Notes under the pieces: generated by a model
Databases searched by the model: none
Told to the model about the DNA's origin: nothing
The model's input: the letters and a program-made list of their open reading frames with translations, nothing else
Virus record (IMG/VR): IMGVR_UViG_3300036770_007999
Coordinates: 14,137 to 78,136 of that record
Reading direction: 5' to 3' (one strand)
DNA length: 64,000 bases
From: a virus
Part shown: piece by piece, positions 1 through 64,000 of the stretch
How the letters are laid out: every line of letters begins with the position of its first letter
Numbering within the stretch: position 1 is the first letter of the stretch
Program-made: the position numbers and the translations under genes

Positions 1-1
1 T

Positions 2-775
2 GTGGATGCCTCGGGTATATTCGACATGCGGTCGATACCTGATGTAAGTTATCAGGCCATGGTCTTGGTAGGTCTATACGGGGCTGCTATCACCCACATA
101 GGTGATACCAAGATCTGGCGGCAGACAGTGTTGCGCGATGGTCTCGTAATAGAAGATGCAGCACAGCATTGGCTGGCCAGTGGTGCGATCCGTATCGGCC
201 AGGCCGCAGCGATCAGTTTCGATCCCATGAAGAATTTGGCTGCTTATGGCAACGGCGGCGCCCTAGTTACGAATGATGCTGATCTATATCGCTATGCACA
301 GGCCTGGCGCAACAACGGCAAGCCCGACCATCATCATGTTGGAACCAACAGCCGGATGAGCGAAATAGACTGTGCCCAGTTGCTGGTAAAAACACGCTAC
401 ATCGATGAGTGGCAACAACGGCGTGGCAAAATAGCGCAGTTCTGGATGGACAAGTTGCAATCGTCAGCGGTGCGCTGTCTTGTCACTCGAGACAACTGGC
501 ACGACCATTCTTTTCACAAGTTCGTTATCGACGTAGAAGCACGCGACATACTGCAAAAGAATCTGGCCATACGTGGCATAGAAACCCGGGTGCATTATGC
601 GCAGCCTCTGCATGAGATCGATATCTATCGGCAGTGGCCTGGTCCCACTTTCCTGAGTTCGGCTTCGGCACTGTGCCGCAGGGTGTTGAGCCTGCCTATC
701 TATCCTGAGCTCACAGATCTGCAGGTGGAGTATATAGCGGATCAGGTACGAGATTGTGTGACCAGTTCTGGATGA
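2..775 (+). CDS. DegT/DnrJ/EryC1/StrS-family PLP-dependent sugar aminotransferase (5' truncated by window edge)
   Basis: IEDAAQ; SFDPMKNL with the PLP lysine; GNGGALVTND; GTNSRMSE; C-terminal VLSLPIYPEL. Confidence 0.92.
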   Translation: MDASGIFDMRSIPDVSYQAMVLVGLYGAAITHIGDTKIWRQTVLRDGLVIEDAAQHWLASGAIRIGQAAAISFDPMKNLAAYGNGGALVTNDADLYRYAQAWRNNGKPDHHHVGTNSRMSEIDCAQLLVKTRYIDEWQQRRGKIAQFWMDKLQSSAVRCLVTRDNWHDHSFHKFVIDVEARDILQKNLAIRGIETRVHYAQPLHEIDIYRQWPGPTFLSSASALCRRVLSLPIYPELTDLQVEYIADQVRDCVTSSG

Positions 776-2571
776 AGCATCATGGCATAGGTAGCAAGCC
801 ATGCCCATTCGTAGCTTTTCTTGATCGCGTCAAAATCTCCCCCGACTTCTTCATAGTAACGCACAGCATCCTGGGCACCGCGCAGACTCCAGACACCGTT
901 GACACCATCGCCTTTAGATAGCCATTCTGCCAATCGGTATTCATTCTCTACATCTGGAAGACTGTGCCGAAGTTTCAGGCATTCTCTGAAAGCGGTACGC
1001 CAACAGGTCCAGGGATCGTTGTCGTAGTAGGCAGTACCTGATACCATGGGCACAACCTCGTGTGGATCTTCCAAGGTAAAATCCAGCCCCTGCCCTGTAT
1101 TGGCCATCACTAAATTTACATTGTAGGCTATCATGGCCTGGTGTCCGTACACCAAGTGATTCACAGGATTGTAGGCATGGAAAATATAGTGTTTGGGCTG
1201 TTGCATGCGATCCGGCTGCCATGACCAATCAAAGTCTGCATTGACCTGCAGTTTAGCAAACACAGCAAAGAACCAAGGCGTGCGACTTTTTTCGGCCGCG
1301 GCTTGATAAGCAGCCACCCGACCGTTCACACCATCCACACGATGCAATTGATTAGGCGCCATGTGGTTGGTCAGCGCACCTTGCAGTATGTTCCAGTGAT
1401 GCTCGGCTCCATGTTCTCCATTGGAGATGAATACTATGTCTAAAGGTCGATCCTGTATCCAATTGCGATAGTTTCGATCAATCCATGCGTAGTCGTAGAC
1501 TTGCGACTTAATAAATGGTACTGCTTCTTTAGGTACCACTACTAGTCCTGCTCCGACACTGAGCGGAACCACAGTCCTTGTCTGGTCTCTCCATAGAGAT
1601 ATAGTCGGTATCCTATTTGTATTCATGTCTTGGCAGGCAAACAAAGCGATAGGACCGGACCAATGTGAATTTTGTATCGCTGTAACTTGACTGTCATGTT
1701 GATGCCGCACAACTGGTACAGGTTTCCTTGGCACCGTGATATCGCTGACAAAATTTAGATCGTACCATTCCAACAGTTGAAATTCCGAGATCTTGGCACG
1801 GAACGTGGGCACATGCATGAAAAAGGTATCGCCAAACTTCTGTTCTTCGCTGGGGAAAACGTGCAGCATGTGGTTCTGCCAGGACTCCGGATGCCATGAG
1901 AAATCAAAATTGTAGTAGTTGCAGATGGTGCTACAGATCCATACAAATTCTTGATCGTTAGGTATGCTGGTTGCCAGTCTGGTCAGGGTATCTTTGTAGT
2001 TGTTGAAATATCGTATCCGGCGAGCCACTGGCTGACAGAATTCGTCAACGGTACCATTCATGTGATCTATGAGATAGATCGCCGCGGCCTTGGCACGCAC
2101 ACGGCTTCCGCTCTGGCTCACATACTTGGTTTGACTTCCGCCCGGTACAAGATACCGAGGTCCACCGGTTTTTTGCCATTGGGTACCGAATTCATAGTGG
2201 AAGGGCGGATCAGTATAGTCAGGGTGCCAGGAGAAATCAAAGTCTGTGACACTGTCGGTGTTTTCCCAAAGATCGAGATCTGTTGTCATTGCGATCACGG
2301 GTGATGTATGATAGTTGGTGTCCGTATATCTCGATTTTGGAATCAAATAGGTACCAGAATCACGTTGCCATTGGCTGGCCCAGGCATGTCGTTGAGAGGC
2401 CTGCCACGGTGGGGGTTCCCAAAGGAAGTCGAAGTCTGCATAGTCCGCTAAGTACGTCACTATCCAACAGTAACGTGTGCGACTTTGTTGTCGTGCATGC
2501 TCGACGCTCAAAGCCTCACGCTCATGAGCAAACAGATTAGGCTTTTTTCCGATATAAAATACGTCAAACAT
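742..2571 (-). CDS. Multi-repeat glycosyltransferase-like protein (GT-A-like C-terminal domain)
   Basis: Start refined to MFDVFYIG (ATG at 2571). Repeated DFD(F/W)xWxP motifs. The C-terminal domain (DIVFISNGE..RVDGV..AYQAAA..WRTAFRECLKL) is paralogous to 18687-19613. Confidence 0.6.
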   Translation of the reverse strand: MFDVFYIGKKPNLFAHEREALSVEHARQQSRTRYCWIVTYLADYADFDFLWEPPPWQASQRHAWASQWQRDSGTYLIPKSRYTDTNYHTSPVIAMTTDLDLWENTDSVTDFDFSWHPDYTDPPFHYEFGTQWQKTGGPRYLVPGGSQTKYVSQSGSRVRAKAAAIYLIDHMNGTVDEFCQPVARRIRYFNNYKDTLTRLATSIPNDQEFVWICSTICNYYNFDFSWHPESWQNHMLHVFPSEEQKFGDTFFMHVPTFRAKISEFQLLEWYDLNFVSDITVPRKPVPVVRHQHDSQVTAIQNSHWSGPIALFACQDMNTNRIPTISLWRDQTRTVVPLSVGAGLVVVPKEAVPFIKSQVYDYAWIDRNYRNWIQDRPLDIVFISNGEHGAEHHWNILQGALTNHMAPNQLHRVDGVNGRVAAYQAAAEKSRTPWFFAVFAKLQVNADFDWSWQPDRMQQPKHYIFHAYNPVNHLVYGHQAMIAYNVNLVMANTGQGLDFTLEDPHEVVPMVSGTAYYDNDPWTCWRTAFRECLKLRHSLPDVENEYRLAEWLSKGDGVNGVWSLRGAQDAVRYYEEVGGDFDAIKKSYEWAWLATYAMMLHPELVTQSRT

Positions 2572-3673
2572 GATCAGGATTGATGAAATATACAATAACA
2601 CATTTTGGCCTTGGTTGCGATCTAATAGGCCAGGAACAAGGATGTTTTTTCATGATCCCTTTGGGCGCAGCGATGCCGAAAGTCTTTACAATTATGGACA
2701 AGACACACAACAAGAAAGTAATTATATGTATTTCTTTGACCAGGAGCCCATACATTTAGATCTACACATGTCTACCTTCGATGATGTAGTAAGGAGAAAC
2801 CTCGACATTTGTTGGCCCCATCAGACCCCGGGTTCGATTGTTACCAGTGAACAGCACAGTGAGTTTGTGGAGAGCATCTGCAACACCTATGGTTGGCGCA
2901 GTCATTATTATTTTTTCCACGGATGGGCCAGTCTGGATTGGTTCCGAGGTTATGATAGGACTTTTTTGATGCCAGATCCCAAAGACAGAAAGATCACGAA
3001 AAGTTTTATCAGCGCAAATCGCATCGTGGGCGGTAAAAGAGATCATCGCATCATACTGATGTACAAATTATTCAAGAAAAAAATCAACAACGCCCACATA
3101 AGTTTTCCCGGGATCTGTCCTGCCGAAGGCACACACATAACGTCACTGGTTCACAAATGGCACGATCAATACCCAGATATGCCAGAAACTTTTGCTGCAC
3201 AGAACCTGCCTTGGAATTTCCAGGGTGAGACCGATCATCCCATGCACAGTTGCTGGTTGAGCCTCTTTGATCAGTGTGCCGAGACCTGTGCCTATGTGGT
3301 GACCGAGACTGTGCAACAGGGCAATCGGCATCATCTCACTGAAAAAACTTTCAAACCTATCTGTTTACAAATGCCTTTTGTTTTGGCGTCCACACAGGGC
3401 AGCCTCGACTATCTTAAAAGTTATGGATTCCGGACTTTCAATCATGTCTGGGATGAAAGTTATGATCATGAAAGCGACGATCATCGGCGTATAGAAATGA
3501 TAGCACACATTCTCAAGTCACTGGATGACTGTTCACCTGCTGAATTACACAGCATATATAGACACACATATGAAACTGTGGTCTGGAACTATCAACACTT
3601 TTACGGCGGTGATTTTGAACGCCTGTTGTGGAAAGAATTGCAGCACATGATGCAGGACATGAAACAGACATGA
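2570..3673 (+). CDS. Putative glycosyltransferase (GT10/exostosin-like, phage TET-TEK-KP family)
   Basis: VVTET..LTEKTFKPICLQMPF..GFRTF..WDESYD motif, shared with three paralogs in the window. Confidence 0.6.
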   Translation: MIRIDEIYNNTFWPWLRSNRPGTRMFFHDPFGRSDAESLYNYGQDTQQESNYMYFFDQEPIHLDLHMSTFDDVVRRNLDICWPHQTPGSIVTSEQHSEFVESICNTYGWRSHYYFFHGWASLDWFRGYDRTFLMPDPKDRKITKSFISANRIVGGKRDHRIILMYKLFKKKINNAHISFPGICPAEGTHITSLVHKWHDQYPDMPETFAAQNLPWNFQGETDHPMHSCWLSLFDQCAETCAYVVTETVQQGNRHHLTEKTFKPICLQMPFVLASTQGSLDYLKSYGFRTFNHVWDESYDHESDDHRRIEMIAHILKSLDDCSPAELHSIYRHTYETVVWNYQHFYGGDFERLLWKELQHMMQDMKQT

Positions 3674-4854
3674 TCAATTTCTGTTACGATTCGCTGGGAG
3701 ACAATCCCGATCTCGGTTATCCTAATCTAGCGCAGCCGGCACTGGCTCCGGACGAATTTGATACAACATGGCCCAGGGTGCTGCCGCTCAGGCTGCTGAT
3801 GTATCTACAACAGTTTGGTCATCATTTCCAAAGCTGGCATGTAGCACACGCGCCCAAGGGCAGTTGGTATCCTATCGCATTGGCCTGGCATGACTTTGAA
3901 TGCGATTATTTGGCACTGGCTTCTCACACTGCCCTGGCACGCGCCAGGCGCGGTGAAATCAAGTTCTTTTTCTACTACCACGAAGGCGATCACCCTGGCA
4001 GGATCCAACAGAGATTTGATCTTCTGTGCCGGCAGCATGATCTGCCTCATGACTGTTATCTGTTCATTAGTGCCAACAGCGCAGCCGATCAATATCCGCG
4101 CTGTTATTATTTCAATGATCATGAATATTTTCTCAGTTACATCAATCGTAGACAAACAGCAGACTGGTGCGACCGCAGTGAAAGGCCTTATGAATTTACC
4201 GCACTGAATCGCATCCATAAATGGTGGCGGGCTTCGATTATGAGTGATCTATATCATGAGAAAGTATTGGATCACAGTCTATGGAGTTATAACACGGTGC
4301 TGACAGAAGATGATCGACCCGAAGACAATCCCATCAGATTGGATGCGAGATCAGATTGGTCAACGAAATTGCAACAGTTTCTTTCTGGAGCGCCTTATGA
4401 ATGCGACGGTGCTGACGCAGTATCTCACAACGATCATAGACGCATCAATGTTGATCTTTATACCAAAAGTTACTGCCATCTTGTGTTGGAAACTCTGTTC
4501 GATGTGGATCAGAGTGGGGGCACATTCCTCACCGAAAAGACCTGGAAATGCATGAAATTTGGACAGCCTTTTGTAATCATTGGCCCTGTGGGCAGTCTAG
4601 ATATCTTACGCAGATCTGGGTATCGCGTGTTTGACCATGCTATTGACAATGCCTACGACACTATAGAAGACAACACTGACAGATACCTGGCTGTGAGAAA
4701 ATCCATCGCCGAGATCAAAAAGCAGGACATGCATCAGTGGTACCTAAGGTGTCTCGACGATGTAAAATATAACCAATGGCAATTTCACACCAAAGCCAAT
4801 GGAACCTTAGATTGTTTGGTTAAAAAATTAACTGAACACTCGTACACCATATAG
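3670..4854 (+). CDS. Putative glycosyltransferase (TET-TEK family paralog)
   Basis: LVLET..FLTEKTWKCMKFGQPF..GYRVF..IDNAYD. Start refined to the ATGA overlap with the upstream stop. Confidence 0.6.
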   Translation: MINFCYDSLGDNPDLGYPNLAQPALAPDEFDTTWPRVLPLRLLMYLQQFGHHFQSWHVAHAPKGSWYPIALAWHDFECDYLALASHTALARARRGEIKFFFYYHEGDHPGRIQQRFDLLCRQHDLPHDCYLFISANSAADQYPRCYYFNDHEYFLSYINRRQTADWCDRSERPYEFTALNRIHKWWRASIMSDLYHEKVLDHSLWSYNTVLTEDDRPEDNPIRLDARSDWSTKLQQFLSGAPYECDGADAVSHNDHRRINVDLYTKSYCHLVLETLFDVDQSGGTFLTEKTWKCMKFGQPFVIIGPVGSLDILRRSGYRVFDHAIDNAYDTIEDNTDRYLAVRKSIAEIKKQDMHQWYLRCLDDVKYNQWQFHTKANGTLDCLVKKLTEHSYTI

Positions 4855-6312
4855 CTTTTCAAATCGGTCAGCGTCTGATCGATCGTTGACCATGGGTTCG
4901 CCGCGGATGTTGAGGCTGGTATTTAACAGCATGGAACAACCGGTTCGTGCATGCCAGGCCTCCAGCAACCGACGGAATCCGGATCCATCAGCCGGCACAG
5001 TCTGTACTCGAGCAGTACCATCTACATGTGAGATTGCAGAATACAAATCAGGTCTGCGCACGCGGGCCACGATCTGCATGTATCTTGAAGCGGCGAAACT
5101 GCGCGGCATCTCAAAATAGTCCGCCACATACTCTTCCAATATGGCTGGTGCAAAAGGTCGGAATTTCTGTCTGCGTTTGATTGCATTCACTAGGTCTTTG
5201 ATTTCCGGTCCTCTAGGGTCCGCGAGCAGACTGCGATTGCCCAGTGCGCGCGGACCAAACTCAGCACGGCCGCTAGCCACACCAGCAATAGCATGGGCAC
5301 AGAGATGATCAACAACGTCGTCAACAGGATAAGGCCCAGGAATATCATGACCAAGATAAGCATGGCGCCAGTTAAGTCTTCCGCCATGAGCCAAAGCCGC
5401 TGCACCCAGGCTCGATCCTGCGTCGCCCGGGTTGGGCATGATCCAGATGTTGTCATATACGTCTCCTATTCTTGCGTTGGCCACGCAGTTCAATGCCACT
5501 CCACCCATGTATACGAGATTATCGCTGTTGACCAGACTCCTGGCCCGCTGCACGACATTGTGTATCATTTGCTCGGCTAGATGTTGACCTGCTGCGGCCA
5601 AATCTACAGCCTTGTAAGCACTGAGTTCATCGTCATCGAACCCTATGTGCAGATTCCTTCGCATGCGGACATCAATTAGATCGTCTATGCAATGATCTCG
5701 TAACCAAGCAGTACCTAGACCAGATCCGTAAGCGGCCATGCCCATGGTGATGTATTCTTCTTCCATGGGCTTCAAGCCCACGGCTTTTGTGATGGCCGAA
5801 TAGAAAAGGCCGATGGAATGTGGATAACCTTGCCTCCATACACGCTGATACTGGGCATGCCCATCGTGATCGTACCAGGCACGGAATATAGATACGGTAT
5901 CCATCTCGCCTATGGCATCTATCACCACCACAGCGGCCTCTTGGAAAGGTGAAGTCTGGAATCCAGCAGCGGCATGACTGAGATGATGAGGATAACTCGC
6001 TTCTCTACGAGCAGGATGTTGATACCAAGAGCCTAGGTGTTGCCGTATGGCCTGACCAGTGGTCCAGGGCCCATACTCTCGCTGCCCGCTGCGCCATTGT
6101 TGGAGATTGTGCATCCATGGACGCTCGTAGAATGCCACTGTGTCAAATTCATGATCACAACATTCTCGTAAAAGATCCGGATGTATGTTGGGATCATTCT
6201 TTATCTTACTGTAGCGTTCAGAATGTCCTGCAAACATGATCTCGCCGTCTTGGCGCACCACAGTGACAGCAGCATCGTGGAATCCGGCACTGATGCCTAA
6301 CACCTTTTTCAT
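4828..6312 (-). CDS. Carbamoyltransferase (NodU/CmcH/TobZ family)
   Basis: GISAGFHDAA, ERYSKIK, HHLSHAA, GGVALN, PGDAG, GRAEFGPRALGNRS, KRRQKFRPFAP, LLNTSLN. Confidence 0.95.
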   Translation of the reverse strand: MKKVLGISAGFHDAAVTVVRQDGEIMFAGHSERYSKIKNDPNIHPDLLRECCDHEFDTVAFYERPWMHNLQQWRSGQREYGPWTTGQAIRQHLGSWYQHPARREASYPHHLSHAAAGFQTSPFQEAAVVVIDAIGEMDTVSIFRAWYDHDGHAQYQRVWRQGYPHSIGLFYSAITKAVGLKPMEEEYITMGMAAYGSGLGTAWLRDHCIDDLIDVRMRRNLHIGFDDDELSAYKAVDLAAAGQHLAEQMIHNVVQRARSLVNSDNLVYMGGVALNCVANARIGDVYDNIWIMPNPGDAGSSLGAAALAHGGRLNWRHAYLGHDIPGPYPVDDVVDHLCAHAIAGVASGRAEFGPRALGNRSLLADPRGPEIKDLVNAIKRRQKFRPFAPAILEEYVADYFEMPRSFAASRYMQIVARVRRPDLYSAISHVDGTARVQTVPADGSGFRRLLEAWHARTGCSMLLNTSLNIRGEPMVNDRSDADRFEKLYGVRVFS

Positions 6313-6410
6313 TTGTAGATAAAAGGATCTCGTTTACGCAATTCTTTAAGTTTCTTGCGGTACCGTATTTCCAAGCGAATCTTTTGCCATAGGTCCTTGA
6401 GCCATTTCAT
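6309..6410 (-). CDS. 33-aa basic protein MKWLKDLWQKIRLEIRYRKKLKELRKRDPFIYK, coupled to the carbamoyltransferase
   Basis: Translated by hand; not in the ORF track. Exact ATGA overlaps at both ends (with 6407-7465 and 4828-6312). AGGAG lies upstream of the ATG. Confidence 0.8.
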   Translation of the reverse strand: MKWLKDLWQKIRLEIRYRKKLKELRKRDPFIYK

Positions 6411-7465
6411 TGTGTTTCTCCTGTCATGCGATATATGTAGTCCGGATCGCGCCAACAGTAATCATATTCGGTCTGCTGGTGCGCTGTTTTTACCGCGGCC
6501 ACATCTAGATGGCTGTTCAACTGTTGCCAGATATCTTGATAATCGGTGGTGCCAAAACTGCGCTCAAGATCCACCTGACCTATCTGCGGGTGCCCAATGG
6601 TGAGAGCAGGATCATCAGGATCAAATCCATTGTGTTGCAGCCACTCACGGAATTCAGACAATTGTTGATGCATGAACGGATGCTGCCCGGGATCCTGGCC
6701 CCATTCGATATCAAAGTCTGCTGCTGCTTCAGTCTGGCTGCGCAAGGTCGTGGTGGTCAGTTCATCTAGACGGCTGTCTCGGCCCTCATCTTGGAAGACT
6801 TCCCAGTGATGCTTGCCCACGGCTTTGTTTACTCCTACGTATACCCCTCCCATTGGGCGTGCAATGGTATTGATACCAAATAGATCGAGATCTTCTGTGT
6901 CTAATGCGAATCGAGGAGCATGATTCCAACACATGAGTTGGCTAGGCCTTTGCCATTCTGGCAGTGTGTGTTTTTTCCGCCAACTCAAGGCCCAGGTTTC
7001 AAATTCGTGGCACAGGAGATTGAGTTGACTGATATGCCATCGAGTTTCGGCATCGGCTGCATTCCAGTACTGGCTCATGCTGCCACTCACGCCTTGTAGA
7101 TCTTCAAAGTATCTGTGCAGGCGATTGAAACGATCGTGTCGCAGCCTGTGTTCGCTGTCAAGGCAGTCTGCGTACTCAAACATGTCGTTGATCTCATAGC
7201 CCAGTCTTTTATCATTGATATGAGCGATAGATCGGTTGATCTCGCGGCACAGAAATTGGCCGTTTCTAGGTGAATCTGCGAAGCCAAGAAAACAGTAATG
7301 TTTTTGCAGCGCCATTGATCGTGCCAGCACATCGTCTAATGCGGCCAGCCAGCGTCTGGCCAAAGAATTATCCCAGACATCGATCCACACAGTGATATCG
7401 TGGCGAGAGTCGGTATTTCTAAGAACAATCTCTACGGTATCAATCAATGCTTTGCCACCAATCAT
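6407..7465 (-). CDS. Hypothetical protein in the radical SAM/carbamoyltransferase operon
   Basis: 352-aa ORF coupled to both neighbours; His-containing motifs (LHRYFE, LCHEFE); no family recognised. Confidence 0.7.
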   Translation of the reverse strand: MIGGKALIDTVEIVLRNTDSRHDITVWIDVWDNSLARRWLAALDDVLARSMALQKHYCFLGFADSPRNGQFLCREINRSIAHINDKRLGYEINDMFEYADCLDSEHRLRHDRFNRLHRYFEDLQGVSGSMSQYWNAADAETRWHISQLNLLCHEFETWALSWRKKHTLPEWQRPSQLMCWNHAPRFALDTEDLDLFGINTIARPMGGVYVGVNKAVGKHHWEVFQDEGRDSRLDELTTTTLRSQTEAAADFDIEWGQDPGQHPFMHQQLSEFREWLQHNGFDPDDPALTIGHPQIGQVDLERSFGTTDYQDIWQQLNSHLDVAAVKTAHQQTEYDYCWRDPDYIYRMTGETQ

Positions 7466-8729
7466 AAATGTGCGGGTCCTGTTTCAAAATATCAGTCATG
7501 GTGAATCGATCTTTGCGGATCTGTTCTAGCCGCAGGATGCGCTGTTTGCCTCGGCGAAGTGCTTGTGCGTACTGATCGGGCCACTGCTGTTGGAAGGTAG
7601 GTCTTTGCTTCAACTGCAACAAAGTATCCTGCAATACGCCCTTGGTACAATCTGCCAGGTGGTCTATTCGTTGATCCAATATTGATCTAGGCAATGCCAA
7701 CGGACTCATCACGATGTCGGGAGAAAAACTGAAAATCACTTTGGCCAGAATATCTACTCCGAATCGATCGGCCAATTGCTGTAAATTAATCACTTCAAAC
7801 AGTCCCGGCAAGGTCAGCGTGAAGTCGATGCGCATCTGCCTCCGATGTGTGGCTATATCCAGTCCCTGGGCAAAATTCCTGCACCACTGGTCGTAGTCGA
7901 GCCCGGTGCGTATATATTCTCCTGTGATTCCGGTCCCGTCGAGACTGGCACAGATCTGCCAATCTCGCACATGTTGGAGAATATCACGGTAAAGATTGAC
8001 ACCACCATAGTCAACCCTAGAGAGATTAGTGTTATATCTAGCATATAGTTTTGCACCATCTCCCAATTCGATGATGCGTTTCATGTACCTCCAATGTTGC
8101 TCGTACATCAAAGGTTCGCCACCTACCCAGTAGATTTCCTCCACTCTGTGTTGCTCTACCGCCTCAGCGAATTCCGCTTCGATCTGGGTGTCTTGGAACC
8201 GAGTAATTTCCCGTCTTACTTCGGGCTTCATCCAATGATTTTTAGGATTCGACCAATCTACCATGTTGTGTTGGCGTTGCTCGCTCTCCCAGGCCGAGCT
8301 CAACATGTCGCCACACGTGCGACATTTGAAATTGCAAAGATTTGAGAACCTGTAGTCCCAACTCACTGGTTTCATTTCCGTCTGACCATCAGCATCAGTC
8401 TTTTCGATGGCTTCCGCATATTTGTGCCCAAACATGCTATTGAAGTAGCTGCGGTACACATCAGTGTTCAATAATTTTTGATTGCACACTTCGCATTCGG
8501 GCAAGGTTTCTCCGGCCATCATGCGACGACGCACCGACCGCATGTGATCTGAATTCCAGTGTTGTTCCAAGGTGATAGGCACGTATCTACCTGTGCCAGC
8601 TGATGTATCGATATACTGTTGGAAGTTCTGAGCTGGTTCTCGACTGGCGCAGCACATCCTGCGCTCAGTCTGTGGACTCAAGTAGGTGTGAGTCCACGGT
8701 GCCATGCACAGTGTTTCAGATCGGATCAT
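7440..8729 (-). CDS. Radical SAM protein with N-terminal twitch-type Cys domain
   Basis: CMAPW..RMCC..CEVC, then CNFKCRTC and GGEP. Confidence 0.9.
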   Translation of the reverse strand: MIRSETLCMAPWTHTYLSPQTERRMCCASREPAQNFQQYIDTSAGTGRYVPITLEQHWNSDHMRSVRRRMMAGETLPECEVCNQKLLNTDVYRSYFNSMFGHKYAEAIEKTDADGQTEMKPVSWDYRFSNLCNFKCRTCGDMLSSAWESEQRQHNMVDWSNPKNHWMKPEVRREITRFQDTQIEAEFAEAVEQHRVEEIYWVGGEPLMYEQHWRYMKRIIELGDGAKLYARYNTNLSRVDYGGVNLYRDILQHVRDWQICASLDGTGITGEYIRTGLDYDQWCRNFAQGLDIATHRRQMRIDFTLTLPGLFEVINLQQLADRFGVDILAKVIFSFSPDIVMSPLALPRSILDQRIDHLADCTKGVLQDTLLQLKQRPTFQQQWPDQYAQALRRGKQRILRLEQIRKDRFTMTDILKQDPHIYDWWQSID

Positions 8730-9930
8730 AGTCTAACGCTTCTGCTAACTCCCAGATCACTGCACGGAGATTTTGTCCGCGACGTTGATCTAATCTCTGT
8801 ATCTGTTCGCGTATCTGTTCCAAGGGCATGCTTTCACCGGCCGTCATGAAATCTCTGATCTGATCAAAATGCTGTCGATGAAAGGGCCTCACAGTGGCAG
8901 TATCTAAACGGCGTGCGGCAAGCTCTTTGGCCTGCGGTGGCAAACTGGTAATGCTGAAATATCGTGCCTCGTGCAGCATGTTCCAGTAAATGAAATCAAA
9001 ATCTTGCATGTCAATCCATTCAGCAAGACTTTCAAGATGCCACACATTGAAAATGTTTACCGTGCTGCATACCTGTAGTTGGATATTTTTGTTCACAGAT
9101 CGCAGCCTACGGAATCGATCGAGATTGTGCATGACTTCCGCCCACACAGCATTGGTGCGCTGGTATTCGAATCTCTCACCGAGATCATCAATGCTAAACG
9201 CTATCTCCACAGTCTTGAAATGTTTCCAAATGTTTTCGGCCAGTTCCGGATAATGCGTTCCGTTGGTGTTGTAGTGTATCTCAACCTGGGATGCTATGCC
9301 ACGATCCACCATGCCCTCGAGTATGTCAAAATGTTCTTGGATCATGAAGGGTTCGCCTCCGGTGAATTCTATGTAACGGATCTGATCCATCATGCCGTCT
9401 ATCTGATTCCAGAATGTGCGATTTTCTCTGGGCCATGCTCCCTGTCGCAGCATCTGATAATGCAGGCTGCTTTTACGGAAGGCAGGATCCGGAATGTGTG
9501 TTAGTTCTTCTGTGGCAAAGGCGGAACTGCTCCACGAACCGCAGATTCGGCATTTTAGATTGCAAATATTGCCCAGTTTGAGATCCAGGAACATCAGAGG
9601 TCTAGGATGGTCGGTCCATGGCTCATCAGAGATCATGTGTTTGAGTCTATCCAGCGTGTGCATACGTTTGCTGGTCCTGCCAGCATCTTCTTCGGCCCAG
9701 CACTTGCGACATGTAGCAGGACGTTGCTCTGCCAGAAATGCTTGCCTGAGTTGACGCATGTATTCGCTGTTCTGCACAGTCTTGAGATTGGCACTGGCGA
9801 GATTGTATTTCACACAGTCAGAATCTACGATTTCTTCTTCAGCCAAACAACACGGTCGCACAGTCCCAATGGGACTGGTTTCTAGGCTGACCCAAGGTAA
9901 CACACAAAATTTGCTGTGAGGTATCTTCAT
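8716..9930 (-). CDS. Radical SAM protein with N-terminal twitch-type Cys domain
   Basis: CVLPW..RPCC..CRKC; CNLKCRIC; TGGEP; YNTNG. Confidence 0.92.
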   Translation of the reverse strand: MKIPHSKFCVLPWVSLETSPIGTVRPCCLAEEEIVDSDCVKYNLASANLKTVQNSEYMRQLRQAFLAEQRPATCRKCWAEEDAGRTSKRMHTLDRLKHMISDEPWTDHPRPLMFLDLKLGNICNLKCRICGSWSSSAFATEELTHIPDPAFRKSSLHYQMLRQGAWPRENRTFWNQIDGMMDQIRYIEFTGGEPFMIQEHFDILEGMVDRGIASQVEIHYNTNGTHYPELAENIWKHFKTVEIAFSIDDLGERFEYQRTNAVWAEVMHNLDRFRRLRSVNKNIQLQVCSTVNIFNVWHLESLAEWIDMQDFDFIYWNMLHEARYFSITSLPPQAKELAARRLDTATVRPFHRQHFDQIRDFMTAGESMPLEQIREQIQRLDQRRGQNLRAVIWELAEALDYDPI

Positions 9931-11186
9931 AACAGCGCTTCAAGTTCTGGAAGATGATCTAGCCATCGTTCGCGGCGTATGTCATCCAGTTGGTGAGTCT
10001 TCCTCCAGAAATTGTCTAAGAGATGGGTATTATTTGTTGCCATCATGAACTTGATCGCCGATTCAAATCCCACTGTGGCACGATTAAGTTGGTCGTATGG
10101 ACGCAACCATTCTAGATGCTCCTCGAATTTGATTCTCAGCCTCTGTTTGTATTTGATAGGAGCGATATCTATGCGATAGTGAGCAGGATCTTGAAGGATA
10201 TTGACATTGAGATCTTGAGGCGCGATAAGCCCTTGTTCGACCCATGATCGATGGAAATCTGGCAGATGCCATGCATTCATGATTGACAGCGTAGGCGAGA
10301 TGTAAAAATCCACGTCAGGGCAGACCTCTAGCATCCTACGGCGATTTTCCTCCACCACTGCCCAGTCCGTACCTTTGCGGATGTATTCAGCTCTCGATCC
10401 CATGGCGTCAAGGCTGGCACCCACTGCCACGGAATCAAATTGGCGCCAATAATCGAATACCGAACGATCTTTGAGTTTGGTGTGTGTGAAGTTTGTGTTG
10501 TATATCAAACGTACATCAAATCTTTGGCGACGTTCCAGTTCCTCAAGGATGCGATAGTGCTCATGCATCATGAGTGGCTCGCCACCGGCGAAGTAGATCT
10601 GTTCTACATAGTCGATGTGTGGCAACAACTGTTCCCACATGTCTGTTTCAGTCTGACCAGCATAGTTCAAGGGAACGTTGTTGCCACGCCATTCAGGACC
10701 AGCCAGTCGGGCCTGGTCTTGATACCAAGAGCTGGAAAATATGTGACCGCAACTGCGGCAACGTAGATTGCAAAGATTACTGAATCGGATATCCCAATAG
10801 GTCATCTCAAATGGTGTGGTAGCCAATTTCTTGATGTGATGGCCATGATGCTTGTTTGCGCTGCGCCGCCCACTGAAAAATCCCGACTGTTCTTGTTCAT
10901 AACAGCGTGTGCAGGCCGGGTTGGCAGTTTCGCTCAACATATCAGCACGCAGTTTGGTCATGGCAGCACCGTGCCAGATCTCTGCCAGGGTATTTTCCTT
11001 GCAGTGTCCCACTGGATGTGCCATCTCTGCATGGCAGCAAGGATATGCTTCACCGGTAGGGTAAGCATGCAGATGTATCCAGGGATAGATGCAGAAGGTT
11101 CGTGATTGTTTGAGCAGGAATTCTTCACGTTCCGTGAGTTTTGTAGGACGAACCAGATCGGCACTGTTGTAATTATAAACTGTCAT
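9927..11186 (-). CDS. Radical SAM protein with N-terminal twitch-type Cys domain
   Basis: CIYPW..YPCC..CTRC; CNLRCRSC; AGGEP. Confidence 0.92.
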   Translation of the reverse strand: MTVYNYNSADLVRPTKLTEREEFLLKQSRTFCIYPWIHLHAYPTGEAYPCCHAEMAHPVGHCKENTLAEIWHGAAMTKLRADMLSETANPACTRCYEQEQSGFFSGRRSANKHHGHHIKKLATTPFEMTYWDIRFSNLCNLRCRSCGHIFSSSWYQDQARLAGPEWRGNNVPLNYAGQTETDMWEQLLPHIDYVEQIYFAGGEPLMMHEHYRILEELERRQRFDVRLIYNTNFTHTKLKDRSVFDYWRQFDSVAVGASLDAMGSRAEYIRKGTDWAVVEENRRRMLEVCPDVDFYISPTLSIMNAWHLPDFHRSWVEQGLIAPQDLNVNILQDPAHYRIDIAPIKYKQRLRIKFEEHLEWLRPYDQLNRATVGFESAIKFMMATNNTHLLDNFWRKTHQLDDIRRERWLDHLPELEALL

Positions 11187-12507
11187 ACCACTCCTTCAAC
11201 CCTGGAAAGGTTGCACCAAAATTCTTGTTACGTCGTTGGTCGTACTGCTGATAAAACTGTCGGAAATCATTCAGGAGTTTGGTGCTGTCAAATGCTTCAC
11301 TGTGTGGAGTTTCCACTACATCTAAGTAATCGATCAGCCGTTGTACATGATTGCGTTCGTGTGGTTGCAGGTAGATATTGCTCTCCCACTGATCCAACCA
11401 GTAGCGCAGCCGATTTCGATGCCGCATACGGATGTGTTCGGGCAATACCAAGGGACTTTGGAAGCTAGGGAACCGCAGTATGTTCAAGGTGAAGTTGGGG
11501 AAGTCGGCACCGTATTGTTGTTTCCAGATCATGACATAGGTCAAGAATTCCGGCAGGCTCTCCAGGCACAAGGCATTCACAGTACACATCACATGCAGCC
11601 CCCGAAGCCTACGGATTTCCATGATCTGGTTCATGTTGTACACCCATTGGGTATAGTCTAGACCATCACGGATGTATTCCGCATGTGGCCCTATACTTTC
11701 CATGCTGGTGTACAGATCCAGTTCGATGTCTGCACAGGCATCCAGCAGTCGTCGCACCGTGTCAAACTCCATGCCGAGATTTGAGTTGATGGCTAGTCGG
11801 GTTTGAGATCGCCCGGGGTTGTCCCGGAACCAGTCAATGAGCTGCCAGGTGTAGCCGGACATGAGCGGCTCGCCGCCTGTAACACGGAGTTCGTCCAGTG
11901 TGCGGTGAAGATCGGTTTCCCACCATGAGAAAAAAGCGTCCACGTACGGATTAGGTTCTCCAAAGCGAAAAAGTTGAGCAGCAGCATGATCGTGGGTAAA
12001 ATGATTTCTGCCATCTGAAATGAGACCTTGGTAGGGTCCATTGTTCCGGATGTCTTTAACCCATGTACTACTGAAAGCAGGATTACAGTAAGAGCAAGCA
12101 AACTGGCAAGTACGATCAAACGATATCTCAAGGGTTCGCAGATTGATATCCTGATCTGGCGGCGTGCCAGCAGCCTCATGTAGGTGATGTATTTCATAGA
12201 TCTTGCTTTTATATATGCGATCGCTCACAGCATCTCGCCCCATGTCCTCGATCTTCCAGCAGTATTCGCAGCCGGCGGGCCTCCGGCCCGCCTGCATGTC
12301 CGCACGATCCTGTTTTTTCAGATCAGTATTGTGCAGCAGTCTGGGATTGGTTTTCACTGCTTCACGGTCGACCTGGTGTGCTGGCGGGTGGTGGCAACTG
12401 GTAGTCATACCGGATCCTAGCCATATGGTGGCGTTGTACCATTTGGCGCCGCAAAAACTGGCGGATATTGGATCCAGCACCTGCTGGCGATATTCTAGGT
12501 CATCCAT
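11173..12507 (-). CDS. Radical SAM protein, twitch-type domain (CxAKW subtype)
   Basis: CGAKW..SCHHP..CEYCW; CQFACSYC; TGGEP. Confidence 0.9.
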   Translation of the reverse strand: MDDLEYRQQVLDPISASFCGAKWYNATIWLGSGMTTSCHHPPAHQVDREAVKTNPRLLHNTDLKKQDRADMQAGRRPAGCEYCWKIEDMGRDAVSDRIYKSKIYEIHHLHEAAGTPPDQDINLRTLEISFDRTCQFACSYCNPAFSSTWVKDIRNNGPYQGLISDGRNHFTHDHAAAQLFRFGEPNPYVDAFFSWWETDLHRTLDELRVTGGEPLMSGYTWQLIDWFRDNPGRSQTRLAINSNLGMEFDTVRRLLDACADIELDLYTSMESIGPHAEYIRDGLDYTQWVYNMNQIMEIRRLRGLHVMCTVNALCLESLPEFLTYVMIWKQQYGADFPNFTLNILRFPSFQSPLVLPEHIRMRHRNRLRYWLDQWESNIYLQPHERNHVQRLIDYLDVVETPHSEAFDSTKLLNDFRQFYQQYDQRRNKNFGATFPGLKEWYDSL

Positions 12508-13636
12508 GTTGTTTTATGAAATGGAAAAATCTTTCAGGGAAAGACCTACGGGTCTCTGCAGTGAACACATCTAGATGTTGTTGATTGTATTTACAGACAT
12601 CCTCACAGGCCGCAAGAAAACTAGCAAGATCCTGATCACAGAGATCTGCTACCGTGTCGATGATCCGATCCATTCGATCCTGTGAATTCTCTATCGTGTC
12701 AAAACTTTCGTCGATCACATGATTGAATGTGCGGAATCCTAAACATCGCAAATCACGATAGAAGCCCGGCGTGGAGGCCACTATGAAAGGATGACCCATG
12801 GCCAAGGGTTTGGCTATCTTCTCTGTGCGGAAACTGATGTCACTCTCGGCGCAAACAGTTTCGGTTATCACACTGAAATAGGTATCAAGATAGGCAGCAG
12901 GCTCTAGATATATTTCTCCCCATTCTCGACGGAACAGTTCTTGTTTGAGATAGGTCCGATCAGTGATGGGACCGAACACCGGTTGTCTATATCTCGCTAC
13001 CTCATAGTGATCAGGTAGACGACGCAGTTCGGACGTGGTGGCCATGACATTGATGTCGCCCTCTACAAAATCAAAATAACGCACCACAGTAGGTTTGGCA
13101 TCCAGCATGGTGTAAAGGCTGTGATCCAGCAGGCCACGGCGCCGCATGCGTTCATAGAGATATTTCCTGTGTGGCCGCGCACGCCCGTTGAGGAAAAGAA
13201 AAGTGTATGGCTTGTTTTTTTGATCAAAGATGTCCTGTGTGCGCGACTGCGCTGTGCGATTTTCAGGATAGTCCATGATCCTGATCAAAAAATGATCCAG
13301 CGTGAGGCAAGCATATTGGGGCGCAATATCAGCACCCCCTATCAGCAATATCTTGCCTTGGATCACACGTTCAGCAATCTTGATCTGCAGGATTTGCGAT
13401 TCTAGCGTCCAAGATCCTTCACAGGCATTGCAAAAAATCATGCGGTATAGACCACTATCGGCCATGTCACAGAAACGTTGCATGTTATCCAACAAATTTT
13501 GCCGCCCTACCACGTACACTGCCCCTGCTTGATTGGGCACCTCGGCAAAGTCATAGAAACAATTAGTGGCATAGGATTCTAACATGTCAAACACTTCGCT
13601 GAATCGGTCAACAAACAGTTTAGGCACGTTTTGCAT
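12500..13636 (-). CDS. Putative glycosyltransferase (TET-TEK family paralog)
   Basis: LNGRARPHR..VITET..RTEKIAKPLAMGHPF..GFRTF..IDESFD. Start refined to MQNVPKL to minimise overlap. Confidence 0.6.
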   Translation of the reverse strand: MQNVPKLFVDRFSEVFDMLESYATNCFYDFAEVPNQAGAVYVVGRQNLLDNMQRFCDMADSGLYRMIFCNACEGSWTLESQILQIKIAERVIQGKILLIGGADIAPQYACLTLDHFLIRIMDYPENRTAQSRTQDIFDQKNKPYTFLFLNGRARPHRKYLYERMRRRGLLDHSLYTMLDAKPTVVRYFDFVEGDINVMATTSELRRLPDHYEVARYRQPVFGPITDRTYLKQELFRREWGEIYLEPAAYLDTYFSVITETVCAESDISFRTEKIAKPLAMGHPFIVASTPGFYRDLRCLGFRTFNHVIDESFDTIENSQDRMDRIIDTVADLCDQDLASFLAACEDVCKYNQQHLDVFTAETRRSFPERFFHFIKQHG

Positions 13637-15008
13637 GCTGCTCACATTCTGTCCACCACTGTCGCATCTGTGGAAACACACCAAGGAAGTTGGTACCGCG
13701 ACGCCGATCGTGTTCTGAGAAAAATCTCCAAAAGTCCGCGCGCTCCTGCGTGCAATCACGCTTTTGTCCATCTCTCATCCAGGCGATGTCTCGGCGCAGG
13801 CGTTGTACTTCAAAATCTCGGAATCCATTCAATGGATCGCGATCGGTTGCCAGGTTCAGTTCCATCCAGTCAGCGGTGCGTTCCAGGATGGCAGCATAGC
13901 TTTCAGGCAGGATCTGCAGGCTCTGCCAAGCGGGCTGTCGCAGCACCGGTGTGTCAAACCAGATGCGTTGATATCCAGCCGTGTTTTCTTTGCGTAGTTC
14001 TAAGATGACCTCTAACAGTTTCTGCAGACCCAACACAGATAGATTGTTCATGGTGATGATAAACGTTAGACTGTTGCGCCCCGGTATCTCATCAAGCCAT
14101 TGGGCACAACGACTTAGGCATAGATGGGCATCAAGACCGTGTCGGATGTATTCAGCATGTGCCAGGAACCCTGAATCTATCGACACAAACTGCATGAAAT
14201 GTTCTATGTTTGTGGCACACAGTCTTTTGGTATAGTTTAGATACTTCTGCCACAGTTTTTCTTCCACTGAGAAATTGCTGGTTACATTTAGATGTAGGTC
14301 GGGCTTGGGCATGGCCAGCACATAGTCAAACACTCGATAGGTATTGCGATCCATCAAGGGTTCACCGCCGGTCATACGGAAATGGCGCAGTCGAGGATAC
14401 AGAGTGGGCCACCAGGCCCAGAAAGCATCTACCCAAGGATTATGCTCCCTAGCAGGAATAGGGCGACGCTCACCGCGAAAATGATCGGGATCATTGTGAG
14501 GCGTGGCAGTAGGATAGGCGCCATGCCTTTCTACTTCGGCCTGCCAGGTGCTAGAAAACTGAGGACTGCAATAACTACAGGCCAGATTACAAGCATGATT
14601 AAAATTGACTTCCACATAACTGGGTATAACATCATCCTCATCTCCTGTGCTTGCAGCAATACGATCAAAATCAATGGCTGCCCAGGGTTCGCCGGATCTG
14701 TAGTGTCTGTCAGACATCTCACCTAGATCTTCCATGTTCCAACAGTACTGGCATTCTGCCGGCCGTTCGCCGCGCAGCATCATCTGGCGTTGAACCTTTT
14801 TGTGAGCAGTGTTGTGCAGGGCGCCAGGTGTGCGTCCTATCTCTTCGATGGGTATCCTGTGTAAGGGCGGGTGATAGCAGGAATTGTTCATGCCAGTGGC
14901 GAGATGCAGGCTTACCTGCTTCCACTTGGCGAGGCATAGGCTGGGACTGACGCTGTCTAAACGCTGTTTCATTGCCTCGGCATCATTGAGGAATCGTGAC
15001 TTTGTCAT
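13620..15008 (-). CDS. Radical SAM protein, twitch-type domain (CxAKW subtype)
   Basis: CLAKW..SCYHP..CQYCW; CNLACSYC; TGGEP. Start refined to MTKSRFL, just after the upstream stop. Confidence 0.9.
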   Translation of the reverse strand: MTKSRFLNDAEAMKQRLDSVSPSLCLAKWKQVSLHLATGMNNSCYHPPLHRIPIEEIGRTPGALHNTAHKKVQRQMMLRGERPAECQYCWNMEDLGEMSDRHYRSGEPWAAIDFDRIAASTGDEDDVIPSYVEVNFNHACNLACSYCSPQFSSTWQAEVERHGAYPTATPHNDPDHFRGERRPIPAREHNPWVDAFWAWWPTLYPRLRHFRMTGGEPLMDRNTYRVFDYVLAMPKPDLHLNVTSNFSVEEKLWQKYLNYTKRLCATNIEHFMQFVSIDSGFLAHAEYIRHGLDAHLCLSRCAQWLDEIPGRNSLTFIITMNNLSVLGLQKLLEVILELRKENTAGYQRIWFDTPVLRQPAWQSLQILPESYAAILERTADWMELNLATDRDPLNGFRDFEVQRLRRDIAWMRDGQKRDCTQERADFWRFFSEHDRRRGTNFLGVFPQMRQWWTECEQHAKRA

Positions 15009-15013
15009 TTTTG

Positions 15014-15712
15014 TCACGAGTGCAAGGCCAGCCAGGCCAGCACCGTTGGTTTGAGATACTCTGCAAAGTCTCGATGAGCCTCTGGAGTTGGGTGTTCGTG
15101 GCAAAAATATCCGTGCTCTTCCCACCAGCACCACTCTTTTATCTGCTGGTCCCAGGCAAATACCATTTCGCGAGAGGGAACTATGGCATCTGCGTGCATG
15201 CGCCAACCCACATCGCTGGCTCCCCATCCTTGAATAAACCACTGACTGTTCAATCGATCAGCGATCCATCTTTGCCAACTATGGTGCAGCACTGTCCATC
15301 TTGATGGCATTTCCACATGCTTTGGTATGTCACTCAACCCTCCTATCCAGGCTATGGGATTGGGTAAGGCATGTTGTATGTCAAGGAACAACTGTGTTTC
15401 AACACTGCGTCTCCGGGCGCCAAAAAAAGGCTCATTGATTATCCAATCGTGCGCCGATGTGCCATTGATCTTGGCGCTGTCTCTGCCCGGTTCGGTGTAA
15501 ATCCACACTATGGGACATTGCGGTGACAGGCGTTGAGCTCGCAATTGTTCTAAAATGTCCAAGTTACCTTGTCCAGGTCTAGCACAATGCTGATATTCTT
15601 TGCCCCAGAAATCTGCCAAGCATACATCTTGCGGTTGATCCTGGTTAGAATCATAGTTGTCTTTGGTGTAGCCTTTCCAGGCCCAACTGTCTCCGGCAAA
15701 TATGTAGGTCAT
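15014..15712 (-). CDS. SGNH/GDSL-like hydrolase or acyltransferase
   Basis: N-terminal FAGDSW, G-x-GN block, C-terminal EHPT..AH. Confidence 0.5.
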   Translation of the reverse strand: MTYIFAGDSWAWKGYTKDNYDSNQDQPQDVCLADFWGKEYQHCARPGQGNLDILEQLRAQRLSPQCPIVWIYTEPGRDSAKINGTSAHDWIINEPFFGARRRSVETQLFLDIQHALPNPIAWIGGLSDIPKHVEMPSRWTVLHHSWQRWIADRLNSQWFIQGWGASDVGWRMHADAIVPSREMVFAWDQQIKEWCWWEEHGYFCHEHPTPEAHRDFAEYLKPTVLAWLALHS

Positions 15713-16572
15713 TTTAGATCTCGCTTGAGCTGCGCATAGATCTGATCACCAATGTATTGTTCAGGGCAGAAACGACACTGGTCTATGGGCTTGTCTAGAT
15801 TGTTGATAAAATGCTGTTTTTGTTCCCTGGTATGATCGATTCTCAGTGGACGGTAATCCAGCATCAGCACCCGGTCCTCGGCACTGAGAGTCAGTTGATG
15901 TTGTCGATCAAATTCCGGCAATACAGCCACTACCCCACATTTATACAGTTCACCACGGATAAAATGATGGCAGGTTTTCATGTGACAGGTATCATGTGCT
16001 TTTTTTGGATCACTCTGGTGCAACGACAGTGCTCCTGTCTGCTTGACGATGGCACCTTGATGGAACCACCAATTGTACTCAATCTTAACTGGCACCTTGG
16101 CCGAGTCGGTTATTATCATGTATTGCTGATAAAGATTGTCGCTATTGAATGTCACTGTACATGGTAATTGCAAAAAGTCATGTACTTTGGCAACGATTTC
16201 TTTTTTGTGTTGCTTGTTGTGGATTCCGATCCATAACTCGATATTGCGATGTTTTTGCAATAATGGATATAAATCAGCCCTGCGGTCCAACCTAAAACCA
16301 TTGGAAATGATGCGTATGGTTCGACCTGGCCATAGTTGATTGACGCCTTGCACCCAATCAAGAAACGTGGGATTCATCAAGGGCTCTCCACCCAAGATCG
16401 AGATGCTGCCAATGTTGATTTCTTGTGCCCACTGCTGATATGTATCAGCATAGTCTGACCAGCGTTGATATCCGGTAAAGACATAATTATTAAAACGATT
16501 GCAACCTGGGCACGCAAGATTGCACATGTTAGTGATGTAAAATTCAACATAGGGTATGTGCAGTTTGGTCAT
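15709..16572 (-). CDS. Radical SAM protein
   Basis: CNLACPGC; LGGEP; SNG; C-terminal C..C..LYKC..CRFCP auxiliary cluster motif. Confidence 0.9.
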   Translation of the reverse strand: MTKLHIPYVEFYITNMCNLACPGCNRFNNYVFTGYQRWSDYADTYQQWAQEINIGSISILGGEPLMNPTFLDWVQGVNQLWPGRTIRIISNGFRLDRRADLYPLLQKHRNIELWIGIHNKQHKKEIVAKVHDFLQLPCTVTFNSDNLYQQYMIITDSAKVPVKIEYNWWFHQGAIVKQTGALSLHQSDPKKAHDTCHMKTCHHFIRGELYKCGVVAVLPEFDRQHQLTLSAEDRVLMLDYRPLRIDHTREQKQHFINNLDKPIDQCRFCPEQYIGDQIYAQLKRDLK

Positions 16573-16608
16573 GTCGATCTTGGTCGCTGCTTAATTTGTT
16601 GTCATTGC

Positions 16609-17604
16609 TCATCTGGTTTCAGATTGTATCAAGGCTATCACCTCTTGATGATCTAGATTCAGCAATCTATCACGGTTGTGTTTTAATATAGGCAGCATTT
16701 CGGTATAGGTCTGTTGTATTTCGTTCAAAGACCAGGTAGCCAACCGGTCTAAATTCTTTTCAATGTCAGTACACTGCCCCGAGTAATGATCCTCATTATA
16801 GCCTTCATCCCACCACTGATCGAACGTCTTGAATCCCAATCTGCGGAGGCGTGATATGTACCATTGAGGTCCTTGCACCATAAAGGGTGTCATCATGACC
16901 ATTGGACGCCATGTTTTTTCTGTGGGGAAAAAAGTATTGCCCATTGAATAAGTCTCAGTCACAATCTCAACAAAAAAATGTTGATAGTGATTGATCAATC
17001 CATACCCGGCAGGATTGGTTATAGGGTAGATATAAACATCATCCAGCGTGATAGGACTATTTTTCCAAAGATGTACGATGTCATCTAGCCGGTCTATGTG
17101 GTTGAAGTTGATGAGATCTTCAATCCCGATATTCTGATTATGGTAGTCATTGCCAGGATCATAGTGAAAACTTTGCAAAGTGCGCGAGGCATGACGACTG
17201 TGCAGATAGCTGGCCAATTTTAATCTATGCCAATTGGATCTTGCCACAAAGGATCCAAAGGTTCTAAAATTGTGATCGAACTGTTTGATCATGGGAGCTC
17301 GTACACTGGCCTGCTCTTTGGCCCAATTTAAATACATCCAAGGAAAATTGCGTCGGAGACGTATTTCCGGATGGGCTTCAAAAATATTACCGGTCCTGAT
17401 CTCTATTCGAGATTTGTCATAATCAGTTTTGTCAGCAATATCGTTGATATACTGATACACGTCCAATGTGTCAAGATCAGGTCCTTCGGTATTGAGATCG
17501 ATGGTGATATCTTGAGATTGGCACATAGCGATCGATAACTCAATCAAAAATTTTTCTTTATGCCATATACGACCATCGGTTGTGATCAAGTCAATTTTGG
17601 TCAC
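16609..17604 (-). CDS. Putative glycosyltransferase (TET-TEK family paralog)
   Basis: EIVTET..FPTEKTWRPMVMMTPF..GFKTFDQWWDEGY. Confidence 0.6.
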   Translation of the reverse strand: MTKIDLITTDGRIWHKEKFLIELSIAMCQSQDITIDLNTEGPDLDTLDVYQYINDIADKTDYDKSRIEIRTGNIFEAHPEIRLRRNFPWMYLNWAKEQASVRAPMIKQFDHNFRTFGSFVARSNWHRLKLASYLHSRHASRTLQSFHYDPGNDYHNQNIGIEDLINFNHIDRLDDIVHLWKNSPITLDDVYIYPITNPAGYGLINHYQHFFVEIVTETYSMGNTFFPTEKTWRPMVMMTPFMVQGPQWYISRLRRLGFKTFDQWWDEGYNEDHYSGQCTDIEKNLDRLATWSLNEIQQTYTEMLPILKHNRDRLLNLDHQEVIALIQSETR

Positions 17605-18647
17605 TGATTGATACCCCGCATGTAAGTGTAAATATCGGTTACCAGGTGATTGCCCTTACCACATTGGTGTGCGCATCTTTCTAACCTGCTATCATCATTC
17701 CAACTCGATTCTATGACGTTGAACCACGGGCCATGGATGATATCATAAAGTTTGGTAAAATTAAGATTGGCCATGTGTGCACCGCCTGCACGCTCAAAAA
17801 GATCCGCCATACGTGCATGATCTGGATGATTTTCCGCCTCAAACCCATACAATCTGTCCGCTAAAAATCCACAAGGAAATACATAGCCATCTGCACCGAT
17901 ATAGATAATACTGAGTTTTTTGGAGATACAGTTTATATCAACGGTTTTGTAATCAGATTGTTGTTGCAATTGCTGATATCCTGGATTGACCAATGCAGGA
18001 TCCGTGGGCAATTTAAGGAAAAAAATCTTTTTGCCATCCAGCACCGGAACACTGTGTACTAGCTCGTGTTGTTTATTGACGAATCGTGTTGTATACTTGG
18101 CCATAAAATTCTTAAATCCAAGATCCTTGCTCATTTGTCTGGCTTTTTCGATCTGATGTTGGTTATGTTCAAAAACCAGGAATTGCCATGTGGCCTGGCC
18201 GCCTTGCTCAATGAAAGCCTTGGCATGGGTTATCACTTTGTCAAAAGCCACACCTTTACGGTACAAGTGATTGGTAGATCGCAACCCGTCAATACCAAAA
18301 ATTACTTCATCACTGCTGCCAAGCGCATTCGCCAGATCCCGCCACCAATGTGTGGATCTGATCCCACCATTGGTGCTGACAAAAATCTTTGCCGGTGACA
18401 CCGATCTCAACCAAAAAATGATTTCGATCAAATCTGGGTGAGTACAAGGGTCACCGTAGGTTCCACAAAATCTAATGACCTCAAGTGAAGACAACAGATC
18501 CTGGGGTAATTTTTCTTTTAACCAAGTCAGTCTCAAAGACACATCGGGTACAGTAGGCCATTTGGGTCCACCATAAAGGTTTCTGCTACACTGCGGACAG
18601 GCAGCATTGCATGCTGTGGTAATCTCAAGTTCAAGTTGTTTGATCAA
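17601..18647 (-). CDS. Radical SAM protein with C-terminal SPASM/twitch domain
   Basis: CNAACPQC; CGTYGDP; STNGG; C..IGADGYVFPC..CAHQC. TTG start. Confidence 0.9.
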   Translation of the reverse strand: MIKQLELEITTACNAACPQCSRNLYGGPKWPTVPDVSLRLTWLKEKLPQDLLSSLEVIRFCGTYGDPCTHPDLIEIIFWLRSVSPAKIFVSTNGGIRSTHWWRDLANALGSSDEVIFGIDGLRSTNHLYRKGVAFDKVITHAKAFIEQGGQATWQFLVFEHNQHQIEKARQMSKDLGFKNFMAKYTTRFVNKQHELVHSVPVLDGKKIFFLKLPTDPALVNPGYQQLQQQSDYKTVDINCISKKLSIIYIGADGYVFPCGFLADRLYGFEAENHPDHARMADLFERAGGAHMANLNFTKLYDIIHGPWFNVIESSWNDDSRLERCAHQCGKGNHLVTDIYTYMRGINQ

Positions 18648-18686
18648 TTTATCTCAAGCTCTTCAGAATCGCTGTAAGTTTTGCAT

Positions 18687-19613
18687 CTACCAACCTTCTT
18701 GTCTCCGTATCACATCTATCTCGCGGACCATGATACCTTGGTTCGACCAATTGCTGCGGTAATGATGTTTGAAGAATCTGCTGTGAGAGGCATCCATGCT
18801 GATCACAGGAAGATCAAGTCGTGTTTTTAACGCATCTTCATGATCTCGGACAACAGAATCTGGATCTAAGAACTGGGTTTCTTGCCATATCTGTTCTAGC
18901 GCATCAAACCATTGTACTTCTCTGTGATCCCAATCTGTAAGCATGGTTTTATAGGTACCTTGACGTGCACCGACCATGGCCCAGACACCATGCTCCACAT
19001 CGCGTCCTACGTTGTGCCATATAGTGAGATGGTCAAAATTTCTTCGGTGTACTCGATCTCGGAATTCGGTCACAGAGGGTCGACGACCTTTGTCTAGGCA
19101 CATCTTTACACCTTCTCGAAATCCTGCACGCCAGGCATGCTTGGCGGATCCGTTGGGATATGTAGTGGAATAACAGTCATGCATGGCCCAGTACAAGGGA
19201 TCAAAACAGAATTCAACCTGGGTTTCATCACGTCCGTCAGTATTTTCATGTGTTTTCATGTTCAGCACAAAATCTCTGGTCCATGAACTAATACCACCGT
19301 TGCCATACATTAAGCCGTTGACGTGATTGCGGGCACGCCAACGGAACACGGCTTGTTCCCATTGTTCGTCTGGCAGTTTCAATGTTAGATTGAAAAAACG
19401 CTCATCTGGCACATTGTCACCATCAATGAGAATGAAACGTTTGGTATCAGATGCTTCCGCTGCTGCTTTGTGGGCAGCATCAGATCCTTTGATGCCATCC
19501 ACTCTCTTGGCCCAAGGGATCATGTTGCGAATGCGCACCCAGAATTCTTCCTTCTGTGGTTCATCGTAACTGAGATAAATGCAGTCCAGATCTGCTACGT
19601 CAATTGATGTCAT
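18687..19613 (-). CDS. GT-A-fold glycosyltransferase-like protein
   Basis: IYLSYDEP..RVDGIKGSDAAHKAAA..LIDGDN (DxD-like)..NGLMYGNGG..AWRAGFREGVKM. Start refined to MTSIDV. Confidence 0.65.
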   Translation of the reverse strand: MTSIDVADLDCIYLSYDEPQKEEFWVRIRNMIPWAKRVDGIKGSDAAHKAAAEASDTKRFILIDGDNVPDERFFNLTLKLPDEQWEQAVFRWRARNHVNGLMYGNGGISSWTRDFVLNMKTHENTDGRDETQVEFCFDPLYWAMHDCYSTTYPNGSAKHAWRAGFREGVKMCLDKGRRPSVTEFRDRVHRRNFDHLTIWHNVGRDVEHGVWAMVGARQGTYKTMLTDWDHREVQWFDALEQIWQETQFLDPDSVVRDHEDALKTRLDLPVISMDASHSRFFKHHYRSNWSNQGIMVREIDVIRRQEGW

Positions 19614-19956
19614 TAGTGATTTTTTTCCATTTTTGGTGTGGACGATCCGGCGCAACTACCACACACACGTCTCGATGATCGCAGGGCACTCCATGTTCGC
19701 TGTGCCTAGCCAGTTTTGAAACCTGGATCCGGGGTTCCAACACCATCATCCGGCCATCTTGTATACGGACCTGATAAGACGCACGCACATAAGTGGCCTG
19801 ATCCACTTCTATGTACGTACCTGGCAATTGTTCCATAGAATAAAACAAAGGATGCCCCCGATCATCATGATAGAGTCGATAGGTCACCGGCGCCGGCTCC
19901 GGCCATTGGAATTCGCTCAGCGCCGTCCAGAAATTTTGGGTGGTAGAATCACTCAT
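19600..19956 (-). CDS. Hypothetical protein
   Basis: Coupled ORF (YRLYHDDRG..YSME..GTYI). Start refined to the ATGA overlap at 19956. Confidence 0.65.
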   Translation of the reverse strand: MSDSTTQNFWTALSEFQWPEPAPVTYRLYHDDRGHPLFYSMEQLPGTYIEVDQATYVRASYQVRIQDGRMMVLEPRIQVSKLARHSEHGVPCDHRDVCVVVAPDRPHQKWKKITNDIN

Positions 19957-20687
19957 CCGATTAGCCACGACTTGATATGATAGTGCACCGGACCCCATTG
20001 AGCCACTGTGTTGATGCGCACAGGATCGATTTCCAATGTGAGTTCTTTTGTCCAATCATTGGTCTTGATTGGGTTGATGCCCGGTTTCATGTGGACTATA
20101 GATGGTCCTAGGCCCGAAGGCAGTGTCACACGCTCTATCCCCATGATCACAGCCGCCATGGCATAAACTACATCCGTGGTAGGTTCTTCATCGGGGTATT
20201 TCAACAAGGTTCGATATGACGCCCAATAGATGAAAATCGCGCGTACGAGCCTGAAAAATTCCTGCGCTGTCTGGCTCACGCGCCAATAAGTTACGGCATT
20301 GTACACATCTGGCAAGTGGTTGTGATCAAATGTTCGACGATAGGTCCGGCACAATGTGTGTTGATCGTAGAAGTCTCGAGCACCTTGGCTGATCACCACA
20401 TCTCGCAGTTCAAACAAGTTCCACCAGTGATCGATTGGACTGGCCAAGATCATGTCTGCTTCCAGTTTGATGGTTTCACGATAAGGGCTGACCTGCCAGC
20501 ACTGCCAGTCGTTAGCGAAACCACCTAGGTCGCCATGCGGTAAATCTAGATCCGTAATCACAGTGACGTGGGCGTCCGGATGCCATGTGAGGATGCTGCG
20601 ACGCAGTCTGTCAGCGCAGGCTTTGTAGTCCGAGCCATCTCGATCCACGGCCATGATCAGATAGCCACGTTCATGCGTGATCGGCAA
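19953..20687 (-). CDS. GT8-like glycosyltransferase
   Basis: RGYLIMA..SPYRETIKLEADM..LPDVYNA..TTDVVYA..VHMK. TTG start at 20687 with GGAGG 6 nt upstream. Confidence 0.6.
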   Translation of the reverse strand: MPITHERGYLIMAVDRDGSDYKACADRLRRSILTWHPDAHVTVITDLDLPHGDLGGFANDWQCWQVSPYRETIKLEADMILASPIDHWWNLFELRDVVISQGARDFYDQHTLCRTYRRTFDHNHLPDVYNAVTYWRVSQTAQEFFRLVRAIFIYWASYRTLLKYPDEEPTTDVVYAMAAVIMGIERVTLPSGLGPSIVHMKPGINPIKTNDWTKELTLEIDPVRINTVAQWGPVHYHIKSWLIG

Positions 20688-21426
20688 CGATGGCCTCCAA
20701 CTGTGTTTTGCCCATGGCATGGAAATCCTGCGATATCGTGATCCAACGAGCACGATTGGCAGTGTCTTGGAAATCTACACGATACTGGTCCTGGCCAGTC
20801 TGTCGTAGCCTGTGGTCAGGTATCAGCGTGGCCAGGCCCCAAGGAATCGCGGCATGATCCAACCAGTGTCCATCACTGACCAACATGGCTATGCTGAGGG
20901 CGTGATCGTTGCGATAGGTGGCCTGGCGTATCTTGTAGAGATCGCGATAATGGCTCCAATTATCACGCACCATCCGCATCATATCGAAAATGAAACGTGC
21001 GTGATCGCTGCGACGGAACATCATCACAGTGGCCCACCACATGGGCATCCGATGTTCCCCGAAGTGATTCAACCCCTGGAAATCGTTGCAGCCAGTGATG
21101 TCATAGGCTGATCGGTGTGCTAGAAAATCTTGATCTGCCTCAAACAGGCTGCCAAGAGTATCGCTGGCCACCACGTAGTCGGCATCCAGCACCAAGGTAC
21201 GATCCCACGGCGTGACATCATATGCATCAACCCTACTGGCATTGTGCCAGGCCACATGTCCTAGATCAGTGAAATGTCTGCTGTTGCTGCTGTGCGGATA
21301 TTGGTCAGTGACAATGTAAGTGGGTATGCCAAGATGACGCTGAATGTTGCCGGCATTCCAGCGGGCCATGGCCTCATAGTCAGTGGCACCATTGTTTACA
21401 GCAAAAATCAATGCTCCAGTGGTCAT
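20671..21426 (-). CDS. GT8-like glycosyltransferase
   Basis: GALIFAVNN..TPWDRTLVLDADY..WWATVMMF..YRNDHA..HAMGK; paralog of the neighbouring gene. Confidence 0.62.
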   Translation of the reverse strand: MTTGALIFAVNNGATDYEAMARWNAGNIQRHLGIPTYIVTDQYPHSSNSRHFTDLGHVAWHNASRVDAYDVTPWDRTLVLDADYVVASDTLGSLFEADQDFLAHRSAYDITGCNDFQGLNHFGEHRMPMWWATVMMFRRSDHARFIFDMMRMVRDNWSHYRDLYKIRQATYRNDHALSIAMLVSDGHWLDHAAIPWGLATLIPDHRLRQTGQDQYRVDFQDTANRARWITISQDFHAMGKTQLEAIVADHA

Positions 21427-21728
21427 CTCTGCTGCGCGAGTGAGTCATGTTCGATCAACCATGCCGTCATCTGTTCCTGCCATCGCTGCATGGCAATATC
21501 ACGCAGTTCCGCAACCGTGATGCGCACCGGTGTCTGATAGAGGTCCAAGATCACTGCTTCGGCATCCGGACAAACTGCCAGGAGGTTCAGCAGTTCCGGG
21601 CCGGCCTGCCACATGCCACCAGAATAGGCAAAGGTCATTTTGGCTTGATATTTTTCTATGAGCAAACGCCGGGCTGCTGCATGTTCAAATCGGGCACGCC
21701 CGTGCGCAATCAATTGATCAGTATCCAT
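21423..21728 (-). CDS. Hypothetical phage protein, first gene of the modification operon
   Basis: 101-aa ORF directly after a sigma70-like promoter; ATGA-coupled to the next gene. Confidence 0.7.
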   Translation of the reverse strand: MDTDQLIAHGRARFEHAAARRLLIEKYQAKMTFAYSGGMWQAGPELLNLLAVCPDAEAVILDLYQTPVRITVAELRDIAMQRWQEQMTAWLIEHDSLAQQR

Positions 21729-21734
21729 AGGATG

Positions 21735-21763
21735 ATTTTAACAGAAATGTGTTGCAAAGTAAA
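21735..21763 (-). promoter_or_regulatory. Sigma70-type promoter (TTTACT-N17-TAAAAT, extended -10 TGn) upstream of the modification operon
   Basis: Minus strand TTTACT ttgcaacacatttctgt TAAAAT catcct ATG; ATG is 6 nt after the -10 element. Confidence 0.6.
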
Positions 21764-21781
21764 GGGCTCTAAGGCCCTTTT
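21761..21781. terminator. Likely intrinsic terminator after the tail-fibre genes
   Basis: AAAGGGC-TCTAAG-GCCCTTT hairpin with A/T flanks, in the intergenic gap. Confidence 0.55.
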
Positions 21782-21806
21782 GGTGAGATGCTATCTGTTT
21801 GCTAGG

Positions 21807-22814
21807 TTAGGCCACTGCGGCAGCAATCGTGGGTGTACCCCATGCAGCCGATGTTAGATATGTGGTGCTAGGCGGCAGATATGTGAGCAAGGTAGTAGGT
21901 GCTGTGCCGGTGATCGTGGTGCTGGGACTGGAAGTGGCAGTGCCACCGGAAATGTTTGCAGTGGTTCCTGCAGCCGAAGTACCGTCATCGCTCCAGACCG
22001 TGGTAAAGGTCAGTATGTTAGAACCTGCATCAAGAGCCACCTGGGTGCGGATGAACTCTGGGGTGTAGGGGGCAGATGCATTGTTGAGTTGGAAGATGGT
22101 AGTGGCTGCTGCGCCTGGCGTGAGGTTGTAAAATCCCGTGGTTGTTGCCAGGGTGGTCTCCGTGCCTCCAGAGCCGTTGAGACGTGTGGTGCCGGTGTAG
22201 GCTTGGCCTGCGATGGTGTTGGTGGTGGAATTCACACGACCTGTGAAATAGATCTGGCCGGGCTGGCCGGCCAGGGTGTTCCAGTCTGGATCATGGTCTG
22301 TGCCTGTGCTGGACTTACCGTACTGTAGTTTGCAGATGCCGCCGGCATTGAAAAAGTAACGTGCAGCATTGGCCGATGCGAAAGTCAGAGTATGAGTGAA
22401 AGTGATGGTCCATGCAGCGGTGCCAGATCCTGTGGTACCGGTCTTGGATGTGGTACCGGAAAATGTACCAACTTCTGTGCCAGATGCCACTGCGTTGCCT
22501 CTATTGCTGGTGATGTTGGTGAGATCGGTATTCAATGCAGCCAGGATAGTGATGGTATCACCAGTGACAGGGGCGGTGCGCGCCGTGATAGAAGTGCCTG
22601 TGTGGTTGCCCATGGCAGCGATGTTGTTCACAAGACTGGCCCAATTTGTAGCGGTCACAGTAGCAGCAGCACTCACAGTGCTCAATGCTGACTGACCGTA
22701 TCCTTTGTCGCCTGATCCGGTCGACCAGATATCGTTCACATTTGCGCCTGATGTTGTTGAAGCGAATCCGTTGTAATCTGTGGCCTGGATCAATCCACCT
22801 ACTGAATACGTCAT
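21807..22814 (-). CDS. Thr/Ser/Gly-rich virion structural protein (tail fibre/baseplate associated)
   Basis: MTYSVGGLIQATDYN..GYGQ..ARYFFNAGG; very rich in T/S/G/A; lies in the tail block. Confidence 0.7.
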   Translation of the reverse strand: MTYSVGGLIQATDYNGFASTTSGANVNDIWSTGSGDKGYGQSALSTVSAAATVTATNWASLVNNIAAMGNHTGTSITARTAPVTGDTITILAALNTDLTNITSNRGNAVASGTEVGTFSGTTSKTGTTGSGTAAWTITFTHTLTFASANAARYFFNAGGICKLQYGKSSTGTDHDPDWNTLAGQPGQIYFTGRVNSTTNTIAGQAYTGTTRLNGSGGTETTLATTTGFYNLTPGAAATTIFQLNNASAPYTPEFIRTQVALDAGSNILTFTTVWSDDGTSAAGTTANISGGTATSSPSTTITGTAPTTLLTYLPPSTTYLTSAAWGTPTIAAAVA

Positions 22815-22824
22815 GTCGTGTTCC

Positions 22825-24177
22825 TTATTTGATAGTGACTATGGCTTCTACCATGCCTTCGTTGGTGTCTTGTCGATCTTCCAGAGCACGACCAATCACA
22901 TTGAATGCAGTGGCTTCTCCGGGCAGGGCGGCACGGGCAAGACCATTGCCGGCAGCTACCAACCGATCGCCTTTGCGCACAGCGCCTACCACGCGCACAG
23001 GAACTCGACCTGTCATGGCCACTGGAGGGTGTGTGGCATCTGACCCTGCACCATGATTCATGGTAAAGGCTGCACGGGTACTTATCACACCAAAAACATT
23101 ATCACTGAGTTCCTGACGGCTTTTGGTAATTTCTGCGCTGCCTCCCAGTTCTACCACAGTTCCTGGTTCATACACAGTATCAGCATGGAATCTCTCCGCA
23201 ACGTCAGCATACAAGGCCGTGGTCGCGGTGGCAAACACAGTGTTGAAATATCCTGAGCTGGACCCAAGGTTGCCAACACCGTTGGCATTGAGGTTTGTGA
23301 GTCCGGTCACACCCGGGATGCCTGTAGCTCCATTGATGTTGATTGCAGTAGTGTTCACGCCACCGTCATTGACTTGAAGTGTGAGATTGCCATCTTGTGT
23401 TTGATTGCGCAGGAAAACATCACTGCCTGTGATGATAATGCGTGCATCGCTGTCCGCGCCCACTGACAGGCCGGAATCGTTGAGTATGCCTAGTGTGCCC
23501 GTGGTAGTTTGATTTACATTGCGTTGGATAAAACCAGTGCTGGCGATACCACCCAGTAGATTAGAATCTGATGCGGTGCCACGAAACAGAGCATTGCTTA
23601 CAGTAGAACTAAGTTGGATACCGGGTCCGATGGTAGCGAATCCTGTGATGGCTACCTGTGGTGTAAAAGTGGCATCTTTGGAAATGATACCAACAATGGT
23701 ATTGTTTACGAACAGTTGTACAACTACGTGATCCACGGCCACGTTGTCTGTGATGGTGGTCACAATTGCGCCAGAAGTGCCCTGGCCTGATGTGGAAGCC
23801 GGTCCTACCAGGATAAAGGAGGTACCGTTGTAAACTTTTAATTGCTGATTGGTAGTGTCAAACCAAAGATCGCCTGTGACGTTGCTGGTGGGAGTGCTGG
23901 CACTGGCAGTGGCAGCAGAGATAGTCTTGAACGTGGTACCGTTGTAGACCTTCATGGTATTGGTGGATTTGTCCCACCAAAGCTGACCTGTGAGTGGCGC
24001 ACCTGGAGCAGTGGTATTGGCACCGTTTTCCAAGAGGTGGATAAAGTTTTCATCCAGGAACTCACCGTAGCCCGCGTAGTTCTTGCCTACCAGGATCATG
24101 CTTGAACTGGTATTGATGGTACCATCCGCCACTGTGGCGAATATAGTACCGTCTGTTAAGTTAATGGTATATGCCAT
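22825..24177 (-). CDS. Tail fibre/baseplate protein with C-terminal autocleaving intramolecular chaperone (peptidase G2-like)
   Basis: GKNYAGYGEFLDENFIHLLEN; two G(Q/D)LW(W/F)D..(M/L)KVYNG repeats; YADVAE..YEPGTVV..GVIS..PVAMTGRVPV..KGDRLV. Confidence 0.75.
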   Translation of the reverse strand: MAYTINLTDGTIFATVADGTINTSSSMILVGKNYAGYGEFLDENFIHLLENGANTTAPGAPLTGQLWWDKSTNTMKVYNGTTFKTISAATASASTPTSNVTGDLWFDTTNQQLKVYNGTSFILVGPASTSGQGTSGAIVTTITDNVAVDHVVVQLFVNNTIVGIISKDATFTPQVAITGFATIGPGIQLSSTVSNALFRGTASDSNLLGGIASTGFIQRNVNQTTTGTLGILNDSGLSVGADSDARIIITGSDVFLRNQTQDGNLTLQVNDGGVNTTAININGATGIPGVTGLTNLNANGVGNLGSSSGYFNTVFATATTALYADVAERFHADTVYEPGTVVELGGSAEITKSRQELSDNVFGVISTRAAFTMNHGAGSDATHPPVAMTGRVPVRVVGAVRKGDRLVAAGNGLARAALPGEATAFNVIGRALEDRQDTNEGMVEAIVTIK

Positions 24178-24198
24178 GTTGTTGCTCCGTCCTATCTG

Positions 24199-24204
24199 TA
24201 TTTA
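24199..24204 (-). promoter_or_regulatory. gp55-type late promoter TAAATA
   Basis: TAAATA 21 nt upstream of the 24177 ATG; a second copy at 24224-24229. Confidence 0.65.
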
Positions 24205-24226
24205 TGCAACTGTAATCTACCCATAT

Positions 24227-24847
24227 TTATGCAGCACTGAGGTTTGTCAGTGTCTGTATACGCACAGTGTAATCTATCTGTATCTGCCGATTAAGACTCT
24301 TTTGCACCGGATGGAAGATCACATGGGTGATCAACATTAGATCTTCGCCTGTACCTTCCCAGGCTTTAAGTCCTAGTTCGTCAAAAACAAATTCTCCGTT
24401 GAAATTGGTGGAGTTGTCAAAGGCCTGCTGTCCGGCTGGTTCACCATAGTCTAATAGACAACTTACCAAGATGTCTGTGTACACACGACCAGAAGTGTGC
24501 AACACAGTGAGATTGTTGCGTGTGGGATCTGTGTTGGCAGCGGAGTTTTGGTTGACTACCTTGAGATAGGTTTGGTTGTATAGATCCGCATTCTGCCCGG
24601 TGACATTAGGCGGCAAATAGGTTATCACGCCGGTAGGGTCTACGCTGGAACCGCCATTGCCAAATGCCATGGCATAGATATAGCCTACGCGCTGGCTGTT
24701 CACAGTAAGTTCTGCCAAGCTCTGCGCTAGAGCGATGCTCATGTTTTCGTAATGGATCGCGTTCTTTTTGTCTACCAAAACCTCGGACGTGACAGGATCA
24801 TAAATCCTGACGTGTCCTTCTATATGGACAGGACCCAGCGCAATCAT
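24227..24847 (-). CDS. Baseplate/tail structural protein
   Basis: GHVRIYD..KKNAIHYEN..MAFGNGG..LLDYGEP..FVFDELGL..LITHVIFHPVQKSLNR..IDYTVRI; in the tail block. Confidence 0.65.
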   Translation of the reverse strand: MIALGPVHIEGHVRIYDPVTSEVLVDKKNAIHYENMSIALAQSLAELTVNSQRVGYIYAMAFGNGGSSVDPTGVITYLPPNVTGQNADLYNQTYLKVVNQNSAANTDPTRNNLTVLHTSGRVYTDILVSCLLDYGEPAGQQAFDNSTNFNGEFVFDELGLKAWEGTGEDLMLITHVIFHPVQKSLNRQIQIDYTVRIQTLTNLSAA

Positions 24848-24987
24848 GCTCGCTGCTCCAGGATCACCGTACCGGTATTGGGATCGGAGATTTTGATGTG
24901 TTCGTCGATGTTGAGTCCAGTACTTTCATTGGGTCGAGCCGCAGGTTGCTGTGCTGGAATCGGAATAGAATTTTGGGTATCGCTCAT
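24844..24987 (-). CDS. 47-aa protein similar to the N-terminus of the downstream gene
   Basis: MSDTQNS..GLNIDEHIKISDPNTGTVILEQRA. TAAATA 5 nt upstream; ATGA overlap downstream. Confidence 0.65.
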   Translation of the reverse strand: MSDTQNSIPIPAQQPAARPNESTGLNIDEHIKISDPNTGTVILEQRA

Positions 24988-24992
24988 GTTAT

Positions 24993-24998
24993 TATTTA
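24993..24998 (-). promoter_or_regulatory. gp55-type late promoter TAAATA
   Basis: CATAAATA ataac ATG. Confidence 0.65.
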
Positions 24999-25003
24999 TG
25001 GTG

Positions 25004-28000
25004 TCAAAGTCCGCGTATAAATCTAGCCGCCAGGGTTTCTGTTTCCTGTAGTGGCACACCGTCGCTGGCAGTATTGATACCGGGCCGGTACCAACTTTCA
25101 CTACGGCGTACCCTGATACTGACTTGGTATCCTGAGTCTGGTGCTGTGGCAAACACTATGGTCACTGGATCACTGCCGGTCACAGTGTAACCCGATGTCT
25201 GCAGGATGCCACCAACATAGACCTCTACTGCCTCTACCAGTTCTGTGGAATCTAGATCAGTGATCACGATGCTTTCTGCTACAAACAGTGTCTGCGTGCC
25301 ATCTGCTAGAAAATTGTCAAAAACCACTCTATCCTGATATTCCGCTGGCAACAAATTGCCTAAACCGATGTCGTACACGGCCGTACCCGCGGCATGTTCT
25401 GCCGCGCCTGTGCCTGCTGTGCCTCGGCGCAGGCCGCTGATGGTGTTGTTCACAGTGTCTCGGTTGCGATAGGCTATGCGCTCGCCATTGATGGTTATCA
25501 ATCCAAATATGCCCTGCGGCAGATTGGGTTCACTCAATCGGCTGGCATCCTGCACGTAGATCGTGTCTCCTTGTGCTGCCAAACTTTGTGCCAGCACTGT
25601 GGTGGTGTCTGGTGTGATACGGTATGTGCCTTGAGTACCACGCATGTCTTGGAATATGCGGAACGCAAGGGCGTTGGGTACCACACTCTGTGTGAAACTG
25701 GTTATGGCCACCACGTCTGCGGGGCCAATCACTGTGCCCAGCAAGATTACCCGGGTTCCTTCTACCACGAAGCCTGATCCTTCGAACAGATAGAAACCAT
25801 TCAAAGTCACTTCAATTCGGCTTGCGTTGACGATGTCACGCCCTGTGTCAAATTCATTGGTCTGGATCACAGATCCTGTGCCAAAATCAAACGATCCGGG
25901 GGTGTCGGACACCGTGGCTTCGTCGTACAGCGTGGTGTCGTAGCCTTCGCTGATCTGGATACCGGTGGTGGTGGGACCCACAAAAACTTGTGTCAGTATG
26001 TTCTGTTCTCGGGTGTCATTGAACGTGGTCACGGTCAGGACGTCGCCAAACAAAGGCAGGATGCTGCTGCCGGATCGGAACACAAGATTAGTACCAGAGA
26101 TAAAGTAACCAGCAGCATGGTTGACGGAAATCAAGACTTGTGAGCCTACGTCTGGAAGATCGGTCAGTGTTATGGTACGATCTGTGCTGCCATCGTCAGG
26201 ATCCACTTGGTAGTCGACGCCCTGTGTCAAAGGTTCACCGTCTAAGTACACAGATACTTCGTTGTCTGCTATAAGACTCTGATCGTAGCCACCACGCGTG
26301 GGCAAATAGTATTGCAGGCTAGATCCGTCTGCGATATACTCCACACCTTCAGCTGGACGCACCCGCCGCCCATTGACCTCAACAATGATGTTGACAGGAT
26401 TGGTACCTTGGAGGCTGTTGTCCAAGGGGAATATCAAGGTGCTGCCGTCACCTATGTCGTTCTGTTGCACCGGCGCGCTCCAGGATCCCGAACCTGCGCC
26501 CAGGGCAGTAACGGCCACATAATCGGTGACAGTGAGCGTTTGACCAAACACGATATTGGTAGCGAAGTTGCCTGAGGCCGAGAAAGTAAAGTTGTCTGTG
26601 GGATCACCGTTGATGAATATGGCAAATTCAGATATGAGGCTGGTCTGTACCGGCACAGTGATGGTGTTGTTGGGTTGTGTGCCGGTATAGGCCTCGCGGA
26701 AGATCTGATTTCCACCGCCCAGACCGTATATCTGTATGGCTATCACATCACCCGCATTGGCACCTGAGATCACGCGCAGGGTGTGTGCTACCCAATCCAC
26801 AACATAATCTTGGTCCTCTATCAACTGCACGCCGTTGGTGATGTTGTACACCATGACCATGACCAACATGTCTACTTGGTCTGCAAAACTTAGATCGGCG
26901 TCTGCAGATGTGTATTCATAGTTGATCTGGCCAAGAGCGAATCCATGTCCGTCGCCTAACCAGTCGCCACCGGGCGTGGTAAACACACGGAAGTCCAGAG
27001 TGTCGAATATGGCACCCGGTACCAGTTCTTCAGGCGCATGGCTGGAGTAGGTGTCAACGAAGGCGCCGCCGGCCACTGTGATGGCATTGGCTGGACCAGT
27101 GGTAGGAGGATCACCGTTGTAGGCCGGAGCAGGCAAGGTACCCAGATAGGGATCAGTGAACTCGCTTTCATAGATCGCATCCAGGATCGCGGGATCGTAT
27201 GTGGGTTGGCCCTCGGGTCCGATGGAGATGTTATCAAAAGGATTGATGTCGTAGTTGCCCACATCAAATCCGGTGTTCTGATTGAAATTGGGACCACTGA
27301 CCTGCACACCTGGATAGTCTACACCCGATATCAACAAGGCCAGATCCAGTCCAGGTTCGTTCACCGTGGGTGCATAAAAGCCCATGGTGCGATCCACACC
27401 ACTCAGCGTGGCAGCATCTACCAAGGTCCAGTCCTCGGGATCAAAAGTCGCGGTTTCAACTGCTGTGCTGTCGTCGCTGCTGGCAGACCACACTCGGTCT
27501 TGATAGCGTACCTGCGTGCCATTGTCATACTGCACATTGGGCTGCCAATCCACAATGGTGGTCTGGTATTGATAACGGTCATATCGCAGGGTAGTGGTAA
27601 ATTCTCTGATCTTTTGGTTGCCCATCACTGCCACGGCCCTGGCACCGGTGCCGTTGCCACCTTCCAGCGTAATTAACGCTGTGGTCAGATAACCTTCACC
27701 AGGAGATACTACGTCTATGGCGATTACCTGTCCTGCGCTGTTGATACGAGCCGTGAGCACAGCAGGCGTTTCTGCTTCACCGGTGACGATCACCTGTGGC
27801 GGTACCGTATAGCCAGATCCCCCGTCTACCACTGCGACAGATTCTATGGTCAGCAGATAGTTCTGGAACCATTGATTCCATGGCAAGGTCTGCCAGATCG
27901 GACTGGTGCTGGGTGTGCTGGATGTAGTGCTCAAGGGATCATCGAGATTGTCGTCGAGCACTGGGCTGATAAACAAGTTCTGTGCGGAATCCCAGAAGGC

Positions 28001-31000
28001 CGGCACATCAAAGTCTGTCACAGTACCATCATACACATCATTGCCCTGATAGATCAGGTTGAACTCACGGATCTGAGTATGATAGGGCTTGACTTCCTGG
28101 ATGTAGTTCAACACGAAATCTTGGTTGTCCTGGCGATATATCTGGAACGGTTGCAGGTTGCGTATCACATGATCCACGTCAATCAGGCTGGTCTTTGTGA
28201 GCCACAGCGGTGCTACCTGCTCGCTCAGTATGAAGTTGAACATCAGCACTAACAGACGATTGCGCTCTATGGCAAGATCATCGATGAAGATCTCTTGATT
28301 GATGGCCTGAATGATCCTTCGTGTTTCCGTCACGGGTTCTTGATCGAAATACTGCGCATCAAAAACTTCCACGTCAAAACCAAACCTACCAATGCTGTAG
28401 TCCCAGATCTCCGGTGAGATAGCAATGGTTCCAGATTCTAGGCCTACTCGTGTGTACACACCGTCTTCAAACACGTAGATCTCGAATTTGCCTTGAGCAT
28501 TGGCCGTGACCTTGACACTGCTGCCAGGTGCTACCGTGATGGTTTCCAGATCGCTGAAGTTGGCCACTTCAGCAGCGATCACTGTTAGTGGATCGTAACC
28601 AGGAGCATACCAATCAATGTATGACCAGTAGCGCTTGGTGTCATAGTTCTGCACACGCACCAGGGCCAGTGTGCGGCTGCCGGGGGCGGTACCGGCCTGT
28701 ACTTCGTAGATGGTCCAGAGGCCATCGTTGGTTGCATCTGATTGCACCAAGTATAGGTAACCAACGGGCACCTGTGCCAGATCTTGATAACTCAGTTCCG
28801 TATCATTGGCCACGCGTTTGTTCCAGGCACCGCTGCCTGCTGCTGGTTCTGGCTCTTCGCTGTCCAACAATGGAAAGCGCCTGGTTTCAGCCAAGGGTAA
28901 AGTAGCCATCACACGGTTGGCCGCCACCAAATAGTTTTCCAAGGCCAGGAACCTGTTGGCGAATAGGCTCTGACGCGGCCGGAACTGGACGCCGTACAGT
29001 TCGCTGGGTGGTAGGAATGGATCTGGTACCAGGTTGCCTGCTATATCGACTCCGCAGAAACTGTCCTGCAGTTTGCGATACAGACTATCGGTAAGGAAGC
29101 CGTCGCCGCGTCCTTGCGGTATCAGTTGGTATTCAAGGTGTACAGCATCTTGATTGCGCTGCTGATCGTATTCCACGTGCAACACTGTGTCTTCGGCCTG
29201 GATATAGGGCAGGCCGTTGTAGATGGCTATGGTGCTGGCATTGATGGGGGCGATGTAGGCGATGCCGCTGCTGCGCGGTGCTTCGATGTAGCGCGTGATG
29301 GTATCTACGCTCAAGGTTTTGCGGGCTGCTCGATCTACTGTGCGAATACCAGTGACCCAGAAGAAGTAGGTGGTCTGGAATAGACCTTGTGCATCTATGT
29401 TGCTGGTCACGCTGTAACTGTTGATGTCGCGCACAGTGCCTGGACCGGTGTACTGCGCAGGCGGCACTGTGCTGGAGATCCACTGGAACACTTCCACGGT
29501 GCTGCCAGGAAACAGTTGTCCCCAGCGCCGGCTGGCATAAACGATGTCATCCTGATTGGGATCGATAAATCTGGCGTTGGTGGTGTTCCACCAGATCTGC
29601 CCCACCCGTGCCTGCGTCCAGGCATCTCCATAGTTGTTCACAGCACCCACGTTGTAGGCTGCCGGATCTATGGCGCCGATATAGTCCAGATTCTGACGAA
29701 CAGCACCCAACACGCGACCCTGCAAGGGATCAAAGAAATCAAAATACTGTTTGCTGGATCCCAGGAATCGGTCATACATGAACACTGTGTTCAAAAGATC
29801 AACATCGACCACAGGAGTCTGCTGCCGGATCGCCTGCCAACTTGGTTCACGTGTGGCGTTCACGTATTCGATCATGGCTCCATAGTTTGCAGCACTGTCT
29901 CCGCTGTCATCACCTGGTGCCCCTACCAGGAGCACGCCGGTGGTATAGTCTATGGCAGAACCAAACTGATCCAAGGGCGACAGCGCACTGTCATACAGTT
30001 GTTGACCAAACACAAACTGTCCGGGGTTATTCACGCTGGCATTGGCAGCAGGCAAGAAGTCATAGGTGTAGACCACTCCACTCTGTGTGACCGCATCCAG
30101 GAATTCTGTGCTGCGACCATCGAATATGGTAGTGTTGTTGTCAAAGGTACAAGGGTTGAATGCGCTGCCGTCCGGCGCTCCTACTACCAAGTCCACAGTG
30201 CTGTCACTGACAAACACTGTGGTTCCAAAATGGGAGTAGGATTGGGGGACAGGACTCGCGATGGTCTGCGTGTATACATAGGTTAGAATGCCTAGATCAT
30301 CAAACACAGTTCCTGTACCAGGCATCACTCGCAGTTTGTTCAAGACTGGTGCAGCATCAAAGTTAGTCACCGACAGCACCAGTCTAGCCCCTATGATCCT
30401 GATCTTGCTGGGTGCCAAGGGTGCAGTGACAAAAGTCACTGTGTTGGTGTCGGGATCGTAGGTGTAGTTTGCGGGATCTGACTGCAGCACGTTGTCCACA
30501 TAAACCAAAGTGGTATAGGTGTCTACGGCGGGTGCCGCATACAGTGCACCAGTGGAAAATTCCGTTGTGATGCCATCGGCATCGTAGTCTAGATCCTGTG
30601 TCAAAGACACAGTGACATTGGGGATGGCAGCGTCTCTGATGGCCTGGGCCATCACGGCCGACCAGTTTGTGGCCTGCCAAAAATCAGTGTCTGTGATGGC
30701 TGTGCCCGCGGGTACCGGAACACGAGCACGATACAGGCTTACTCCGCCCAGCAACACATAGTCATCCACGGCGTAGGTCAAGGCGCTGTTGTGCGCGGCC
30801 ACTATGGGCACTACCACGAATCTGTCATTGACACGCAGATAGTCGCCTGGAGACAGCACAGGATTTGCCACAGGGCTGGTGGTGATGCCGTACACTCGGC
30901 TCTGATTCAGTTGATATTCCACGTGGCCGGCTTCGGGCAGCACGGCACCATCATAGGGTGCGCCAATGTAGAGGCTGCAGTCATTGATGCATTGGTCTAC

Positions 31001-34000
31001 TGTGAAGCCATATTGACCACCTTGGAATGGTTCGGCATCTACCAGGGTCTGCACCAGGGAAAACTGATTGGTTTCGATCACCAGAGTATCACCCACAGCA
31101 ATGTCTGTGTCCAGTGTGACTGTGTTGCCGGCGATGCTGAATGTGCCTCCAATGTTGTCCTGTTCATTGAGCAGGAACTCCCCATTGAGTTTGACATTGA
31201 TGGGGGCGCCAGGTAACGAAAGGCTCTGTACCGTGGTATAACTTAAAGTAGCCGCATTGGTTATCTGGAAAGCCTGCACAGATCGATCGAACACATAGAC
31301 CTTGCCTTCTTGGGAATCGGAACCAGGGGTGCCGATCAAGACCTGGCGTCCATCGGTAGTGGTGCTAACACTATGACCAAATCTGGCATCGGCTGCCAGG
31401 CCCGGCACAATAATCTCGGCTACTGGTTGCCAATAGTCAGTGGCCCGCACACGGATCTCTGTGCCCGAGGCCGGTGCTGTCACGAATGTGAGATCCAGTG
31501 AACTGCCCTCACCAAAGTCATAGTCATATTTGGGGCGCTGTATCACATTGTCCACATACACGGAAATGCTGTTGACCGATGTGGCGGAATATATGTTGTC
31601 CAAGGGAAAAACCAGGGTGGATCCATCACCGGTAAACGTGGCTGCAGAACGACGCGTAATGGCCACAGTCTGTCCTGCAGTGGGTGTAACGAGCAGCACT
31701 ACCGATGTGGCGTTGACCACGTAGTCCGTATTCAAAGTCTGTAACACATTGCCCACTACCACTGCCAACTGTGCACTGGTATCCACCACGACATGGTCCA
31801 CATAGTTGAAACTTGCAGTGGTACCATCGGCCACATACTCCACTGATTGCTGTTGCACATCTATGCGTCCATAGGCGTAGACACGGTTGCCTCCGGGAGC
31901 ACCAATGTACATCCAGCGTTCGTCATTGCTGACAGTAACGCTGTATCCAAATTCGTCTGCGACTGTGATCTTTTCGTCCTGCGGTATCACCAAGATCTGA
32001 TGCTTCACAAAGGCGTTAGACGTGGGTGGGTTGAATATCACCAAGGCATAACCATGATTGCTCAGGCTTTCCGGTGCACCAATCACGGCCCAGGTCTGGT
32101 CGCCCATGTCCATGCTAGAGCCAAAGCCTGCAGTGCCGGTGGTCAGCAGTTCGATGATGATGTTTTCAGAGTAAGCTTGTCCGGCAGTTTTCACATATGA
32201 GTAGACCACTCCGCCCGGCAACACACCCGGTGCACCCACCATGGCAGCAAGATTCTGGAAGCCTTGTGTTACCGCGGTGCCAAATCTGGCATTCTCGATC
32301 TGGATTTCTGGTTCGATCACCGTGGCCGGGGCAAAAGGATTGGTTTTTTCCAGCACGGTCCACAGGTCTTGACCGTTATTGTCCACCCACACTCGCGATC
32401 CTGATGACAGTTCACGGCTGTAAGATAGGTTCACCACGTCGCTGGCCTGGGCCACACGTGCGGTATCCAGCGAGAATCCTACTCCGGATCCGGTTACTTC
32501 GGTCTGGCTGCCTAAGAAAACCAGGTTGATCAAGACTGACTGGAGACCAGGTACAGCGGCCACACGATAGGTGCCGTCAATGGTAACATTGAAAAACTTG
32601 ATAATGAGATAATCATTCACGCGAAGATTGTGTTGCCGCGAGAACTCTACCAATGCTCTGCCATCAAGGTTGTCTGACACAGACAGTATACGACCGGGCA
32701 CTTCACGCACACGATACACGTTCCAATCATGGGGGTTGCTCTTGGCCACCCATATTGTATTGCCCAGGGCCAAGTCTTGGATTTCTTGGTCAAGGCTGGC
32801 AGCAACAGCCACAGGATTTTCCAGATCAAACACTGTGTAATCTACGTCGTCAAGATTCACATAGCCAGCGGTGGGCAGGCTGTTTTCCGTCACGGGTGTG
32901 ACTGTGGTAGGCAGCACATCAGGACTGGTAAGTCGTTGGCTGCTTTTCCAGATGTTCTGCAGCAGCACTGTCTGATCTGCTTCGCTGGATTGATCTGGTT
33001 GGATGATCTGGATCAGGCTGGGATCGCTGCGCAACAGGCTCTGATCCAGCAACAGTTCCACATAGTTGCGATTGGCAGTGGCTCCATAGGTGGCTTTCTG
33101 CATGGCCCACAGTTCAAATATGTCATACTGTGCTGTTTCTTTGCCGAGATCTGCAAAACTGAACAGTTCTGCGGCCTGGCGTGTACCTTTGGTGCCCAGG
33201 AACTGCTGATAGAGATTGACCTGGCTCACATCATCCAAGTTCAAGGCCTGCATGTATTCGCGTGGTCTGAATCCAATCAAGCCATAACTGAATAGATCTA
33301 CTTCAGTTTCTAGATTGGCATTGTACACGCTGTAGGCCGTGGCCAATTGATCGCTGGCATTGGCGGAGTTGGGCAACAGACCTTTCTGTATGTCGTCGTA
33401 GTCACTCTTTATCCATTCTGCGTAGTTGAATTCCTGTGAAGGCTGTATGATCCGGCTGGCCGACCAGTATTCATTCTTGAACAGCACGATTTCGCCCTTG
33501 GCATACACACGATTTGGATCCCATTCTACGATGTTGTCTTCGTTGATCACGAAGCCAGGAGCATCCACTGTGCCGTTCCAGTCGCCGGAAATCCAACCTG
33601 ACACCAGCACACGATTCTGTCTGAGACCGGTAACGGGTTGATAGATCAAGTCAGCGAATGTGCTGACATTGTCTAGGACCACTAAATGCTCATAGGCTGT
33701 GAATCGCAGATTTAGATAATTGATGGTATTGGAACTCAGGCTGGTAGCCCGAAAGGTGTTGTCTACACGTTCGATCACGAGATCCGCTGCCGGCAAGGGC
33801 TGGCGGTTCTGATTGAGGATGAGATTTTCTGGACGCAGAGTATTGACGCTGTCTACTATGCTGAGTGGCTGCGTAACAGATACTGAGGTAGCACCTGGGT
33901 TGAGATTGATGATGGTGCCAGGTGCCCAGCCTTGACCGCTCCAGTAAAGAAACTCTTGGCACATCTGCAACCAGTTCAGAATGTAACCATTTTCTCTGGT

Positions 34001-37000
34001 GTCAAAAACAAAACCCTGCCTCTCTAACAACAATCCATAACTGTATAGGAAGTCGCACACACCTGTTGCTGTCTGGAAGGTATATCCGTAAGGCACCTGC
34101 ACAACATTATCTGAATGGTCCAGCGCGATGCGCACTGTGGTACCACCGGCTGTGATCGGTATGTTGTTGCCATTGGGTCGGCTGGCCAAAATCTCAAAAT
34201 AAGGTCTTGCAGTGCTATAACCATAGACCTGCCAACCCGTATCTGTGGCCTGTACCACTACGCTGCTGAACACACTCTGATTGAATGGTTGATTCTTGTA
34301 CAGCAAGATCTGGTAACTTTCATCCGGTAACAGCAGGCTGGTGTTGAGACTGTTGGGGGTAGAACGCTCAGTGAAGATCTTGAGATAGCGTTTGTCCGTG
34401 AAACCACCCACACGCCAACACAGGCGCATATCAGTATTGGCCAGCGTGGTCTCTAGCAGATCAGTGCTGTTGGCACCCAACTGTCTATTGTAATCAATGA
34501 TCCAATCTATGTAACTGGCCCGGCTGACACCATTGCCGTATAGAGGCGCTATCTGTTTGCTGTCCAGACGATACCTGCCATCCCACACATACTGATCTAG
34601 ATTTGCATCAAATTTGTAACGATCACGATCCACAAACAGACCAAAGAATTTGGCAGGCTTGGTCAGAGCCAACAGCCGCATCACAGCAAAAGGCCATGCG
34701 GAGGACGACCGCCAAACATTTTCTACTGGACCGTCGTCACCAAAGGTCCAGGATCGGCGGAAACTGGTGGTATCATAGTTGCCAGTGGTTACTTCGATGG
34801 GCGGCAACAATTCACCTTCAGATCCTGCAGGAATCACACTGAGCAGATCAGGTCTTGCATACTGTGGCAGGATGTATTCACCGGCGGGATCTCGCACCAG
34901 GCCTTGGGCAAGATCTTCCCATAGCACCAAGTTGCCCGATGTATAAGGAGCCGGGCCATAGTAATCCGACCACCATGCAGGTTCTTGGCTGAATCCCAAC
35001 ATCTCCCAGGGTTGGGTATTTGGTGCTGTAGTATCATAGAAAAAGTTATAGATACCTCGCCATGCACCCAACAAGGGCTGACGGTTCAATTTGTTAGCAC
35101 TCTGGCTGTAATTCCAAGTGAATCCATCTTGTGCGAGATAGGTCTGGCTGGTGTAATCCAACTTGTTCCAGCCCACCCAACTCAGGAAGTCCGGCGCCAG
35201 GATTTCTGTGATTTCTGCCAAGGTATAATCGGTGGTGCGGAACTGTCCTGGAATCACCTCTGCCTCGCTCAGTGGTATCTCGCTCACGATCTTGATGTTG
35301 TTGAAGATCCTGGTCTCAAATTCCAACAGGACATCATCGCGATAATCTCCGAAGGCCACGGTGATGGAGCCGTCATGTCCTCGGATCACCAGGGTGGGTT
35401 CAAGATAGGTAGTGTCAAGGTACATCTCGGGACGATAAGCAGGATACAGACCCATCTTGCTGGGTGTGTTGGGCACGAAACTGCCGTAGGTAGCAGAGAA
35501 CTCGCGGATCTCGATCTGATCACCCACGGCCAATGGCACAGATATATCTATGGTGGCGCTGTCTATGCCGACCGTGTATTCGTATCCGCGCACCAGGATG
35601 CGACCATTGAGATACACGTTCATGCCTTTGTAATTGCTGCTGGTATAATCGTAGGTTTGTACTGTATCAAACACTGATGTGCTGATAGGACTGTACACAT
35701 ACACTGTGCTGGTGTAATTTTCTCCAGACGGCATCATGTCTGACCAATAGAATGGGCTTACATTATTGCGTCCCAGACCCATCTGGATTATGACATCATC
35801 CAAGACCTGGGTAGGTGTGGAGTTGATGAAATCGCCCTGTGCTGCCAGATTCATCATGCGTGCTTTGAATTTCTGATATTCACGACTGTTGAATTCTATG
35901 GCAGCCACTACTTCAAACTGTGGTTGGCGCAGGAAGGTACCGGCCAAGCTCAAGGGCGCGCTGTGCTGCACGATGTTGTCGCCATAGATCAGGATGTTTC
36001 CTAGATCTCTGGTGTTGTTGGCACCGTCAATGGGGCCCTGGATGTTGCGCAGATTCTGCCCGATACTCTGGTAATGATTGCGTATGCTGCCTAGAGTAAA
36101 TGCGGCAGCATCTTGGTTGATGGCATTGTTTTCGAGGTTTAACGGCACCTGATAGAAGGCAACTGCGCTGGCCCGATTGCTGATGGCCTGCACTTCAATA
36201 ATGGTGCCTACGGCCGGTGGTGATGATAGGTCGATCACAGTGCTCTGCCCCACAATGCTGTAGGCATAATCCGTGGGATCGATGAATTCGGTACCCAGGA
36301 AAATCTGCAGAGGAGCAAACACTGAGGTTTCGTCAATGGGCACATCCAGCACCAGAGGTTCATCATCCCAGACAAAACGGAACACCTGGCGGCTGCGATT
36401 TTGTTGCGCAGCGGGCTGCCAACCTATGAGATCCGAGAAGGTCACACGATCGATGTATTGACGCACAAATCCTGTGCTTACAGGTTCTGTAACGCTGACC
36501 GCATCTCTCACATACAGGAATGTGTCTGTGTAGAGATAGTTGTCAAACAGGATGTCGCCTACGTTGTTGAAGTTTAAGAAACGCAGAGCAAAGCCCAGGA
36601 CCTGATCGGTGATCTGTGTCTCGCCCACGGCATATCCAAACAGCCGGCTGCCTGCAAAGGTAGTGCTGGGATAAACAGCACTGTCGCCCAGGCTGTGACC
36701 TTGCGAATCATAAACATCGAACAAGGGAGTCTGGTTCACAGATGTCTTCTGTTGCGATGGTATCCAGTTCACACCATCAAACCAAAAACTGAGACCTTGT
36801 TGGGTGTTGCCGCTGAGACATACCACAGTCTGATTGATCAGAGCCTGTCCCAGGGGTGCTTCAGTGAGATTGATGATAGGAATAGAATTAGGATCACCGT
36901 CGGGATCGATAAACTCTACCTGGTAAATTTTGTTACGCACATCTGGATCTATATCAGCCGCAAAGATAACACGGCTGCCCGTAAGCAAGGTATATCCGTC

Positions 37001-39097
37001 AGTGCTAAATCCTGTCTGACCATTGATATCACTGAATGCATCTGTAGCAGAGAAATCAATGATATCCACGGGCTGTTTACCTTGGGTGCCAAAGTTGAAC
37101 AGGCGCAGATTAGCACGGAATTCGATGATGGGCCTCTTGCCTCGGGCACGTTCATTGAACACAGCGATCTGGTTGTTGTAATCTGCTGTGGCCTGTATCA
37201 CGTCGCGATGGAACCAACGATTTGATCTGCTCCAGGCGTTGCGATCCTGCGCAGCCCGGTTTATAGTAATATAGTCAGGCACCTCCGGAGCATTCAACGT
37301 CTCATCAAAAGGTGTACTGTCATATCCGTTACTGTCAAAGGGCGTGGTACGGCTCTCAGTGTAGGTCTCTGGTGTTACAAAGTCAGACACCGGAATCAAT
37401 CTGATACCGTTGCCCAAGGTAGCGTTCAGCACGCCTTCAACAGGCAATGGTGCTCCTGCAGGACCGCCGGCTCCACGATTGGCCAGACTTTCTGCTATTG
37501 TGTCATAGATAAATTGATGAAAAGTGTCTGGAGTGTGCGATGCACCAGTCATCTTCTGACCTTCGTGTACATGGAAAGCGCCGAAGTATGCTTCACCGTC
37601 TATGAAACCCACACGGCTATCTATGCCCGGGCCGGTGCCCACGCCCTCTACATAATATTCGAGATTTTGAAACTCGGCTGGTTCTGTGAGTCCGCGGAAC
37701 TGTACCTTGAGGCCGTTGGTAAACGCGACCCCATTGGGGCTGATGTAGTTCTTAGCACCGATGATGTCGTCGATGCTGATGGGATTGTTTTCGCTCTGAT
37801 CCACCAACTGTATGCGGCCGAATATGGCAGGATCGGTGCCATCCTGGTAGTACAGCGTGTCAAGCACCGCGGTAAGCAAAGGTATCTGCTCAAAAAATCC
37901 CGAAGCATTCTTGAACCACTGGGTACTGGCATATTGTTCGCCAAACCGTATGCGAAACTTGGTAAGGTTAGGTACGGTGCGAATGCTGGCCAGTTGTATG
38001 TAAAAATTTCCGTCATTGTCAGGAATGTAATTGATCTGCCACACCGAGTAACGCTGTGCCTGTGTCGTGATGTCAGTGGTCTGATCAAATAGCGTGGTAT
38101 CATAACTGCCGATCAATCCGTTGGTAACGATTTCTGGAGGGTTATCTGGCAACAACGGATCAAACTGTGATGTAATCTGCCAACCGCCGTCCTGTGCATT
38201 GATGATCTGGTTGGTAAAGATCACAGTACGGCCATTGAGATTGGTTATACCGTCTATGCCATTGGGATTGGCGGATAGGAATTGATCCACATACACATTA
38301 TTGATCTGATTGAATTTCAAACCAGTCACAAGATCTACAGGAGCCAGTTCGGTGAGTCCAAAATAGAAATCCTGGGCGCTCTTCAATGGCACATTGAAGG
38401 TCACTGTGCCTAGATCTTCTCCGTTGTTGATCACTCCCAGCACATCTCTGCTGGAGATATTAGGAGTAGACGGAATGCGTCCATCTACACCTGGATTGGT
38501 CTGTATCCAGAATCCGTGACCAGGTTGGTTGACTTGGAATGTGTAATTGCCGCCACGAACCAGGGTGATTATGGGATTGTTGCCCGCTTCATCACTGAAC
38601 TGATATGCACCCTGACTGCGAGTTATCTCCCAAGCATCGGTGGTGGGGTAAACTGTGCTACCCACATCTACAGAGTCTGGGCCCTGTGGCAACCAGAAAT
38701 ACTGGCTGTAGTTGGTAAATTTATCAAGATCACAGAACGGATCCCAACTGTAGAATTCGCTCTGCCACAGTCGATCCTGGCGTTCAGTGTCAGCGCCCTG
38801 TAGATCCAAAGCATCCAACATGCCCGGATACGTGATAGCATCGCGTGCTCGGTTAGTATCCGGAGCAAAAAACACCACTCCTGGTTCTAACTGATATTCT
38901 GCTCTGGTTTCGGTAGGTTCTGTGACATAATTGTCAGCCGGATTCACCCCCGGGCCTACGCGGCGCCCTACAAATCCTTGGGTGCGTTTGAGATTGGGTT
39001 CCTGTGTGAGTTGATCCAGGGTAGCAGACAGGAACTGCTTGTTGGTGGACGTGCGAAAGATCTCTGGTAGTAGATCTACTGTTCTGCGGCGGGCCAT
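25004..39097 (-). CDS. Giant 4697-aa baseplate/tail structural protein with FG-GAP-like, Ig-like and carbohydrate-binding-like repeats
   Basis: Uninterrupted 14-kb ORF next to the gp6-like gene; FGxS..IGAP repeats; (G/A)DGSTxxF..DY..TAP repeats; W.PN..Y..G..V....W.A modules. Confidence 0.8.
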   Translation of the reverse strand: MARRRTVDLLPEIFRTSTNKQFLSATLDQLTQEPNLKRTQGFVGRRVGPGVNPADNYVTEPTETRAEYQLEPGVVFFAPDTNRARDAITYPGMLDALDLQGADTERQDRLWQSEFYSWDPFCDLDKFTNYSQYFWLPQGPDSVDVGSTVYPTTDAWEITRSQGAYQFSDEAGNNPIITLVRGGNYTFQVNQPGHGFWIQTNPGVDGRIPSTPNISSRDVLGVINNGEDLGTVTFNVPLKSAQDFYFGLTELAPVDLVTGLKFNQINNVYVDQFLSANPNGIDGITNLNGRTVIFTNQIINAQDGGWQITSQFDPLLPDNPPEIVTNGLIGSYDTTLFDQTTDITTQAQRYSVWQINYIPDNDGNFYIQLASIRTVPNLTKFRIRFGEQYASTQWFKNASGFFEQIPLLTAVLDTLYYQDGTDPAIFGRIQLVDQSENNPISIDDIIGAKNYISPNGVAFTNGLKVQFRGLTEPAEFQNLEYYVEGVGTGPGIDSRVGFIDGEAYFGAFHVHEGQKMTGASHTPDTFHQFIYDTIAESLANRGAGGPAGAPLPVEGVLNATLGNGIRLIPVSDFVTPETYTESRTTPFDSNGYDSTPFDETLNAPEVPDYITINRAAQDRNAWSRSNRWFHRDVIQATADYNNQIAVFNERARGKRPIIEFRANLRLFNFGTQGKQPVDIIDFSATDAFSDINGQTGFSTDGYTLLTGSRVIFAADIDPDVRNKIYQVEFIDPDGDPNSIPIINLTEAPLGQALINQTVVCLSGNTQQGLSFWFDGVNWIPSQQKTSVNQTPLFDVYDSQGHSLGDSAVYPSTTFAGSRLFGYAVGETQITDQVLGFALRFLNFNNVGDILFDNYLYTDTFLYVRDAVSVTEPVSTGFVRQYIDRVTFSDLIGWQPAAQQNRSRQVFRFVWDDEPLVLDVPIDETSVFAPLQIFLGTEFIDPTDYAYSIVGQSTVIDLSSPPAVGTIIEVQAISNRASAVAFYQVPLNLENNAINQDAAAFTLGSIRNHYQSIGQNLRNIQGPIDGANNTRDLGNILIYGDNIVQHSAPLSLAGTFLRQPQFEVVAAIEFNSREYQKFKARMMNLAAQGDFINSTPTQVLDDVIIQMGLGRNNVSPFYWSDMMPSGENYTSTVYVYSPISTSVFDTVQTYDYTSSNYKGMNVYLNGRILVRGYEYTVGIDSATIDISVPLAVGDQIEIREFSATYGSFVPNTPSKMGLYPAYRPEMYLDTTYLEPTLVIRGHDGSITVAFGDYRDDVLLEFETRIFNNIKIVSEIPLSEAEVIPGQFRTTDYTLAEITEILAPDFLSWVGWNKLDYTSQTYLAQDGFTWNYSQSANKLNRQPLLGAWRGIYNFFYDTTAPNTQPWEMLGFSQEPAWWSDYYGPAPYTSGNLVLWEDLAQGLVRDPAGEYILPQYARPDLLSVIPAGSEGELLPPIEVTTGNYDTTSFRRSWTFGDDGPVENVWRSSSAWPFAVMRLLALTKPAKFFGLFVDRDRYKFDANLDQYVWDGRYRLDSKQIAPLYGNGVSRASYIDWIIDYNRQLGANSTDLLETTLANTDMRLCWRVGGFTDKRYLKIFTERSTPNSLNTSLLLPDESYQILLYKNQPFNQSVFSSVVVQATDTGWQVYGYSTARPYFEILASRPNGNNIPITAGGTTVRIALDHSDNVVQVPYGYTFQTATGVCDFLYSYGLLLERQGFVFDTRENGYILNWLQMCQEFLYWSGQGWAPGTIINLNPGATSVSVTQPLSIVDSVNTLRPENLILNQNRQPLPAADLVIERVDNTFRATSLSSNTINYLNLRFTAYEHLVVLDNVSTFADLIYQPVTGLRQNRVLVSGWISGDWNGTVDAPGFVINEDNIVEWDPNRVYAKGEIVLFKNEYWSASRIIQPSQEFNYAEWIKSDYDDIQKGLLPNSANASDQLATAYSVYNANLETEVDLFSYGLIGFRPREYMQALNLDDVSQVNLYQQFLGTKGTRQAAELFSFADLGKETAQYDIFELWAMQKATYGATANRNYVELLLDQSLLRSDPSLIQIIQPDQSSEADQTVLLQNIWKSSQRLTSPDVLPTTVTPVTENSLPTAGYVNLDDVDYTVFDLENPVAVAASLDQEIQDLALGNTIWVAKSNPHDWNVYRVREVPGRILSVSDNLDGRALVEFSRQHNLRVNDYLIIKFFNVTIDGTYRVAAVPGLQSVLINLVFLGSQTEVTGSGVGFSLDTARVAQASDVVNLSYSRELSSGSRVWVDNNGQDLWTVLEKTNPFAPATVIEPEIQIENARFGTAVTQGFQNLAAMVGAPGVLPGGVVYSYVKTAGQAYSENIIIELLTTGTAGFGSSMDMGDQTWAVIGAPESLSNHGYALVIFNPPTSNAFVKHQILVIPQDEKITVADEFGYSVTVSNDERWMYIGAPGGNRVYAYGRIDVQQQSVEYVADGTTASFNYVDHVVVDTSAQLAVVVGNVLQTLNTDYVVNATSVVLLVTPTAGQTVAITRRSAATFTGDGSTLVFPLDNIYSATSVNSISVYVDNVIQRPKYDYDFGEGSSLDLTFVTAPASGTEIRVRATDYWQPVAEIIVPGLAADARFGHSVSTTTDGRQVLIGTPGSDSQEGKVYVFDRSVQAFQITNAATLSYTTVQSLSLPGAPINVKLNGEFLLNEQDNIGGTFSIAGNTVTLDTDIAVGDTLVIETNQFSLVQTLVDAEPFQGGQYGFTVDQCINDCSLYIGAPYDGAVLPEAGHVEYQLNQSRVYGITTSPVANPVLSPGDYLRVNDRFVVVPIVAAHNSALTYAVDDYVLLGGVSLYRARVPVPAGTAITDTDFWQATNWSAVMAQAIRDAAIPNVTVSLTQDLDYDADGITTEFSTGALYAAPAVDTYTTLVYVDNVLQSDPANYTYDPDTNTVTFVTAPLAPSKIRIIGARLVLSVTNFDAAPVLNKLRVMPGTGTVFDDLGILTYVYTQTIASPVPQSYSHFGTTVFVSDSTVDLVVGAPDGSAFNPCTFDNNTTIFDGRSTEFLDAVTQSGVVYTYDFLPAANASVNNPGQFVFGQQLYDSALSPLDQFGSAIDYTTGVLLVGAPGDDSGDSAANYGAMIEYVNATREPSWQAIRQQTPVVDVDLLNTVFMYDRFLGSSKQYFDFFDPLQGRVLGAVRQNLDYIGAIDPAAYNVGAVNNYGDAWTQARVGQIWWNTTNARFIDPNQDDIVYASRRWGQLFPGSTVEVFQWISSTVPPAQYTGPGTVRDINSYSVTSNIDAQGLFQTTYFFWVTGIRTVDRAARKTLSVDTITRYIEAPRSSGIAYIAPINASTIAIYNGLPYIQAEDTVLHVEYDQQRNQDAVHLEYQLIPQGRGDGFLTDSLYRKLQDSFCGVDIAGNLVPDPFLPPSELYGVQFRPRQSLFANRFLALENYLVAANRVMATLPLAETRRFPLLDSEEPEPAAGSGAWNKRVANDTELSYQDLAQVPVGYLYLVQSDATNDGLWTIYEVQAGTAPGSRTLALVRVQNYDTKRYWSYIDWYAPGYDPLTVIAAEVANFSDLETITVAPGSSVKVTANAQGKFEIYVFEDGVYTRVGLESGTIAISPEIWDYSIGRFGFDVEVFDAQYFDQEPVTETRRIIQAINQEIFIDDLAIERNRLLVLMFNFILSEQVAPLWLTKTSLIDVDHVIRNLQPFQIYRQDNQDFVLNYIQEVKPYHTQIREFNLIYQGNDVYDGTVTDFDVPAFWDSAQNLFISPVLDDNLDDPLSTTSSTPSTSPIWQTLPWNQWFQNYLLTIESVAVVDGGSGYTVPPQVIVTGEAETPAVLTARINSAGQVIAIDVVSPGEGYLTTALITLEGGNGTGARAVAVMGNQKIREFTTTLRYDRYQYQTTIVDWQPNVQYDNGTQVRYQDRVWSASSDDSTAVETATFDPEDWTLVDAATLSGVDRTMGFYAPTVNEPGLDLALLISGVDYPGVQVSGPNFNQNTGFDVGNYDINPFDNISIGPEGQPTYDPAILDAIYESEFTDPYLGTLPAPAYNGDPPTTGPANAITVAGGAFVDTYSSHAPEELVPGAIFDTLDFRVFTTPGGDWLGDGHGFALGQINYEYTSADADLSFADQVDMLVMVMVYNITNGVQLIEDQDYVVDWVAHTLRVISGANAGDVIAIQIYGLGGGNQIFREAYTGTQPNNTITVPVQTSLISEFAIFINGDPTDNFTFSASGNFATNIVFGQTLTVTDYVAVTALGAGSGSWSAPVQQNDIGDGSTLIFPLDNSLQGTNPVNIIVEVNGRRVRPAEGVEYIADGSSLQYYLPTRGGYDQSLIADNEVSVYLDGEPLTQGVDYQVDPDDGSTDRTITLTDLPDVGSQVLISVNHAAGYFISGTNLVFRSGSSILPLFGDVLTVTTFNDTREQNILTQVFVGPTTTGIQISEGYDTTLYDEATVSDTPGSFDFGTGSVIQTNEFDTGRDIVNASRIEVTLNGFYLFEGSGFVVEGTRVILLGTVIGPADVVAITSFTQSVVPNALAFRIFQDMRGTQGTYRITPDTTTVLAQSLAAQGDTIYVQDASRLSEPNLPQGIFGLITINGERIAYRNRDTVNNTISGLRRGTAGTGAAEHAAGTAVYDIGLGNLLPAEYQDRVVFDNFLADGTQTLFVAESIVITDLDSTELVEAVEVYVGGILQTSGYTVTGSDPVTIVFATAPDSGYQVSIRVRRSESWYRPGINTASDGVPLQETETLAARFIRGL

Positions 39098-42000
39098 CAG
39101 TATGCTCCGCCAGTGCTAGTAATTCCCGACGCAGGTGCCACGTTGGTTATGCCACTAGCACTGGTGCCCGATCCACGTCCGGCAGACCCTTGCGTGATGG
39201 CTCCAGGATAGAGTCCCGACACTGTGGTCTGGCTGCGCAGATTGCTCTGTGTCAAGGCATCAATCACTTCGATGTCTGTGACTGTGGCAGCGTTCACAAA
39301 GATCTCGTTGGGCGCAGATCGTATTTCATAAAGGTCTCCAAAACTTTTCAAAGGATTCAAGGGCACCAAGACCACGGACGCTATGATCGATCCTAGTTGT
39401 TCGTGTAGATAGGCAGCCAGTTCAGAGAAGAAGAAGTTGTCTCCAAAGTCCCATTTGTCTATGGTGAAATATTCGTTGATGGCAGCCACTACAGCGCTCT
39501 TGATCTCGCTCACTGACGCTGTTGTCTTGGGATCGCGCACCACCTTGATGGTGGCTCGAAGTTCTGGTGCGGCCTTGGCACCAAATAGAGGTTTGAACAC
39601 CACAGAGTTCAGCACGATGTTGTCTGAAATCATCTTGAAGTCATTGAGGCCGCTGTAGGCAGTGGTCAGTTCGTCTATGGTAGGCAACGGTGGCTCGGGC
39701 ACGGAATCTGTAGTGTCTCTGATGTAGTTTTGATACTGGGTATAGTATTCCTGTGGTACCACATAGAGATCGATGATGTTGGTGATGCCAGGATCGATCA
39801 CATTGGTCAAAGGTGAATTGTGACGGTACTGGAAATACAGGCTCTGCCGGCCAGTCTGTGCCTGGAAATCTGCGCGTGGTATCAGGGTACGTTGCAGCAC
39901 TCCATTGATTGTGGTAATCTCCAGGCTGTAGAACGCCTGTTCTGTGGTAGCATAAAACACCTGGCCGTTCACGAACTCGCTCTTGACCAATTCTATAGCA
40001 TCTTTGGTGGGGTATGCTGCGTTGACCACTCCGGGTTCCAGAGGAAGATATCTTTCTAGATCATCAAAGTCAATGGTCTGTTGGAAGAACACCAACTTGT
40101 TGGTAGGTGCCACAGCAGGAGCAACCAAGGTATCAAAGAAATCAGGGTCATCGGCCACTCCATCCCCGTCGCTGTCTGCATAACTCACGACCACTTGATA
40201 ATCATTTACATAGCCATCACTCTGCACAGGTTGCGCGATGATGTCCACTGTGATGTCTGTGGCTAAGGCTTCGTTGCTGTCAGGCCTGCTGTTGCTTTTT
40301 AGGATCTTGACGAAATCATTGATCACCAGTCCGGTACGGCTGTCGTAGATCTCTTCAGAACCGTCAAACGTGAAACGGGTCTGTATCACGGATGCAAACA
40401 CATATTGCAGTGAACGCGAAGTCACAGTATAACTTACACCATCGGTAACAAACTGTATCATCCAACTTGCATCAAGATTGGCTCCGGCAGTGCTTCCAGC
40501 ATTCACAAGACTGAACGCAGCATCGGCCGCAAGATTGGTAGATGTTATGATATACCAGGTGCCTGGCGTCCCGGTAATGTTGCCGGTGTTGTCATAGCCC
40601 AGTCCAAAGTTGCGGAACAGTTCAATCTGCTGGATCATGTTGTTGACCAGACTGGAAGGAAAGTCTGTGACCAACTTGGGAATAACCTGAGTGGCTAGGG
40701 CACCGGTGGGCACGAAGTTGTTAAGGGCCACTGGGCCCGACCCGTCTGGCAGATTGCCAAGACCACTGTTGGTGCCGTCTAAAATAACGGCTGTCACGGT
40801 GGCCCAGACCACCAGTTTTTCGTCGGCCCGTACAGGAACTCCGGCCACCAAACGATTGTTGGCATCAAAGAAAAATCCTGGTGGCGGTTCAAACTTGATC
40901 AAACTGCCCTGGGTGATATAACGAGTGTTGTTGCTGCTGAATGAACCAACGGGCTGAGGTGCAGCCGCTGTGCCTACATAGAAAAAACCCGTGGTTTCAT
41001 TTACCAGACGCGTGCTTTGTTGCCATGCCAGGTTCAGCACGGCCAGATTGGGCCGTATGAAGTTGGCATAGTAGAACTGAGTGAAACCTCTGGACGGCAA
41101 CAAGGGTTCCACGGTGGTGTTGAGCACATCTACGATGTCGTTGCGATTGATCCAGTCAAAATCAAAGGTAGGCAGTTGGTTGCTACGATAGATCACACCG
41201 TCACTGCCAAAGATATTGGTGCTGCTGTATTTGCCTGTGATGTCCGTGAGATCCACATACCGGCTGGTTCCGATGGAACTGCGTGCCACGGCTTTGCTCT
41301 TGATAATGGAGTTGTATTGTGTGAACGGAAAATTGTTATAATCTTCGCCGTTGACCATCCTGTTTTGGGTGTAATAACGAGCCGGGGCGCGCTGTTTGAT
41401 CTCCTGGATGGTCTCCCTGGGCTGCGCATTGCTCACAGGTTGTGTGATTCCGCAGGTGAATGTGGCAGTCTCCAGACGACCAAATCTGCTTACATAAGAG
41501 ATCTGTATGGCCACGCTCTGCATCTCTTCGGGATTGATGATGTAGCGCAGACCGTTGGATGCGCGCACATAGGCTCGGAAGGTGCCCACGGGAACTTCGG
41601 CGAACACACCATCACCAAAGGTAAGCGTGATCTGATCGTTGGCTCGGCTGGTGATGGAATAAAATTGTCGTTGATCCGGAGCCAACTGTTCCACTGCTCC
41701 GGCATAGATATTTTCTACAAAAGTCCATTCTGCGGAAATACTGCCTACGTCATCTAACTTGTATAACCAATGATCTTGGTCGTTGCAGCCTTCGATGTTG
41801 ATGTTCACAGCACGATTGGGGATGGCTTCGGCTAGGTTAAAGTCTTGATTCTGCAGCACACCCTGTTTGAACAGGAAGAAAAATCCAGTATTTTCCGAAC
41901 CAAATCCCAGTTGATCGTTGCGATAGAGTATGTTGAAACGCCCTGATGGCCTAGGTGCAGGTTCATACACAAAATCGCGTCCTTCGGATGTGCCACTCAC

Positions 42001-42642
42001 TGCCTCAAAGGGCATGTTGATACCGTCCACTGTGGCAGTGTATGGTATCACCGGCAGGAATCCTGGCACAAGATTGATGGCGTATTCAGAAGTACGCACT
42101 CCCAGCAGGGTCTGTTCGTTGCCAGGCCGACCAAATTTCTGGCTGTCAACCAGGGCAGCATTGATGATCTGTGTGAACTGCTCCAGCCAATCGCCGTTGG
42201 TGGGATCGTTCCAGTCCACAGTGACGTTGGCGAGATTGACGCCGTTGTAGTCCACGAGATTTTCTGTGGTGCTCACAGACTGCACCTTGATAAAACCCTG
42301 GGCAGCGTTGTTGCGTTTGGGCGTGTAGGAAACCAGATTGGCCAGGCGTACCACACTATCCCTGCGCTCTGCTGTGTCAAGAAAATTCTCGCGTGCGTTG
42401 AGATCGTTGCGGAAGGCCAGGGCCTGGCCCATGAACGCCATCACATCTAATAGAGCGATGAACTCCGATGATTCTATGTAGTCATTGAATGTTTCAGGAT
42501 AGTAAAGGCGAAGATAGTCAACAAAACTCTTGCGCAGGGTTTCGAAATCGTAACTCTGGAAGTCGGCTTCTCGATAGGTCTGGTACAGTCTTTTCCAGTC
42601 TTCTACGCCGAATATAGCAGTCTGTCTAGCGGTCTTGGCCAT
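39097..42642 (-). CDS. Baseplate wedge protein, T4 gp6-like
   Basis: DFQSYDFETLRK..FNDYIESSEFIALLD..ENFLDTAERRDSVVRLA..SYTPKR; LTFGDGVF; ETIQEIKQRAP..QNRMVNGEDY. Confidence 0.85.
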   Translation of the reverse strand: MAKTARQTAIFGVEDWKRLYQTYREADFQSYDFETLRKSFVDYLRLYYPETFNDYIESSEFIALLDVMAFMGQALAFRNDLNARENFLDTAERRDSVVRLANLVSYTPKRNNAAQGFIKVQSVSTTENLVDYNGVNLANVTVDWNDPTNGDWLEQFTQIINAALVDSQKFGRPGNEQTLLGVRTSEYAINLVPGFLPVIPYTATVDGINMPFEAVSGTSEGRDFVYEPAPRPSGRFNILYRNDQLGFGSENTGFFFLFKQGVLQNQDFNLAEAIPNRAVNINIEGCNDQDHWLYKLDDVGSISAEWTFVENIYAGAVEQLAPDQRQFYSITSRANDQITLTFGDGVFAEVPVGTFRAYVRASNGLRYIINPEEMQSVAIQISYVSRFGRLETATFTCGITQPVSNAQPRETIQEIKQRAPARYYTQNRMVNGEDYNNFPFTQYNSIIKSKAVARSSIGTSRYVDLTDITGKYSSTNIFGSDGVIYRSNQLPTFDFDWINRNDIVDVLNTTVEPLLPSRGFTQFYYANFIRPNLAVLNLAWQQSTRLVNETTGFFYVGTAAAPQPVGSFSSNNTRYITQGSLIKFEPPPGFFFDANNRLVAGVPVRADEKLVVWATVTAVILDGTNSGLGNLPDGSGPVALNNFVPTGALATQVIPKLVTDFPSSLVNNMIQQIELFRNFGLGYDNTGNITGTPGTWYIITSTNLAADAAFSLVNAGSTAGANLDASWMIQFVTDGVSYTVTSRSLQYVFASVIQTRFTFDGSEEIYDSRTGLVINDFVKILKSNSRPDSNEALATDITVDIIAQPVQSDGYVNDYQVVVSYADSDGDGVADDPDFFDTLVAPAVAPTNKLVFFQQTIDFDDLERYLPLEPGVVNAAYPTKDAIELVKSEFVNGQVFYATTEQAFYSLEITTINGVLQRTLIPRADFQAQTGRQSLYFQYRHNSPLTNVIDPGITNIIDLYVVPQEYYTQYQNYIRDTTDSVPEPPLPTIDELTTAYSGLNDFKMISDNIVLNSVVFKPLFGAKAAPELRATIKVVRDPKTTASVSEIKSAVVAAINEYFTIDKWDFGDNFFFSELAAYLHEQLGSIIASVVLVPLNPLKSFGDLYEIRSAPNEIFVNAATVTDIEVIDALTQSNLRSQTTVSGLYPGAITQGSAGRGSGTSASGITNVAPASGITSTGGAY

Positions 42643-42661
42643 TTGGTCTCACTGTGTCTTG

Positions 42662-42667
42662 TATTTA
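42662..42667 (-). promoter_or_regulatory. gp55-type late promoter TAAATA
   Basis: GATAAATA 19 nt upstream of the gp6-like ATG. Confidence 0.7.
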
Positions 42668-42690
42668 TCGCAGGTAAAAACTGCGCAGTT

Positions 42691-43065
42691 TTACAAGAAA
42701 CTGGCCCGGCGAGTCTCTTGATCAAAGAATATGGCCAGGCGTTCTGCGGTTTCGCTGGCTACAACCTGCACTTGGACTTCTACCAAGATGCCGTTGTCCT
42801 GCGGATACACAGTGGCATCTGAGATGTACACACGAGGATCGCCGCCGGCCACACGCTGTATTTCTTGCAGGATACCTTGTTCCGTTTCCGGAGTCTGGCT
42901 TTCAAACACATAGCCCCAGATGGTGGTGCCGTATCCAGGTCGCCCTGGCAGTTCTCCCTGCTGGATGTTGAAAGCGTTGGCGAGATCACGCTTGATCAGT
43001 TCGAAGTCCAACAAAGTGAACTTCTTGAACTGGTTGATGGTGTTGAATCCAATGAATGTTGGCAT
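42691..43065 (-). CDS. Baseplate wedge protein, T4 gp25-like
   Basis: LIKRDLANAFNIQQGELPGRPGYGTTIWGYVFE..DPRV. Confidence 0.85.
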   Translation of the reverse strand: MPTFIGFNTINQFKKFTLLDFELIKRDLANAFNIQQGELPGRPGYGTTIWGYVFESQTPETEQGILQEIQRVAGGDPRVYISDATVYPQDNGILVEVQVQVVASETAERLAIFFDQETRRASFL

Positions 43066-43069
43066 GATG

Positions 43070-43075
43070 TATTTA
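43070..43075 (-). promoter_or_regulatory. gp55-type late promoter TAAATA
   Basis: AGTAAATA catc ATG. Confidence 0.65.
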
Positions 43076-45424
43076 CTATGTTCTTATGCCGTCACCAGAG
43101 GCCAAGGGTGGCAGGCCACGCCGTCTGCGTTCTTGATTGATGCGCTCCAGCACTATGGGATCGTCTCCGGAGTATGTGAGATCAGCATCCGGTGTGGAGC
43201 TGTATAGACCTTGACCGAAATTGGGCGTTGGCACCTTGGCATTGCCGATGATGTTGGTCACGGCCTGATCCAGTTGTCCACGTTCCACAGTGCCAGTGAA
43301 CCCACCTAATTGTATGCCGCCGGCAACCAGTTCTGTGGCCTTGTTGTTGACAAAATTCACGGCATATTGTGCTGATTTGGCCACAGAATTGATCTCTGAA
43401 GCCACGTCTGGAGGCACAGCGCCATTGACCCAGGCCACGGTGTTGTTGACACCAAATCTCGAAGCGGTCTGTACAAAACTGGCCAGATCCTGTGGTCGTT
43501 CAGATCCTGTGACCACGCCGGCAGACCTTAGTCCATCCAAAGCCGATACCATGATCTCATTTTGCGTGGCACTCTGCAAGGCAGGGTCGGCCAAGAGGCT
43601 GCTCAGGTTACCTACACCGGCCTTGCCAGTCCATACCGATGGTGAACTCAGCACAGACTGCAACTGGGCGGGATCTTTGAGATAGGTCTGCACTGTGCCG
43701 GGTTTGAGGAATCCTGCGCCTTCCAGTTGACCGGCGCTGATGCCAAACTCACCAATGCCCTTGTCCAGGCTTACCACATCAAAACTCTGGCCAACATCCA
43801 GTCGGGTCTGGGCCAGCAAACCAGTGACCTGGCCCAGATCTAGACTGCCCACTGAAAGTTCGGCCGGTGTCTGTTCCAGGAAGGCCGCGGCATCTATGGG
43901 TGCGGTGACCGGCACTGTGTCCAGCCCGGACAAGACCTCTGCTGTGGCCCTGGTGAGATCGGCCGCGGGAGGGTCACTGACATTGGTCACGGTGCTCACG
44001 CCTTGATTGTGATAGGGATAGGGTTCATGCGTAGGCGCACGCGTGACTATGGTCTTGAGTTTGCCAAATTCCACTGTCCAACCTTGATCAGGCACGAATC
44101 GAGTATCTGCCAGGCTGAGATCGCGGAGATCACTGGGTGTATTCACCGGCGCGCCGCCGCCAGAGTTTAGGCTGATACAGCCCGCTTTGAGATTCATGGA
44201 AGATCCTGCGTCCCATGATCCTGCTGATGTGTTTTTGAGATTGAGACTTCCATCGCTCTTGATGCCAATGAGATTTTTGCTGTACAGGGTCATGCTGCCG
44301 GTGCCTATGAGGTCCAAGGTGGCATCGGCCTGTGCCTTGAACGTGGTCGATTTCATGTTGATGGCGCCGCCCGCAAACATGTTTATGTCGCGGTCCGCGT
44401 GCAGATTGATGGTGCCTTGGGTGCGCACGTTCACAGAATTAGTAGAGAACACATCTACTGTGCCTTGCTTGCCAAACTCCAGCCAGGTCTGGCCGTTGGC
44501 ATGTATGATATAGAAACAGTCACCGTCGTCGCTCATGGTGATCTGGTGGCCCTTGGCTGTGCGTATGCGCACCAGGCTGTCTTTGCCTTCTAGATTGCCG
44601 TCGTCCATGACGATGCTGTGGCCGCCTTGGCGAGAGATAACCTGGATGTCTTCTGGTGTGAGTTCGCCACGCTCCAAGCGATTCTTGATCTCCAGATCTG
44701 ATATACCGCTCTGATATACGGGCTTGCCAGGTGTGACCATGCCGTAGCAGGCAGAAGGTGATTCTCGCTGGCTGTTGGATGTGATGGGGCCACGCACTGT
44801 ATCCCGGATCAAACCTTGCTGCATCATGATGCCGGCCATCACGGAGTGAACCGGTTTGGGCTGGTCAAAGAACCTGGGATTCTCTGAAATGGCAGTGTTT
44901 TCGGTGTTGATCTCTGTGACTGGCAGTTGTGTGGCACCAGCAAAATAACTGTCCTGTGGACCGTTGGCCAGTTCAAAACGCTGACTGGCACCAATGGCCG
45001 GAATCATGTGATTAACACTGACATTGGGCACGCAACCGATGTAGTAACCTTGGTTTGGGTCGCCTTCGATGAAGAAACAGATCACTTCGGTGCCAAGGTC
45101 GGGTGGTGTGAACCATATGCCGTAACTCTGTTGATTGCCCGTGAATGTGCCTACTCCGGCATTGGTACCAGAGTGAGGTGTAGAACCATAGAATGGCGGG
45201 ATGTAACTGACAGTGCGCCAGGTGCTGGGGTCAGCGAGATCGGGCGAGCCGTCGGGATTAGAGGCACCGAACTGATTGATCCAGACCTGCAAGCGTCCGG
45301 CACGTGTGGGATCGATGTTGTTGGTCACGATGCCAATGAAAGGGCCCATCTCTGTGGGCATGCCGCCGCGGTCGAACTTGTATTGCTGGCTGCGGCCTTT
45401 GGTGCGGATTATGTTGTTGGGCAT
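43076..45424 (-). CDS. Baseplate hub/central spike, T4 gp5/VgrG-like
   Basis: OB-fold (GIVTNNIDPTRAGRLQV..SYGIWFTPPDLGTEV..FIEGD); spike beta repeats (GHSIVMDD..RTAKGHQITMSD..INLHADRDINM). Confidence 0.82.
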   Translation of the reverse strand: MPNNIIRTKGRSQQYKFDRGGMPTEMGPFIGIVTNNIDPTRAGRLQVWINQFGASNPDGSPDLADPSTWRTVSYIPPFYGSTPHSGTNAGVGTFTGNQQSYGIWFTPPDLGTEVICFFIEGDPNQGYYIGCVPNVSVNHMIPAIGASQRFELANGPQDSYFAGATQLPVTEINTENTAISENPRFFDQPKPVHSVMAGIMMQQGLIRDTVRGPITSNSQRESPSACYGMVTPGKPVYQSGISDLEIKNRLERGELTPEDIQVISRQGGHSIVMDDGNLEGKDSLVRIRTAKGHQITMSDDGDCFYIIHANGQTWLEFGKQGTVDVFSTNSVNVRTQGTINLHADRDINMFAGGAINMKSTTFKAQADATLDLIGTGSMTLYSKNLIGIKSDGSLNLKNTSAGSWDAGSSMNLKAGCISLNSGGGAPVNTPSDLRDLSLADTRFVPDQGWTVEFGKLKTIVTRAPTHEPYPYHNQGVSTVTNVSDPPAADLTRATAEVLSGLDTVPVTAPIDAAAFLEQTPAELSVGSLDLGQVTGLLAQTRLDVGQSFDVVSLDKGIGEFGISAGQLEGAGFLKPGTVQTYLKDPAQLQSVLSSPSVWTGKAGVGNLSSLLADPALQSATQNEIMVSALDGLRSAGVVTGSERPQDLASFVQTASRFGVNNTVAWVNGAVPPDVASEINSVAKSAQYAVNFVNNKATELVAGGIQLGGFTGTVERGQLDQAVTNIIGNAKVPTPNFGQGLYSSTPDADLTYSGDDPIVLERINQERRRRGLPPLASGDGIRT

Positions 45425-45425
45425 G

Positions 45426-48400
45426 CTATGGCTCTCTTACTGTGTCTTGTGGTGTGCGGTTGTTGACAGGAGCATTGGCCTGCTGCTGTCTGATGTTCAG
45501 TTGTCGTGTCAATTCGTTGGCTACTACCCGGTTTATCAATCCTGCGTTGAACGCAGCAGTGACATCTTGCACAGAAGTGAAGGTCAAGGGCCGGCCTGTG
45601 GCCGTGGTAAAGGTCACTGCCGGAATGCCTGTGCCTTCACCGGTGGCGCCGTACTGTCCAAAGATGCTGGTGGGCGTGCTGGCGGGTCCGATGATCTGGC
45701 CACCGCTGGTGGGTGCTGTGCTGGGAGCGGCCGGAGCGACCACTCCTTCGGCTGCCAAGGAATCCGGAGTCAAGGGGTTGGTGCTGCTGGCAGTTCCGGT
45801 AACAGCGCCGATGGGATTGGTCGCCAGTTGATTGACCTGATCTCTTCGGGCCTGGGCCATGACACCAGCGGCCTGTTGTTGGCGCTCTGCGAAGGTGCCG
45901 GATCCGGCCTGGCGCAGCAGCCGTCGCGTTTCTGCTTCGGTCTCGTTGGGCAGTGCGGACACGTCTCGCTGATTGGCATCCACCTGATCGCGATCTTGCT
46001 GCGGTAGATCAAACAGGATCAACACACCTTCTAGATCCTGTGTGAAACGTCCAGCGTTGAACTTGCTGACCACTTTTTTTGCACGATAGATATAACTCTG
46101 GCGTGCAGATCCGGCTGATGTGCTGGTCCGATCAAAGTTATTGGTGGTAGGATCCATCACGCCAGTATCAAGATTGTAATCCACAGGAAGATTGAAAGCG
46201 ATTTCAAACATGACCTCTTGCCCTTCATAGTTGATGGTGCCATCATCCAGGAAAGGTCCATAATTTTGTCCTGCACCGGCCACACCGGCCCAGAGTTCTC
46301 CTTGCTGCAACCAGGCCGGGTCGCCCACTATCTCCAGGCTCACCTCTCCTTGATCTCCAGGAGAGTACAGGTAATCTGCAGCATTTGCACTGGGCTCGTT
46401 GGTGGGCCCTTGAGCTCCCATGGCGCTCTGGGCGCTGCGTGGCGAGAATGATCGTTTGAGATACTCTCTATAGTCCGTGGTCTGAGTGGCTGGTTGAACC
46501 GACTGTGTGCTTGCACTGTTGATGGTGAGATAATAGATGTAGTTGAAATCCTGTTCAAATTTTAAGATCTGTGTGTTCTCGCCCGTGAACCAGTAGTTGT
46601 ATTTTTTGTGCGTGCCTTGGAACCGGGCCTGGGGGAAATAATCACTCTGCAGATCGTTTACCTTGTAGGGGCTGAGTTGATAGGTTATGTCGTAGGCATA
46701 GTCGTTGCGTTTGGGATCATAACCGGCCGTGGTCTTGGGCACAGTCTGGATGCCCACGCGATACCAAGCCGTTACTTCGGCCGGTGTGCCGTTGTCGCGT
46801 TCTTTCTGAGTCTTGGGATCTCGGATCTTGGTCTGTTGATCGTAGATATAGGTGCTGGTACGAGTGTACTGATCAATGAACTGCATGATGCTCATGCCGG
46901 CCAAGGCCGATGTGTTTTTGGCATCTTTGTTTTGGCTCTGCGTGGCTGGATTTTTTTGCTGGTTGGCAGGTGCCTTGGCACCTGGACCCATGGGCACTAA
47001 GCGCTGGTTGGTTTCACCCGGCGGTACCACGCGCGCATTTTGCAGGGCCGGAGTCAAGATCTCGATCCGATAGGTATCGGGCACAGTGTACACGCCCTCG
47101 GTCACTAGATCTGCCTGATATTGATTCAAGGCCTGGCTCAGGCCCTGTGTTATAGTAGGTGTGCTAGCCGCCGATGCTTTGGGTGGCGCCGCGGTGGTTG
47201 CACCAGGTGCTGTAGGAAACACAGTGACCCCGGGTATCTCTCCCGGATCTGTGGCTGTGCGATTGGCCACCGATACTCCAGGAACCTCTCCAGGATCTGT
47301 GGGCGTGGCTGCTCCTGCGCGACTGGAAGATGAAAACGCCAGCGGGCCGTTGAACAGTTCCTGCAACGTCTTGCTGGTGATCTCTACATTGTATGGTATC
47401 ACACCACGCGCAGGTCCCGTGGCGATGAGATTCTGCGGACAAACAGCCTCACAGGTATATTCTGTGATGCGGTCAGCCACGCGAAACTTGATGGATTTGA
47501 ACTGGAACGGTATGAACTTTTCAATGGCTTGCTCAGTGGTCCTGGAGCCATCGGCCAACAGGCGGCTGCCTTTGATAGGAAGGTATTGATTGCCTGTTTG
47601 ATCATAACCATAGAACCGGATCACCATGAGATAGTTCTGTGCCGCATAGTTTTGATCGCCGGTGCCGCCAGATCCGGCAACATACTGCTGTACTGCCCGG
47701 TATAGCCTGGGTAGAAAGGTGATACCGTTGGGTTCTATGATCTTGAAATCCAGTTCGGCCACATTGTGTGGCCCTGCAGTGCCCTTGCCGGATATCATGC
47801 TGGTAACACGCAGATCGTCAATATAGAAATCTTCCTGGAAATACTGATTGCGCCCAGCATCAAGACTGAACGTGGTTACGCCTGGAATTTCGCCGGGATC
47901 GGTCTGCCCATTGGTACCGGTGTTGCCAAACCCGGTACTGATCGGAATGCCTGCGCTCTGTATCAAGAGATTGTAGCCGGCAAGATTTTTCTGCTGCGTG
48001 CGGATGAGCCTGGCATAGTCTTGCGGACTCATGAGATAGATGCTGATGCTGTAGGTGTAACTGGCATATTTGTCCAGCACATTGTCCTGTGTGATGATTC
48101 GTCCTTGTTCACCGCCAAACAACACATTGATGCTGGCACGCACATCATCGCCCGCGGCTGCCACTCCGGCATTCTGTGCTGCCTGGGTAGTCTGTGTATT
48201 GGGTGGCGGTGCGCCAGGTGCGGGCAGAGTGGCGGGCGTGGCTTGAGTTTGTCCTTGGCGGCGCACAGGATCATTCAGGCCGCGGTCCTGTGCTACTCCT
48301 GGTACACCAGAGGTCGGAGTCTGTTGGGCATTTGTGACTTCGTCGTTTTCCTGGGGCCGGGCCACGCCATCGATCTCGATCACCAAAGCAGGTGGTGGTG

Positions 48401-48755
48401 GATTAGTGGCACTCGCGCCTTCGTCGCGTGCTGTCTGCGCTTCTCGCACGGTTTGGCCGGCGCTTTGCCGAGGCGCTGAGGCTGCCTGCTGGGCAGCGGA
48501 GATCTCACGATTTACCTGCGCCAGTTCCGCTTCCAATTGCGCTTCTTCTTCGCGCAGTCTTTGCAATGTGCGTTGCACCACTCTGACCTGAACCTGTTGC
48601 TGTTCCCGGTCGGCTGTCTGGTCGGGTTGCAGTTGTTCCAGTGCCAGTTGGCGTCTCTGCAGGTTCTGTTCTGTTGCTTGGATTCGGAACCGCACTGTCT
48701 CCAACTGCCGGGTGATACTGCTGCGCCGATCGTACAGGATGTTGATGTCGGCCAT
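45426..48755 (-). CDS. Baseplate hub/tail protein (gp27-like position)
   Basis: NVLDKYASYTYSI..FYIDD..FKIIEPNG..KKYNYWFTGEN..LEIVGDP..FNAGRFTQDL; sits between the gp53- and gp5-like genes. Confidence 0.6.
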   Translation of the reverse strand: MADINILYDRRSSITRQLETVRFRIQATEQNLQRRQLALEQLQPDQTADREQQQVQVRVVQRTLQRLREEEAQLEAELAQVNREISAAQQAASAPRQSAGQTVREAQTARDEGASATNPPPPALVIEIDGVARPQENDEVTNAQQTPTSGVPGVAQDRGLNDPVRRQGQTQATPATLPAPGAPPPNTQTTQAAQNAGVAAAGDDVRASINVLFGGEQGRIITQDNVLDKYASYTYSISIYLMSPQDYARLIRTQQKNLAGYNLLIQSAGIPISTGFGNTGTNGQTDPGEIPGVTTFSLDAGRNQYFQEDFYIDDLRVTSMISGKGTAGPHNVAELDFKIIEPNGITFLPRLYRAVQQYVAGSGGTGDQNYAAQNYLMVIRFYGYDQTGNQYLPIKGSRLLADGSRTTEQAIEKFIPFQFKSIKFRVADRITEYTCEAVCPQNLIATGPARGVIPYNVEITSKTLQELFNGPLAFSSSSRAGAATPTDPGEVPGVSVANRTATDPGEIPGVTVFPTAPGATTAAPPKASAASTPTITQGLSQALNQYQADLVTEGVYTVPDTYRIEILTPALQNARVVPPGETNQRLVPMGPGAKAPANQQKNPATQSQNKDAKNTSALAGMSIMQFIDQYTRTSTYIYDQQTKIRDPKTQKERDNGTPAEVTAWYRVGIQTVPKTTAGYDPKRNDYAYDITYQLSPYKVNDLQSDYFPQARFQGTHKKYNYWFTGENTQILKFEQDFNYIYYLTINSASTQSVQPATQTTDYREYLKRSFSPRSAQSAMGAQGPTNEPSANAADYLYSPGDQGEVSLEIVGDPAWLQQGELWAGVAGAGQNYGPFLDDGTINYEGQEVMFEIAFNLPVDYNLDTGVMDPTTNNFDRTSTSAGSARQSYIYRAKKVVSKFNAGRFTQDLEGVLILFDLPQQDRDQVDANQRDVSALPNETEAETRRLLRQAGSGTFAERQQQAAGVMAQARRDQVNQLATNPIGAVTGTASSTNPLTPDSLAAEGVVAPAAPSTAPTSGGQIIGPASTPTSIFGQYGATGEGTGIPAVTFTTATGRPLTFTSVQDVTAAFNAGLINRVVANELTRQLNIRQQQANAPVNNRTPQDTVREP

Positions 48756-48758
48756 GCG

Positions 48759-49058
48759 TTAGAACCCCAGGGCGCTGCGCAACACGCTGAGTTTGGGGAG
48801 ATAGATCTGTGTGTTGGCCACGAAGTCCCAGGGCGGTGCTGTCAATGTATTGGGATTGCGCTGATAGAACACCCACCACAGGGTAGCATTGTCGTAGAGG
48901 TCGAAGGCCAGGAGATCAGGACGATACTGATAGGTCTGATTGATCAGGAACAGCCGGTCATCGGATTCCGAGGGTATGGGCCGATTCACCATGTTTGACA
49001 GATAGAACTGCTGATATGGTGTGGTGAAGTAGGGGCTGGTAGAGTCGTACTGGGCCAT
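48759..49058 (-). CDS. Baseplate wedge protein, gp53/LysM-like
   Basis: YQYRPDLLAFDLYDNATLWWVF..RN..IYLP. Confidence 0.8.
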   Translation of the reverse strand: MAQYDSTSPYFTTPYQQFYLSNMVNRPIPSESDDRLFLINQTYQYRPDLLAFDLYDNATLWWVFYQRNPNTLTAPPWDFVANTQIYLPKLSVLRSALGF

Positions 49059-50713
49059 TACCAGAATCCTCCTTTGAGCAGATCGCCATTGGCATACTGT
49101 TTAAGGCTGAACTGGCGACTGACTTGTTCGCGGCTCTGCATGGGTTTCAAGATGAGACCGACGTCCAGTTTGGTTGGCACATAGGTGCTGTCTGCTGTGC
49201 CCAATACCGGCACCGGCGGTGGAAAGGGCTGTGCTCCTTTGGTGAGACCGGCAGCAGTGAGCCTGGCCCATACGCTTTCAAATATGTTGGTTGGCACGGC
49301 CTGCCGTTGCCGGCGCTGTAGCAGTCCTGGCGGTATGGTGTTTTTGCTGCGCGCCCGGATGTAGTCGATGTCTTGCGGCAAGTTGTAGTTGAACTGGGCC
49401 ACTACACAGGGATGCTGGTTGTATTGAAAATCTCCGTAACCGGACAAGTATACCAGGGGTGGTGGTGTGCCACGCTGAGGATCTTGACCGTAGAACATCT
49501 TGGTCACTGATTTGAAAAAATGTATCACGGCCAAGAGATATTCGGCTTCGGCTGTGTCCTGCGCAGTGAACGTGGCTTCGATCTGTATGTCGCCTACCTT
49601 GCTGCCTTGATAGAAGAAACCGCGATAGTTGCTGTGCGTGAGATTGTACTCGTTGTAGGTGGCTTCATATACCGTGGTGATGCGCGGAGTATAGGGAAAG
49701 ATCACGCCATTGGTACGCCGCAAAGGTGCCAGTATTCCAGATCCGGGCTGACCGGCTGAGTCAGGTGCGTTGTAGAGATAGTTGCTCTGTGGTGCCAGGC
49801 TCAAGCGCACACGCCAGTCTGTGTCGTTGTTCTGTTTGCGCTGGCTCTGTATGGCTGCCTGCTGTCGAGCATTGGCCAGAGTGGCTGCCTGGCGCGCCGC
49901 GGCCCGGCTGCCTTCCGCTGATGCTGTGAGGCTGGGGTCTACGAAATCGTCACCAACAAAAATTACATTGCCGTCACCATCCAGGGTGAATCCAGGATTG
50001 AGATTGCCGTCATCATCAAAGGCGGGACCATTGGGATCTACCTGTGGATCGTTAAAAACTGGAGCGGGTGCTGCAATTGCATCCGGATCAAACAGATCAT
50101 CCTCTTCGCCGAATCCTGTGATGCCGGGCACAGGCCCTGTGATACCGCTGCCTGTGTTGCCAGGTCCGGGAGCCACGGGTTGCGGAGACACCGTGGGTGG
50201 TGGTTCAAACGGATCATCTTCCTCGCCATAGGGACTGATGCCTTCGGCCGGTGGCACCGGCAGAGGAACACGTGGGGTGGGCTGGTCCGTGGGTGGCAGC
50301 GTTGTAACGTTGTCGTTGACCACAGGAGGAGCCACACCAGTGATATCAATGCGCAGCGCACCTGTGACAGGATCGCGCTCCGGATTTTCAGGTGGAGCAG
50401 CTACAGGCAGTGGTGCAGGGGCAGCAGCAGCAGGCACCTGAGGATTGGGTGGATTGTTCTGGGCAGCAGGTGTGGCCGTGCGCACCCTGGACTGCGGAGC
50501 AGGAACAGCAGGAACCTGTGGATTGGGCGGATTGTTCTGTGGTAAGGCTGAGCGGTTGACTCCCAACGCAACAGGTTCCAGTTGGCCATTGGCAAATCCG
50601 TAGGTAAACTCGTCGGGATTGGTGATACCAGCCACGGCCAGGGCCTGATCTTCTGTCAGTCCCTGCGCTATTGCTTCGTTGAAAAGTCTCGCTTGTTCTT
50701 GCCGTGACGCCAT
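49058..50713 (-). CDS. Tail-tube initiator/baseplate protein (gp48/gp54-like) with Pro-rich N-terminal extension
   Basis: GVIFPYTP..THSNY..FTAQ..EAEYLLAVIHFFKSVTKMFYG..GTPPPLVYLSGYG..PCVV. Confidence 0.65.
   Translation of the reverse strand: MASRQEQARLFNEAIAQGLTEDQALAVAGITNPDEFTYGFANGQLEPVALGVNRSALPQNNPPNPQVPAVPAPQSRVRTATPAAQNNPPNPQVPAAAAPAPLPVAAPPENPERDPVTGALRIDITGVAPPVVNDNVTTLPPTDQPTPRVPLPVPPAEGISPYGEEDDPFEPPPTVSPQPVAPGPGNTGSGITGPVPGITGFGEEDDLFDPDAIAAPAPVFNDPQVDPNGPAFDDDGNLNPGFTLDGDGNVIFVGDDFVDPSLTASAEGSRAAARQAATLANARQQAAIQSQRKQNNDTDWRVRLSLAPQSNYLYNAPDSAGQPGSGILAPLRRTNGVIFPYTPRITTVYEATYNEYNLTHSNYRGFFYQGSKVGDIQIEATFTAQDTAEAEYLLAVIHFFKSVTKMFYGQDPQRGTPPPLVYLSGYGDFQYNQHPCVVAQFNYNLPQDIDYIRARSKNTIPPGLLQRRQRQAVPTNIFESVWARLTAAGLTKGAQPFPPPVPVLGTADSTYVPTKLDVGLILKPMQSREQVSRQFSLKQYANGDLLKGGFW
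50430..50539. repeat. 32-bp direct repeat encoding QNNPPNPQVPA twice
   Basis: Copies at 50430-50461 and 50508-50539 with three synonymous mismatches. Confidence 0.85.
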
Positions 50714-50731
50714 CTTGGTTCCTTGATCCTT

Positions 50732-50737
50732 TATTTA
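50732..50737 (-). promoter_or_regulatory. gp55-type late promoter TAAATA heading the baseplate block
   Basis: GGTAAATA, then AAGGA, then ATG at 50713. Confidence 0.7.
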
Positions 50738-50775
50738 CCGTGGCCAAAAACAGCCCACATTAACCTCGGAAACAT

Positions 50776-50803
50776 TTGACATTTGTCCCAATCAATGTAT
50801 AAT
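50776..50803 (+). promoter_or_regulatory. Consensus sigma70 promoter for the gp55-gp47-gp46 operon
   Basis: TTGACA-N16-TATAAT; AGGAG at 50817-50821; TTG start at 50830. Confidence 0.8.
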
Positions 50804-50829
50804 AAGTACACTTCCTAGGAGAACTATCC

Positions 50830-51723
50830 TTGTCTTTAATACCAAAAACACCCGCCAAGGTCAACTATCTCAACAATAGAGACATACTCAAAGAAATACA
50901 TCTCAGCAAAAACACCTACTGCGCCTTCCTAGATCCGGTGCGCGATCACCAGTACGATATCATCCTGCCTTCTGTGTCAAAAATCAATCAGAAAACCGTG
51001 GCCGAAGCACGCCGAAACCGTGCTGCCCGTCTTTCTCGCGAAACCGGTGAGGACGTGAACGAAAAAAAGATACCCAACACTGATCTGGTGTTCAGGGTCA
51101 TGACATGGGAACACATACCCATGGCACCCAAAAAACAGCCCAAGGCCGCCGCCAAGAAAAAAAAGATCGAAGACATCTTGGGCTGGGATGAACTGCCCGC
51201 AGATGATCCTTTGGCGGATCTTGTAGATGAACCGGTGCTGGACCCGGTGCATGTGAGAGTGAACTTTCCTCCGTTCTATCACTATCGTATCACAGATCAT
51301 CGTGTGCCATACCTGGTGGGGAAAAGCCACTGGCTGGGTGATCTCGTCACAGGCGAATATAGCCGAGATCACGGCACCATGACACGCAAACTGGCCATGA
51401 TGTTCATGAAACTGTGTGAACGTTATGCCACACGTTCAAACTGGCGAGGATACTCCTACAACGAAGAGATGCGCGGTCAGGCCCTGTTGCAATTGAGCCA
51501 GATTGGCCTGCAGTTCGACGAGTCCAAGAGCCAAAATCCATTTGCCTACTACACCGCAGCCATCACTAACTCGTTCACGCGCATACTGAACATAGAGAAA
51601 AAGAATCACAACATCCGAGATGACATCCTGGAGATGAACGGACTCAATCCTTCCTGGAGCCGGCAGTATTCACAAAGCGACTCCATGATGTCCGGACCGG
51701 TCGTGAACATCACAGAAGACTAG
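50830..51723 (+). CDS. gp55: Late-transcription sigma factor, T4 gp55-like
   Basis: NYLNN at the N-terminus; NWRGYSYNEEM..FDESKSQNPFAYYT..NSFTRILNIEKK; upstream of gp47/gp46 as in T4-like phages. Confidence 0.85.
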   Translation: MSLIPKTPAKVNYLNNRDILKEIHLSKNTYCAFLDPVRDHQYDIILPSVSKINQKTVAEARRNRAARLSRETGEDVNEKKIPNTDLVFRVMTWEHIPMAPKKQPKAAAKKKKIEDILGWDELPADDPLADLVDEPVLDPVHVRVNFPPFYHYRITDHRVPYLVGKSHWLGDLVTGEYSRDHGTMTRKLAMMFMKLCERYATRSNWRGYSYNEEMRGQALLQLSQIGLQFDESKSQNPFAYYTAAITNSFTRILNIEKKNHNIRDDILEMNGLNPSWSRQYSQSDSMMSGPVVNITED

Positions 51724-51735
51724 TATACTGAATCA

Positions 51736-52752
51736 ATGACCAATCTATTCCGCAAGGCAGCGGTATTCACTGACATCCATTTTGGACTAAAATCAAACAG
51801 TCTGCTACACAATCAGGACTGTGAACGCTTTGTGGATTGGTTTATCGCCACAGCCCGACAGCAGGGTTGTGAGACCGGCATGTTCCTGGGCGACTGGAGC
51901 CATCATCGAGCATCTATCAACATGCAGACCTTGCAGTACAGCCTGCGAGCCCTAGAAAAACTAAGTGCAGCGTTTGATCGATTCTACTTTATTCCTGGTA
52001 ATCACGATCTCTACTATCGTGATCGACGTGATATCTATTCAACCGAATGGGCCCGGCATATACCCAACATTGTGATCGTGAACGATTGGTTCCAGGAAGG
52101 CGATGTGATCATAGCGCCCTGGTTAGTAGGAGATGATCACAAGAAAATTTCTAAGATGAGCAGCAAGTACATGTTTGGACACTTTGAGCTTCCGCACTTC
52201 AAGATGAACGCCATGGTAGAAATGCCCGATCACGGCGAGATCCAAGTGGAACACTTTGGTCAATATGACAAGGTCTTTAGCGGCCATTTCCATCTACGTC
52301 AACAAAAGAACAATATCAACTATATCGGCAATGCTTTCCCGCATAACTTTGCCGATGCTGGCGATGACCAGCGCGGCTGCATGATCTTGGAATGGAGCAA
52401 GGAACCTAAATACCATGCTTGGCCAGATCAGCCATTATACAATGTATGGGATCTCAGTCATGTAATCGACAATGCTAACACTATTTTACGACCCAACATG
52501 CATGTGCGTGTGCAGCTCGACATCGAGATTAGTTATGAAGAGGCCAACTACATTAAGGAAACATTTATCAGAAAGTATGATCTTCGAGAAATGGCCTTGA
52601 TCCCTAATAAGAGATCAGTTCTAGAAGAAGACATGGCCCCTGGAGATGTCAAATTCGAGTCAGTAGACCAGATCGTAATAGATCAGATTACCAAAATCGA
52701 ATCTGAATTTTATGACTCCAAATTATTATTACAAATATACCAGACCTTGTGA
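51736..52752 (+). CDS. gp47: Recombination nuclease subunit, gp47 (Mre11/SbcD-like)
   Basis: TDIHFG, LGD, GNHD, GHFE, SGHFH metallophosphoesterase motifs. Confidence 0.92.
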   Translation: MTNLFRKAAVFTDIHFGLKSNSLLHNQDCERFVDWFIATARQQGCETGMFLGDWSHHRASINMQTLQYSLRALEKLSAAFDRFYFIPGNHDLYYRDRRDIYSTEWARHIPNIVIVNDWFQEGDVIIAPWLVGDDHKKISKMSSKYMFGHFELPHFKMNAMVEMPDHGEIQVEHFGQYDKVFSGHFHLRQQKNNINYIGNAFPHNFADAGDDQRGCMILEWSKEPKYHAWPDQPLYNVWDLSHVIDNANTILRPNMHVRVQLDIEISYEEANYIKETFIRKYDLREMALIPNKRSVLEEDMAPGDVKFESVDQIVIDQITKIESEFYDSKLLLQIYQTL

Positions 52753-53810
52753 TCAAAATCAATAGCCATACTGGATTCCAGCCTCTGCAAACTTGTCTTG
52801 TTGGTCAGTGCTATCCGCCGGAATTTTTTTCTTTTATAAAAAATAGCCGTATAAGAAATATATTTGAACGTATCGCAATTGAAACAGAGGAAGACTATCA
52901 GAAACTCATTAACATACTAAACTTGTACCAAGTCAAATGCTTTCGTCCCAAATTACACGATGATTGGGGCATGTATCTTTATTCTGACGAAAACGGTGTT
53001 GAAAAATATATCAAACCGCCCATGCAACCAAGGGATGATATGATAGCCATCGGAAATAAACTTTTTGTAGCACATCTAAGATATGGAGAAGGATATATCG
53101 ATCCCTGGGACTGGGTCATTGATCAGATTGATCCTTCGCAGTTATTTGATTTCAGAGATGATGTGGATGTGTGGCAGAAAGTCTCGCCGCCGTGTATAAC
53201 CAGAGTAGGGCAGGATCTTTATTTTGATTTTTATAGTCACGATATCAATTATCATAAAAATCATTATTTCGATCTGCTGCAAACCCGTATAATTCCAGAA
53301 CACTTTTTGGATTATCGCATACATTACGTTGACAAAGGCGGTCATAGTGATGCAGTTTTTTCTCCGGTTGTGCCAGGATTGCTAGTAACTTTTGAGCCCG
53401 AGCATCTATACAAAAAAACTTTCCCAGGATGGGAAGTCATCAGAGTAGACCGCAAAGAGTTAGAGTCCAATGACATGGCGTTAAAAGCACTGAAATCGAC
53501 TGACGGCGCTTGGTGGATTCCTGGATATGAATTTGATCACGATTTAGTAGAATTCGTTGCAAGCAACTTTAAAGGATGGGTCGGTTATGCGATCGAAACT
53601 TATTTTGATGTAAATCTTTTGATGATCAACGAAAAAACCGCTATAATCAATTCTGGTAATGAAAAAATTGTTTCTGCACTAGAGGCTCGGGGCATCAAGG
53701 CACATGAATGTGCGTTCCGTCATCGATATTTCTGGGACTGCGGTCTACACTGTGCCACTTTAGATTTGTTTCGGCAAGGCGAACGACTAGATTATTTTAT
53801 TAAAAAATAA
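52749..53810 (+). CDS. Amidinotransferase (glycine/inosamine-phosphate amidinotransferase, pentein fold)
   Basis: PLQTCLVG, QPRDD, GGHSDAVF, FDVN, RHRYFWDCGLHCATLD. Confidence 0.82.
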   Translation: MIKINSHTGFQPLQTCLVGQCYPPEFFSFIKNSRIRNIFERIAIETEEDYQKLINILNLYQVKCFRPKLHDDWGMYLYSDENGVEKYIKPPMQPRDDMIAIGNKLFVAHLRYGEGYIDPWDWVIDQIDPSQLFDFRDDVDVWQKVSPPCITRVGQDLYFDFYSHDINYHKNHYFDLLQTRIIPEHFLDYRIHYVDKGGHSDAVFSPVVPGLLVTFEPEHLYKKTFPGWEVIRVDRKELESNDMALKALKSTDGAWWIPGYEFDHDLVEFVASNFKGWVGYAIETYFDVNLLMINEKTAIINSGNEKIVSALEARGIKAHECAFRHRYFWDCGLHCATLDLFRQGERLDYFIKK

Positions 53811-53815
53811 CGTAA

Positions 53816-54529
53816 ATGTTTCGCAATCATACCCCTTCTCTTGAATCAAGAAATTTCATCGATGGTGTTGATTTTACACGCGATGATCCCTGCATATTTG
53901 TAGTGTACCCAGCTGGCGCTGCCGGAGATCTACTAATATCAATCATCGACAAGCATTATCTGCGGACCGGTTGCGAATATTATGGAATATCCGACTCGGG
54001 CCGAGTGATGATCTATACCACAGATTACGAAGCAATAGATATAGAACTCGAACACACCGGACAGGTAACATTCGATCAACAATGGTTTTATGATTTAGCA
54101 GAAAAACTTGGACAAAGAAATCTCAATTACTCATTACTGGATCAAGTAATGTTTGGATGTCATTTACATAAAGAAGAACAGATAAAACAAATACTTGATA
54201 ATTTTAGTCAAGCAAAAATAATAAACATCCATCCGAAAGACGCGGCAGGGCAGGATCTGATCAACGAGTTGCGATCAATTAAGTTAGAAACTAAACTTGA
54301 TCAAAATCAAGAATTTTCTTCTACTGTGTTTCATCATGAAAGAGTTCTAAACATTCCATTTGGATGCTTATTTGACAAACCGTCTTATTCAATGTACTAT
54401 CACAAGATATTAGAGTTCCTAAAACTTGGACAGCGACAATTGATATCTTTCGACTACATCGACTTTTATCTTTCTAAACAAGACAAATCTATTGTATTGC
54501 GGTTGACGGAATACAGCAAACATCTATGA
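53816..54529 (+). CDS. Hypothetical protein (N-terminal YPAGAAGD loop, possibly sulfotransferase-like)
   Basis: 237-aa AT-rich ORF; ATGA overlap with gp46. Confidence 0.55.
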   Translation: MFRNHTPSLESRNFIDGVDFTRDDPCIFVVYPAGAAGDLLISIIDKHYLRTGCEYYGISDSGRVMIYTTDYEAIDIELEHTGQVTFDQQWFYDLAEKLGQRNLNYSLLDQVMFGCHLHKEEQIKQILDNFSQAKIINIHPKDAAGQDLINELRSIKLETKLDQNQEFSSTVFHHERVLNIPFGCLFDKPSYSMYYHKILEFLKLGQRQLISFDYIDFYLSKQDKSIVLRLTEYSKHL

Positions 54530-56289
54530 TTCATATCCGAGACCTCACGGTTAAAAACTTCATGAGTGTTGGGAACGCCACACAAGCCATCAATTTTGAC
54601 CGGCAAGATCTTACCCTTGTATTAGGAGAAAACCTAGACTTAGGCGGTGACGGAAGTCGAAATGGTACAGGAAAGACCACTATCATCAACGCGCTGAGTT
54701 ATGCTCTGTATGGTCAGGCTCTCACCAACATCCGACGAGACAATCTGATCAACAAAACCAATGGCAAGAACATGTTGGTCAGCCTTGATTTCAGTGTTAA
54801 CGGACAAAATTATCGGGTAGAGCGCGGCCGTAAGCCCAATGTGCTACGTCTATATGTCAATTCGGAAGAAAAACAGGCCACCGACGACGCACAAGGCGAT
54901 TCAAGAGAAACCCAGGATGCCATAGAATCCGCCCTGGGTATGACTCATGACATGTTCCGACATGTGTTAGCCTTGAATACTTACACCGAACCATTCCTGA
55001 GTCTCAAGTCCAATGACCAACGCACTATCATCGAGCAACTGCTGGGCATCACTCTCCTTAGCGAACGTGCTGAACGGATCAAAGAACTGAATCGCGCCAC
55101 CAAAGATGCGATCTCGCAGGAAGAAATGCGTATCCGGGCTGTGCAAGAAGCAAACAAAAGGATCGAAGAGCAGATCACTAGCCTGGAGAAACGACGAGAT
55201 CTCTGGATGAAAAAACAAGCCGAAGATTGTGCGCATTTCGAAACTGCCATTCGGGCTTTGGAACACATCGACATCGATGCCGAAGTACAGGCACACAGAG
55301 ATCTTGAAGCATATCACTTGAAGAAAAAACAGATCGACGAACATCAAAAGTGGATACGTCAGATCGAGCAAGATGATTCAAAATTGGCCAAAGACAGCGC
55401 CAAACTCCAGCGCGACATTGATGCCTTGCGAGATCATAGATGCCATGCCTGTGGACAAGAACTGCACGATTCAAAACAAGACGAGATCTTGGTTGAAAAA
55501 CAAAAGAATCTGCAAGAGATTGCCCTGCAATTACTCAGCAACGAAACACAGCGGATCGAGCACCGTAATGAGATAGAAGACCTTGGGGAGTTGGGTGTTG
55601 CTCCCACGGTGTTCTATGATGATCTGGAACAGGCTCTCAATCACAAGAACAGCCTAGATGGATTGAAGAAGGATCTCGCCAACAGATCTGCTGAAACTGA
55701 TCCTTACACCGAACAGATTGATGACATGCGAGGACAGGCCCTGCAAGAAGTCACATACGACACTGTGAACGAACTTACCAGATTGTTCGAGCATCAAGAC
55801 TTCTTGTTAAAACTACTCACCAACAAAGACAGTTTCGTGCGCAAGAAGATCATCGAACAGAACTTGAGTTATCTCAATCAACGTCTCACACACTATCTCG
55901 ATCGCATCGGGCTGCCGCATCAAGTGATCTTCCAGAACGATCTCACGGTAGAGATCACAGAACTGGGCAGAGATCTAGATTTTGATAATCTCTCTAGAGG
56001 TGAGCGCAATCGCCTGATCCTTTCGATGTCGTGGGCCTTCCGCGATGTTTGGGAGAGTTTGTATCATCCTATCAATGTGTTGTTCATTGACGAACTTGTT
56101 GATTCGGGCATGGACACACAGGGCGTGGAAAACAGTCTTGCGCTGTTGAAAAAGATGAGCCGTGATCGCAACAAATCGATCTGGCTGGTGAGCCACAGAG
56201 ACGAGTTGGCTGGGCGTGTAGAAAATATTTTGCGAGTGGTAAAAGAAAATGGATTCACTTCTTATAATTCTGACATCGATTTGTCATAA
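54526..56289 (+). CDS. gp46: Recombination ATPase, gp46 (Rad50/SbcC-like)
   Basis: KNFMSVG; NGTGKT Walker A; CHAC zinc hook; LSRGE signature; LFIDE; LVSH. Confidence 0.95.
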   Translation: MIHIRDLTVKNFMSVGNATQAINFDRQDLTLVLGENLDLGGDGSRNGTGKTTIINALSYALYGQALTNIRRDNLINKTNGKNMLVSLDFSVNGQNYRVERGRKPNVLRLYVNSEEKQATDDAQGDSRETQDAIESALGMTHDMFRHVLALNTYTEPFLSLKSNDQRTIIEQLLGITLLSERAERIKELNRATKDAISQEEMRIRAVQEANKRIEEQITSLEKRRDLWMKKQAEDCAHFETAIRALEHIDIDAEVQAHRDLEAYHLKKKQIDEHQKWIRQIEQDDSKLAKDSAKLQRDIDALRDHRCHACGQELHDSKQDEILVEKQKNLQEIALQLLSNETQRIEHRNEIEDLGELGVAPTVFYDDLEQALNHKNSLDGLKKDLANRSAETDPYTEQIDDMRGQALQEVTYDTVNELTRLFEHQDFLLKLLTNKDSFVRKKIIEQNLSYLNQRLTHYLDRIGLPHQVIFQNDLTVEITELGRDLDFDNLSRGERNRLILSMSWAFRDVWESLYHPINVLFIDELVDSGMDTQGVENSLALLKKMSRDRNKSIWLVSHRDELAGRVENILRVVKENGFTSYNSDIDLS

Positions 56290-56299
56290 ATTAAAATGA

Positions 56300-56740
56300 A
56301 TGACATGGCTCTACGAATCACAAGAAATCACAGAAATACCTCAAGAGTATGCCGGGTTTGTGTATCTCATAACCAATACACAGACTGGCAGGAAATATAT
56401 TGGCAAAAAATTATCAAAGTTTAGCAAGACGACATACCGGACAGAGAAACTCAAGAACGGCAAGAAACGACGTAAAAAAATCAGAGGCAAGATCGAGTCA
56501 GACTGGCAGACCTACTACGGTTCGTCGCCAGAACTCACCAGAGACGTAGAATCACTAGGCACAGAAAATTTCACACGCGAGATATTGTATTACTGTAAGA
56601 GCAAGGCTGAATGCAGTTATATAGAGGCTCGAGAACAATTCGCCCGTAGGGTACTTGAATCAGACGAATACTACAATGGTCACATACAGATTCGGGTACA
56701 TGGCTCACACATCAAAGGCAAACTAGGCTCAAACGGCTAG
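56300..56740 (+). CDS. Stand-alone GIY-YIG nuclease domain protein
   Basis: GFVYLITN..KYIGKK, YYGSS, REIL..E, YYN; basic insert KNGKKRRKKIRGK; no C-terminal DNA-binding domain. Confidence 0.8.
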   Translation: MTWLYESQEITEIPQEYAGFVYLITNTQTGRKYIGKKLSKFSKTTYRTEKLKNGKKRRKKIRGKIESDWQTYYGSSPELTRDVESLGTENFTREILYYCKSKAECSYIEAREQFARRVLESDEYYNGHIQIRVHGSHIKGKLGSNG

Positions 56741-57222
56741 CACCGGCCAAAATCGGGTGTCCTAGACCTGGATCTCGGATCACAGGGATGGAAGCCTCGC
56801 CGCGCCAGCGAGCACTCAACCACTACCCGCAAGGATGACGACGTCTCTAAGACCTGACGTTTGGTTGTTGGAAAAGGACGAAAGGCAAAATGAGGGGAGA
56901 GAAACCCCACGGCTACTGTTGTGATAGCGTATGACAGTAGACCCGCCGTTGTGATAAGACGGAGCGAGCAGGTACCGGACAACCGCCTGTAATCGCACAA
57001 AAAAATGTGTGACTAACCAGATAATTTGGCGTGATTCGTATAGTTTTTTGTGTGAATAGTTCTAACGCTGTGTGACTGCGCCACTCGGATGATGCAGATC
57101 TTGGCCCGGCCACGGGCTAAGTGTGACCACTTGATCTGGATGATACTGCATACTCGCTTCGCTCGTTTGATTCAATCCATCGATGAACGGAGTGAAATCG
57201 ATAGACTTGCGCAGCAAGTCTC
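56741..57222 (+). ncRNA. Putative large structured non-coding RNA/element (~480 nt)
   Basis: Only large gap in the window; more than 10 adjacent hairpins, several needing G-U pairs on the + strand; twin GTGTGAC-N10-GGATGAT motifs. Confidence 0.6.
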
Positions 57223-57555
57223 TTAGAACTGATCGGGCCAATCTCTCCAAAGTGCGTGTTGAATGTTTCCTGCAACAAACCGATTGAAACTTTTGTGTTT
57301 CTCTTCGAGTTCGCCTTCCAATGGAGCGACGCGACGGAATGCCTGATCCATCTGTGCCATGTCACGGAACTCCATAATAATAAGCCATTCTGGCATGTCT
57401 GCGATGCTGCGGAACCCCATCTTGCAGCGAGTGATTCTGTAGGTCTCCATCTTGCCCTCTGCTATCAAATGGTCAAAAAAGCCTTTCATGCCAGTGACCC
57501 ATTCTAGATCTGTGATGTCACCTTCTTTGTCCGCCCAAATAGTGTAGAGATCCAT
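57223..57555 (-). CDS. Small alpha/beta protein (DUF6614-like by recollection)
   Basis: YTIWAD..GKMETYRITRCKMGF..EWLIIMEF..ALWRDWPD. Confidence 0.55.
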   Translation of the reverse strand: MDLYTIWADKEGDITDLEWVTGMKGFFDHLIAEGKMETYRITRCKMGFRSIADMPEWLIIMEFRDMAQMDQAFRRVAPLEGELEEKHKSFNRFVAGNIQHALWRDWPDQF

Positions 57556-57990
57556 TTATTTCATTGCTCCCAAGATTTCAAATCCTGTGATGTCTAACAT
57601 GTAAGGTTCCAATGATTCAAAATACATCCATTGAAATCCTCGATCACGATATATTGCACACTCTGTTTCCAGGCTGTGAATGCCTAATCTAAGAGCAGGA
57701 TCACGATAGTCCCAGGCAAAATGATCACTGAGCACAGAATGTGTGCCCCAACAACGCAGCATGGTCCAGGCCACTAGTTTGCCTTGATGTCGATAACCAA
57801 TCACATCGGTGCCGGATTCTCTGAAACGCTCCGGCACCATGGGTATCACGCTCTGGAAGTGCTTGTGTCGGCAGTAGTCTCTGTAGATGCGCAGCAGTTC
57901 ATGTATCGGCGGATCTTTCAACAGTTCCCAATCAGTATTGATCTCATAATTGGTCTTTACTAGATTGATGCGTCCAAACTGCCAACTCAT
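57556..57990 (-). CDS. GNAT protein resembling the C-terminal domain of arginyl/leucyl-tRNA-protein transferase (ATE1/Bpt)
   Basis: YRHQGKLVAW..FAWDYRDPALRLGIHSLETECAIYRDRGFQWMY. Confidence 0.6.
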   Translation of the reverse strand: MSWQFGRINLVKTNYEINTDWELLKDPPIHELLRIYRDYCRHKHFQSVIPMVPERFRESGTDVIGYRHQGKLVAWTMLRCWGTHSVLSDHFAWDYRDPALRLGIHSLETECAIYRDRGFQWMYFESLEPYMLDITGFEILGAMK

Positions 57991-58481
57991 GATCTAGGAT
58001 CCTGCCGGCCTTCGAACAGCACTGCGAGATATTCTTCAGGCCATCCATGATAGTAACCGCGATCGGCCAGGGCACGGGCATGTGAATTCAACTTGCCCAA
58101 GGCCTGCACGAACACTATAGCCCATGTGCCCTGATTCATAGTCACTCCGTTCACGATCTCTGGAGAGTCGGGATGGTCTGGCAGCGCGATGAGATCACGC
58201 GCGAGCAGGAATCCTTGATTGGCGCGCTGCACCAGATCTTCGAACTCGGAAGCAGCAAAATCTTTTGGATCATACACAAATGCCAGCACATCCAGTGCAG
58301 CCAGATCCACATGCATGAGATCCCAGTAAGGTTCAGTGCCTCGACGAATTGAAAACTTATTTTCTATGCGGGCACGGCGCGCATATGGACAAGGCGGCCA
58401 TGCGCTCAAGGCTGGATGAGGTTGCTCCACGAAACCAGTCAGCCAAGTCATGATGTCTTGTTGAGCTCGATCAAAATCCAT
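57987..58481 (-). CDS. DUF1415-like protein
   Basis: W..FVE..PCPYA; LPDHP; C-terminal L..RGYY..W. Start refined to MDFDRA, 1 nt after the upstream stop. Confidence 0.5.
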   Translation of the reverse strand: MDFDRAQQDIMTWLTGFVEQPHPALSAWPPCPYARRARIENKFSIRRGTEPYWDLMHVDLAALDVLAFVYDPKDFAASEFEDLVQRANQGFLLARDLIALPDHPDSPEIVNGVTMNQGTWAIVFVQALGKLNSHARALADRGYYHGWPEEYLAVLFEGRQDPRS

Positions 58482-58482
58482 G

Positions 58483-58719
58483 CTAGAAAAATGGCAGTCC
58501 TGATTTTTTTGTAGTTTCAAGATTGTCCTTGATCAAGCGACCAATGATCTCTCGCTCCTGATAGCCAAGATTCATGGCTTCGGTAAAGGTCATTCCACCG
58601 CGCATGTACCAACACATCTTGAGTGCTTCTTCACGTATCTGTTTCGACTCCTGGTCCAGTTCCTCAACGATCTTGGCGATACGGTCAGGATCAGAGACTA
58701 GGAGTCGCGTGCGAAAAAA
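58483..58719 (-). CDS. gp51-like baseplate/tail assembly ORF, probably expressed by -1 frameshift from the gp26-like gene
   Basis: Translated by hand: FFRTRLLVSDPDRIAKIVEELDQESKQIREEALKMCWYMRGGMTFTEAMNLGYQEREIIGRLIKDNLETTKKSGLPFF*. First in-frame ATG is at 58617. Confidence 0.72.
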   Translation of the reverse strand, partial: FFRTRLLVSDPDRIAKIVEELDQESKQIREEALKMCWYMRGGMTFTEAMNLGYQEREIIGRLIKDNLETTKKSGLPFF

Positions 58720-59534
58720 CGGCTCATGTCCAAGGTAAAGGCCTGCTCATATTTGTGGCTACAGCTAGGGCAGGTCATTTTTAGCGGCCTAAGTTCGCTC
58801 TGCTCTCGCAGCGCGATCACCCGGTCTCGCACAGCATTGAATACTGCGCGATCGCAGTTCTTGAGGAAATCTTCGATGTGCTCTAAGTTGTTCACGATGG
58901 TGCCAGCGGCCCTGATCTCTGTGATGCTTTCGGCCAAGGCCCGCACAGTGACATCCAGCAGGCGTTTCATCATGGCATTGAGGCGTTCCACTTTGACTTC
59001 TTCGGCTACGTCGGCTTCTGTAACCATCTGCATGGTTTTCTGCTGTTCGAACTGCACCTGGCTGCTCACAGTCATCTGTCGATAGTTCAAGGGTCGGAAG
59101 TAGAACGTGAGATCGCCAACTGTAAGCGCTTCACTGTAGTCTCCGCTGGTGAGATTGTCGATCACGGTACGCAGGTCTAGACTAAAATCGTTTTCAGTTT
59201 CGCAGGCAGGACAGGCAGTGCCTATGTCCATTTCGTGACCGTAACTAGCGATGCGTATGGCTACCAGGATGCTGTCAAAGTCTGTGGAGGGTATGGCCCA
59301 GGCATCGCGGATGTTGGGTATGCAACTCTGAATAACTGAAACCACGGCCTCTCCGTTGAACAGAGCGTCCGGAGTACGGTACGTGATCTCGTCCATGGCA
59401 GTCATGGGATACACTGGCAGTTCGCCGTTGGCTGGCAGATCCAGAGAACCAGCAGGCCAATCTTGGGGACGGCTGGTGAGCCGGATGTAGATCGCGGGCT
59501 GGCGGAAAAAACGCTGTAACGGATTGGAATCCAT
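58698..59534 (-). CDS. Baseplate hub assembly protein, T4 gp26-like
   Basis: NPLQRFFRQP..ELPVYPMTAMDE..TPDAL..LVAIRIASYG..CPAC..FRPLNY..CPSC..FF. Confidence 0.8.
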   Translation of the reverse strand: MDSNPLQRFFRQPAIYIRLTSRPQDWPAGSLDLPANGELPVYPMTAMDEITYRTPDALFNGEAVVSVIQSCIPNIRDAWAIPSTDFDSILVAIRIASYGHEMDIGTACPACETENDFSLDLRTVIDNLTSGDYSEALTVGDLTFYFRPLNYRQMTVSSQVQFEQQKTMQMVTEADVAEEVKVERLNAMMKRLLDVTVRALAESITEIRAAGTIVNNLEHIEDFLKNCDRAVFNAVRDRVIALREQSELRPLKMTCPSCSHKYEQAFTLDMSRFFARDS

Positions 59535-59548
59535 GTAGATTACCTCGG

Positions 59549-59566
59549 TAAATATAAGATTACTTA
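59549..59566. promoter_or_regulatory. Overlapping divergent late promoters (TAAATA on +, TAAGTA variant on -)
   Basis: GGTAAATA at 59547-59554 on + and TATAAGTA at 59561-59568 on -, within a 44-bp gap. Confidence 0.55.
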
Positions 59567-59578
59567 TAAGCGTATAAA

Positions 59579-61741
59579 ATGGCCGATCTAGATTCTCAGA
59601 GACTGCAACAACAGGTGGATGAACTCACCAACAAACTCAACGGCCTGTCTGCCAACTCGAACAAAGCCGCCGGTGCCACCGGCAAGGTCGCAACCAAAAA
59701 TGAACAACTGGCCGCCTCGGCTGGAACAGCCGCTGATGCGCTAACGTCACTGACCAAACAGATCTATCAAGGTCAACAAGGAGCAAAAGTATTTTCTGAC
59801 GCTGTACGGCGTGGTGCTGAAAGTGCTGCTGGCATCACCGCTGCCTTGGGCAAAAACAGCAAACTGGCTGTTGGTGCTGGCATACTAGGTGTAGGATTGG
59901 TCAAACTCGGTGCCATGGCAGCCGAGATGTCGGATGACTTGTTCAAAAGTTTCCAGGGTCTCACCCGGGTAGGTGCTGTTGGCAGCGAGGGACTGACCGG
60001 TGTTTTTGATCAACTGCAGAACTTCCGACTCAGTCTACAAGATCTAGGTCAACTCACCCAATTATTTGCAGAAAATGCCAAATCTCTAGCGCTGTTTGGC
60101 GGCACAGTCACAGCAGGTGCCAAGAGTCTGGGTCAATTGCGCAAGATTATCACCACCACTGGACTGGAAGGTGAATTCATGGCCCTGGGCATGAACACCC
60201 AGGAAATCAATGAAGCCATGGCAGGCTATGTAGCCACTCAGGTCAGCACAGGTCGCATCCAGCGCATGAACACCGACCAACTGGTGTCAGGCACCGAAGC
60301 CTATGTGAAGCAGATGGACGAGCTCACCAAGCTCACCGGTGTCAGCCGCAAAGAAGCAGAATCGCAGATCGAAGCCAACATGCGCAACGAGCGATTTGCT
60401 GCCACTGTGGAAAAGGTGCGACGCGAGCAGGGAGACGAGGCCGCCGAGAATCTTCGGCGCAACATGGCTTTCTTGTCTGCACAGTATCCAGACACTGCCG
60501 AAGGACTCAAAGACATTGCAGGCGGCTTCGTGAACACCCAGGCTGCGCAGAAGGCTTTCCTGTCAGGCTTTGGTCCTGTTACCAAGCAGCTGACCGGTGA
60601 TCTGGGCCCGGCTCTGAACACCCTGAGCCAGGCTTCTCAACGGAACACACGCAATTTTGAAAGCCTAGCCCAGGTGGGTGCGTTTGGCAATACCTTTGGT
60701 TCGTTCAACGAACAGTTGAAGATCTCCGGCCTTTCTGCCGTTGACATGGCCAAGGCCCAGGAGCAGGCGCGACAGGAACAGACCGATCAGATCAAGAACA
60801 CAGAAGAAGGAGTCAAAGCACAGATAGATCTGCGCAAGAGCCAGATGGATACCATGCAGAATCTGCAGAGATTTATTAATCTTGGTGTGAATCCGGCCAC
60901 TCAAGCGCTGGCTGGTTTGGCCAAAGCCGGCCTAGAATTAAGCAGCACTCTGCCCGGCGCCAAGGCTACCAGGGGTTACGGTCAACAAGGTACTGCTTCA
61001 TTGGGTGGCAGCCTTGCTGCTACAGGCGCTGGTGCTGCTGGTGGGGCAGTAGCCGGATTGCCAGGTGGATTGCCTGGCGTGGCCATCGGTGGTATCGTGG
61101 GTGGCATCCTAGGCAAACTGGGCTATGATCAGTTTGCTGGCGGTACTGCCGCAATCAATCCCGACGATGTGATTGAGTTCGGCAGCGGTACCGGATCTCG
61201 GCAGCACTTTGATCAACTCAGTCCTGAGGTAAGAGAACGTGCTCTGGCCATGGCCTATGCCTACAATCAAGAGACCGAAGGTCAAAAACTCCGACTTGAA
61301 TCGGCTTTCCGCAGCGCAGAAGAGCAGGCAGATCTGATCCGGCGTGGTGCACAAGGCAACCGTCCCATCGCAGAACCCGGGCAGAGCCTGCATCAGCAAG
61401 GTCGTGCGCTGGACTTTAAAACGAGGGATGTAGAGAGTCTAGAGCGCATGGGGCTGCTGAAAGAGTTTGGATTTAACCGCCTGCGAGGAGATCCACCGCA
61501 CATCTACATGCAGGATGGTGGCATCGCTTCTGGTCCCAAATCCGGCTATCAGGCCACCCTGCACGGCACCGAAGCCGTGGTGCCCTTGCCCGACGGCAAG
61601 ACCATACCTGTGACCATGCCGGAAATGTCCAGTCAGGTCAGCATGATGAGTGAGCAGATCACGCGCCTGGACGAACTGATCGCTCTGATGCGTAACGCCA
61701 ACGGCATCAGCAACAAGATCCTCCAAGCAGCCAACAACTAG
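59579..61741 (+). CDS. Tape-measure-like protein with C-terminal M15 peptidase domain
   Basis: Long Ala/Gln helical region; Gly-rich hydrophobic segment; SAFRS..Q..PGQSLHQQGRALD..DPPH; GGIASGP..LHGTEAVVPL. Confidence 0.72.
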   Translation: MADLDSQRLQQQVDELTNKLNGLSANSNKAAGATGKVATKNEQLAASAGTAADALTSLTKQIYQGQQGAKVFSDAVRRGAESAAGITAALGKNSKLAVGAGILGVGLVKLGAMAAEMSDDLFKSFQGLTRVGAVGSEGLTGVFDQLQNFRLSLQDLGQLTQLFAENAKSLALFGGTVTAGAKSLGQLRKIITTTGLEGEFMALGMNTQEINEAMAGYVATQVSTGRIQRMNTDQLVSGTEAYVKQMDELTKLTGVSRKEAESQIEANMRNERFAATVEKVRREQGDEAAENLRRNMAFLSAQYPDTAEGLKDIAGGFVNTQAAQKAFLSGFGPVTKQLTGDLGPALNTLSQASQRNTRNFESLAQVGAFGNTFGSFNEQLKISGLSAVDMAKAQEQARQEQTDQIKNTEEGVKAQIDLRKSQMDTMQNLQRFINLGVNPATQALAGLAKAGLELSSTLPGAKATRGYGQQGTASLGGSLAATGAGAAGGAVAGLPGGLPGVAIGGIVGGILGKLGYDQFAGGTAAINPDDVIEFGSGTGSRQHFDQLSPEVRERALAMAYAYNQETEGQKLRLESAFRSAEEQADLIRRGAQGNRPIAEPGQSLHQQGRALDFKTRDVESLERMGLLKEFGFNRLRGDPPHIYMQDGGIASGPKSGYQATLHGTEAVVPLPDGKTIPVTMPEMSSQVSMMSEQITRLDELIALMRNANGISNKILQAANN

Positions 61742-61744
61742 CGG

Positions 61745-61750
61745 TAAATA
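61745..61750 (+). promoter_or_regulatory. gp55-type late promoter TAAATA
   Basis: GGTAAATA, GAGGA, then portal ATG at 61769. Confidence 0.7.
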
Positions 61751-61768
61751 AGCAGCAGAGGATATCCC

Positions 61769-63589
61769 ATGGCTGAGGCACAAAAGGGCTGGAAAAAATA
61801 CTTCAAGGTAGCAAACACCGGTGGACAACTGAGTCCACTCAGTGGCCGCGGATCCGATGGCTTGCCCGGTTATGGACGTCAAGATGGTCGCAGAGATCAG
61901 AGTGATCCCTTAGCGGGCCAAGCCGACATCGTTTATCGCAACTATGCCAGCCGCTTGCCTGAGGTCTACACCGGGCATCCCAACCGGGTAGAACGCTACA
62001 ATCAGTACGAAGCCATGGACATGGATTCGGAAATCAATGCCTGCCTGGACATTATCGCAGAATTTTCTACGCAACAAACCAACAACAACAATGTGCCGTT
62101 TGAGGTGCAGTACACAGACACACCCACCGATCACGAAGTGGAGATCATCAAGAAACAGTTGCAACAGTGGGTGAAACTAAACAAGTTGGATCAGCGTATC
62201 TTCCGCATATTCCGCAACGTTATCAAGTACGGCGATCAGGTTTTTGTGCGCGATCCAGAAACCTTTGAACTGTACTGGGTAGACATGACCAAGGTTGCAC
62301 GTGTGATCGTGAACGAGTCAGAAGGCAAGCGGCCCGAGCAGTACGTGATCCGTGACATCAATCCCAACTTCCAGAATCTCACCATGGCGGCCAAGACCAC
62401 CACGGACTACCAAGCCAACCCACCGTCATCGGGCTATGTGGCACCCTACAACTACACTGTGCCTAATGCTGGAGCACAAGGCGCAGGAGCCAGCAGATTT
62501 TCCGCGGCCATGAACGAGGCAGTGTTGGATGCCAAACACGTGGTGCACCTCAGCCTCACAGAAGGACTGGATTTCTACTGGCCTTTTGGTGTGAGTGTGC
62601 TGGAAACCATATTCCGGGTGTTCAAACAGAAAGAGTTGCTGGAAGATTCTGTGTTGATCTATCGTGTGAGCCGCGCACCGGAACGCAGGATCTTCAAGAT
62701 TGACGTGGGCAACATGCCCAGCCACCTGGCCATGGCCTTCGTGGAACGTGTCAAAAACGAGATACACCAGCGGCGTATCCCATCAAACACCGGCGGCGGT
62801 CAGCACATCATGGACAGCAGTTACAATCCCTTGTCGATCAACGAAGACTACTACTTTCCCCAGACCGCAGACGGTCGCGGATCATCTGTGGAGACCTTGC
62901 CCGGCGGTTCAAATCTGGGTGAAATCGACGACCTCAAATACTTTAATAACAAGATGTGTCGCGGACTCAGGGTACCCAGTTCCTATCTGCCCACCGGACC
63001 AGATGATTCAGATCGTCCGCTCAACGACGGGCGTGTGGGCACTGCGCTGATACAGGAATATCGTTTCAATCAATACTGCGAGCGCCTGCAGCGTCTTATC
63101 GTACAGAAACTGGACGACGAGTTCAAGATGTTCATGCGCTGGCGCGGTTTCAACATCGACTCTGGCCTGTTCAACATCCAGTTCAACCCGCCGCAGAACT
63201 TTGCCTCCTATCGCGAAGCCGAACTGGACACCAGCCGTGTGAGCACTTTTGCGCAGTTGGAACAGGTGCCCTATCTCTCCAAGCGATTCCTGCTGAAACG
63301 CTATCTTGGACTCACTGAAGACGAGATCCAGGAAAACGAAAACCTCTGGCACGAGGAGCGCGACAAGCCTGAAGCACCTGCTGCTACCGGACAGGATCTG
63401 CGTGCCGTGGGTGTGACACCGGCAGATCTTGAAGCCGATATCACTGCCGGTGAAGAAATGGCCGGCTTTAGTGAACCGGGAGTGCCCGGTGCTGCTCCAG
63501 GAACCGCACCTGGACAGCAGCCTGCTGCTGGTGCAGTTCCTGCTCCTGTGGGTGGACCCGGCGGTGGTGCTACACCGGTTCCGGGCTAA
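61769..63589 (+). CDS. gp20: Portal protein, T4 gp20-like
   Basis: LLEDSVLIYRVSRAPERRIFKIDVGNMP; EDYYFP..GRGSSVETLPGG.NLGEIDDLKYF..LRVPSSYL. Confidence 0.95.
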   Translation: MAEAQKGWKKYFKVANTGGQLSPLSGRGSDGLPGYGRQDGRRDQSDPLAGQADIVYRNYASRLPEVYTGHPNRVERYNQYEAMDMDSEINACLDIIAEFSTQQTNNNNVPFEVQYTDTPTDHEVEIIKKQLQQWVKLNKLDQRIFRIFRNVIKYGDQVFVRDPETFELYWVDMTKVARVIVNESEGKRPEQYVIRDINPNFQNLTMAAKTTTDYQANPPSSGYVAPYNYTVPNAGAQGAGASRFSAAMNEAVLDAKHVVHLSLTEGLDFYWPFGVSVLETIFRVFKQKELLEDSVLIYRVSRAPERRIFKIDVGNMPSHLAMAFVERVKNEIHQRRIPSNTGGGQHIMDSSYNPLSINEDYYFPQTADGRGSSVETLPGGSNLGEIDDLKYFNNKMCRGLRVPSSYLPTGPDDSDRPLNDGRVGTALIQEYRFNQYCERLQRLIVQKLDDEFKMFMRWRGFNIDSGLFNIQFNPPQNFASYREAELDTSRVSTFAQLEQVPYLSKRFLLKRYLGLTEDEIQENENLWHEERDKPEAPAATGQDLRAVGVTPADLEADITAGEEMAGFSEPGVPGAAPGTAPGQQPAAGAVPAPVGGPGGGATPVPG

Positions 63590-63592
63590 ATA
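63587..63592 (+). promoter_or_regulatory. gp55-type late promoter TAAATA overlapping the portal stop codon
   Basis: GCTAAATA tccct ATG. Confidence 0.6.
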
Positions 63593-63597
63593 TCCCT

Positions 63598-63816
63598 ATG
63601 ATCCTGAATGAAATCTATCAAGGTGTACCTGCTGCCTACCAGGATGTAGCACAGGACAACACCCAGCCCACCCTGGGCGATCTGCGCAAGACCAAACTCA
63701 CTCTGCGCCAGATCAACAAACTGCGTCGCCTCAACGATGTCAGGACCTATGAGTTCAAAGAAAAACTCAAACGAGTACAGGCCCAGTACGCACCTCCCCC
63801 ACAACCCATGGCCTAG
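63598..63816 (+). CDS. Small head-module protein
   Basis: MILNE..RKTKLTLRQINKLR..QY; follows the portal gene with its own late promoter. Confidence 0.7.
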   Translation: MILNEIYQGVPAAYQDVAQDNTQPTLGDLRKTKLTLRQINKLRRLNDVRTYEFKEKLKRVQAQYAPPPQPMA

Positions 63817-63888
63817 ACCTTTTGGGTCTTTTTTCTGTCATAATCGGTATTTTTCTACCGATAACAACCCAGTTTTGTTCCTGTTTTG

Positions 63889-63894
63889 TAAATA
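63889..63894 (+). promoter_or_regulatory. gp55-type late promoter TAAATA
   Basis: TGTAAATA upstream of GGAGG and the ATG at 63925. Confidence 0.65.
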
Positions 63895-63924
63895 ACCTAC
63901 AGAGCCATTACTTTGGAGGGTCTC

Positions 63925-64000
63925 ATGAACAAATTTGAACAACTTATCGAATATGTGATCAACGACGAAGATGCCAAGGCGCGTGAGCTGTTTCACGACA
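63925..64000 (+). CDS. Probable prohead core/scaffold protein (3' truncated)
   Basis: GGAGG SD; MNKFEQLIEYVINDEDAKARELFHD; position after the portal gene. Confidence 0.55.
   Translation, partial: MNKFEQLIEYVINDEDAKARELFHD

Follow-up and report, generated by a model that had tools for sequence, protein, structure and literature searches.

The window, a stretch of 64,000 nucleotides (positions 14,137 to 78,136 of IMG/VR virus record IMGVR_UViG_3300036770_007999), derives from a giant phage that has not been cultured; in it, ~22 tightly packed genes lie directly behind tail-fibre genes. From 4828 to 21728, the minus-strand junctions mostly overlap or are <40 nt apart, in agreement with the tightly coupled run reported in the preliminary description, and on its upstream side it extends along the same strand as far as about 50713, taking in tail-fibre, giant-fibre and baseplate genes. 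In the core, tail fibres are followed, in this order, by two GT8-like genes, one GT2-like gene, five radical SAM genes, U352, a 33-residue peptide and a carbamoyltransferase. No transmembrane segment was found in any cluster protein. The locus reaches beyond the start of the window, where an NDP-sugar SDR gene and the remainder of a DegT gene are located. The features are as follows.

L002:12868-13851, just outside the window and preceding the DegT gene: NDP-sugar SDR
2..775, plus strand: DegT/DnrJ/EryC1-type PLP aminotransferase (PF01041, 3e-41 for the window part)
742..2601, minus: FDW619, multi-repeat protein that carries the motif [FYW]D[FW]xWxP four times and shares homology with U322 in its C-terminal domain
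2570..3673, plus: TEKa, GT-B-fold glycosyltransferase-like paralogue, aligning with the TEK family (invariant E...TEK...PF motif)
3628..4854, plus: TEKb, GT-B-fold glycosyltransferase-like paralogue by TEK family alignment, converging on the carbamoyltransferase gene
4828..6312, minus: O-carbamoyltransferase of the TobZ/NodU/NovN family (Carbam_trans_N 116 bits, Carbam_trans_C 163 bits)
6309..6410, minus: 33-residue basic peptide, previously unannotated
6407..7465, minus: U352, conserved protein, predicted beta-barrel with a helical-bundle insertion (53/80 loci)
7440..8729, minus: NT1, N-terminal-twitch radical SAM protein (NF033640, 296 bits; CNFKCRTC at residue 132; orthogroup clade)
8716..9930, minus: NT2, N-terminal-twitch radical SAM protein (NF033640, 339 bits)
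9927..11186, minus: NT3, N-terminal-twitch radical SAM protein (NF033640, 387 bits)
11173..12507, minus: NT4, N-terminal-twitch radical SAM protein (NF033640, 292 bits; clade support 1.0)
12500..13636, minus: TEKc, GT-B-fold glycosyltransferase-like by predicted structure, wedged between NT5 and NT4
13620..15011, minus: NT5, N-terminal-twitch radical SAM protein (NF033640, 298 bits)
15014..15712, minus: U232, accessory protein whose N-terminal GDS motif is SGNH-like (3/80 loci only)
15709..16572, minus: rS6, accessory radical SAM protein (Radical_SAM 35.9 bits; CNLACPGC at residue 17; 5/80 loci)
16609..17604, minus: TEKd, GT-B-fold glycosyltransferase-like paralogue by TEK family alignment
17601..18647, minus: rS7, accessory radical SAM protein (Radical_SAM 30.5 bits, SPASM 0.0018; 4/80 loci)
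18687..19655, minus: U322, core GT2/GT-A-like protein
19600..19956, minus: U151, small conserved protein (40/80 loci; no family match)
19953..20753, minus: U266, GT8-like (glycogenin-like)
20671..21426, minus: U251, paralogue of U266
21423..21728, minus: U101, small conserved protein between the fibre and transferase genes (40 loci and RsoM2USA)
21807..22814, minus: TF335, Thr/Ser-rich fibre-like protein, candidate acceptor (S+T 31%)
22825..24177, minus: TF450, fibre or spike protein

Gene order is conserved across 80 related viral contigs with identities as low as 35%, and in Ralstonia phage RsoM2USA (MG752970), the only cultured relative, ORF349-355 form a minimal module. The co-occurrence in relatives that had been set as a test takes the form of strict synteny.

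All seven proteins annotated earlier as radical SAM enzymes carry a CxxxCxxC motif and match radical SAM families, which confirms the count. Five of them (NT1-NT5) score 292-387 bits against NCBIfam NF033640 (N_Twi_rSAM; cut-off 170 bits), and each has four invariant N-terminal cysteines ahead of the CxxxCxxC core; in NT2, the SPASM domain (residues 9-78) precedes Radical_SAM (119-277). With pairwise identities of 19-29%, NT1-NT5 are ancient paralogues, and their fixed order is kept in the 80 contigs. In a sample of 28 genomes, each orthogroup is recovered as a clade spanning 21-28 of them, with SH-like support between 0.47 (NT1) and 1.0. NT3 has >7,400 homologues at E<=1e-10, and NT5 is the paralogue retained in RsoM2USA (35% identity to ORF349). 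The accessory proteins rS6 and rS7 exceed the Pfam Radical_SAM cut-off, and rS7 has a SPASM-like cysteine region at its C-terminus. Because searches of solved structures and of the literature found no characterised member or solved structure for NF033640, membership of the family does not assign a reaction; its nearest structures are viperin, MoaA and BlsE, all of which act on nucleotides. Complete relatives encode 8-17 N_Twi genes and an IscU. One of them (G001) has ten more N_Twi genes, each alone among unrelated genes and at a distance from any glycosyltransferase, so the family also exists independently of this cluster.

Four proteins had been called TET-TEK glycosyltransferase-like, and a GT-B glycosyltransferase fold was found for them: the fold evidence for the family is the AlphaFold2 model of TEKc (pLDDT 88, pTM 0.85), to which the paralogues are linked by alignment. 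In VIA, the model matched 50 GT-B chains at Z 13.0-9.2, including the T4 beta- and alpha-glucosyltransferases and GT10 fucosyltransferases, and its weak Foldseek matches are nearly all GT-B enzymes. None of the four paralogues has a Pfam match or a PDB sequence match. The TEKc ORF extends to 13771, the first 40 residues, which overlap NT5, being disordered. Of two proteins proposed to be GT8-like, U266 (start placed at 20720 or 20753) matches glycogenin-1 by profile (5e-8, first 110 positions), with E-A-D in place of DxD (consensus IKLEADM), and U251 is supported as its paralogue (hhalign 99.8%, E 8e-28; invariant D81-x-D83). The two GT-A calls remain weak. U322 (start placed at 19613 or 19655), which occurs in 72/80 loci and twice in RsoM2USA, has 51 invariant columns among 35 homologues, including a D-G-D-N motif; its assignment comes from GT2-like atlas cluster names and from sub-cut-off matches to Glyco_tranf_2_3 in 5/35 homologues. 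FDW619 is homologous to U322 at its C-terminus (residues 386-576, 4e-17 by hmmsearch), where the DGD motif is lost. Its four motifs lie at residues 57, 121, 232 and 457; it has no Pfam or PHROG match and is present in 17 related loci at >50% coverage.

The carbamoyltransferase call is borne out by both Pfam domains and by profile matches to NovN (1.5e-77), GdmN (8e-73) and TobZ (9e-51), with H109, H110, H113 and D297 invariant in 45 homologues. The 33-residue ORF has a GGAG upstream and overlaps the carbamoyltransferase start by ATGA. It is present in 57 related loci, including 49/49 with the carbamoyltransferase, with a mean column identity of 75% and the conserved C-terminus YRKKLKELRKRDPFIYK. 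The peptide is represented by 282 clusters in the protein library, matches no Pfam or NCBIfam family, and is absent from RsoM2USA, Vibrio phage K566 and 12 bacterial N_Twi islands. The AF2 model of U352 (pLDDT 90) has no Foldseek PDB match and middling VIA matches (cyclophilin-like barrels, Z 7-8.4; helical bundles, Z 9); in BFVD, it matches ten uncharacterised phage proteins (2e-20 to 2e-6), one of them from Agrobacterium phage Atu_ph07.

The window edge cuts the DegT gene, leaving the C-terminal 257 aa inside; the whole gene (L002:13805-14911, 368 aa) matches PF01041 at 4e-60 and 204 bits, so that the aminotransferase call holds for both the window part and the full gene. In the PDB, the SDR gives a tie between dTDP-glucose 4,6-dehydratase and UDP-glucose 4-epimerase. 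The SGNH-like call for U232 finds backing in its invariant N-terminal G7-D8-S9 and none in Pfam or the PDB, where it has no match.

The reported adjacency to Thr/Ser-rich fibre genes is invariant: fibre genes lie upstream of the module in 38/38 loci with visible upstream DNA, and in every such locus TF335 is upstream of U251. The median S+T content of TF335 homologues (n=46) is 29%, compared with 11% for the enzymes; fibre proteins are often Ser/Thr-rich anyway. TF450 resembles RsoM2USA ORF355 at its N-terminus and has a C-terminal match, below cut-off, to Peptidase_G2 (intramolecular chaperone; PF11962, 0.0012). Jumbo phage XacN1 is reported to have glycoproteins in its virions (PMC5852040). 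The present module is absent from XacN1, and this case therefore shows only that virion glycoproteins exist in jumbo phages. NF033640 arrays also occur in 79/301 sampled genomes from the phylum to which a MAG titled Bdellovibrio belongs. These bacterial arrays adjoin U322-like, TEK-like and U352-like genes, as well as Glycos_transf_2 (to 9e-33), PMT_2, GT-C, GDSL and DegT genes; the GT2, GT-C and GDSL neighbours independently support a glycan role.

Taken together, the cluster most likely builds a heavily edited sugar decoration. From gene position, we infer late expression and glycosylation of the virion. The best explanation, to which we assign an about even probability, is that the cluster is a late-expressed, cytoplasmic system for glycan assembly and radical editing, a downstream continuation of the fibre genes of a ~350 kb jumbo phage, with virion fibre proteins as the probable acceptor. 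The SDR and the DegT aminotransferase, accessory and variable among relatives, would provide an NDP-amino(deoxy)sugar. A glycan would then be started by the two GT8-like proteins and GT2-like U322 on a soluble acceptor, for which the neighbouring Thr/Ser-rich fibre proteins are the likeliest candidates, and the GT-B TEK transferases, variable in number, would extend this glycan. Each of the five N-terminal-twitch enzymes may perform one distinct edit of a sugar residue or NDP-sugar, initiated by a 5′-deoxyadenosyl radical (candidates are oxidation, epimerisation, deoxygenation and C–C bond formation). The TobZ-like enzyme, with the co-translated peptide, would O-carbamoylate a sugar hydroxyl, and the two extra radical SAM enzymes and the SGNH-like protein might add lineage-specific edits. 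The complex decorated glycan proposed earlier is retained, on the basis of the glycosyltransferase folds and matches, synteny and fibre linkage; the aminoglycoside analogy that accompanied it finds no backing in homology.

Other acceptors and products were weighed. One alternative is remodelling of a host surface glycan: the transferases, which are soluble, and the radical SAM enzymes might act at the inner face of the host membrane on the LPS core or lipid-linked intermediates, and this would mask receptors, block superinfection or spare progeny from trapping on debris. The GT8 match of U266 fits this proposal, since the LPS core transferases RfaI/RfaJ belong to the same family; it also fits that bacterial N_Twi arrays have PMT_2/GT-C and GT2 genes, of the kind usual for envelope glycans, as neighbours. 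However, we consider it unlikely: three complete relatives (99-100%), searched for Bac_transf, Glycos_transf_4 and Wzy_C, contain none of them, and the lack of an initiating phosphoglycosyl transferase, Wzy-type polymerase and ligase disfavours a self-sufficient surface polysaccharide. The absence of membrane segments from the cluster proteins also argues against it, and it does not explain the invariant position directly behind fibre genes. That strict fibre linkage is equally unexplained if the cluster makes an aminoglycoside-, nucleoside- or nucleotide-like small molecule against competitors or host defence, with the radical SAM enzymes acting on nucleotides or NDP-sugars. The enzyme mix does resemble antibiotic clusters, the nearest solved carbamoyltransferases being NovN, GdmN and TobZ, and the weak viperin/MoaA similarity and the stand-alone N_Twi genes of G001 are in keeping with such a product. 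Nevertheless, the number of glycosyltransferase-like genes (six to eight) is high for a small molecule, and family searches of the cluster proteins revealed no enzyme that forms a scaffold (cyclitol synthase, NRPS or PKS), making it decidedly unlikely.

Peptide maturation is typical of SPASM/twitch radical SAM enzymes (PMC11002830), and the operon contains a highly conserved small ORF; RiPP-like or direct protein modification, in which these enzymes cross-link or epimerise the 33-residue peptide or fibre residues and transferases decorate these, was therefore considered. We regard it as improbable, because the peptide tracks the carbamoyltransferase rather than the radical SAM genes, it is nearly invariant, unlike a RiPP core, no more than 0-1 Cys occur in the fibre proteins, and the 25 families most common in the bacterial neighbourhoods include neither a protease nor an exporter. 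The alignment of the TEK model to the T4 beta- and alpha-glucosyltransferases (Z 12.2 and 11.7) would suit DNA hypermodification, in which the transferases glycosylate modified phage bases and the other enzymes edit the sugar, but this similarity is generic because 50 different GT-B enzymes score alike. A ThyA-type hydroxymethylase is absent from the three complete relatives (the control search was positive in 10/14 genomes), which disfavours sugar-modified DNA, a ThyX gene is present, and the cluster sits with late structural rather than replication genes; we judge this explanation very improbable.

Assembly on virion fibres, the preferred reading, can be compared with several known systems. 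RsoM2USA shares a syntenic fibre-like gene, U101, two GT8-like genes, a GT2-like gene, one N_Twi gene and another GT2-like gene; its single radical SAM gene compares with five here, and it lacks the carbamoyltransferase, peptide, U352 and TEK genes. Its module genes are all annotated as hypothetical, and the phage's paper is silent on them. As many as 12 radical SAM genes, together with genes for IscU or A-type carriers, have been described in T4-like marine viral genomes (Nishimura et al. 2017, PMC5332604), which resemble the complete relatives here in combining many radical SAM genes with an Fe-S assembly gene; that study counted the genes as Fe-S-related metabolism, without an operon, the N_Twi family or a glycosyltransferase link. 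Mycobacteriophage virion glycosylation (Freeman et al. 2023, as cited in PMC12619734) and chlorovirus capsid glycosylation involve no radical SAM enzyme or carbamoyltransferase. They can be likened to this locus in their virus-encoded soluble glycosyltransferases adjoining structural genes and in cytoplasmic glycan assembly, proposed for this locus, without the host lipid-carrier pathway. The carbamoyltransferase shares both domains, strong profile matches and the invariant His and Asp columns with TobZ, NovN, GdmN and NodU; it is ~80-190 residues shorter than the solved enzymes and translationally coupled to the basic peptide, a coupling not known for them. The earlier analogy to aminoglycoside pathways (BtrN, StrB1) does not extend to homology, since no amidinotransferase was found and the resemblance of the NT proteins to antibiotic-pathway radical SAM enzymes is at superfamily level only (BtrN, marginal at E 0.54; BlsE, E 0.009). 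BtrN, DesII, BlsE and AprD4 likewise use radical SAM chemistry, theirs on (amino)sugars or NDP-sugars; in some, a twitch domain holds a single auxiliary cluster, and DegT-type aminotransferases belong to the same pathways. In those enzymes the twitch domain is C-terminal, whereas in the NT proteins it is N-terminal, and the NF033640 family here comprises five orthogroups in fixed order inside one phage operon.

The gene cluster is most likely a phage-encoded operon for glycan assembly and radical editing, and the virus that carries it is a jumbo tailed phage. The source contig, 78,136 bp long and linear in IMG/VR, of which the window covers bases 14137–78136, was assigned a CheckV completeness of 22%, which implies a genome of about 350 kb; complete relatives measure 337–347 kb, and direct terminal repeats are present in two. 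Just upstream of the operon, on the same strand, lie genes for gp25-like baseplate and spike proteins and for a fibre-like protein of 4,697 residues, together with two fibre genes. A close isolate was absent, in that a megablast search of 22 kb against phage records returned no match. Among sequencing runs, the stretch is present in one subsurface metagenome, and no RNA runs were listed with it. The preliminary description had proposed a tightly coupled minus-strand run from 21728 to 4828 that encodes seven radical SAM proteins, and both points hold: consecutive genes either overlap or are separated by under 40 nt, and CxxxCxxC is found in all seven. No membrane segment was detected in any cluster protein. 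The features discussed here are listed below, in window positions unless marked L002, the contig DNA before the window start.

25004–39097, minus strand: single ORF of 4,697 residues between the baseplate and fibre genes
21763–21735, minus strand: promoter-like site, TTTACT-17-TAAAAT plus an upstream TG, in the 78 nt that separate the fibre gene from the first gene of the operon
20671–21426, in the minus-strand run: U251, GT8-like
19953–20753, in the minus-strand run: U266, GT8-like paralogue of U251
18687–19613, in the minus-strand run: U322, GT2-like
15014–15712, in the minus-strand run: U232, SGNH-like candidate
12500–13771, in the minus-strand run: TEKc, one of four GT-like paralogues (TEKa–TEKd)
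6407–7465, minus strand: U352
742–2601: FDW619, a protein of 619 residues
L002:3227–5471: TctA (2e-53) plus a TctC-like binding protein, components of a tripartite tricarboxylate transporter
L002:6785–7876 and 9409–10686, upstream of ThyX: MoxR-like AAA ATPase and DUF2201 metallopeptidase/VWA protein

In a scan for promoters and terminators, sites in the region were no commoner than in shuffled sequence. The 4,697-residue ORF matches an FG-GAP repeat (3e-12) and, weakly, CBM_5_12 and the N-terminus of the T7 tail fibre; a giant fibre or adhesin is its probable product. The TctA/TctC-like pair are unusual auxiliary metabolic genes.

Proteins were assigned to the N-terminal-twitch radical SAM family NF033640 (N_Twi) if their whole-protein HMM score exceeded the curated cut-off of 170 bits. 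Five operon proteins, NT1–NT5, are full-length members by this measure (295.7, 339.1, 387.2, 291.8 and 297.5 bits), whereas the remaining two, rS6 and rS7, reach just 25–28 bits and are ordinary radical SAM proteins with C-terminal Cys-rich tails. In the N_Twi proteins, a twitch (half-SPASM) Cys domain precedes the core, with Pfam SPASM at residues 8–96 and Radical_SAM at residues 119–288. Pairwise identity among NT1–NT5 is 19–29%; C32, C51, C92, C95, C139, C143 and C146 are invariant, so that four N-terminal Cys and the core motif are common to all five. A tree built from 151 N_Twi proteins resolves the five orthogroups as separate clades, each spanning 21–28 of the 28 sampled genomes, with SH-like support ranging from 0.47 (NT1) to 1.0 (NT4). 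These five separate clades, with each copy kept, indicate that the five-fold duplication is old, and the retention of the copies would fit five different jobs better than redundancy. The family is large, with more than 7,400 homologues of NT3 in metagenomes (E ≤ 1e-10). No characterised NF033640 member was found in the PDB or the published literature, and a literature search found no papers on the operon or on radical SAM enzymes whose twitch domain is N-terminal. A PHROGs search of the cluster proteins gave a weak radical SAM match at most, and a single-protein scan of genome contigs recovered only two short MAG contigs.

In the carbamoyltransferase, the N domain scores 115.6 bits (Pfam cut-off 24) and the C domain 162.9 bits (cut-off 27). 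Thus, the Kae1-like N domain and YrdC-like C domain of the TobZ/NodU/CmcH family are both present in the phage protein. Its profile matches NovN, GdmN and TobZ in the PDB at 1e-77 to 1e-50 (best 1.5e-77), which agrees with the initial assignment, and H109, H110, H113 and D297, which we take to be equivalent to the metal ligands of TobZ, are invariant in 45 homologues. The DegT aminotransferase also stood: the window edge falls within its gene, and the upstream DNA holds it complete, preceded by genes for an NDP-sugar SDR and ThyX. The SDR may be either a 4,6-dehydratase or a 4-epimerase, which tie in the PDB comparison.

Among the glycosyltransferase-like proteins, neither the four TEK paralogues nor 52 homologues gave a sequence match in Pfam, PHROG or the PDB, and none of the 56 members matches a glycosyltransferase Pfam at E ≤ 0.05. 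The AlphaFold2 model of TEKc (pLDDT 88), in which two Rossmann domains are predicted, aligned over 241–301 residues with known structures (VIA; Z 13.0–9.2), and all 50 top entries were GT-B enzymes, including the T4 β- and α-glucosyltransferases and GT10 fucosyltransferases. A Foldseek search gave weak matches, but GT-B enzymes made up almost the whole list. Together, the missing sequence matches and the structural match mark TEK as a new sequence family with a GT-B fold, in keeping with the earlier GT-like label. The E...TEK motif presumably resembles that of GT10; assignment of TEK to GT10 by sequence was not supported, as neither Glyco_transf_10 nor any other glycosyltransferase Pfam matched and the PDB gave no sequence match.

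Two further proteins had been called GT8-like and two GT-A-like. The U266 profile matches glycogenin-1 (GT8) at 5e-8 over the first 110 positions only. U251, by contrast, has no PDB match of its own and is tied to GT8 solely through hhalign to its paralogue U266; no member of either passes a Pfam threshold. The DxD motif is invariant in U251 (D81-x-D83), with E-A-D at the aligned place in U266. U322 is strongly conserved, carries a D-G-D-N motif and belongs to atlas clusters automatically named GT2-like. Five of 35 members match Glyco_tranf_2_3, the best at 0.0024 and below the cut-off, and a PDB sequence search returned no match. U322 is likely to be a GT-A enzyme, and the C-terminus of FDW619 is homologous to it.

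Two other proteins are harder to place. The U352 model is confident (pLDDT 90); Foldseek found no match in the PDB, an atlas look-up gave no usable match, and VIA matches to cyclophilin-like barrels were middling (Z 7–8.4), within the range expected by chance. Ten structural relatives of U352 occur among uncharacterised phage proteins, one of them in Agrobacterium phage Atu_ph07. For U232, the proposed SGNH likeness, for which blocks I–V and a Ser-His(-Asp) triad would be diagnostic, is borne only by an invariant block I GDS motif, with no Pfam, NCBIfam or PDB match.

A scan of viral contigs showed that at least 587 stretches encode relatives (587 among the 600 matches listed). The genes co-occur in relatives: 80 loci, with identities as low as 35%, share one gene order, as follows.

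Conserved gene order in the 80 related loci
Start: TF450, TF335, U101, U251, U266, (U151), U322, NT5, (TEKc)
End: NT4, NT3, NT2, NT1, U352, peptide, carbamoyltransferase

Here TF450 and TF335 are the adjoining fibre-like genes, and U101 and U151 are small conserved proteins. A divergent TEKb-TEKa-FDW619 block follows the carbamoyltransferase in many loci; few loci have the accessory genes, namely the DegT/SDR pair, both additional radical SAM genes and U232. In every one of the 38 loci whose visible upstream DNA extends to 2.5 kb or more, U251 has the fibre genes upstream of it, and median Ser+Thr content is 29% in TF335 homologues versus 11% in the enzymes, as expected from the reported abutment of Thr/Ser-rich fibre genes. 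This fixed position behind fibre genes points to fibre proteins as the putative acceptor.

Only one isolate, Ralstonia phage RsoM2USA (343.8 kb), has a U322- or NT5-like gene. Its ORFs 355–348 form a minimal syntenic module of fibre-like protein, U101, two GT8-like proteins, a GT2-like protein, one N_Twi protein and a second GT2-like protein. All are annotated as hypothetical, and the phage's own paper contains no discussion of them. Because this phage is cultured, the question is directly testable. Separately, Vibrio phage K566 (255 kb) has four clustered, distant N_Twi genes (21–25% identity) at 161.5–168.3 kb, where GT8-like, U322 and carbamoyltransferase genes are absent.

The family also extends to cells. 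NF033640 was found above the cut-off in none of 14 control genomes and in 79 of the 301 genomes sampled from the phylum to which a MAG titled Bdellovibrio belongs, often with at least five copies on megabase contigs. In 12 bacterial islands, the arrays adjoin homologues of U322 (three loci), TEK (one) and U352 (one), and Pfam was run on 96 proteins neighbouring these arrays.

Pfam families matched among proteins neighbouring N_Twi arrays in bacterial islands
Radical_SAM (further copies): 15 neighbours
Glycos_transf_2: 5 neighbours, best 9e-33
Glyco_tranf_2_2: 5 neighbours
Glyco_tranf_2_3: 4 neighbours
PMT_2 (GT-C): 3 neighbours
Lipase_GDSL_2: 2 neighbours
DegT: 1 neighbour

This cellular association with glycan genes, independent of the phage data, is the strongest support for a carbohydrate substrate. 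The complete relatives have 8–17 N_Twi genes each; in relative G001, ten further copies lie singly at 191–341 kb, among unrelated genes and with no recurring partner, so the substrate range of the family may exceed that of the operon. Two of these ten adjoin proteins with an N-terminal GDS motif. The complete relatives also encode an IscU/NifU_N scaffold (about 1e-54; G001:C1:291412–291783, with matches in G002 and G003), which in G001 is situated some 1 kb upstream of one of the dispersed N_Twi genes and is followed by an IscA-like ORF, identified by eye. IscU has likewise been noted in marine T4-like genomes with many radical SAM genes (PMC5332604).

A 33-codon ORF with a Shine–Dalgarno sequence, missed in an earlier gene list, lies between U352 and the carbamoyltransferase gene, its stop overlapping the start of the latter. 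The peptide is found in 57 related loci, including all 49 with a carbamoyltransferase; its last 17 residues are nearly invariant, and all 282 of its representative clusters in a protein library share the terminal motif. It has no match in Pfam or NCBIfam, and nine peptides gave no Pfam match at E ≤ 10. The predicted complex with the carbamoyltransferase scored 0.60, 0.00 and 0.00, evidence neither way. Small ORFs whose function is unknown, sxtJ and sxtK, adjoin sxtI, the saxitoxin carbamoyltransferase gene (PMC2885083). Identity with SxtK/DUF5989, which would require a hydrophobic core between an LWxF-like start and a PFIY end, was not supported: the peptide has no Pfam match, is basic and lacks a hydrophobic core.

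This peptide bears on whether the cluster modifies a protein or peptide instead of a glycan. Wherever N_Twi occurs without the carbamoyltransferase (RsoM2USA, K566 and the 12 bacterial islands), the peptide is missing. Its distribution therefore mirrors that of the carbamoyltransferase rather than that of the radical SAM genes, and this speaks against a RiPP precursor, expected to co-occur with its maturase. A small-molecule product is another alternative. DNA modification, which the preliminary description had kept alongside virion and host-surface glycans, is disfavoured. The known routes to sugar-modified phage DNA begin with hydroxymethyl-pyrimidines, and three relatives of 99–100% completeness lack a ThyA-family hydroxymethylase (PF00303), although 10 of 14 control genomes were positive; sugar-modified DNA is thus unlikely.

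Remodelling of the host envelope is a further alternative. Bac_transf, Glycos_transf_4 and Wzy_C are absent from the three complete relatives, with control genomes positive each time, so the phage cannot start a lipid-linked glycan by itself; the lack of membrane segments in the cluster also speaks against this alternative. Stepwise glycosylation of a soluble acceptor would be the most plausible remaining route. The preliminary observation is confirmed, and its interpretation is supported in part; no amidinotransferase, an activity it had cited for comparison, was found in the cluster. Virion fibre proteins are the probable target, at about even odds.

A bolder proposal, which we hold tentatively and think rather doubtful, is that the N_Twi family is an unrecognised, oxygen-independent class of glycan-editing enzymes. 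Five acting in series would convert an ordinary tail-fibre oligosaccharide into a structure without known counterpart (for example, deoxygenated, epimerised or C–C cross-linked, then carbamoylated), and the same chemistry would act on envelope glycans of the sampled bacteria. If so, the coat or the receptor-binding surface of the virion would be chemically unique.

The operon is among the largest enzyme sets in a widespread giant-phage clade, and it centres on a radical SAM family with no assayed member, found in roughly one in four of the genomes sampled from a single bacterial phylum. Solving its product would supply a reaction for a large orphan enzyme family and could reveal new sugar chemistry, as well as how giant phages decorate their fibres or hosts. 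To our knowledge, phage-encoded glycosylation has otherwise been described in simple forms, for example glucosylated DNA and a few glycosylated capsids.

What the first reader, a model, noticed from the sequence alone, without database searches (positions are those of the whole stretch)
56300..57222. Minimal GIY-YIG nuclease followed directly by a ~480-nt highly structured non-coding element: candidate nuclease-RNA system
Seen: the only large non-coding gap in a window where genes otherwise overlap begins right at the nuclease stop codon and is tiled with stems. Examples: CCTGGATC-TCG-GATCACAGG (56767-56786); CTCGC/GCGAG (56796-56812); CAACCA/TGGTTG enclosing CC-GCAA-GG and ACGTC/GACGT (56817-56867); GGGG/CCCC (56894-56908); CTACTGTTGT/ATGACAGTAG (56913-56940); CAGG/CCTG (56969-56989); CGCACAAAAAA/TTTTTTGTGTG (56994-57054); CTTGGCCCG/CGGGCTAAG (57100-57121). 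Several stems need G-U pairs, which favours a + strand RNA co-transcribed with the nuclease. The 146-aa protein is a bare catalytic domain with an Arg/Lys insert (KNGKKRRKKIRGK). Known: GIY-YIG homing endonucleases normally carry an appended DNA-recognition domain, and HEARO/omegaRNA show that large RNAs next to nuclease ORFs can supply specificity. Inference: this may be an undescribed ribonucleoprotein, either RNA-guided or RNA-scaffolded. I could not match it by eye to group I/II introns, RNase P RNA or tmRNA.
Basis: partly seen in the sequence, partly recalled or inferred. Interest (0 to 1): 0.9.

Follow-up and report, generated by a model that had tools for sequence, protein, structure and literature searches.

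The report
Knotted twin-box phage RNA beside nuclease
The gene-free stretch behind a small DNA-cutting enzyme gene of this uncultured T4-like phage encodes a real, roughly 490-base knotted RNA; its first third is a catalogued but unexplained motif, and nothing shows that it guides the enzyme.

Summary
The 482-nt gap is real and is the window's only internal ORF-free stretch. It encodes, on the + strand, a ~488-nt non-coding RNA with three pseudoknots (56735-57222).

- **Known part:** the first 136 nt are a full-length, 108-bit match to Rfam RF01718 (Polynucleobacter-1). This orphan motif was described in 2010 and already noted to lie behind this gene family.
- **Uncatalogued part:** the other ~350 nt have no Rfam match. 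They carry two 7-nt boxes that are always identical to each other.
- **Spread:** more than 250 uncultured T4-like phage loci share the RNA. 56 of 91 modelled pairs show compensatory changes.
- **Nuclease:** the 146-aa protein is a bare GIY-YIG nuclease (phrog_447). It ends within 21 nt of the RNA in about 90% of loci, so co-transcription is likely.

Nothing supports an RNA-guided or RNA-scaffolded nuclease:
- Homologous nuclease genes checked in four cultured phages lack the RNA.
- Three contigs keep the RNA but carry a PD-(D/E)XK nuclease instead.
- No nuclease residue covaries with the boxes, and no third box copy lies nearby.

Best reading: an autonomous structured phage RNA that presents one word twice to an unknown reader. 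This scan has met the same RNA family many times on other DNA, with the same outcome.

The parts
56300..56740 (+). 146-aa bare GIY-YIG nuclease gene (phrog_447; Pfam SegE_GIY-YIG). It has no appended DNA-binding domain and a long beta-hairpin arm with a Lys/Arg tip (residues about 40-66).
   Evidence: Pfam PF19835 E 4e-34 over the whole 123-position model. phrog_447 E 9e-38. AlphaFold2 model pLDDT 83. Best sensible fold match is the I-TevI catalytic domain, 1ln0/1mk0, prob 0.82-0.85. GIY, YIG, R93, E109 and N126 are invariant in 25 relatives.
56735..57222 (+). Full-length structured non-coding RNA, 488 nt here and about 420 nt without the local insertion.
   Evidence: Conserved along its whole length in 35 distinct relatives. 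Covariation. Strand. Matched in 261 of the loci fetched, 177 of them full length.
56735..56870 (+). 5' module, equal to Rfam RF01718 Polynucleobacter-1 RNA.
   Evidence: cmscan 108.4 bits (gathering score 37), E 6.9e-24, model positions 1-141 of 141.
56735..56748 (+). Pseudoknot 1: GGC 56735-56737 pairs with GCC 56746-56748 in the loop of the first hairpin (56740-56744 with 56756-56760). The nuclease stop codon 56738-56740 lies between the two strands.
   Evidence: 56736/56747 is G-C in 103 and A-U in 29 sequences; 56735/56748 is G-C 52, A-U 31, G-U 26. Helix 1.
56912..56941 (+). Long variable hairpin with the conserved loop GAUAGCGU.
   Evidence: 12 of 12 pairs show changes on both sides (helix 11).
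56926..57069 (+). Pseudoknot 2: loop AGCGU 56926-56930 pairs with ACGCU 57065-57069.
   Evidence: 5 of 5 pairs compensatory and 100% paired in 35 sequences (helix 12). In 136 sequences: C-G 114 / U-A 21, and G-C 104 / A-U 31.
56948..56983 (+). Pseudoknot 3: GUUGU 56948-56952 pairs with ACAAC 56979-56983. The second strand lies inside the near-invariant core GGUACCGGACAACCGCC (56971-56987).
   Evidence: U-A 114 / C-G 22; G-C 131 / A-U 4; U-A 119 / A-U 8 / G-C 3. Core invariance.
56994..57054 (+). Lineage-specific A/T-run hairpin, inserted in a loop that carries other insertions in other relatives.
   Evidence: 77-92% gaps in 35 relatives. Alignments A1 and A2.
57070..57093 (+). Box 1: GUGUGA-N8-CUC followed by the 7-nt word GGAUGAU (57087-57093).
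57100..57121 (+). Hairpin CUUGGCCCG/CGGGCUAAG between the two boxes.
   Evidence: Helix 18: 96% paired, 3 pairs compensatory.
57121..57144 (+). Box 2: GUGUGA-N8-UCU followed by the same 7-nt word GGAUGAU (57138-57144).
   Evidence: The first purine is identical in both boxes in 117 of 118 relatives, the second in 118 of 118. These purines changed at least 19 and 9 times on the tree, always in both boxes together.
57145..57222 (+). 3' tail ending in the hairpin 57204-57209 / 57215-57220 with loop CGCAG. It abuts the stop codon of the convergent gene.
   Evidence: 6 of 6 pairs of the terminal hairpin are compensatory. The tail is shared with the otherwise different 'variant B' element of sister phages.

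Best explanation
Window 56735-57222 (+) is a full-length member of a widespread, modular phage RNA family with three pseudoknots. Its 5' module is the Rfam motif Polynucleobacter-1; its 3' module and tail are uncatalogued.

**Shown:** the RNA-type covariation, the strand, the three pseudoknots, the two boxes that stay identical, and the near-constant position right behind a phrog_447 GIY-YIG nuclease gene.

**Inferred:**
1. The RNA is made as the 3' end of the gp46-nuclease transcript. There are at most 21 nt between ORF and RNA, and here they overlap.
2. It folds once ribosomes have left the stop codon, which sits inside pseudoknot 1.
3. It then acts in trans as an autonomous folded RNA.
4. 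Its 3' module holds out the same 7-nt word twice, on either side of a hairpin. One reader reads the word twice, or a two-fold symmetric reader reads both copies.

The nuclease is a conserved neighbour and probably a co-transcribed gene. It is not a partner that needs the RNA for specificity.
For: - **Identity and structure:** RF01718 at 108 bits. Conservation runs through the whole gap. 56 of 91 pairs are compensatory, against 36.8 in shuffles and 20-28 when slid. Three long-range helices show compensatory changes. G-U 248 against A-C 43; z -3.0 on + and -0.7 on minus.
- **Not a 5' UTR:** the next gene is convergent.
- **Autonomy from the nuclease:**
  - phrog_447 homologues match in 779 phage records at 35-51% identity. 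The P-SSM2 homologue has the same length and the same Lys/Arg insert.
  - Melnitz, phiN3, S-SRM01 and a P-SSM2 piece show neither RF01718 nor the 3' domain.
  - L316, L318 and L378 keep the RNA. Their whole contigs (192, 166 and 83 kb) lack the GIY-YIG gene and have a PF24608 PD-(D/E)XK endonuclease upstream.
  - Genes of 0.5-1.2 kb sit between nuclease and RNA in 7 of 98 loci.
  - The Polynucleobacter chromosome copy in Weinberg's alignment has twin boxes with another word.
- **Modularity:** 33 loci have the same 3' domain with a different 5' module and no RF01718.
- **Twin boxes:** identity in 117/118 and 118/118 sequences, with at least 28 joint changes. No third RNA column covaries comparably.
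- **Core status:** of 80 loci found through gp46, none with enough sequence lacks both nuclease and RNA.
Against: - There is no direct evidence of transcription, of RNA ends or of stability. The only hint is short contigs of relatives in one freshwater metatranscriptome, at depths like the flanking genes, and these could come from DNA.
- The junction between nuclease and RNA is far tighter than that between gp46 and the nuclease: at most 21 nt against 14-2800 nt. A functional pair would also predict this.
- In rare loci the nuclease is replaced by another small nuclease rather than by any other kind of gene.
Identity covariation could also come from alternative pairing with a shared invariant strand, or from short-patch gene conversion.
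- Earlier scan notes say the RNA occurs in bacterial islands without the nuclease. I could not check this here. My only bacterial-genome hits were phage fragments binned into MAGs.
Confidence: 0.5

Rival explanations
1. Nuclease-RNA ribonucleoprotein. The RNA binds the bare GIY-YIG domain and supplies specificity or a scaffold, with the twin boxes as guide-like words.
For: - The ORF ends within -5 to +21 nt of the RNA in about 90% of loci, on the same strand.
- The protein has no DNA-recognition domain and has a Lys/Arg-tipped beta arm.
- Two equivalent boxes could seat a dimer.
- In L378 another small nuclease takes the same place.
Against: - Homologues of the same length, and at least the P-SSM2 one with the same basic arm, work without any such RNA in cultured phages.
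- The RNA persists without the GIY-YIG gene.
- The best mutual information between any nuclease column and the first box purine is 0.23 bit, although that purine changed at least 19 times.
- No third co-varying copy of the word lies within 2.5 kb in 140 loci.
- The word is only 7 nt long.
- Sister phages with a 70-75% identical nuclease carry a different RNA body.
Confidence: 0.12
2. Homing-endonuclease hitch-hiking, as with T4 SegB in the tRNA cluster. The RNA gene is a conserved target or neighbour, and nucleases settle beside it and promote its inheritance in mixed infections.
For: - Pfam assigns the protein to the SegE GIY-YIG family.
- The region between gp46 and the RNA is plastic, with 14-2800 nt of variable genes.
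- A PD-(D/E)XK endonuclease replaces the GIY-YIG gene in three contigs.
- Nuclease identity follows gp46 identity only loosely (Spearman 0.32).
Against: - The nuclease is close to fixed across a broad clade: 75 of 80 gp46-first loci show it, and the others comprise three RNA-only loci and two too short to judge. gp46 identity in the clade runs from 52 to 91%.
- It is under strong purifying selection, with 73% mean column identity and invariant catalytic residues.
- It lacks the DNA-binding domain that gives Seg enzymes their site preference.
- Empty sites, expected for a sporadic selfish gene, were not seen.
Confidence: 0.1
3. A ribozyme or self-processing RNA. The knotted core with invariant unpaired nucleotides catalyses a reaction, for instance its own release from the mRNA.
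For: - The RNA is large, has three pseudoknots and has near-invariant core stretches such as UCACAGGGAUGGAA and GGUACCGGACAACCGCC.
- It starts at or within 21 nt of the upstream stop codon, so a processing step is needed to free it.
Against: - No match to any ribozyme or intron family of Rfam at E up to 10.
- The 5' module is exchangeable.
- No cleavage or joint was seen, but the data could not have shown one.
Confidence: 0.1
4. A cis-acting 3' UTR element that stabilises or throttles the nuclease mRNA.
For: - It lies directly 3' of the ORF.
- Pseudoknot 1 straddles the stop codon in this lineage.
- A conserved terminal hairpin ends the unit.
Against: - About 490 nt with three pseudoknots is far more than such roles need.
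- In 7-10% of loci another gene lies between ORF and RNA.
- The ORF-to-RNA distance varies from -5 to +21 nt, so the stop-codon overlap is not conserved.
- The RNA exists without the nuclease.
Confidence: 0.08
5. A DNA-level element, such as a replication origin or a nicking or packaging signal made of DNA hairpins.
Against: - Strand asymmetry: G-U 248 against A-C 43, and z -3.0 against -0.7.
- Loop-to-linker pseudoknots with compensatory changes.
- A covariance-model match to an RNA family.
Confidence: 0.02

Closest known systems
Polynucleobacter-1 RNA motif (Rfam RF01718; Weinberg et al. 2010, Genome Biol 11:R31, PMC2864571)
   Same: Window 56735-56870 matches the whole 141-position model at 108 bits. 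The position behind a GOS11034/PSSM2_218-family gene is the same. PSSM2_218 is 36% identical to the window's nuclease (E 2e-21). The function is unknown in both.
   Different: The Rfam model covers only the first 28% of the RNA. The 3' domain with pseudoknots 2 and 3, the twin boxes and the tail are not modelled. 33 relatives have that 3' domain with another 5' module and do not match RF01718. The 2010 text does not say the neighbour is a GIY-YIG nuclease, and it found no copy in a purified phage.
HEARO / omega RNA with IscB or TnpB (OMEGA systems)
   Same: A large structured RNA is encoded next to a small nuclease gene on the same strand.
   Different: In OMEGA systems the RNA is obligatory for the nuclease, carries a long guide at one end and sits at a transposon end. 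Here the nuclease family mostly lacks the RNA, the RNA can lack the nuclease, the variable words are 7 nt and duplicated, and no transposon ends or targets were found. There is no Rfam match to HEARO.
GOLLD, ROOL and OLE: large ornate RNAs of unknown function, often phage-borne (Weinberg et al. 2009; Kretsch et al. 2025, PMC12286853)
   Same: Large size, many pseudoknots, phage or prophage location, unknown job, discovery by comparative genomics. Homo-oligomeric assembly, as shown for those RNAs, is one way in which repeated identical elements could matter.
   Different: There is no sequence or model similarity. This RNA is smaller. No oligomer has been shown for it. The identity-covarying twin boxes have no described counterpart in those RNAs, as far as I know.
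T4 Seg-type free-standing GIY-YIG homing endonucleases (SegE; SegB in the tRNA gene cluster)
   Same: The catalytic domain belongs to Pfam SegE_GIY-YIG. A T4-like phage nuclease gene sits beside genes for structured RNA.
   Different: There is no C-terminal DNA-binding region: 146 aa here against about 205 aa for T4 SegE (the T4 length is from my own knowledge). The gene is near-universal and conserved in its clade rather than sporadic.
IS110-family bridge RNA
   Same: One RNA has two separate loops whose variable letters must agree with each other in part, next to a DNA-cutting and joining enzyme. This is a resemblance from my own knowledge and only a lead.
   Different: No DEDD recombinase or insertion-sequence ends are present. 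The boxes are direct copies of 7 nt rather than pairs of guides. No donor or target sites were found.
Group I intron with an I-TevI-type GIY-YIG ORF
   Same: A GIY-YIG ORF lies next to a complex folded RNA in a T4-like phage.
   Different: There is no Rfam intron match at E up to 10. The upstream gene gp46 is complete, at 587 aa with its own stop codon. The downstream gene is on the other strand, so there are no exons to join.

Membership tests
Rfam RF01718 Polynucleobacter-1 RNA | Covariance-model score above the curated gathering score over the whole model. | tested here: met
   108.4 bits against 37, model positions 1-141 of 141, E 6.9e-24.
Rfam RF01718 Polynucleobacter-1 RNA | The model's helices are kept by compensatory changes in relatives. 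| tested here: met
   Helices 2, 4, 5, 6 and 8 each have 2-5 pairs changed on both sides.
Rfam RF01718 Polynucleobacter-1 RNA | Lies downstream of a GOS11034 / PSSM2_218-family gene (supplement of Weinberg 2010). | tested here: met
   The upstream ORF is 36% identical to PSSM2_218, E 2e-21.
GIY-YIG nuclease superfamily (Pfam PF19835 SegE_GIY-YIG) | Profile match over the catalytic domain, with the GIY and YIG motifs and the conserved Arg, Glu and Asn. | tested here: met
   E 4e-34 over positions 1-123 of 123. G19-V21-Y22, Y33-G35, R93, E109 and N126 are invariant in 25 relatives. The assignment of these residues to catalytic roles is by analogy, not by assay.
GIY-YIG nuclease superfamily | GIY-YIG alpha/beta fold. 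| tested here: inconclusive
   The Foldseek E-value is weak (0.48-0.52). Even so, the I-TevI catalytic domain is the only sensible match, with prob 0.82-0.85 and TM 0.63 on the target. The long inserted beta arm lowers the score.
Seg-type homing endonuclease | An appended DNA-binding domain that confers site preference. | tested here: not met
   The 146 aa comprise the domain plus about 17 residues. The Pfam domain model spans residues 3-129, and the C-terminal residues have low confidence in the model.
Seg-type homing endonuclease | Sporadic presence among close relatives, with empty sites. | tested here: not met
   Of 80 loci found through gp46, 75 show the nuclease, three have the RNA only and two are too short to judge. 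None with enough sequence lacks both.
RNA-guided nuclease (OMEGA or CRISPR-like) | The nuclease family and the RNA co-occur obligatorily. | tested here: not met
   The four cultured phages checked lack the RNA. Three contigs and the Polynucleobacter copy have the RNA without this nuclease nearby.
RNA-guided nuclease (OMEGA or CRISPR-like) | A variable guide segment with matching targets. | tested here: inconclusive
   The variable 7-nt words exist, but they are duplicated and short. No further co-varying copy lies within 2.5 kb. Targets elsewhere, for instance in the host, could not be searched because the host is unknown.
RNA-guided nuclease (OMEGA or CRISPR-like) | Physical binding of RNA and protein, and RNA-dependent cleavage. 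| not testable with these tools
   This needs biochemistry. No protein-RNA covariation was seen.
Group I or group II intron | A match to intron covariance models, and flanking exons of one gene. | tested here: not met
   No Rfam hit other than RF01718 at E up to 10 in 55500-58500. gp46 is complete and the downstream gene is convergent.
Riboswitch or cis-regulatory 5' leader | Lies upstream of the regulated gene, on the same strand. | tested here: not met
   In the window the next gene (57223-57555) is on the minus strand. In relatives a T4 late-promoter word, TATAAATA, separates the RNA from the next gene.

The most novel reading that the evidence does not exclude
The two always-identical 7-nt boxes are programmable specificity words. 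Each pairs with a copy of the same nucleic-acid sequence, for instance holding two DNA or RNA molecules in register. They would do this for the small DNA-cutting enzyme encoded next door: GIY-YIG in most phages, PD-(D/E)XK in some. That would make this an RNA-directed nuclease or recombination system of a new kind.
Probability: 0.05. Interest if true: 0.95.

Novelty: new variant of a known kind. Interest (0 to 1): 0.6.

Why it matters
Large, intricately knotted RNAs are rare, and those solved so far turned out to be ribozymes, riboswitch-like sensors or self-assembling cages.

This one is common in uncultured freshwater and marine T4-like phages, yet only its first third is catalogued, and that third is an orphan. 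Two features make it a good experimental target:
- It has a modular build: exchangeable 5' modules on a constant 3' domain.
- It has two 7-nt boxes that changed together at least 28 times. This is identity covariation, which ordinary base pairing does not explain.

For annotation, the result also settles two points. The gap is a gene. The neighbouring 'NAD synthetase' of many phage records is a GIY-YIG nuclease.

Tried and rejected
- **Other known RNAs:** the rest of the gap (56871-57222) has no Rfam hit at E up to 10, and the window has no tRNA or tmRNA.
- **Cultured phage with the RNA:** blastn of 56300-57300 against 50,697 phage records found nothing. RF01718 and my 3'-domain model found nothing in Melnitz, phiN3 or S-SRM01, and the 3'-domain model found nothing in a 40-kb piece of P-SSM2.
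- **Expression:** no RNA holder was listed for the stretch. Laying three freshwater metatranscriptome runs at 80% likeness gave only a few short contigs of relatives, over the RNA and over flanking genes alike. These show neither transcription nor ends.
- **Bacterial copies:** the single genome-contig scan gave two true hits, both phage fragments in MAG bins, plus one chance hit. I therefore could not check the bacterial-island claim of earlier notes.
- **Partner strand for the boxes inside the RNA:** the best candidate (56865-56875, U/G-rich) pairs only through invariant U, so covariation cannot test it. No third column has comparable mutual information.
- **Protein-RNA covariation:** none was seen.
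- **A third copy of the box word near the locus:** none was found.
- **Sigma-70 promoters and intrinsic terminators:** nothing convincing at the RNA's ends.
- **Solved structures by sequence:** no hit.
- **Read-through of the UAG into the RNA:** rejected, because the ORF end varies from -5 to +21 nt relative to the RNA.
- **Two helices I added by hand** (A1 columns 294-295/316-317 and 310-311/313-314) failed the count and are dropped.
- **One literature query** timed out.
Full report
**What is there**

The window is part of a 78-kb IMG/VR contig of an uncultured T4-like phage. A gp46 (Rad50/SbcC-like) gene at 54526-56289 is followed by a 146-aa ORF at 56300-56740. Then comes a 482-nt stretch without ORFs, up to the stop codon of a convergent DUF6614 gene at 57223-57555. 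No other internal stretch of at least 200 nt in the window is free of ORFs of at least 90 aa.

**A known family, in part**

A scan of 55500-58500 against Rfam 15 gave one strong match: RF01718, Polynucleobacter-1 RNA, at 56735-56870 on the + strand. It scores 108.4 bits against a gathering score of 37 (E 6.9e-24) and covers all 141 model positions. Nothing else in the gap matched at E up to 10, and there are no tRNA or tmRNA genes.

The only paper in the library that names the motif is Weinberg et al. 2010. Its supplement makes three points. The 3' half is not always detected. Most copies lie downstream of genes of family GOS11034, with possible homology to PSSM2_218 of cyanophage P-SSM2. No copy was found in a purified phage. 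PSSM2_218 is a 145-aa protein that is 36% identical to the window's ORF (E 2e-21).

**The RNA is much longer than the Rfam model**

A 14-mer from the motif core pulled 120 viral contigs, and 43 of them hold the motif. An alignment of 35 distinct copies shows conservation through the whole gap:
- 56735-56994 is conserved.
- 56995-57054 is an insertion peculiar to this lineage.
- 57055-57222 is conserved again, down to a terminal hairpin.

RNAalifold finds 82 pairs, 47 of them with compensatory changes. I curated a structure of 91 pairs, including two pseudoknots, and counted it on the alignment:

| measure | observed | shuffled | partners slid |
|---|---|---|---|
| cells forming a standard pair | 92.8% | 80.0% | 34-40% |
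| pairs changed on both sides | 56 | 36.8 | 20-28 |

No shuffle in 500 reached the observed values.

Three long-range helices cross the nested structure:
- **Pseudoknot 1:** GGC 56735-56737 with GCC 56746-56748.
- **Pseudoknot 2:** AGCGU 56926-56930 with ACGCU 57065-57069. All five pairs are compensatory and 100% paired.
- **Pseudoknot 3:** GUUGU 56948-56952 with ACAAC 56979-56983.

The strand is +. There are 248 G-U cells against 43 A-C cells. The fold z-score is -3.0 on the + strand and -0.7 on the minus strand. Among all loci fetched, 261 match the profile and 177 are full length, giving 136 distinct sequences.

**Linkage to the nuclease**

| how loci were found | result |
|---|---|
| from the RF01718 motif | In 40 of 43 loci a homologue of the ORF ends between -5 and +21 nt from the RNA start, on the same strand. 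Two of the other three have the gene 0.9-1.8 kb upstream; in the third the motif sits at a contig end. |
| from the protein | 72 of 75 evaluable close homologues (65-94% identity) have the RNA downstream. |
| from a 3'-domain pattern | 89 adjacent, 7 with a 0.5-1.2 kb insert, 2 with no nuclease in 1.1-1.7 kb of upstream sequence. |
| from gp46 | Of 80 loci, 47 show both. 28 show the nuclease but no RNA, mostly because the contig ends. 3 show the RNA only. None with enough sequence lacks both. |

The distance from gp46 to the nuclease varies from 14 to 2800 nt. The junction between nuclease and RNA is almost always tight. Co-transcription is therefore the economical reading. No convincing promoter or intrinsic terminator was found by consensus scans. 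In many relatives the T4 late-promoter word TATAAATA follows the terminal hairpin and marks the start of the next unit.

**The protein**

It matches Pfam SegE_GIY-YIG over the entire domain model (E 4e-34) and phrog_447 over its entire length. Many RefSeq records call phrog_447 proteins 'NAD synthetase'.

An AlphaFold2 model (pLDDT 83) shows the GIY-YIG core with a long beta-hairpin arm (residues 40-66) tipped by the Lys/Arg run. The only sensible structural match is the I-TevI catalytic domain. The motif residues are invariant in 25 relatives.

This is true of the whole family, however. Homologues at 35-51% identity match in 779 phage records, including 339 Synechococcus phages. The P-SSM2 homologue has the same length and the same basic insert. 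Homologous genes in Melnitz, phiN3, S-SRM01 and P-SSM2 are followed at once by another gene or by at most 148 nt. Neither RF01718 nor my covariance model of the 3' domain finds anything in these phages.

**Modularity and exceptions**

- Thirty-three loci have the 3' domain behind a different, mutually similar 5' module of about 190 nt. Twenty of them were scanned and none reaches the RF01718 threshold.
- A group of sister contigs (L335, L340, L334 and others) has the nuclease followed by a different 390-470-nt ORF-free element. It shares only the 3' tail with this RNA, has no Rfam match, shows 24 compensatory pairs among eight copies, and also repeats a 9-mer twice.
- In L316, L318 and L378 the RNA is present but the whole contigs (192, 166 and 83 kb) lack the GIY-YIG gene. 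A PF24608 PD-(D/E)XK endonuclease lies upstream, directly adjacent in L378.
- Weinberg's alignment shows the Polynucleobacter chromosome copy with flanks that carry twin boxes of another word: CUCAGCGAAAGU and UCUAGCGAAAGU.

**The twin boxes**

The 3' domain contains two direct copies of GUGUGA-N8-YUY-RGAURAU, at 57070-57093 and 57121-57144, flanking a hairpin. A separate first-reader note on this window pointed to them.

In 118 distinct relatives the first purine of the word is the same in both boxes in 117, and the second in all 118. All four combinations of the two purines occur, and rarer changes at the next position are also matched in both boxes. On a tree built from the rest of the RNA, the two purines changed at least 19 and 9 times, always in both boxes at once. 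Mutual information between the boxes is 0.93 and 1.0 bit. No third RNA column comes close.

This is identity covariation, not Watson-Crick covariation, and I cannot explain it. The possibilities I see are:
- one reader used twice, or a symmetric reader;
- alternative pairing of either box with one invariant U-rich strand, the best candidate being 56865-56875;
- purine-purine contacts between the boxes;
- short-patch gene conversion.

**Tests of the guide or ribonucleoprotein idea**

- No column of 88 nuclease sequences covaries with the box purines. The best mutual information is 0.23 bit for the first purine; the 0.57 bit for the second lies in the variable C-terminus and fits shared ancestry.
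- No third copy of a locus's own word recurs at a fixed place within 2.5 kb in 140 loci.
- The nuclease family works without the RNA elsewhere, and the RNA persists without the nuclease (see above).
- Nuclease identity follows gp46 identity only weakly (Spearman 0.32). The nuclease is the better conserved of the two, which fits a selected core gene rather than a decaying selfish one.

**Expression**

No RNA run was listed as holding the stretch. In one freshwater metatranscriptome, short contigs of relatives touch 56735-56990, at depths like those over gp46 and the DUF6614 gene. This is compatible with transcription but does not show it.

**Reading**

The element is a real RNA gene of a family whose 5' module is catalogued and whose larger part is not. 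I think it is most likely an autonomous, trans-acting folded RNA made from the 3' end of the gp46-nuclease transcript. Its constant 3' domain would present one short word twice to an unknown reader (confidence about 0.5). The fold and the linkage are shown; the rest is inference.

The rivals are:

| rival | confidence |
|---|---|
| nuclease-RNA particle | 0.12 |
| homing-endonuclease hitch-hiking, as with SegB and the T4 tRNA genes | 0.10 |
| ribozyme | 0.10 |
| 3' UTR element | 0.08 |
| DNA-level signal | 0.02 |

**Novelty**

The hit to RF01718 makes the 5' third known. The full-length architecture is not described in the papers I could search. That architecture comprises the exchangeable 5' modules, three pseudoknots and the identity-covarying boxes.

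Earlier follow-ups of this same scan on other genomes reached the same description, under the name 'twin-box RNA', and the same open question. I confirmed their main points independently here. I could not check their statement that bacterial genomic islands carry the RNA without the nuclease.

Noticed in passing
L335:7436-7822; L340:10436-10903 (also L334, L345/L177, L189, L196, L322/L143, L357/L167): Sister phages with a 70-75% identical nuclease carry a different 390-470-nt ORF-free element ('variant B') in the same place. Eight distinct copies give 121 RNAalifold pairs, 24 of them compensatory. The 9-mer UAGCAUACG occurs twice, 104 nt apart. It has no Rfam hit, and only its 3' tail is shared with the window RNA.
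   Followed up: partly
L146 and 32 further loci, between the nuclease stop and the 3' domain: A second type of 5' module, about 190 nt long and forming one BLAST cluster, replaces the Polynucleobacter-1 module in front of the same twin-box 3' domain. Rfam does not recognise these RNAs at all.
   Followed up: partly
L378:6960-7463; L316:7771-8283 (and L318): In three contigs the GIY-YIG gene is absent from the whole contig. A PF24608 'phage putative PDDEXK endonuclease' lies upstream of the RNA, directly adjacent in L378.
   Followed up: partly
window 56994-57054: The A-run/T-run hairpin is an insertion in one loop of the RNA. Other relatives carry unrelated insertions of 20-60 nt at the same spot (L067/L104, L070, L139, L032, L129, L130). 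The loop therefore tolerates expansion.
   Followed up: no
window 56738-56740: The nuclease stop codon UAG lies between the two strands of pseudoknot 1 and touches the first hairpin. A terminating ribosome and the folded 5' end exclude each other on one molecule. The overlap is limited to this lineage; elsewhere the ORF ends up to 21 nt upstream.
   Followed up: partly
L205:26712-27149 (P-SSM2 PSSM2_218) and many RefSeq phage records: Proteins of phrog_447 are annotated 'NAD synthetase', although they match the GIY-YIG domain of SegE over their whole length. This is probably a propagated misnomer.
   Followed up: partly
Polynucleobacter chromosome NC_009379.1:2130672-2131206, as printed in Weinberg's Stockholm file: The bacterial copy has twin boxes with the word AGCGAAA(G). 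The same word also stands a third time in the stretch that corresponds to the GGUACCGGACAACCGCC core (GAUAGCGAAACCGCC). The phage clade shows no such third copy.
   Followed up: no
relatives in alignment A1, just after the terminal hairpin (e.g. L022, L062, L065): The T4 late-promoter word TATAAATA follows the RNA's terminal hairpin in many loci where the next gene is on the same strand. This places the RNA at the end of an early or middle transcription unit.
   Followed up: no
L392 and L394 (MAG contigs labelled Flavobacteriales and Bacteroidetes): Both 'bacterial' hits to the 3' domain are short contigs. L394 encodes T4-like tail genes like those of the window, so it is a phage fragment binned into a MAG. 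L392 (1.7 kb) was not examined further.
   Followed up: partly

Follow-up and report, generated by a model that had tools for sequence, protein, structure and literature searches.

What is encoded by two GTGTGAC-N10-GGATGAT cassettes flanking a hairpin in the DNA of an uncultured phage is the question raised by this locus, and the original prediction read them as a pair of protein-binding modules that present variable, guide-like 10-nt inserts. The stretch analysed (64,000 nucleotides, hereafter the window) belongs to a 78-kb T4-like contig with a completeness estimate of 22%, which carries genes for gp47/gp46-like SbcCD, a baseplate hub and a gp5-like lysozyme. Both cassettes lie inside a 482-nt gap between a GIY-YIG gene on the plus strand and a convergent DUF6614 gene on the minus strand (Table 1). 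Their twin character holds, as the copies GTGTGAC-TGCGCCACTC-GGATGAT and GTGTGAC-CACTTGATCT-GGATGAT are exact and are set at a period of 51 nt in the window (51-58 nt in phages generally and 65 nt in Rhodobacterales). With up to two mismatches allowed, the pattern matches four times in the 64-kb window (0.77 expected by chance), while with fewer than two mismatches the exact two copies stand alone in the window as well as in the 78-kb contig. The 9-bp stem described between them is likewise present (CUUGGCCCG/CGGGCUAAG, 57100-57108 with 57113-57121, one G-U), and its last G doubles as the opening base of the second GTGTGAC.

Scanning of IMG/VR with the twin pattern yielded 21 other contigs, and a search with the DUF6614 protein yielded more than 590 loci, 80 of which were fetched. 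A homologue of window positions 56730-57230 was found by nhmmer in about 96 of the 100 fetched loci (the 21 found by pattern and about 75 found by gene), and conservation was counted over 64-67 distinct variants. Absence of the motif from homologous loci had been named in advance as grounds for refutation; the motif is present, with its constant parts nearly invariant. The RNA occurs once per genome in four large relatives, one of which is a 91%-complete genome of 316 kb. Neither blastn of the RNA against 50,697 cultured or deposited phages nor tblastn of DUF6614 against 50,697 deposited phage genomes gave a match. A covariance model of the twin-box module (R1) found no credible match in Cronobacter phage GAP32, Escherichia phage 121Q or Agrobacterium phage Atu_ph07, the best in GAP32 (E = 0.2) being a 120-nt gap without boxes. 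The DUF6614 protein shows 84-91% identity across the 80 fetched phage loci, and the 144-aa ORF adjoining it (both within 57223-57990, minus strand) gives a weak match to ATE_C (aminoacyl-tRNA-protein transferase, E = 0.003).

The conserved segment fills the gap between the two convergent genes, with its 5' end at the GIY-YIG stop codon, and near-full-length homologues were recovered by nhmmer in most of the fetched phage loci. Folding of 56990-57230 against shuffled sequences gave z = -4.8 for the plus strand and z = -2.6 for the minus strand, and the covarying helices contain G-U pairs compatible with the plus strand only; since such pairs become C-A mismatches on the opposite strand, the RNA is read from the plus strand. 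At the level of comparative sequence analysis, the existence of a plus-strand RNA of ~490 nt is thereby established. An Rfam scan of the whole 64-kb window found a single family, RF01718 (the Polynucleobacter-1 motif), which covers the first 136 nt of the RNA with model positions 1-141 of 141; its score exceeds the gathering score of 37, and a GOS11034 / PSSM2_218-like gene lies upstream. This motif was described from 16 sequences, without a function, and mostly downstream of such a gene (PMC2864571, supplement). Among the homologues, three 5' domains can be distinguished (class A, that of the window, being Polynucleobacter-1, and classes B and C being two others), while the 3' domain with the cassettes is common to all three classes. 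On these comparative grounds, the cassettes make up the twin-box module, which forms part of the 3' domain of a full-length, predicted pseudoknotted, orphan Polynucleobacter-1 RNA. A promoter and terminator scan showed no sigma-70-like promoter before the RNA and no canonical terminator. A third GGAUGA(C/U) is present at 56835-56841 within the Polynucleobacter-1 domain (CC-GCAA-GG-AUGAC); this word is the same as the box in 12 loci, yet it does not follow the changes of the twin boxes.

Table 1. Coordinates of the genes, the predicted RNA and its elements in the window
Feature	Position	Strand	Evidence
SegE-like GIY-YIG protein, 146 aa, upstream neighbour	56300-56740	+	Pfam PF19835, E = 4e-34; phrog_447
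Whole predicted non-coding RNA, ~490 nt	56735-57222	+	nhmmer homologues, fold z, G-U pairs
5' domain, Polynucleobacter-1 motif (RF01718)	56735-56870	+	cmscan, 108.4 bits
Hairpin with loop UAGCGU (56925-56930), in predicted pseudoknot with 57065-57070	56913-56940	+	pairs in 38 class A sequences
Stem CAGG/CCUG with conserved 13-nt loop UACCGGACAACCG	56969-56989	+	alignments; common to classes A and B
Variable hairpin with the 'third degenerate copy' (57007-57025)	~56990-57056	+	outside the conserved motif
Pseudoknot 3' strand, ACGCU + G; G57070 is the first base of the cassette 1 GTGTGAC	57065-57070	+	
Cassette 1: (G)UGUGAC, spacer UGCGCC, invariant ACUC, box GGAUGAU (57087-57093)	57070-57093	+	
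Weak helix CUGC (57076-57079) / GCAG (57094-57097)	57076-57097	+	
Central hairpin between the cassettes	57100-57121	+	compensatory changes
Cassette 2: (G)UGUGAC, spacer CACUUG, invariant AUCU, box GGAUGAU (57138-57144)	57121-57144	+	
Hairpin AUCGAU-GAACGGAGUGAA-AUCGAU with tandem G-A motif	57179-57202	+	covariation
Terminal hairpin AGACUUGC-GCA-GCAAGUCU, abutting the DUF6614 stop codon	57203-57221	+	compensatory changes in 7 pairs
DUF6614 gene, convergent	57223-57555	minus	

Each cassette emerges from a helix. The pseudoknot is marked by a change from G-C to A-U at 56929/57066 in 2 sequences and by U-G, U-A and C-G pairs at 56925/57070 (38 class A sequences), whereas the central hairpin shows compensatory changes in seven of its nine pairs and many G-U pairs, with 93.8% of the alignment cells paired and none of 500 shuffles matching its score. 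Cassette 1 begins at the 3' end of the pseudoknot and cassette 2 at the 3' end of the central hairpin, and with the initial G of each GTGTGAC forming the closing pair of its helix, the two start in equivalent places; the central hairpin spaces the two boxes 51-65 nt apart. The weak helix within cassette 1 would place ACUC and box 1 in a hairpin loop. For this modelled helix, permutation of partners in the phage alignment matched the score in 2 of 500 cases and composition shuffling in 68 of 500, and its equivalent is clear in Rhodobacterales (AUGAC/GUCAU and AUGACAG/CUGUUAU). Pairing of GUGU with AUGC and with AUAC, by which each cassette had been thought to display its insert, did not survive comparison, since 74% of the cells are paired against 75% after shuffling and 467 of 500 shuffles score at least as well.

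The degenerate third copy of the cassette is indeed in the sequence; nevertheless it is not conserved and sits in a variable hairpin, which occurs only in the window and in its two nearest relatives, locus L023 and, partly, L022. Elsewhere unrelated hairpins take its place, and metagenome contigs with such replacements show 56989>57057 joints. Downstream of the cassettes, the hairpin with the tandem G-A motif has compensatory changes in all six stem pairs and in two inner pairs and is kept in the Rhodobacterales copies. In many homologues this hairpin (GAUGAACGGAGUGAAAUC) resembles the hammerhead core UGAUGAG...CGAAA. A hammerhead ribozyme has an invariant unpaired core, CUGAUGA...GAAA, and three stems around the cleavage site. 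That identity was rejected: the positions corresponding to CUGAUGA differ among homologues (UCAUGAG, UAACGAG, UGUUGAG) and change together with the 3' strand, there is no Rfam match, and the supposed core bases behave as a plain stem closing a tandem G-A motif with a 2-bp triloop tip. The terminal hairpin did not pass a simple terminator scan.

The conserved unit differs in its borders from the cassette as first drawn. Over the 64-67 distinct variants, it opens at a helix end with N-R-UGAC, followed by 6-8 nt, by ACUC or AUCU and by the 7-nt box N-S-A-U-R-A-D; in 64 variants ACUC of cassette 1, AUCU of cassette 2 and the A, U and A at positions 3, 4 and 6 of the box are invariant, and UGAC plus the next base is nearly so. 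The last four bases of the supposed insert thus belong to the invariant part, whereas the first two bases of GTGTGAC vary. Flanks invariant around an N10 that varies at constant length had been the proposed check by alignment; the homologues instead show flanks that vary in part, inserts that are invariant in part (four of ten bases, with 4-5 variable at 1.4-1.9 bits each) and spacers of 6-8 nt in cassette 1 and 6 nt in cassette 2 (7 in class C). The insert is no more variable than the neighbouring loops, no 7-nt complement of the second insert occurs anywhere in the RNA, and nine distinct phages have both spacers in common while differing in linkers and hairpin loops. Because of this partial invariance, and because these nine phages share both inserts though their loops differ, the N10 segments appear to be length-constrained spacers, unlike the spacers of guide arrays, and the reading of them as guides is not upheld. 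What stands of the original prediction is the picture of two equivalent RNA modules facing a partner; the part presented would be the box and not the N10. On the alignments, the element that resembles a recognition word is the 7-nt GGATGAT, previously taken for a constant flank.

This assignment follows from the manner in which the box varies. Eight forms occur (GGAUGAU, GGAUGAA, GGAUAAU, AGAUGAU, AGAUGAA, AGAUGAG, AGAUAAU and ACAUGAA), and in 63 of 64 rows the same form is found in both cassettes. When the tree is built with the box columns left out, the two boxes require minima of at least 14 and at least 15 changes, and on well-supported branches 4 + 3 + 2 independent pairs were counted, 9/9 of them concordant between the boxes. 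Boxes differ even between sister loci, as in the pairs L092/L102, L036/L037 and L042/L059. At the variable box positions, the information shared between twins amounts to 0.73/0.81, 0.40/0.40, 0.76/0.76 and 0.89/0.89 bits, against 0.33-0.61 bits for the best other column of the 3' domain. Position 7 is U, A or G and never C; positions 4-6 are always UGA or UAA. The only loci with differing twins, by one base each, are L045 (GGATGAT / AGATGAT) and L240 (GCATGAT / GTATGAT, the second Roseicyclus copy), and these may be intermediates of in-step change or decaying copies. That two separated 7-nt words mutate together at least 14 times points to an outside reader of both.

The rule is also kept outside phages. 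Scanning of one genome per prokaryote species, with confirmation by the R1 model, recovered Rhodobacterales copies in Nereida ignava CECT 5292 (two, diverged), Rhodovulum bhavnagarense DSM 24766, a Roseicyclus MAG (two), Ascidiaceihabitans and a Rhodobacter MAG, as well as copies with the RF01718 5' domain on two Methylococcales MAG contigs. With a pattern that made no demand for identity, the box was GGAUGAG twice in Rhodobacterales and AGAUGAA twice in Methylococcales. The Rhodobacterales RNA is ~630 nt long with 80-83% identity between genera. The island copies are L133 (Roseicyclus MAG, 8 kb), L153, L162, L158/L241, L161 and L196, two of the hosts being cultured strains; the 4.7-kb Methylococcales contig L196 also carries a group II intron fragment at 12-85 (RF00029, 50 bits). 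Tyrosine integrases (188-250 aa, and a second of 500 aa) adjoin the Rhodobacterales copies, a serine resolvase and an NYN nuclease are found on the Methylococcales contigs, and ParD-ParE and RHH-ParE pairs, a Dam methylase and restriction-modification fragments are further neighbours. Among 101 sampled genomes of the family, the RNA was present in one, namely the Roseicyclus genome on which the sample was centred. In view of this sporadic occurrence and the recombinase surroundings, in bacteria the RNA looks like cargo of mobile islands and not like a core gene.

The explanation that best accommodates these observations, held tentatively at a probability of about 0.4, is that the boxes are two docking sites for one co-evolving outside partner, likely a dimeric RNA-binding protein or RNase. 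The RNA would serve as a rigid scaffold that displays one short single-stranded word in duplicate. Its single outside reader, most probably a dimeric protein or RNase that binds RNA sequence-specifically with one half on each box, would drift in specificity together with the box and would be held or sequestered by the RNA or would cut it. Such an outside reader is suggested because the boxes stay identical through many changes while no complement is present in the RNA or in nearby DNA. Exact twins, phage-wide conservation, in-step change, a covarying scaffold and the maintenance of the rule in independent lineages all count in its favour. Against it stand the large number of switches that a protein would have to make (at least about 8-14, at four positions), an easier matter for base pairing, the one-base differences of L045 and L240, and the possibility of a helix between the cassettes (UCGGAU/AUCU-GA) in 63 of 67 sequences.

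Adjacent genes offered no evident candidate for the partner. Four neighbours (GIY-YIG, DUF6614, the ATE_C-like ORF and a 177-aa ORF) contain no residue that convincingly tracks the box; the best mutual information was 0.2-0.72 bits against box entropies of 0.76-0.95 and looks clade-driven. In about 50 of 60 loci the RNA is immediately preceded by the GIY-YIG gene, and in ~15% of phage loci the upstream ORF is of another kind: an ORF of 217-356 aa without a Pfam family in L019/L020, L036, L037, L043, L073, L074, L076 and L100, and a PDDEXK_15 nuclease (PD-(D/E)XK) in L021. Homologues of the GIY-YIG protein are encoded in 492 deposited phage genomes, including those of Melnitz, phiN3 and P-HM2, and in these three, which were inspected, the RNA is absent behind the gene. 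Since homologues thus occur without the RNA behind them, GIY-YIG is probably a neighbour and not the partner.

Base pairing by the boxes themselves is the first rival and is regarded as unlikely. Here the twin boxes, perhaps with the adjacent spacers, would pair with two copies or strands of a DNA or RNA word at which a mobile-element nuclease or recombinase acts, akin to bridge RNA loops or tigRNA spacers. A drifting base-paired target would give in-step change most cheaply, the bacterial occurrence is sporadic and sometimes in two copies, and the RNA travels with GIY-YIG or PD-(D/E)XK proteins in phages, with tyrosine integrases in Rhodobacterales and with a serine resolvase and NYN in Methylococcales. 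However, no 6-7-nt complement of the box is present anywhere in the RNA, no consistent extra copy or complement occurs within the ~3-kb flanks, and the window contains the complement at 19 sites, no enrichment over the 14 expected. Sites of the box or its complement were also compared at homologous places in genomes of 316, 178 and 160 kb from three phages whose boxes differ; the DNA proved too diverged for the comparison to discriminate, as only 1-9 sites each time had a homologue and the RNA's own boxes were unmapped as well. In addition to the missing complement, 7 nt confer little specificity, the spacers are not hypervariable (only 4-5 nt vary), the neighbouring enzyme is inconstant with GIY-YIG homologues widespread in the absence of the RNA, and the records searched contain neither a Nop nor an IS110 protein.

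A structural role carries similar weight, which is to say that it is doubtful: the boxes would take part in the RNA's own tertiary fold, or in a homo-oligomer interface as in ROOL, GOLLD and OLE. The inter-cassette helix, together with non-canonical UGAU/UGAU contacts, could serve as an example, with symmetry of the fold keeping the boxes alike. RNAalifold predicts this helix with 98% of the cells paired and with a change from G-U to A-U in 17 sequences, the RNA has a dense pseudoknotted fold elsewhere, and position 7, being never C, always has a possible pairing partner in the invariant U4 of the opposite box. Nevertheless, the helix lacks compensatory changes and in class C two of the six pairs are broken, direct pairing predicts complementary and not identical change, and no proposed contact requires the same base at position 1, 5 or 7 of both boxes.

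Far less probable is a new RNA-guided system of mobile elements, in which the RNA would align two copies or strands of one word for a resident nuclease or recombinase; by analogy, it would follow the logic of bridge RNAs with another fold and other enzymes (GIY-YIG, PD-(D/E)XK, tyrosine or serine recombinases). An element acting as DNA is more improbable still, whether as origin iterons (the alternative offered in the original prediction) or as two recombination cores with a matching 7-bp overlap. Tyrosine recombinases require identical overlap regions, the direct repeats have identical 7-bp cores, and recombinases adjoin the bacterial copies. The plus-strand RNA, however, is the better reading, by the compensatory changes and the G-U pairs through which the surrounding helices keep pairing only in that strand; there are no inverted-repeat arms at the boxes and no recombinase near the RNA in the T4-like phages, and two direct sites 51 bp apart would merely delete the hairpin.

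Box C/D K-turn or K-loop modules bound by L7Ae/Nop, with the insert as guide, can hardly be entertained, for although UGA and GAUGA resemble box D and box C and the tandem units recall C/D plus C'/D', neither GA is universal (GGAUAAU in 14/64 variants, ACAUGAA in 5/64), the flanks lack C-stem complementarity with closing pairs equal to shuffled controls, the insert lies between the D-like and C-like boxes instead of upstream of a D box, and no L7Ae or Nop domain was found in 6 phage records.

The RNA occupies one spot in hundreds of uncultured giant T4-like phages as well as bacterial islands, it is among the larger orphan RNAs of phages with only its first third catalogued, and the in-step mutation of two separated 7-nt words is a rare evolutionary signature. 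The identity of the reader would assign a function to the Polynucleobacter-1 family and might reveal a new use of RNA by mobile elements, as a sponge, scaffold or guide. The newly found copies beside recombinases in islands of cultured Rhodobacterales (Nereida ignava CECT 5292 and Rhodovulum bhavnagarense DSM 24766) open the question to bench tests.

Among known systems, box C/D RNAs and the tigRNAs of TIGR-Tas share with this RNA short constant boxes, two tandem units and occurrence in phages. Box C (RUGAUGA) and box D (CUGA) form tandem sheared G-A pairs beside a Watson-Crick stem, and the guide of 10-21 nt lies directly upstream of box D or D'. Here, by contrast, no tandem G-A is conserved, GGAUAAU and ACAUGAA each destroying one GA; the variable bases lie downstream of the D-like UGAC, with a covarying helix (pseudoknot or central hairpin) upstream; the units are embedded in a 490-nt fold; and the varying part is the box, identically in both units. 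As had been observed for the window, no Nop-domain protein is visible: searches for PF01798 (Nop) and PF01248 (L7Ae) matched the control genomes but nothing in the 78-kb contig or in 5 related records, of which one is 91% complete. The proposed equation of UGA and RUGAUG with boxes D and C is accordingly set aside, and membership in the box C/D, TIGR or bridge RNA groups fails for lack of a universal GA and of a Nop, L7Ae or IS110 gene. TIGR arrays consist of ~36-nt units with two distinct spacers each, which differ between units and strains (bioRxiv 10.64898/2026.09.09.750476). The present locus, unlike these, has two units only at a period of 51-65 nt, one locus per genome and spacers that are not hypervariable, so that a TIGR array was rejected on the two units and on the nine distinct phages with the same spacers.

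With GOLLD, ROOL, OLE and CsrB/RsmZ, the RNA shares its character as a large structured non-coding RNA of mobile elements with repeated single-stranded motifs, and no Rfam match to any of these was obtained at E < 10 in the region. GGAUG resembles the CsrA SELEX core. Unlike CsrB/RsmZ-type sponges, however, this RNA has only two sites, and the GGA of the box is not conserved, being lost in the AGA and ACA forms, on which CsrA GGA loops were rejected. Other identities were discarded likewise: the box variants speak against a Shine-Dalgarno mimic, pairing of GUGUGAC with GUCACAC of 16S rRNA conflicts with conservation of UGAC only, and anticodon-loop pairing would need A32. IS110 bridge RNAs are similar in logic alone, as two loops of one RNA share one short core word in a mobile-element context with DNA-cutting or DNA-joining enzymes nearby. 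They differ in that the DEDD transposase (PF01548) is absent from 5 phage records, the flanking 3 kb contain nothing that matches the loops and neither a copy nor a complement that changes in step, and the neighbouring enzymes differ by locus. The likeness to Polynucleobacter-1 (Weinberg et al. 2010, Genome Biol 11:R31) extends to freshwater-type sequences and to the GOS11034 / PSSM2_218-like gene upstream, here the small GIY-YIG gene; whereas the Rfam model ends at 56870, the conserved RNA extends ~350 nt further and includes the predicted pseudoknot, the twin-box module and two 3' hairpins, all of which are additions to the family as described.
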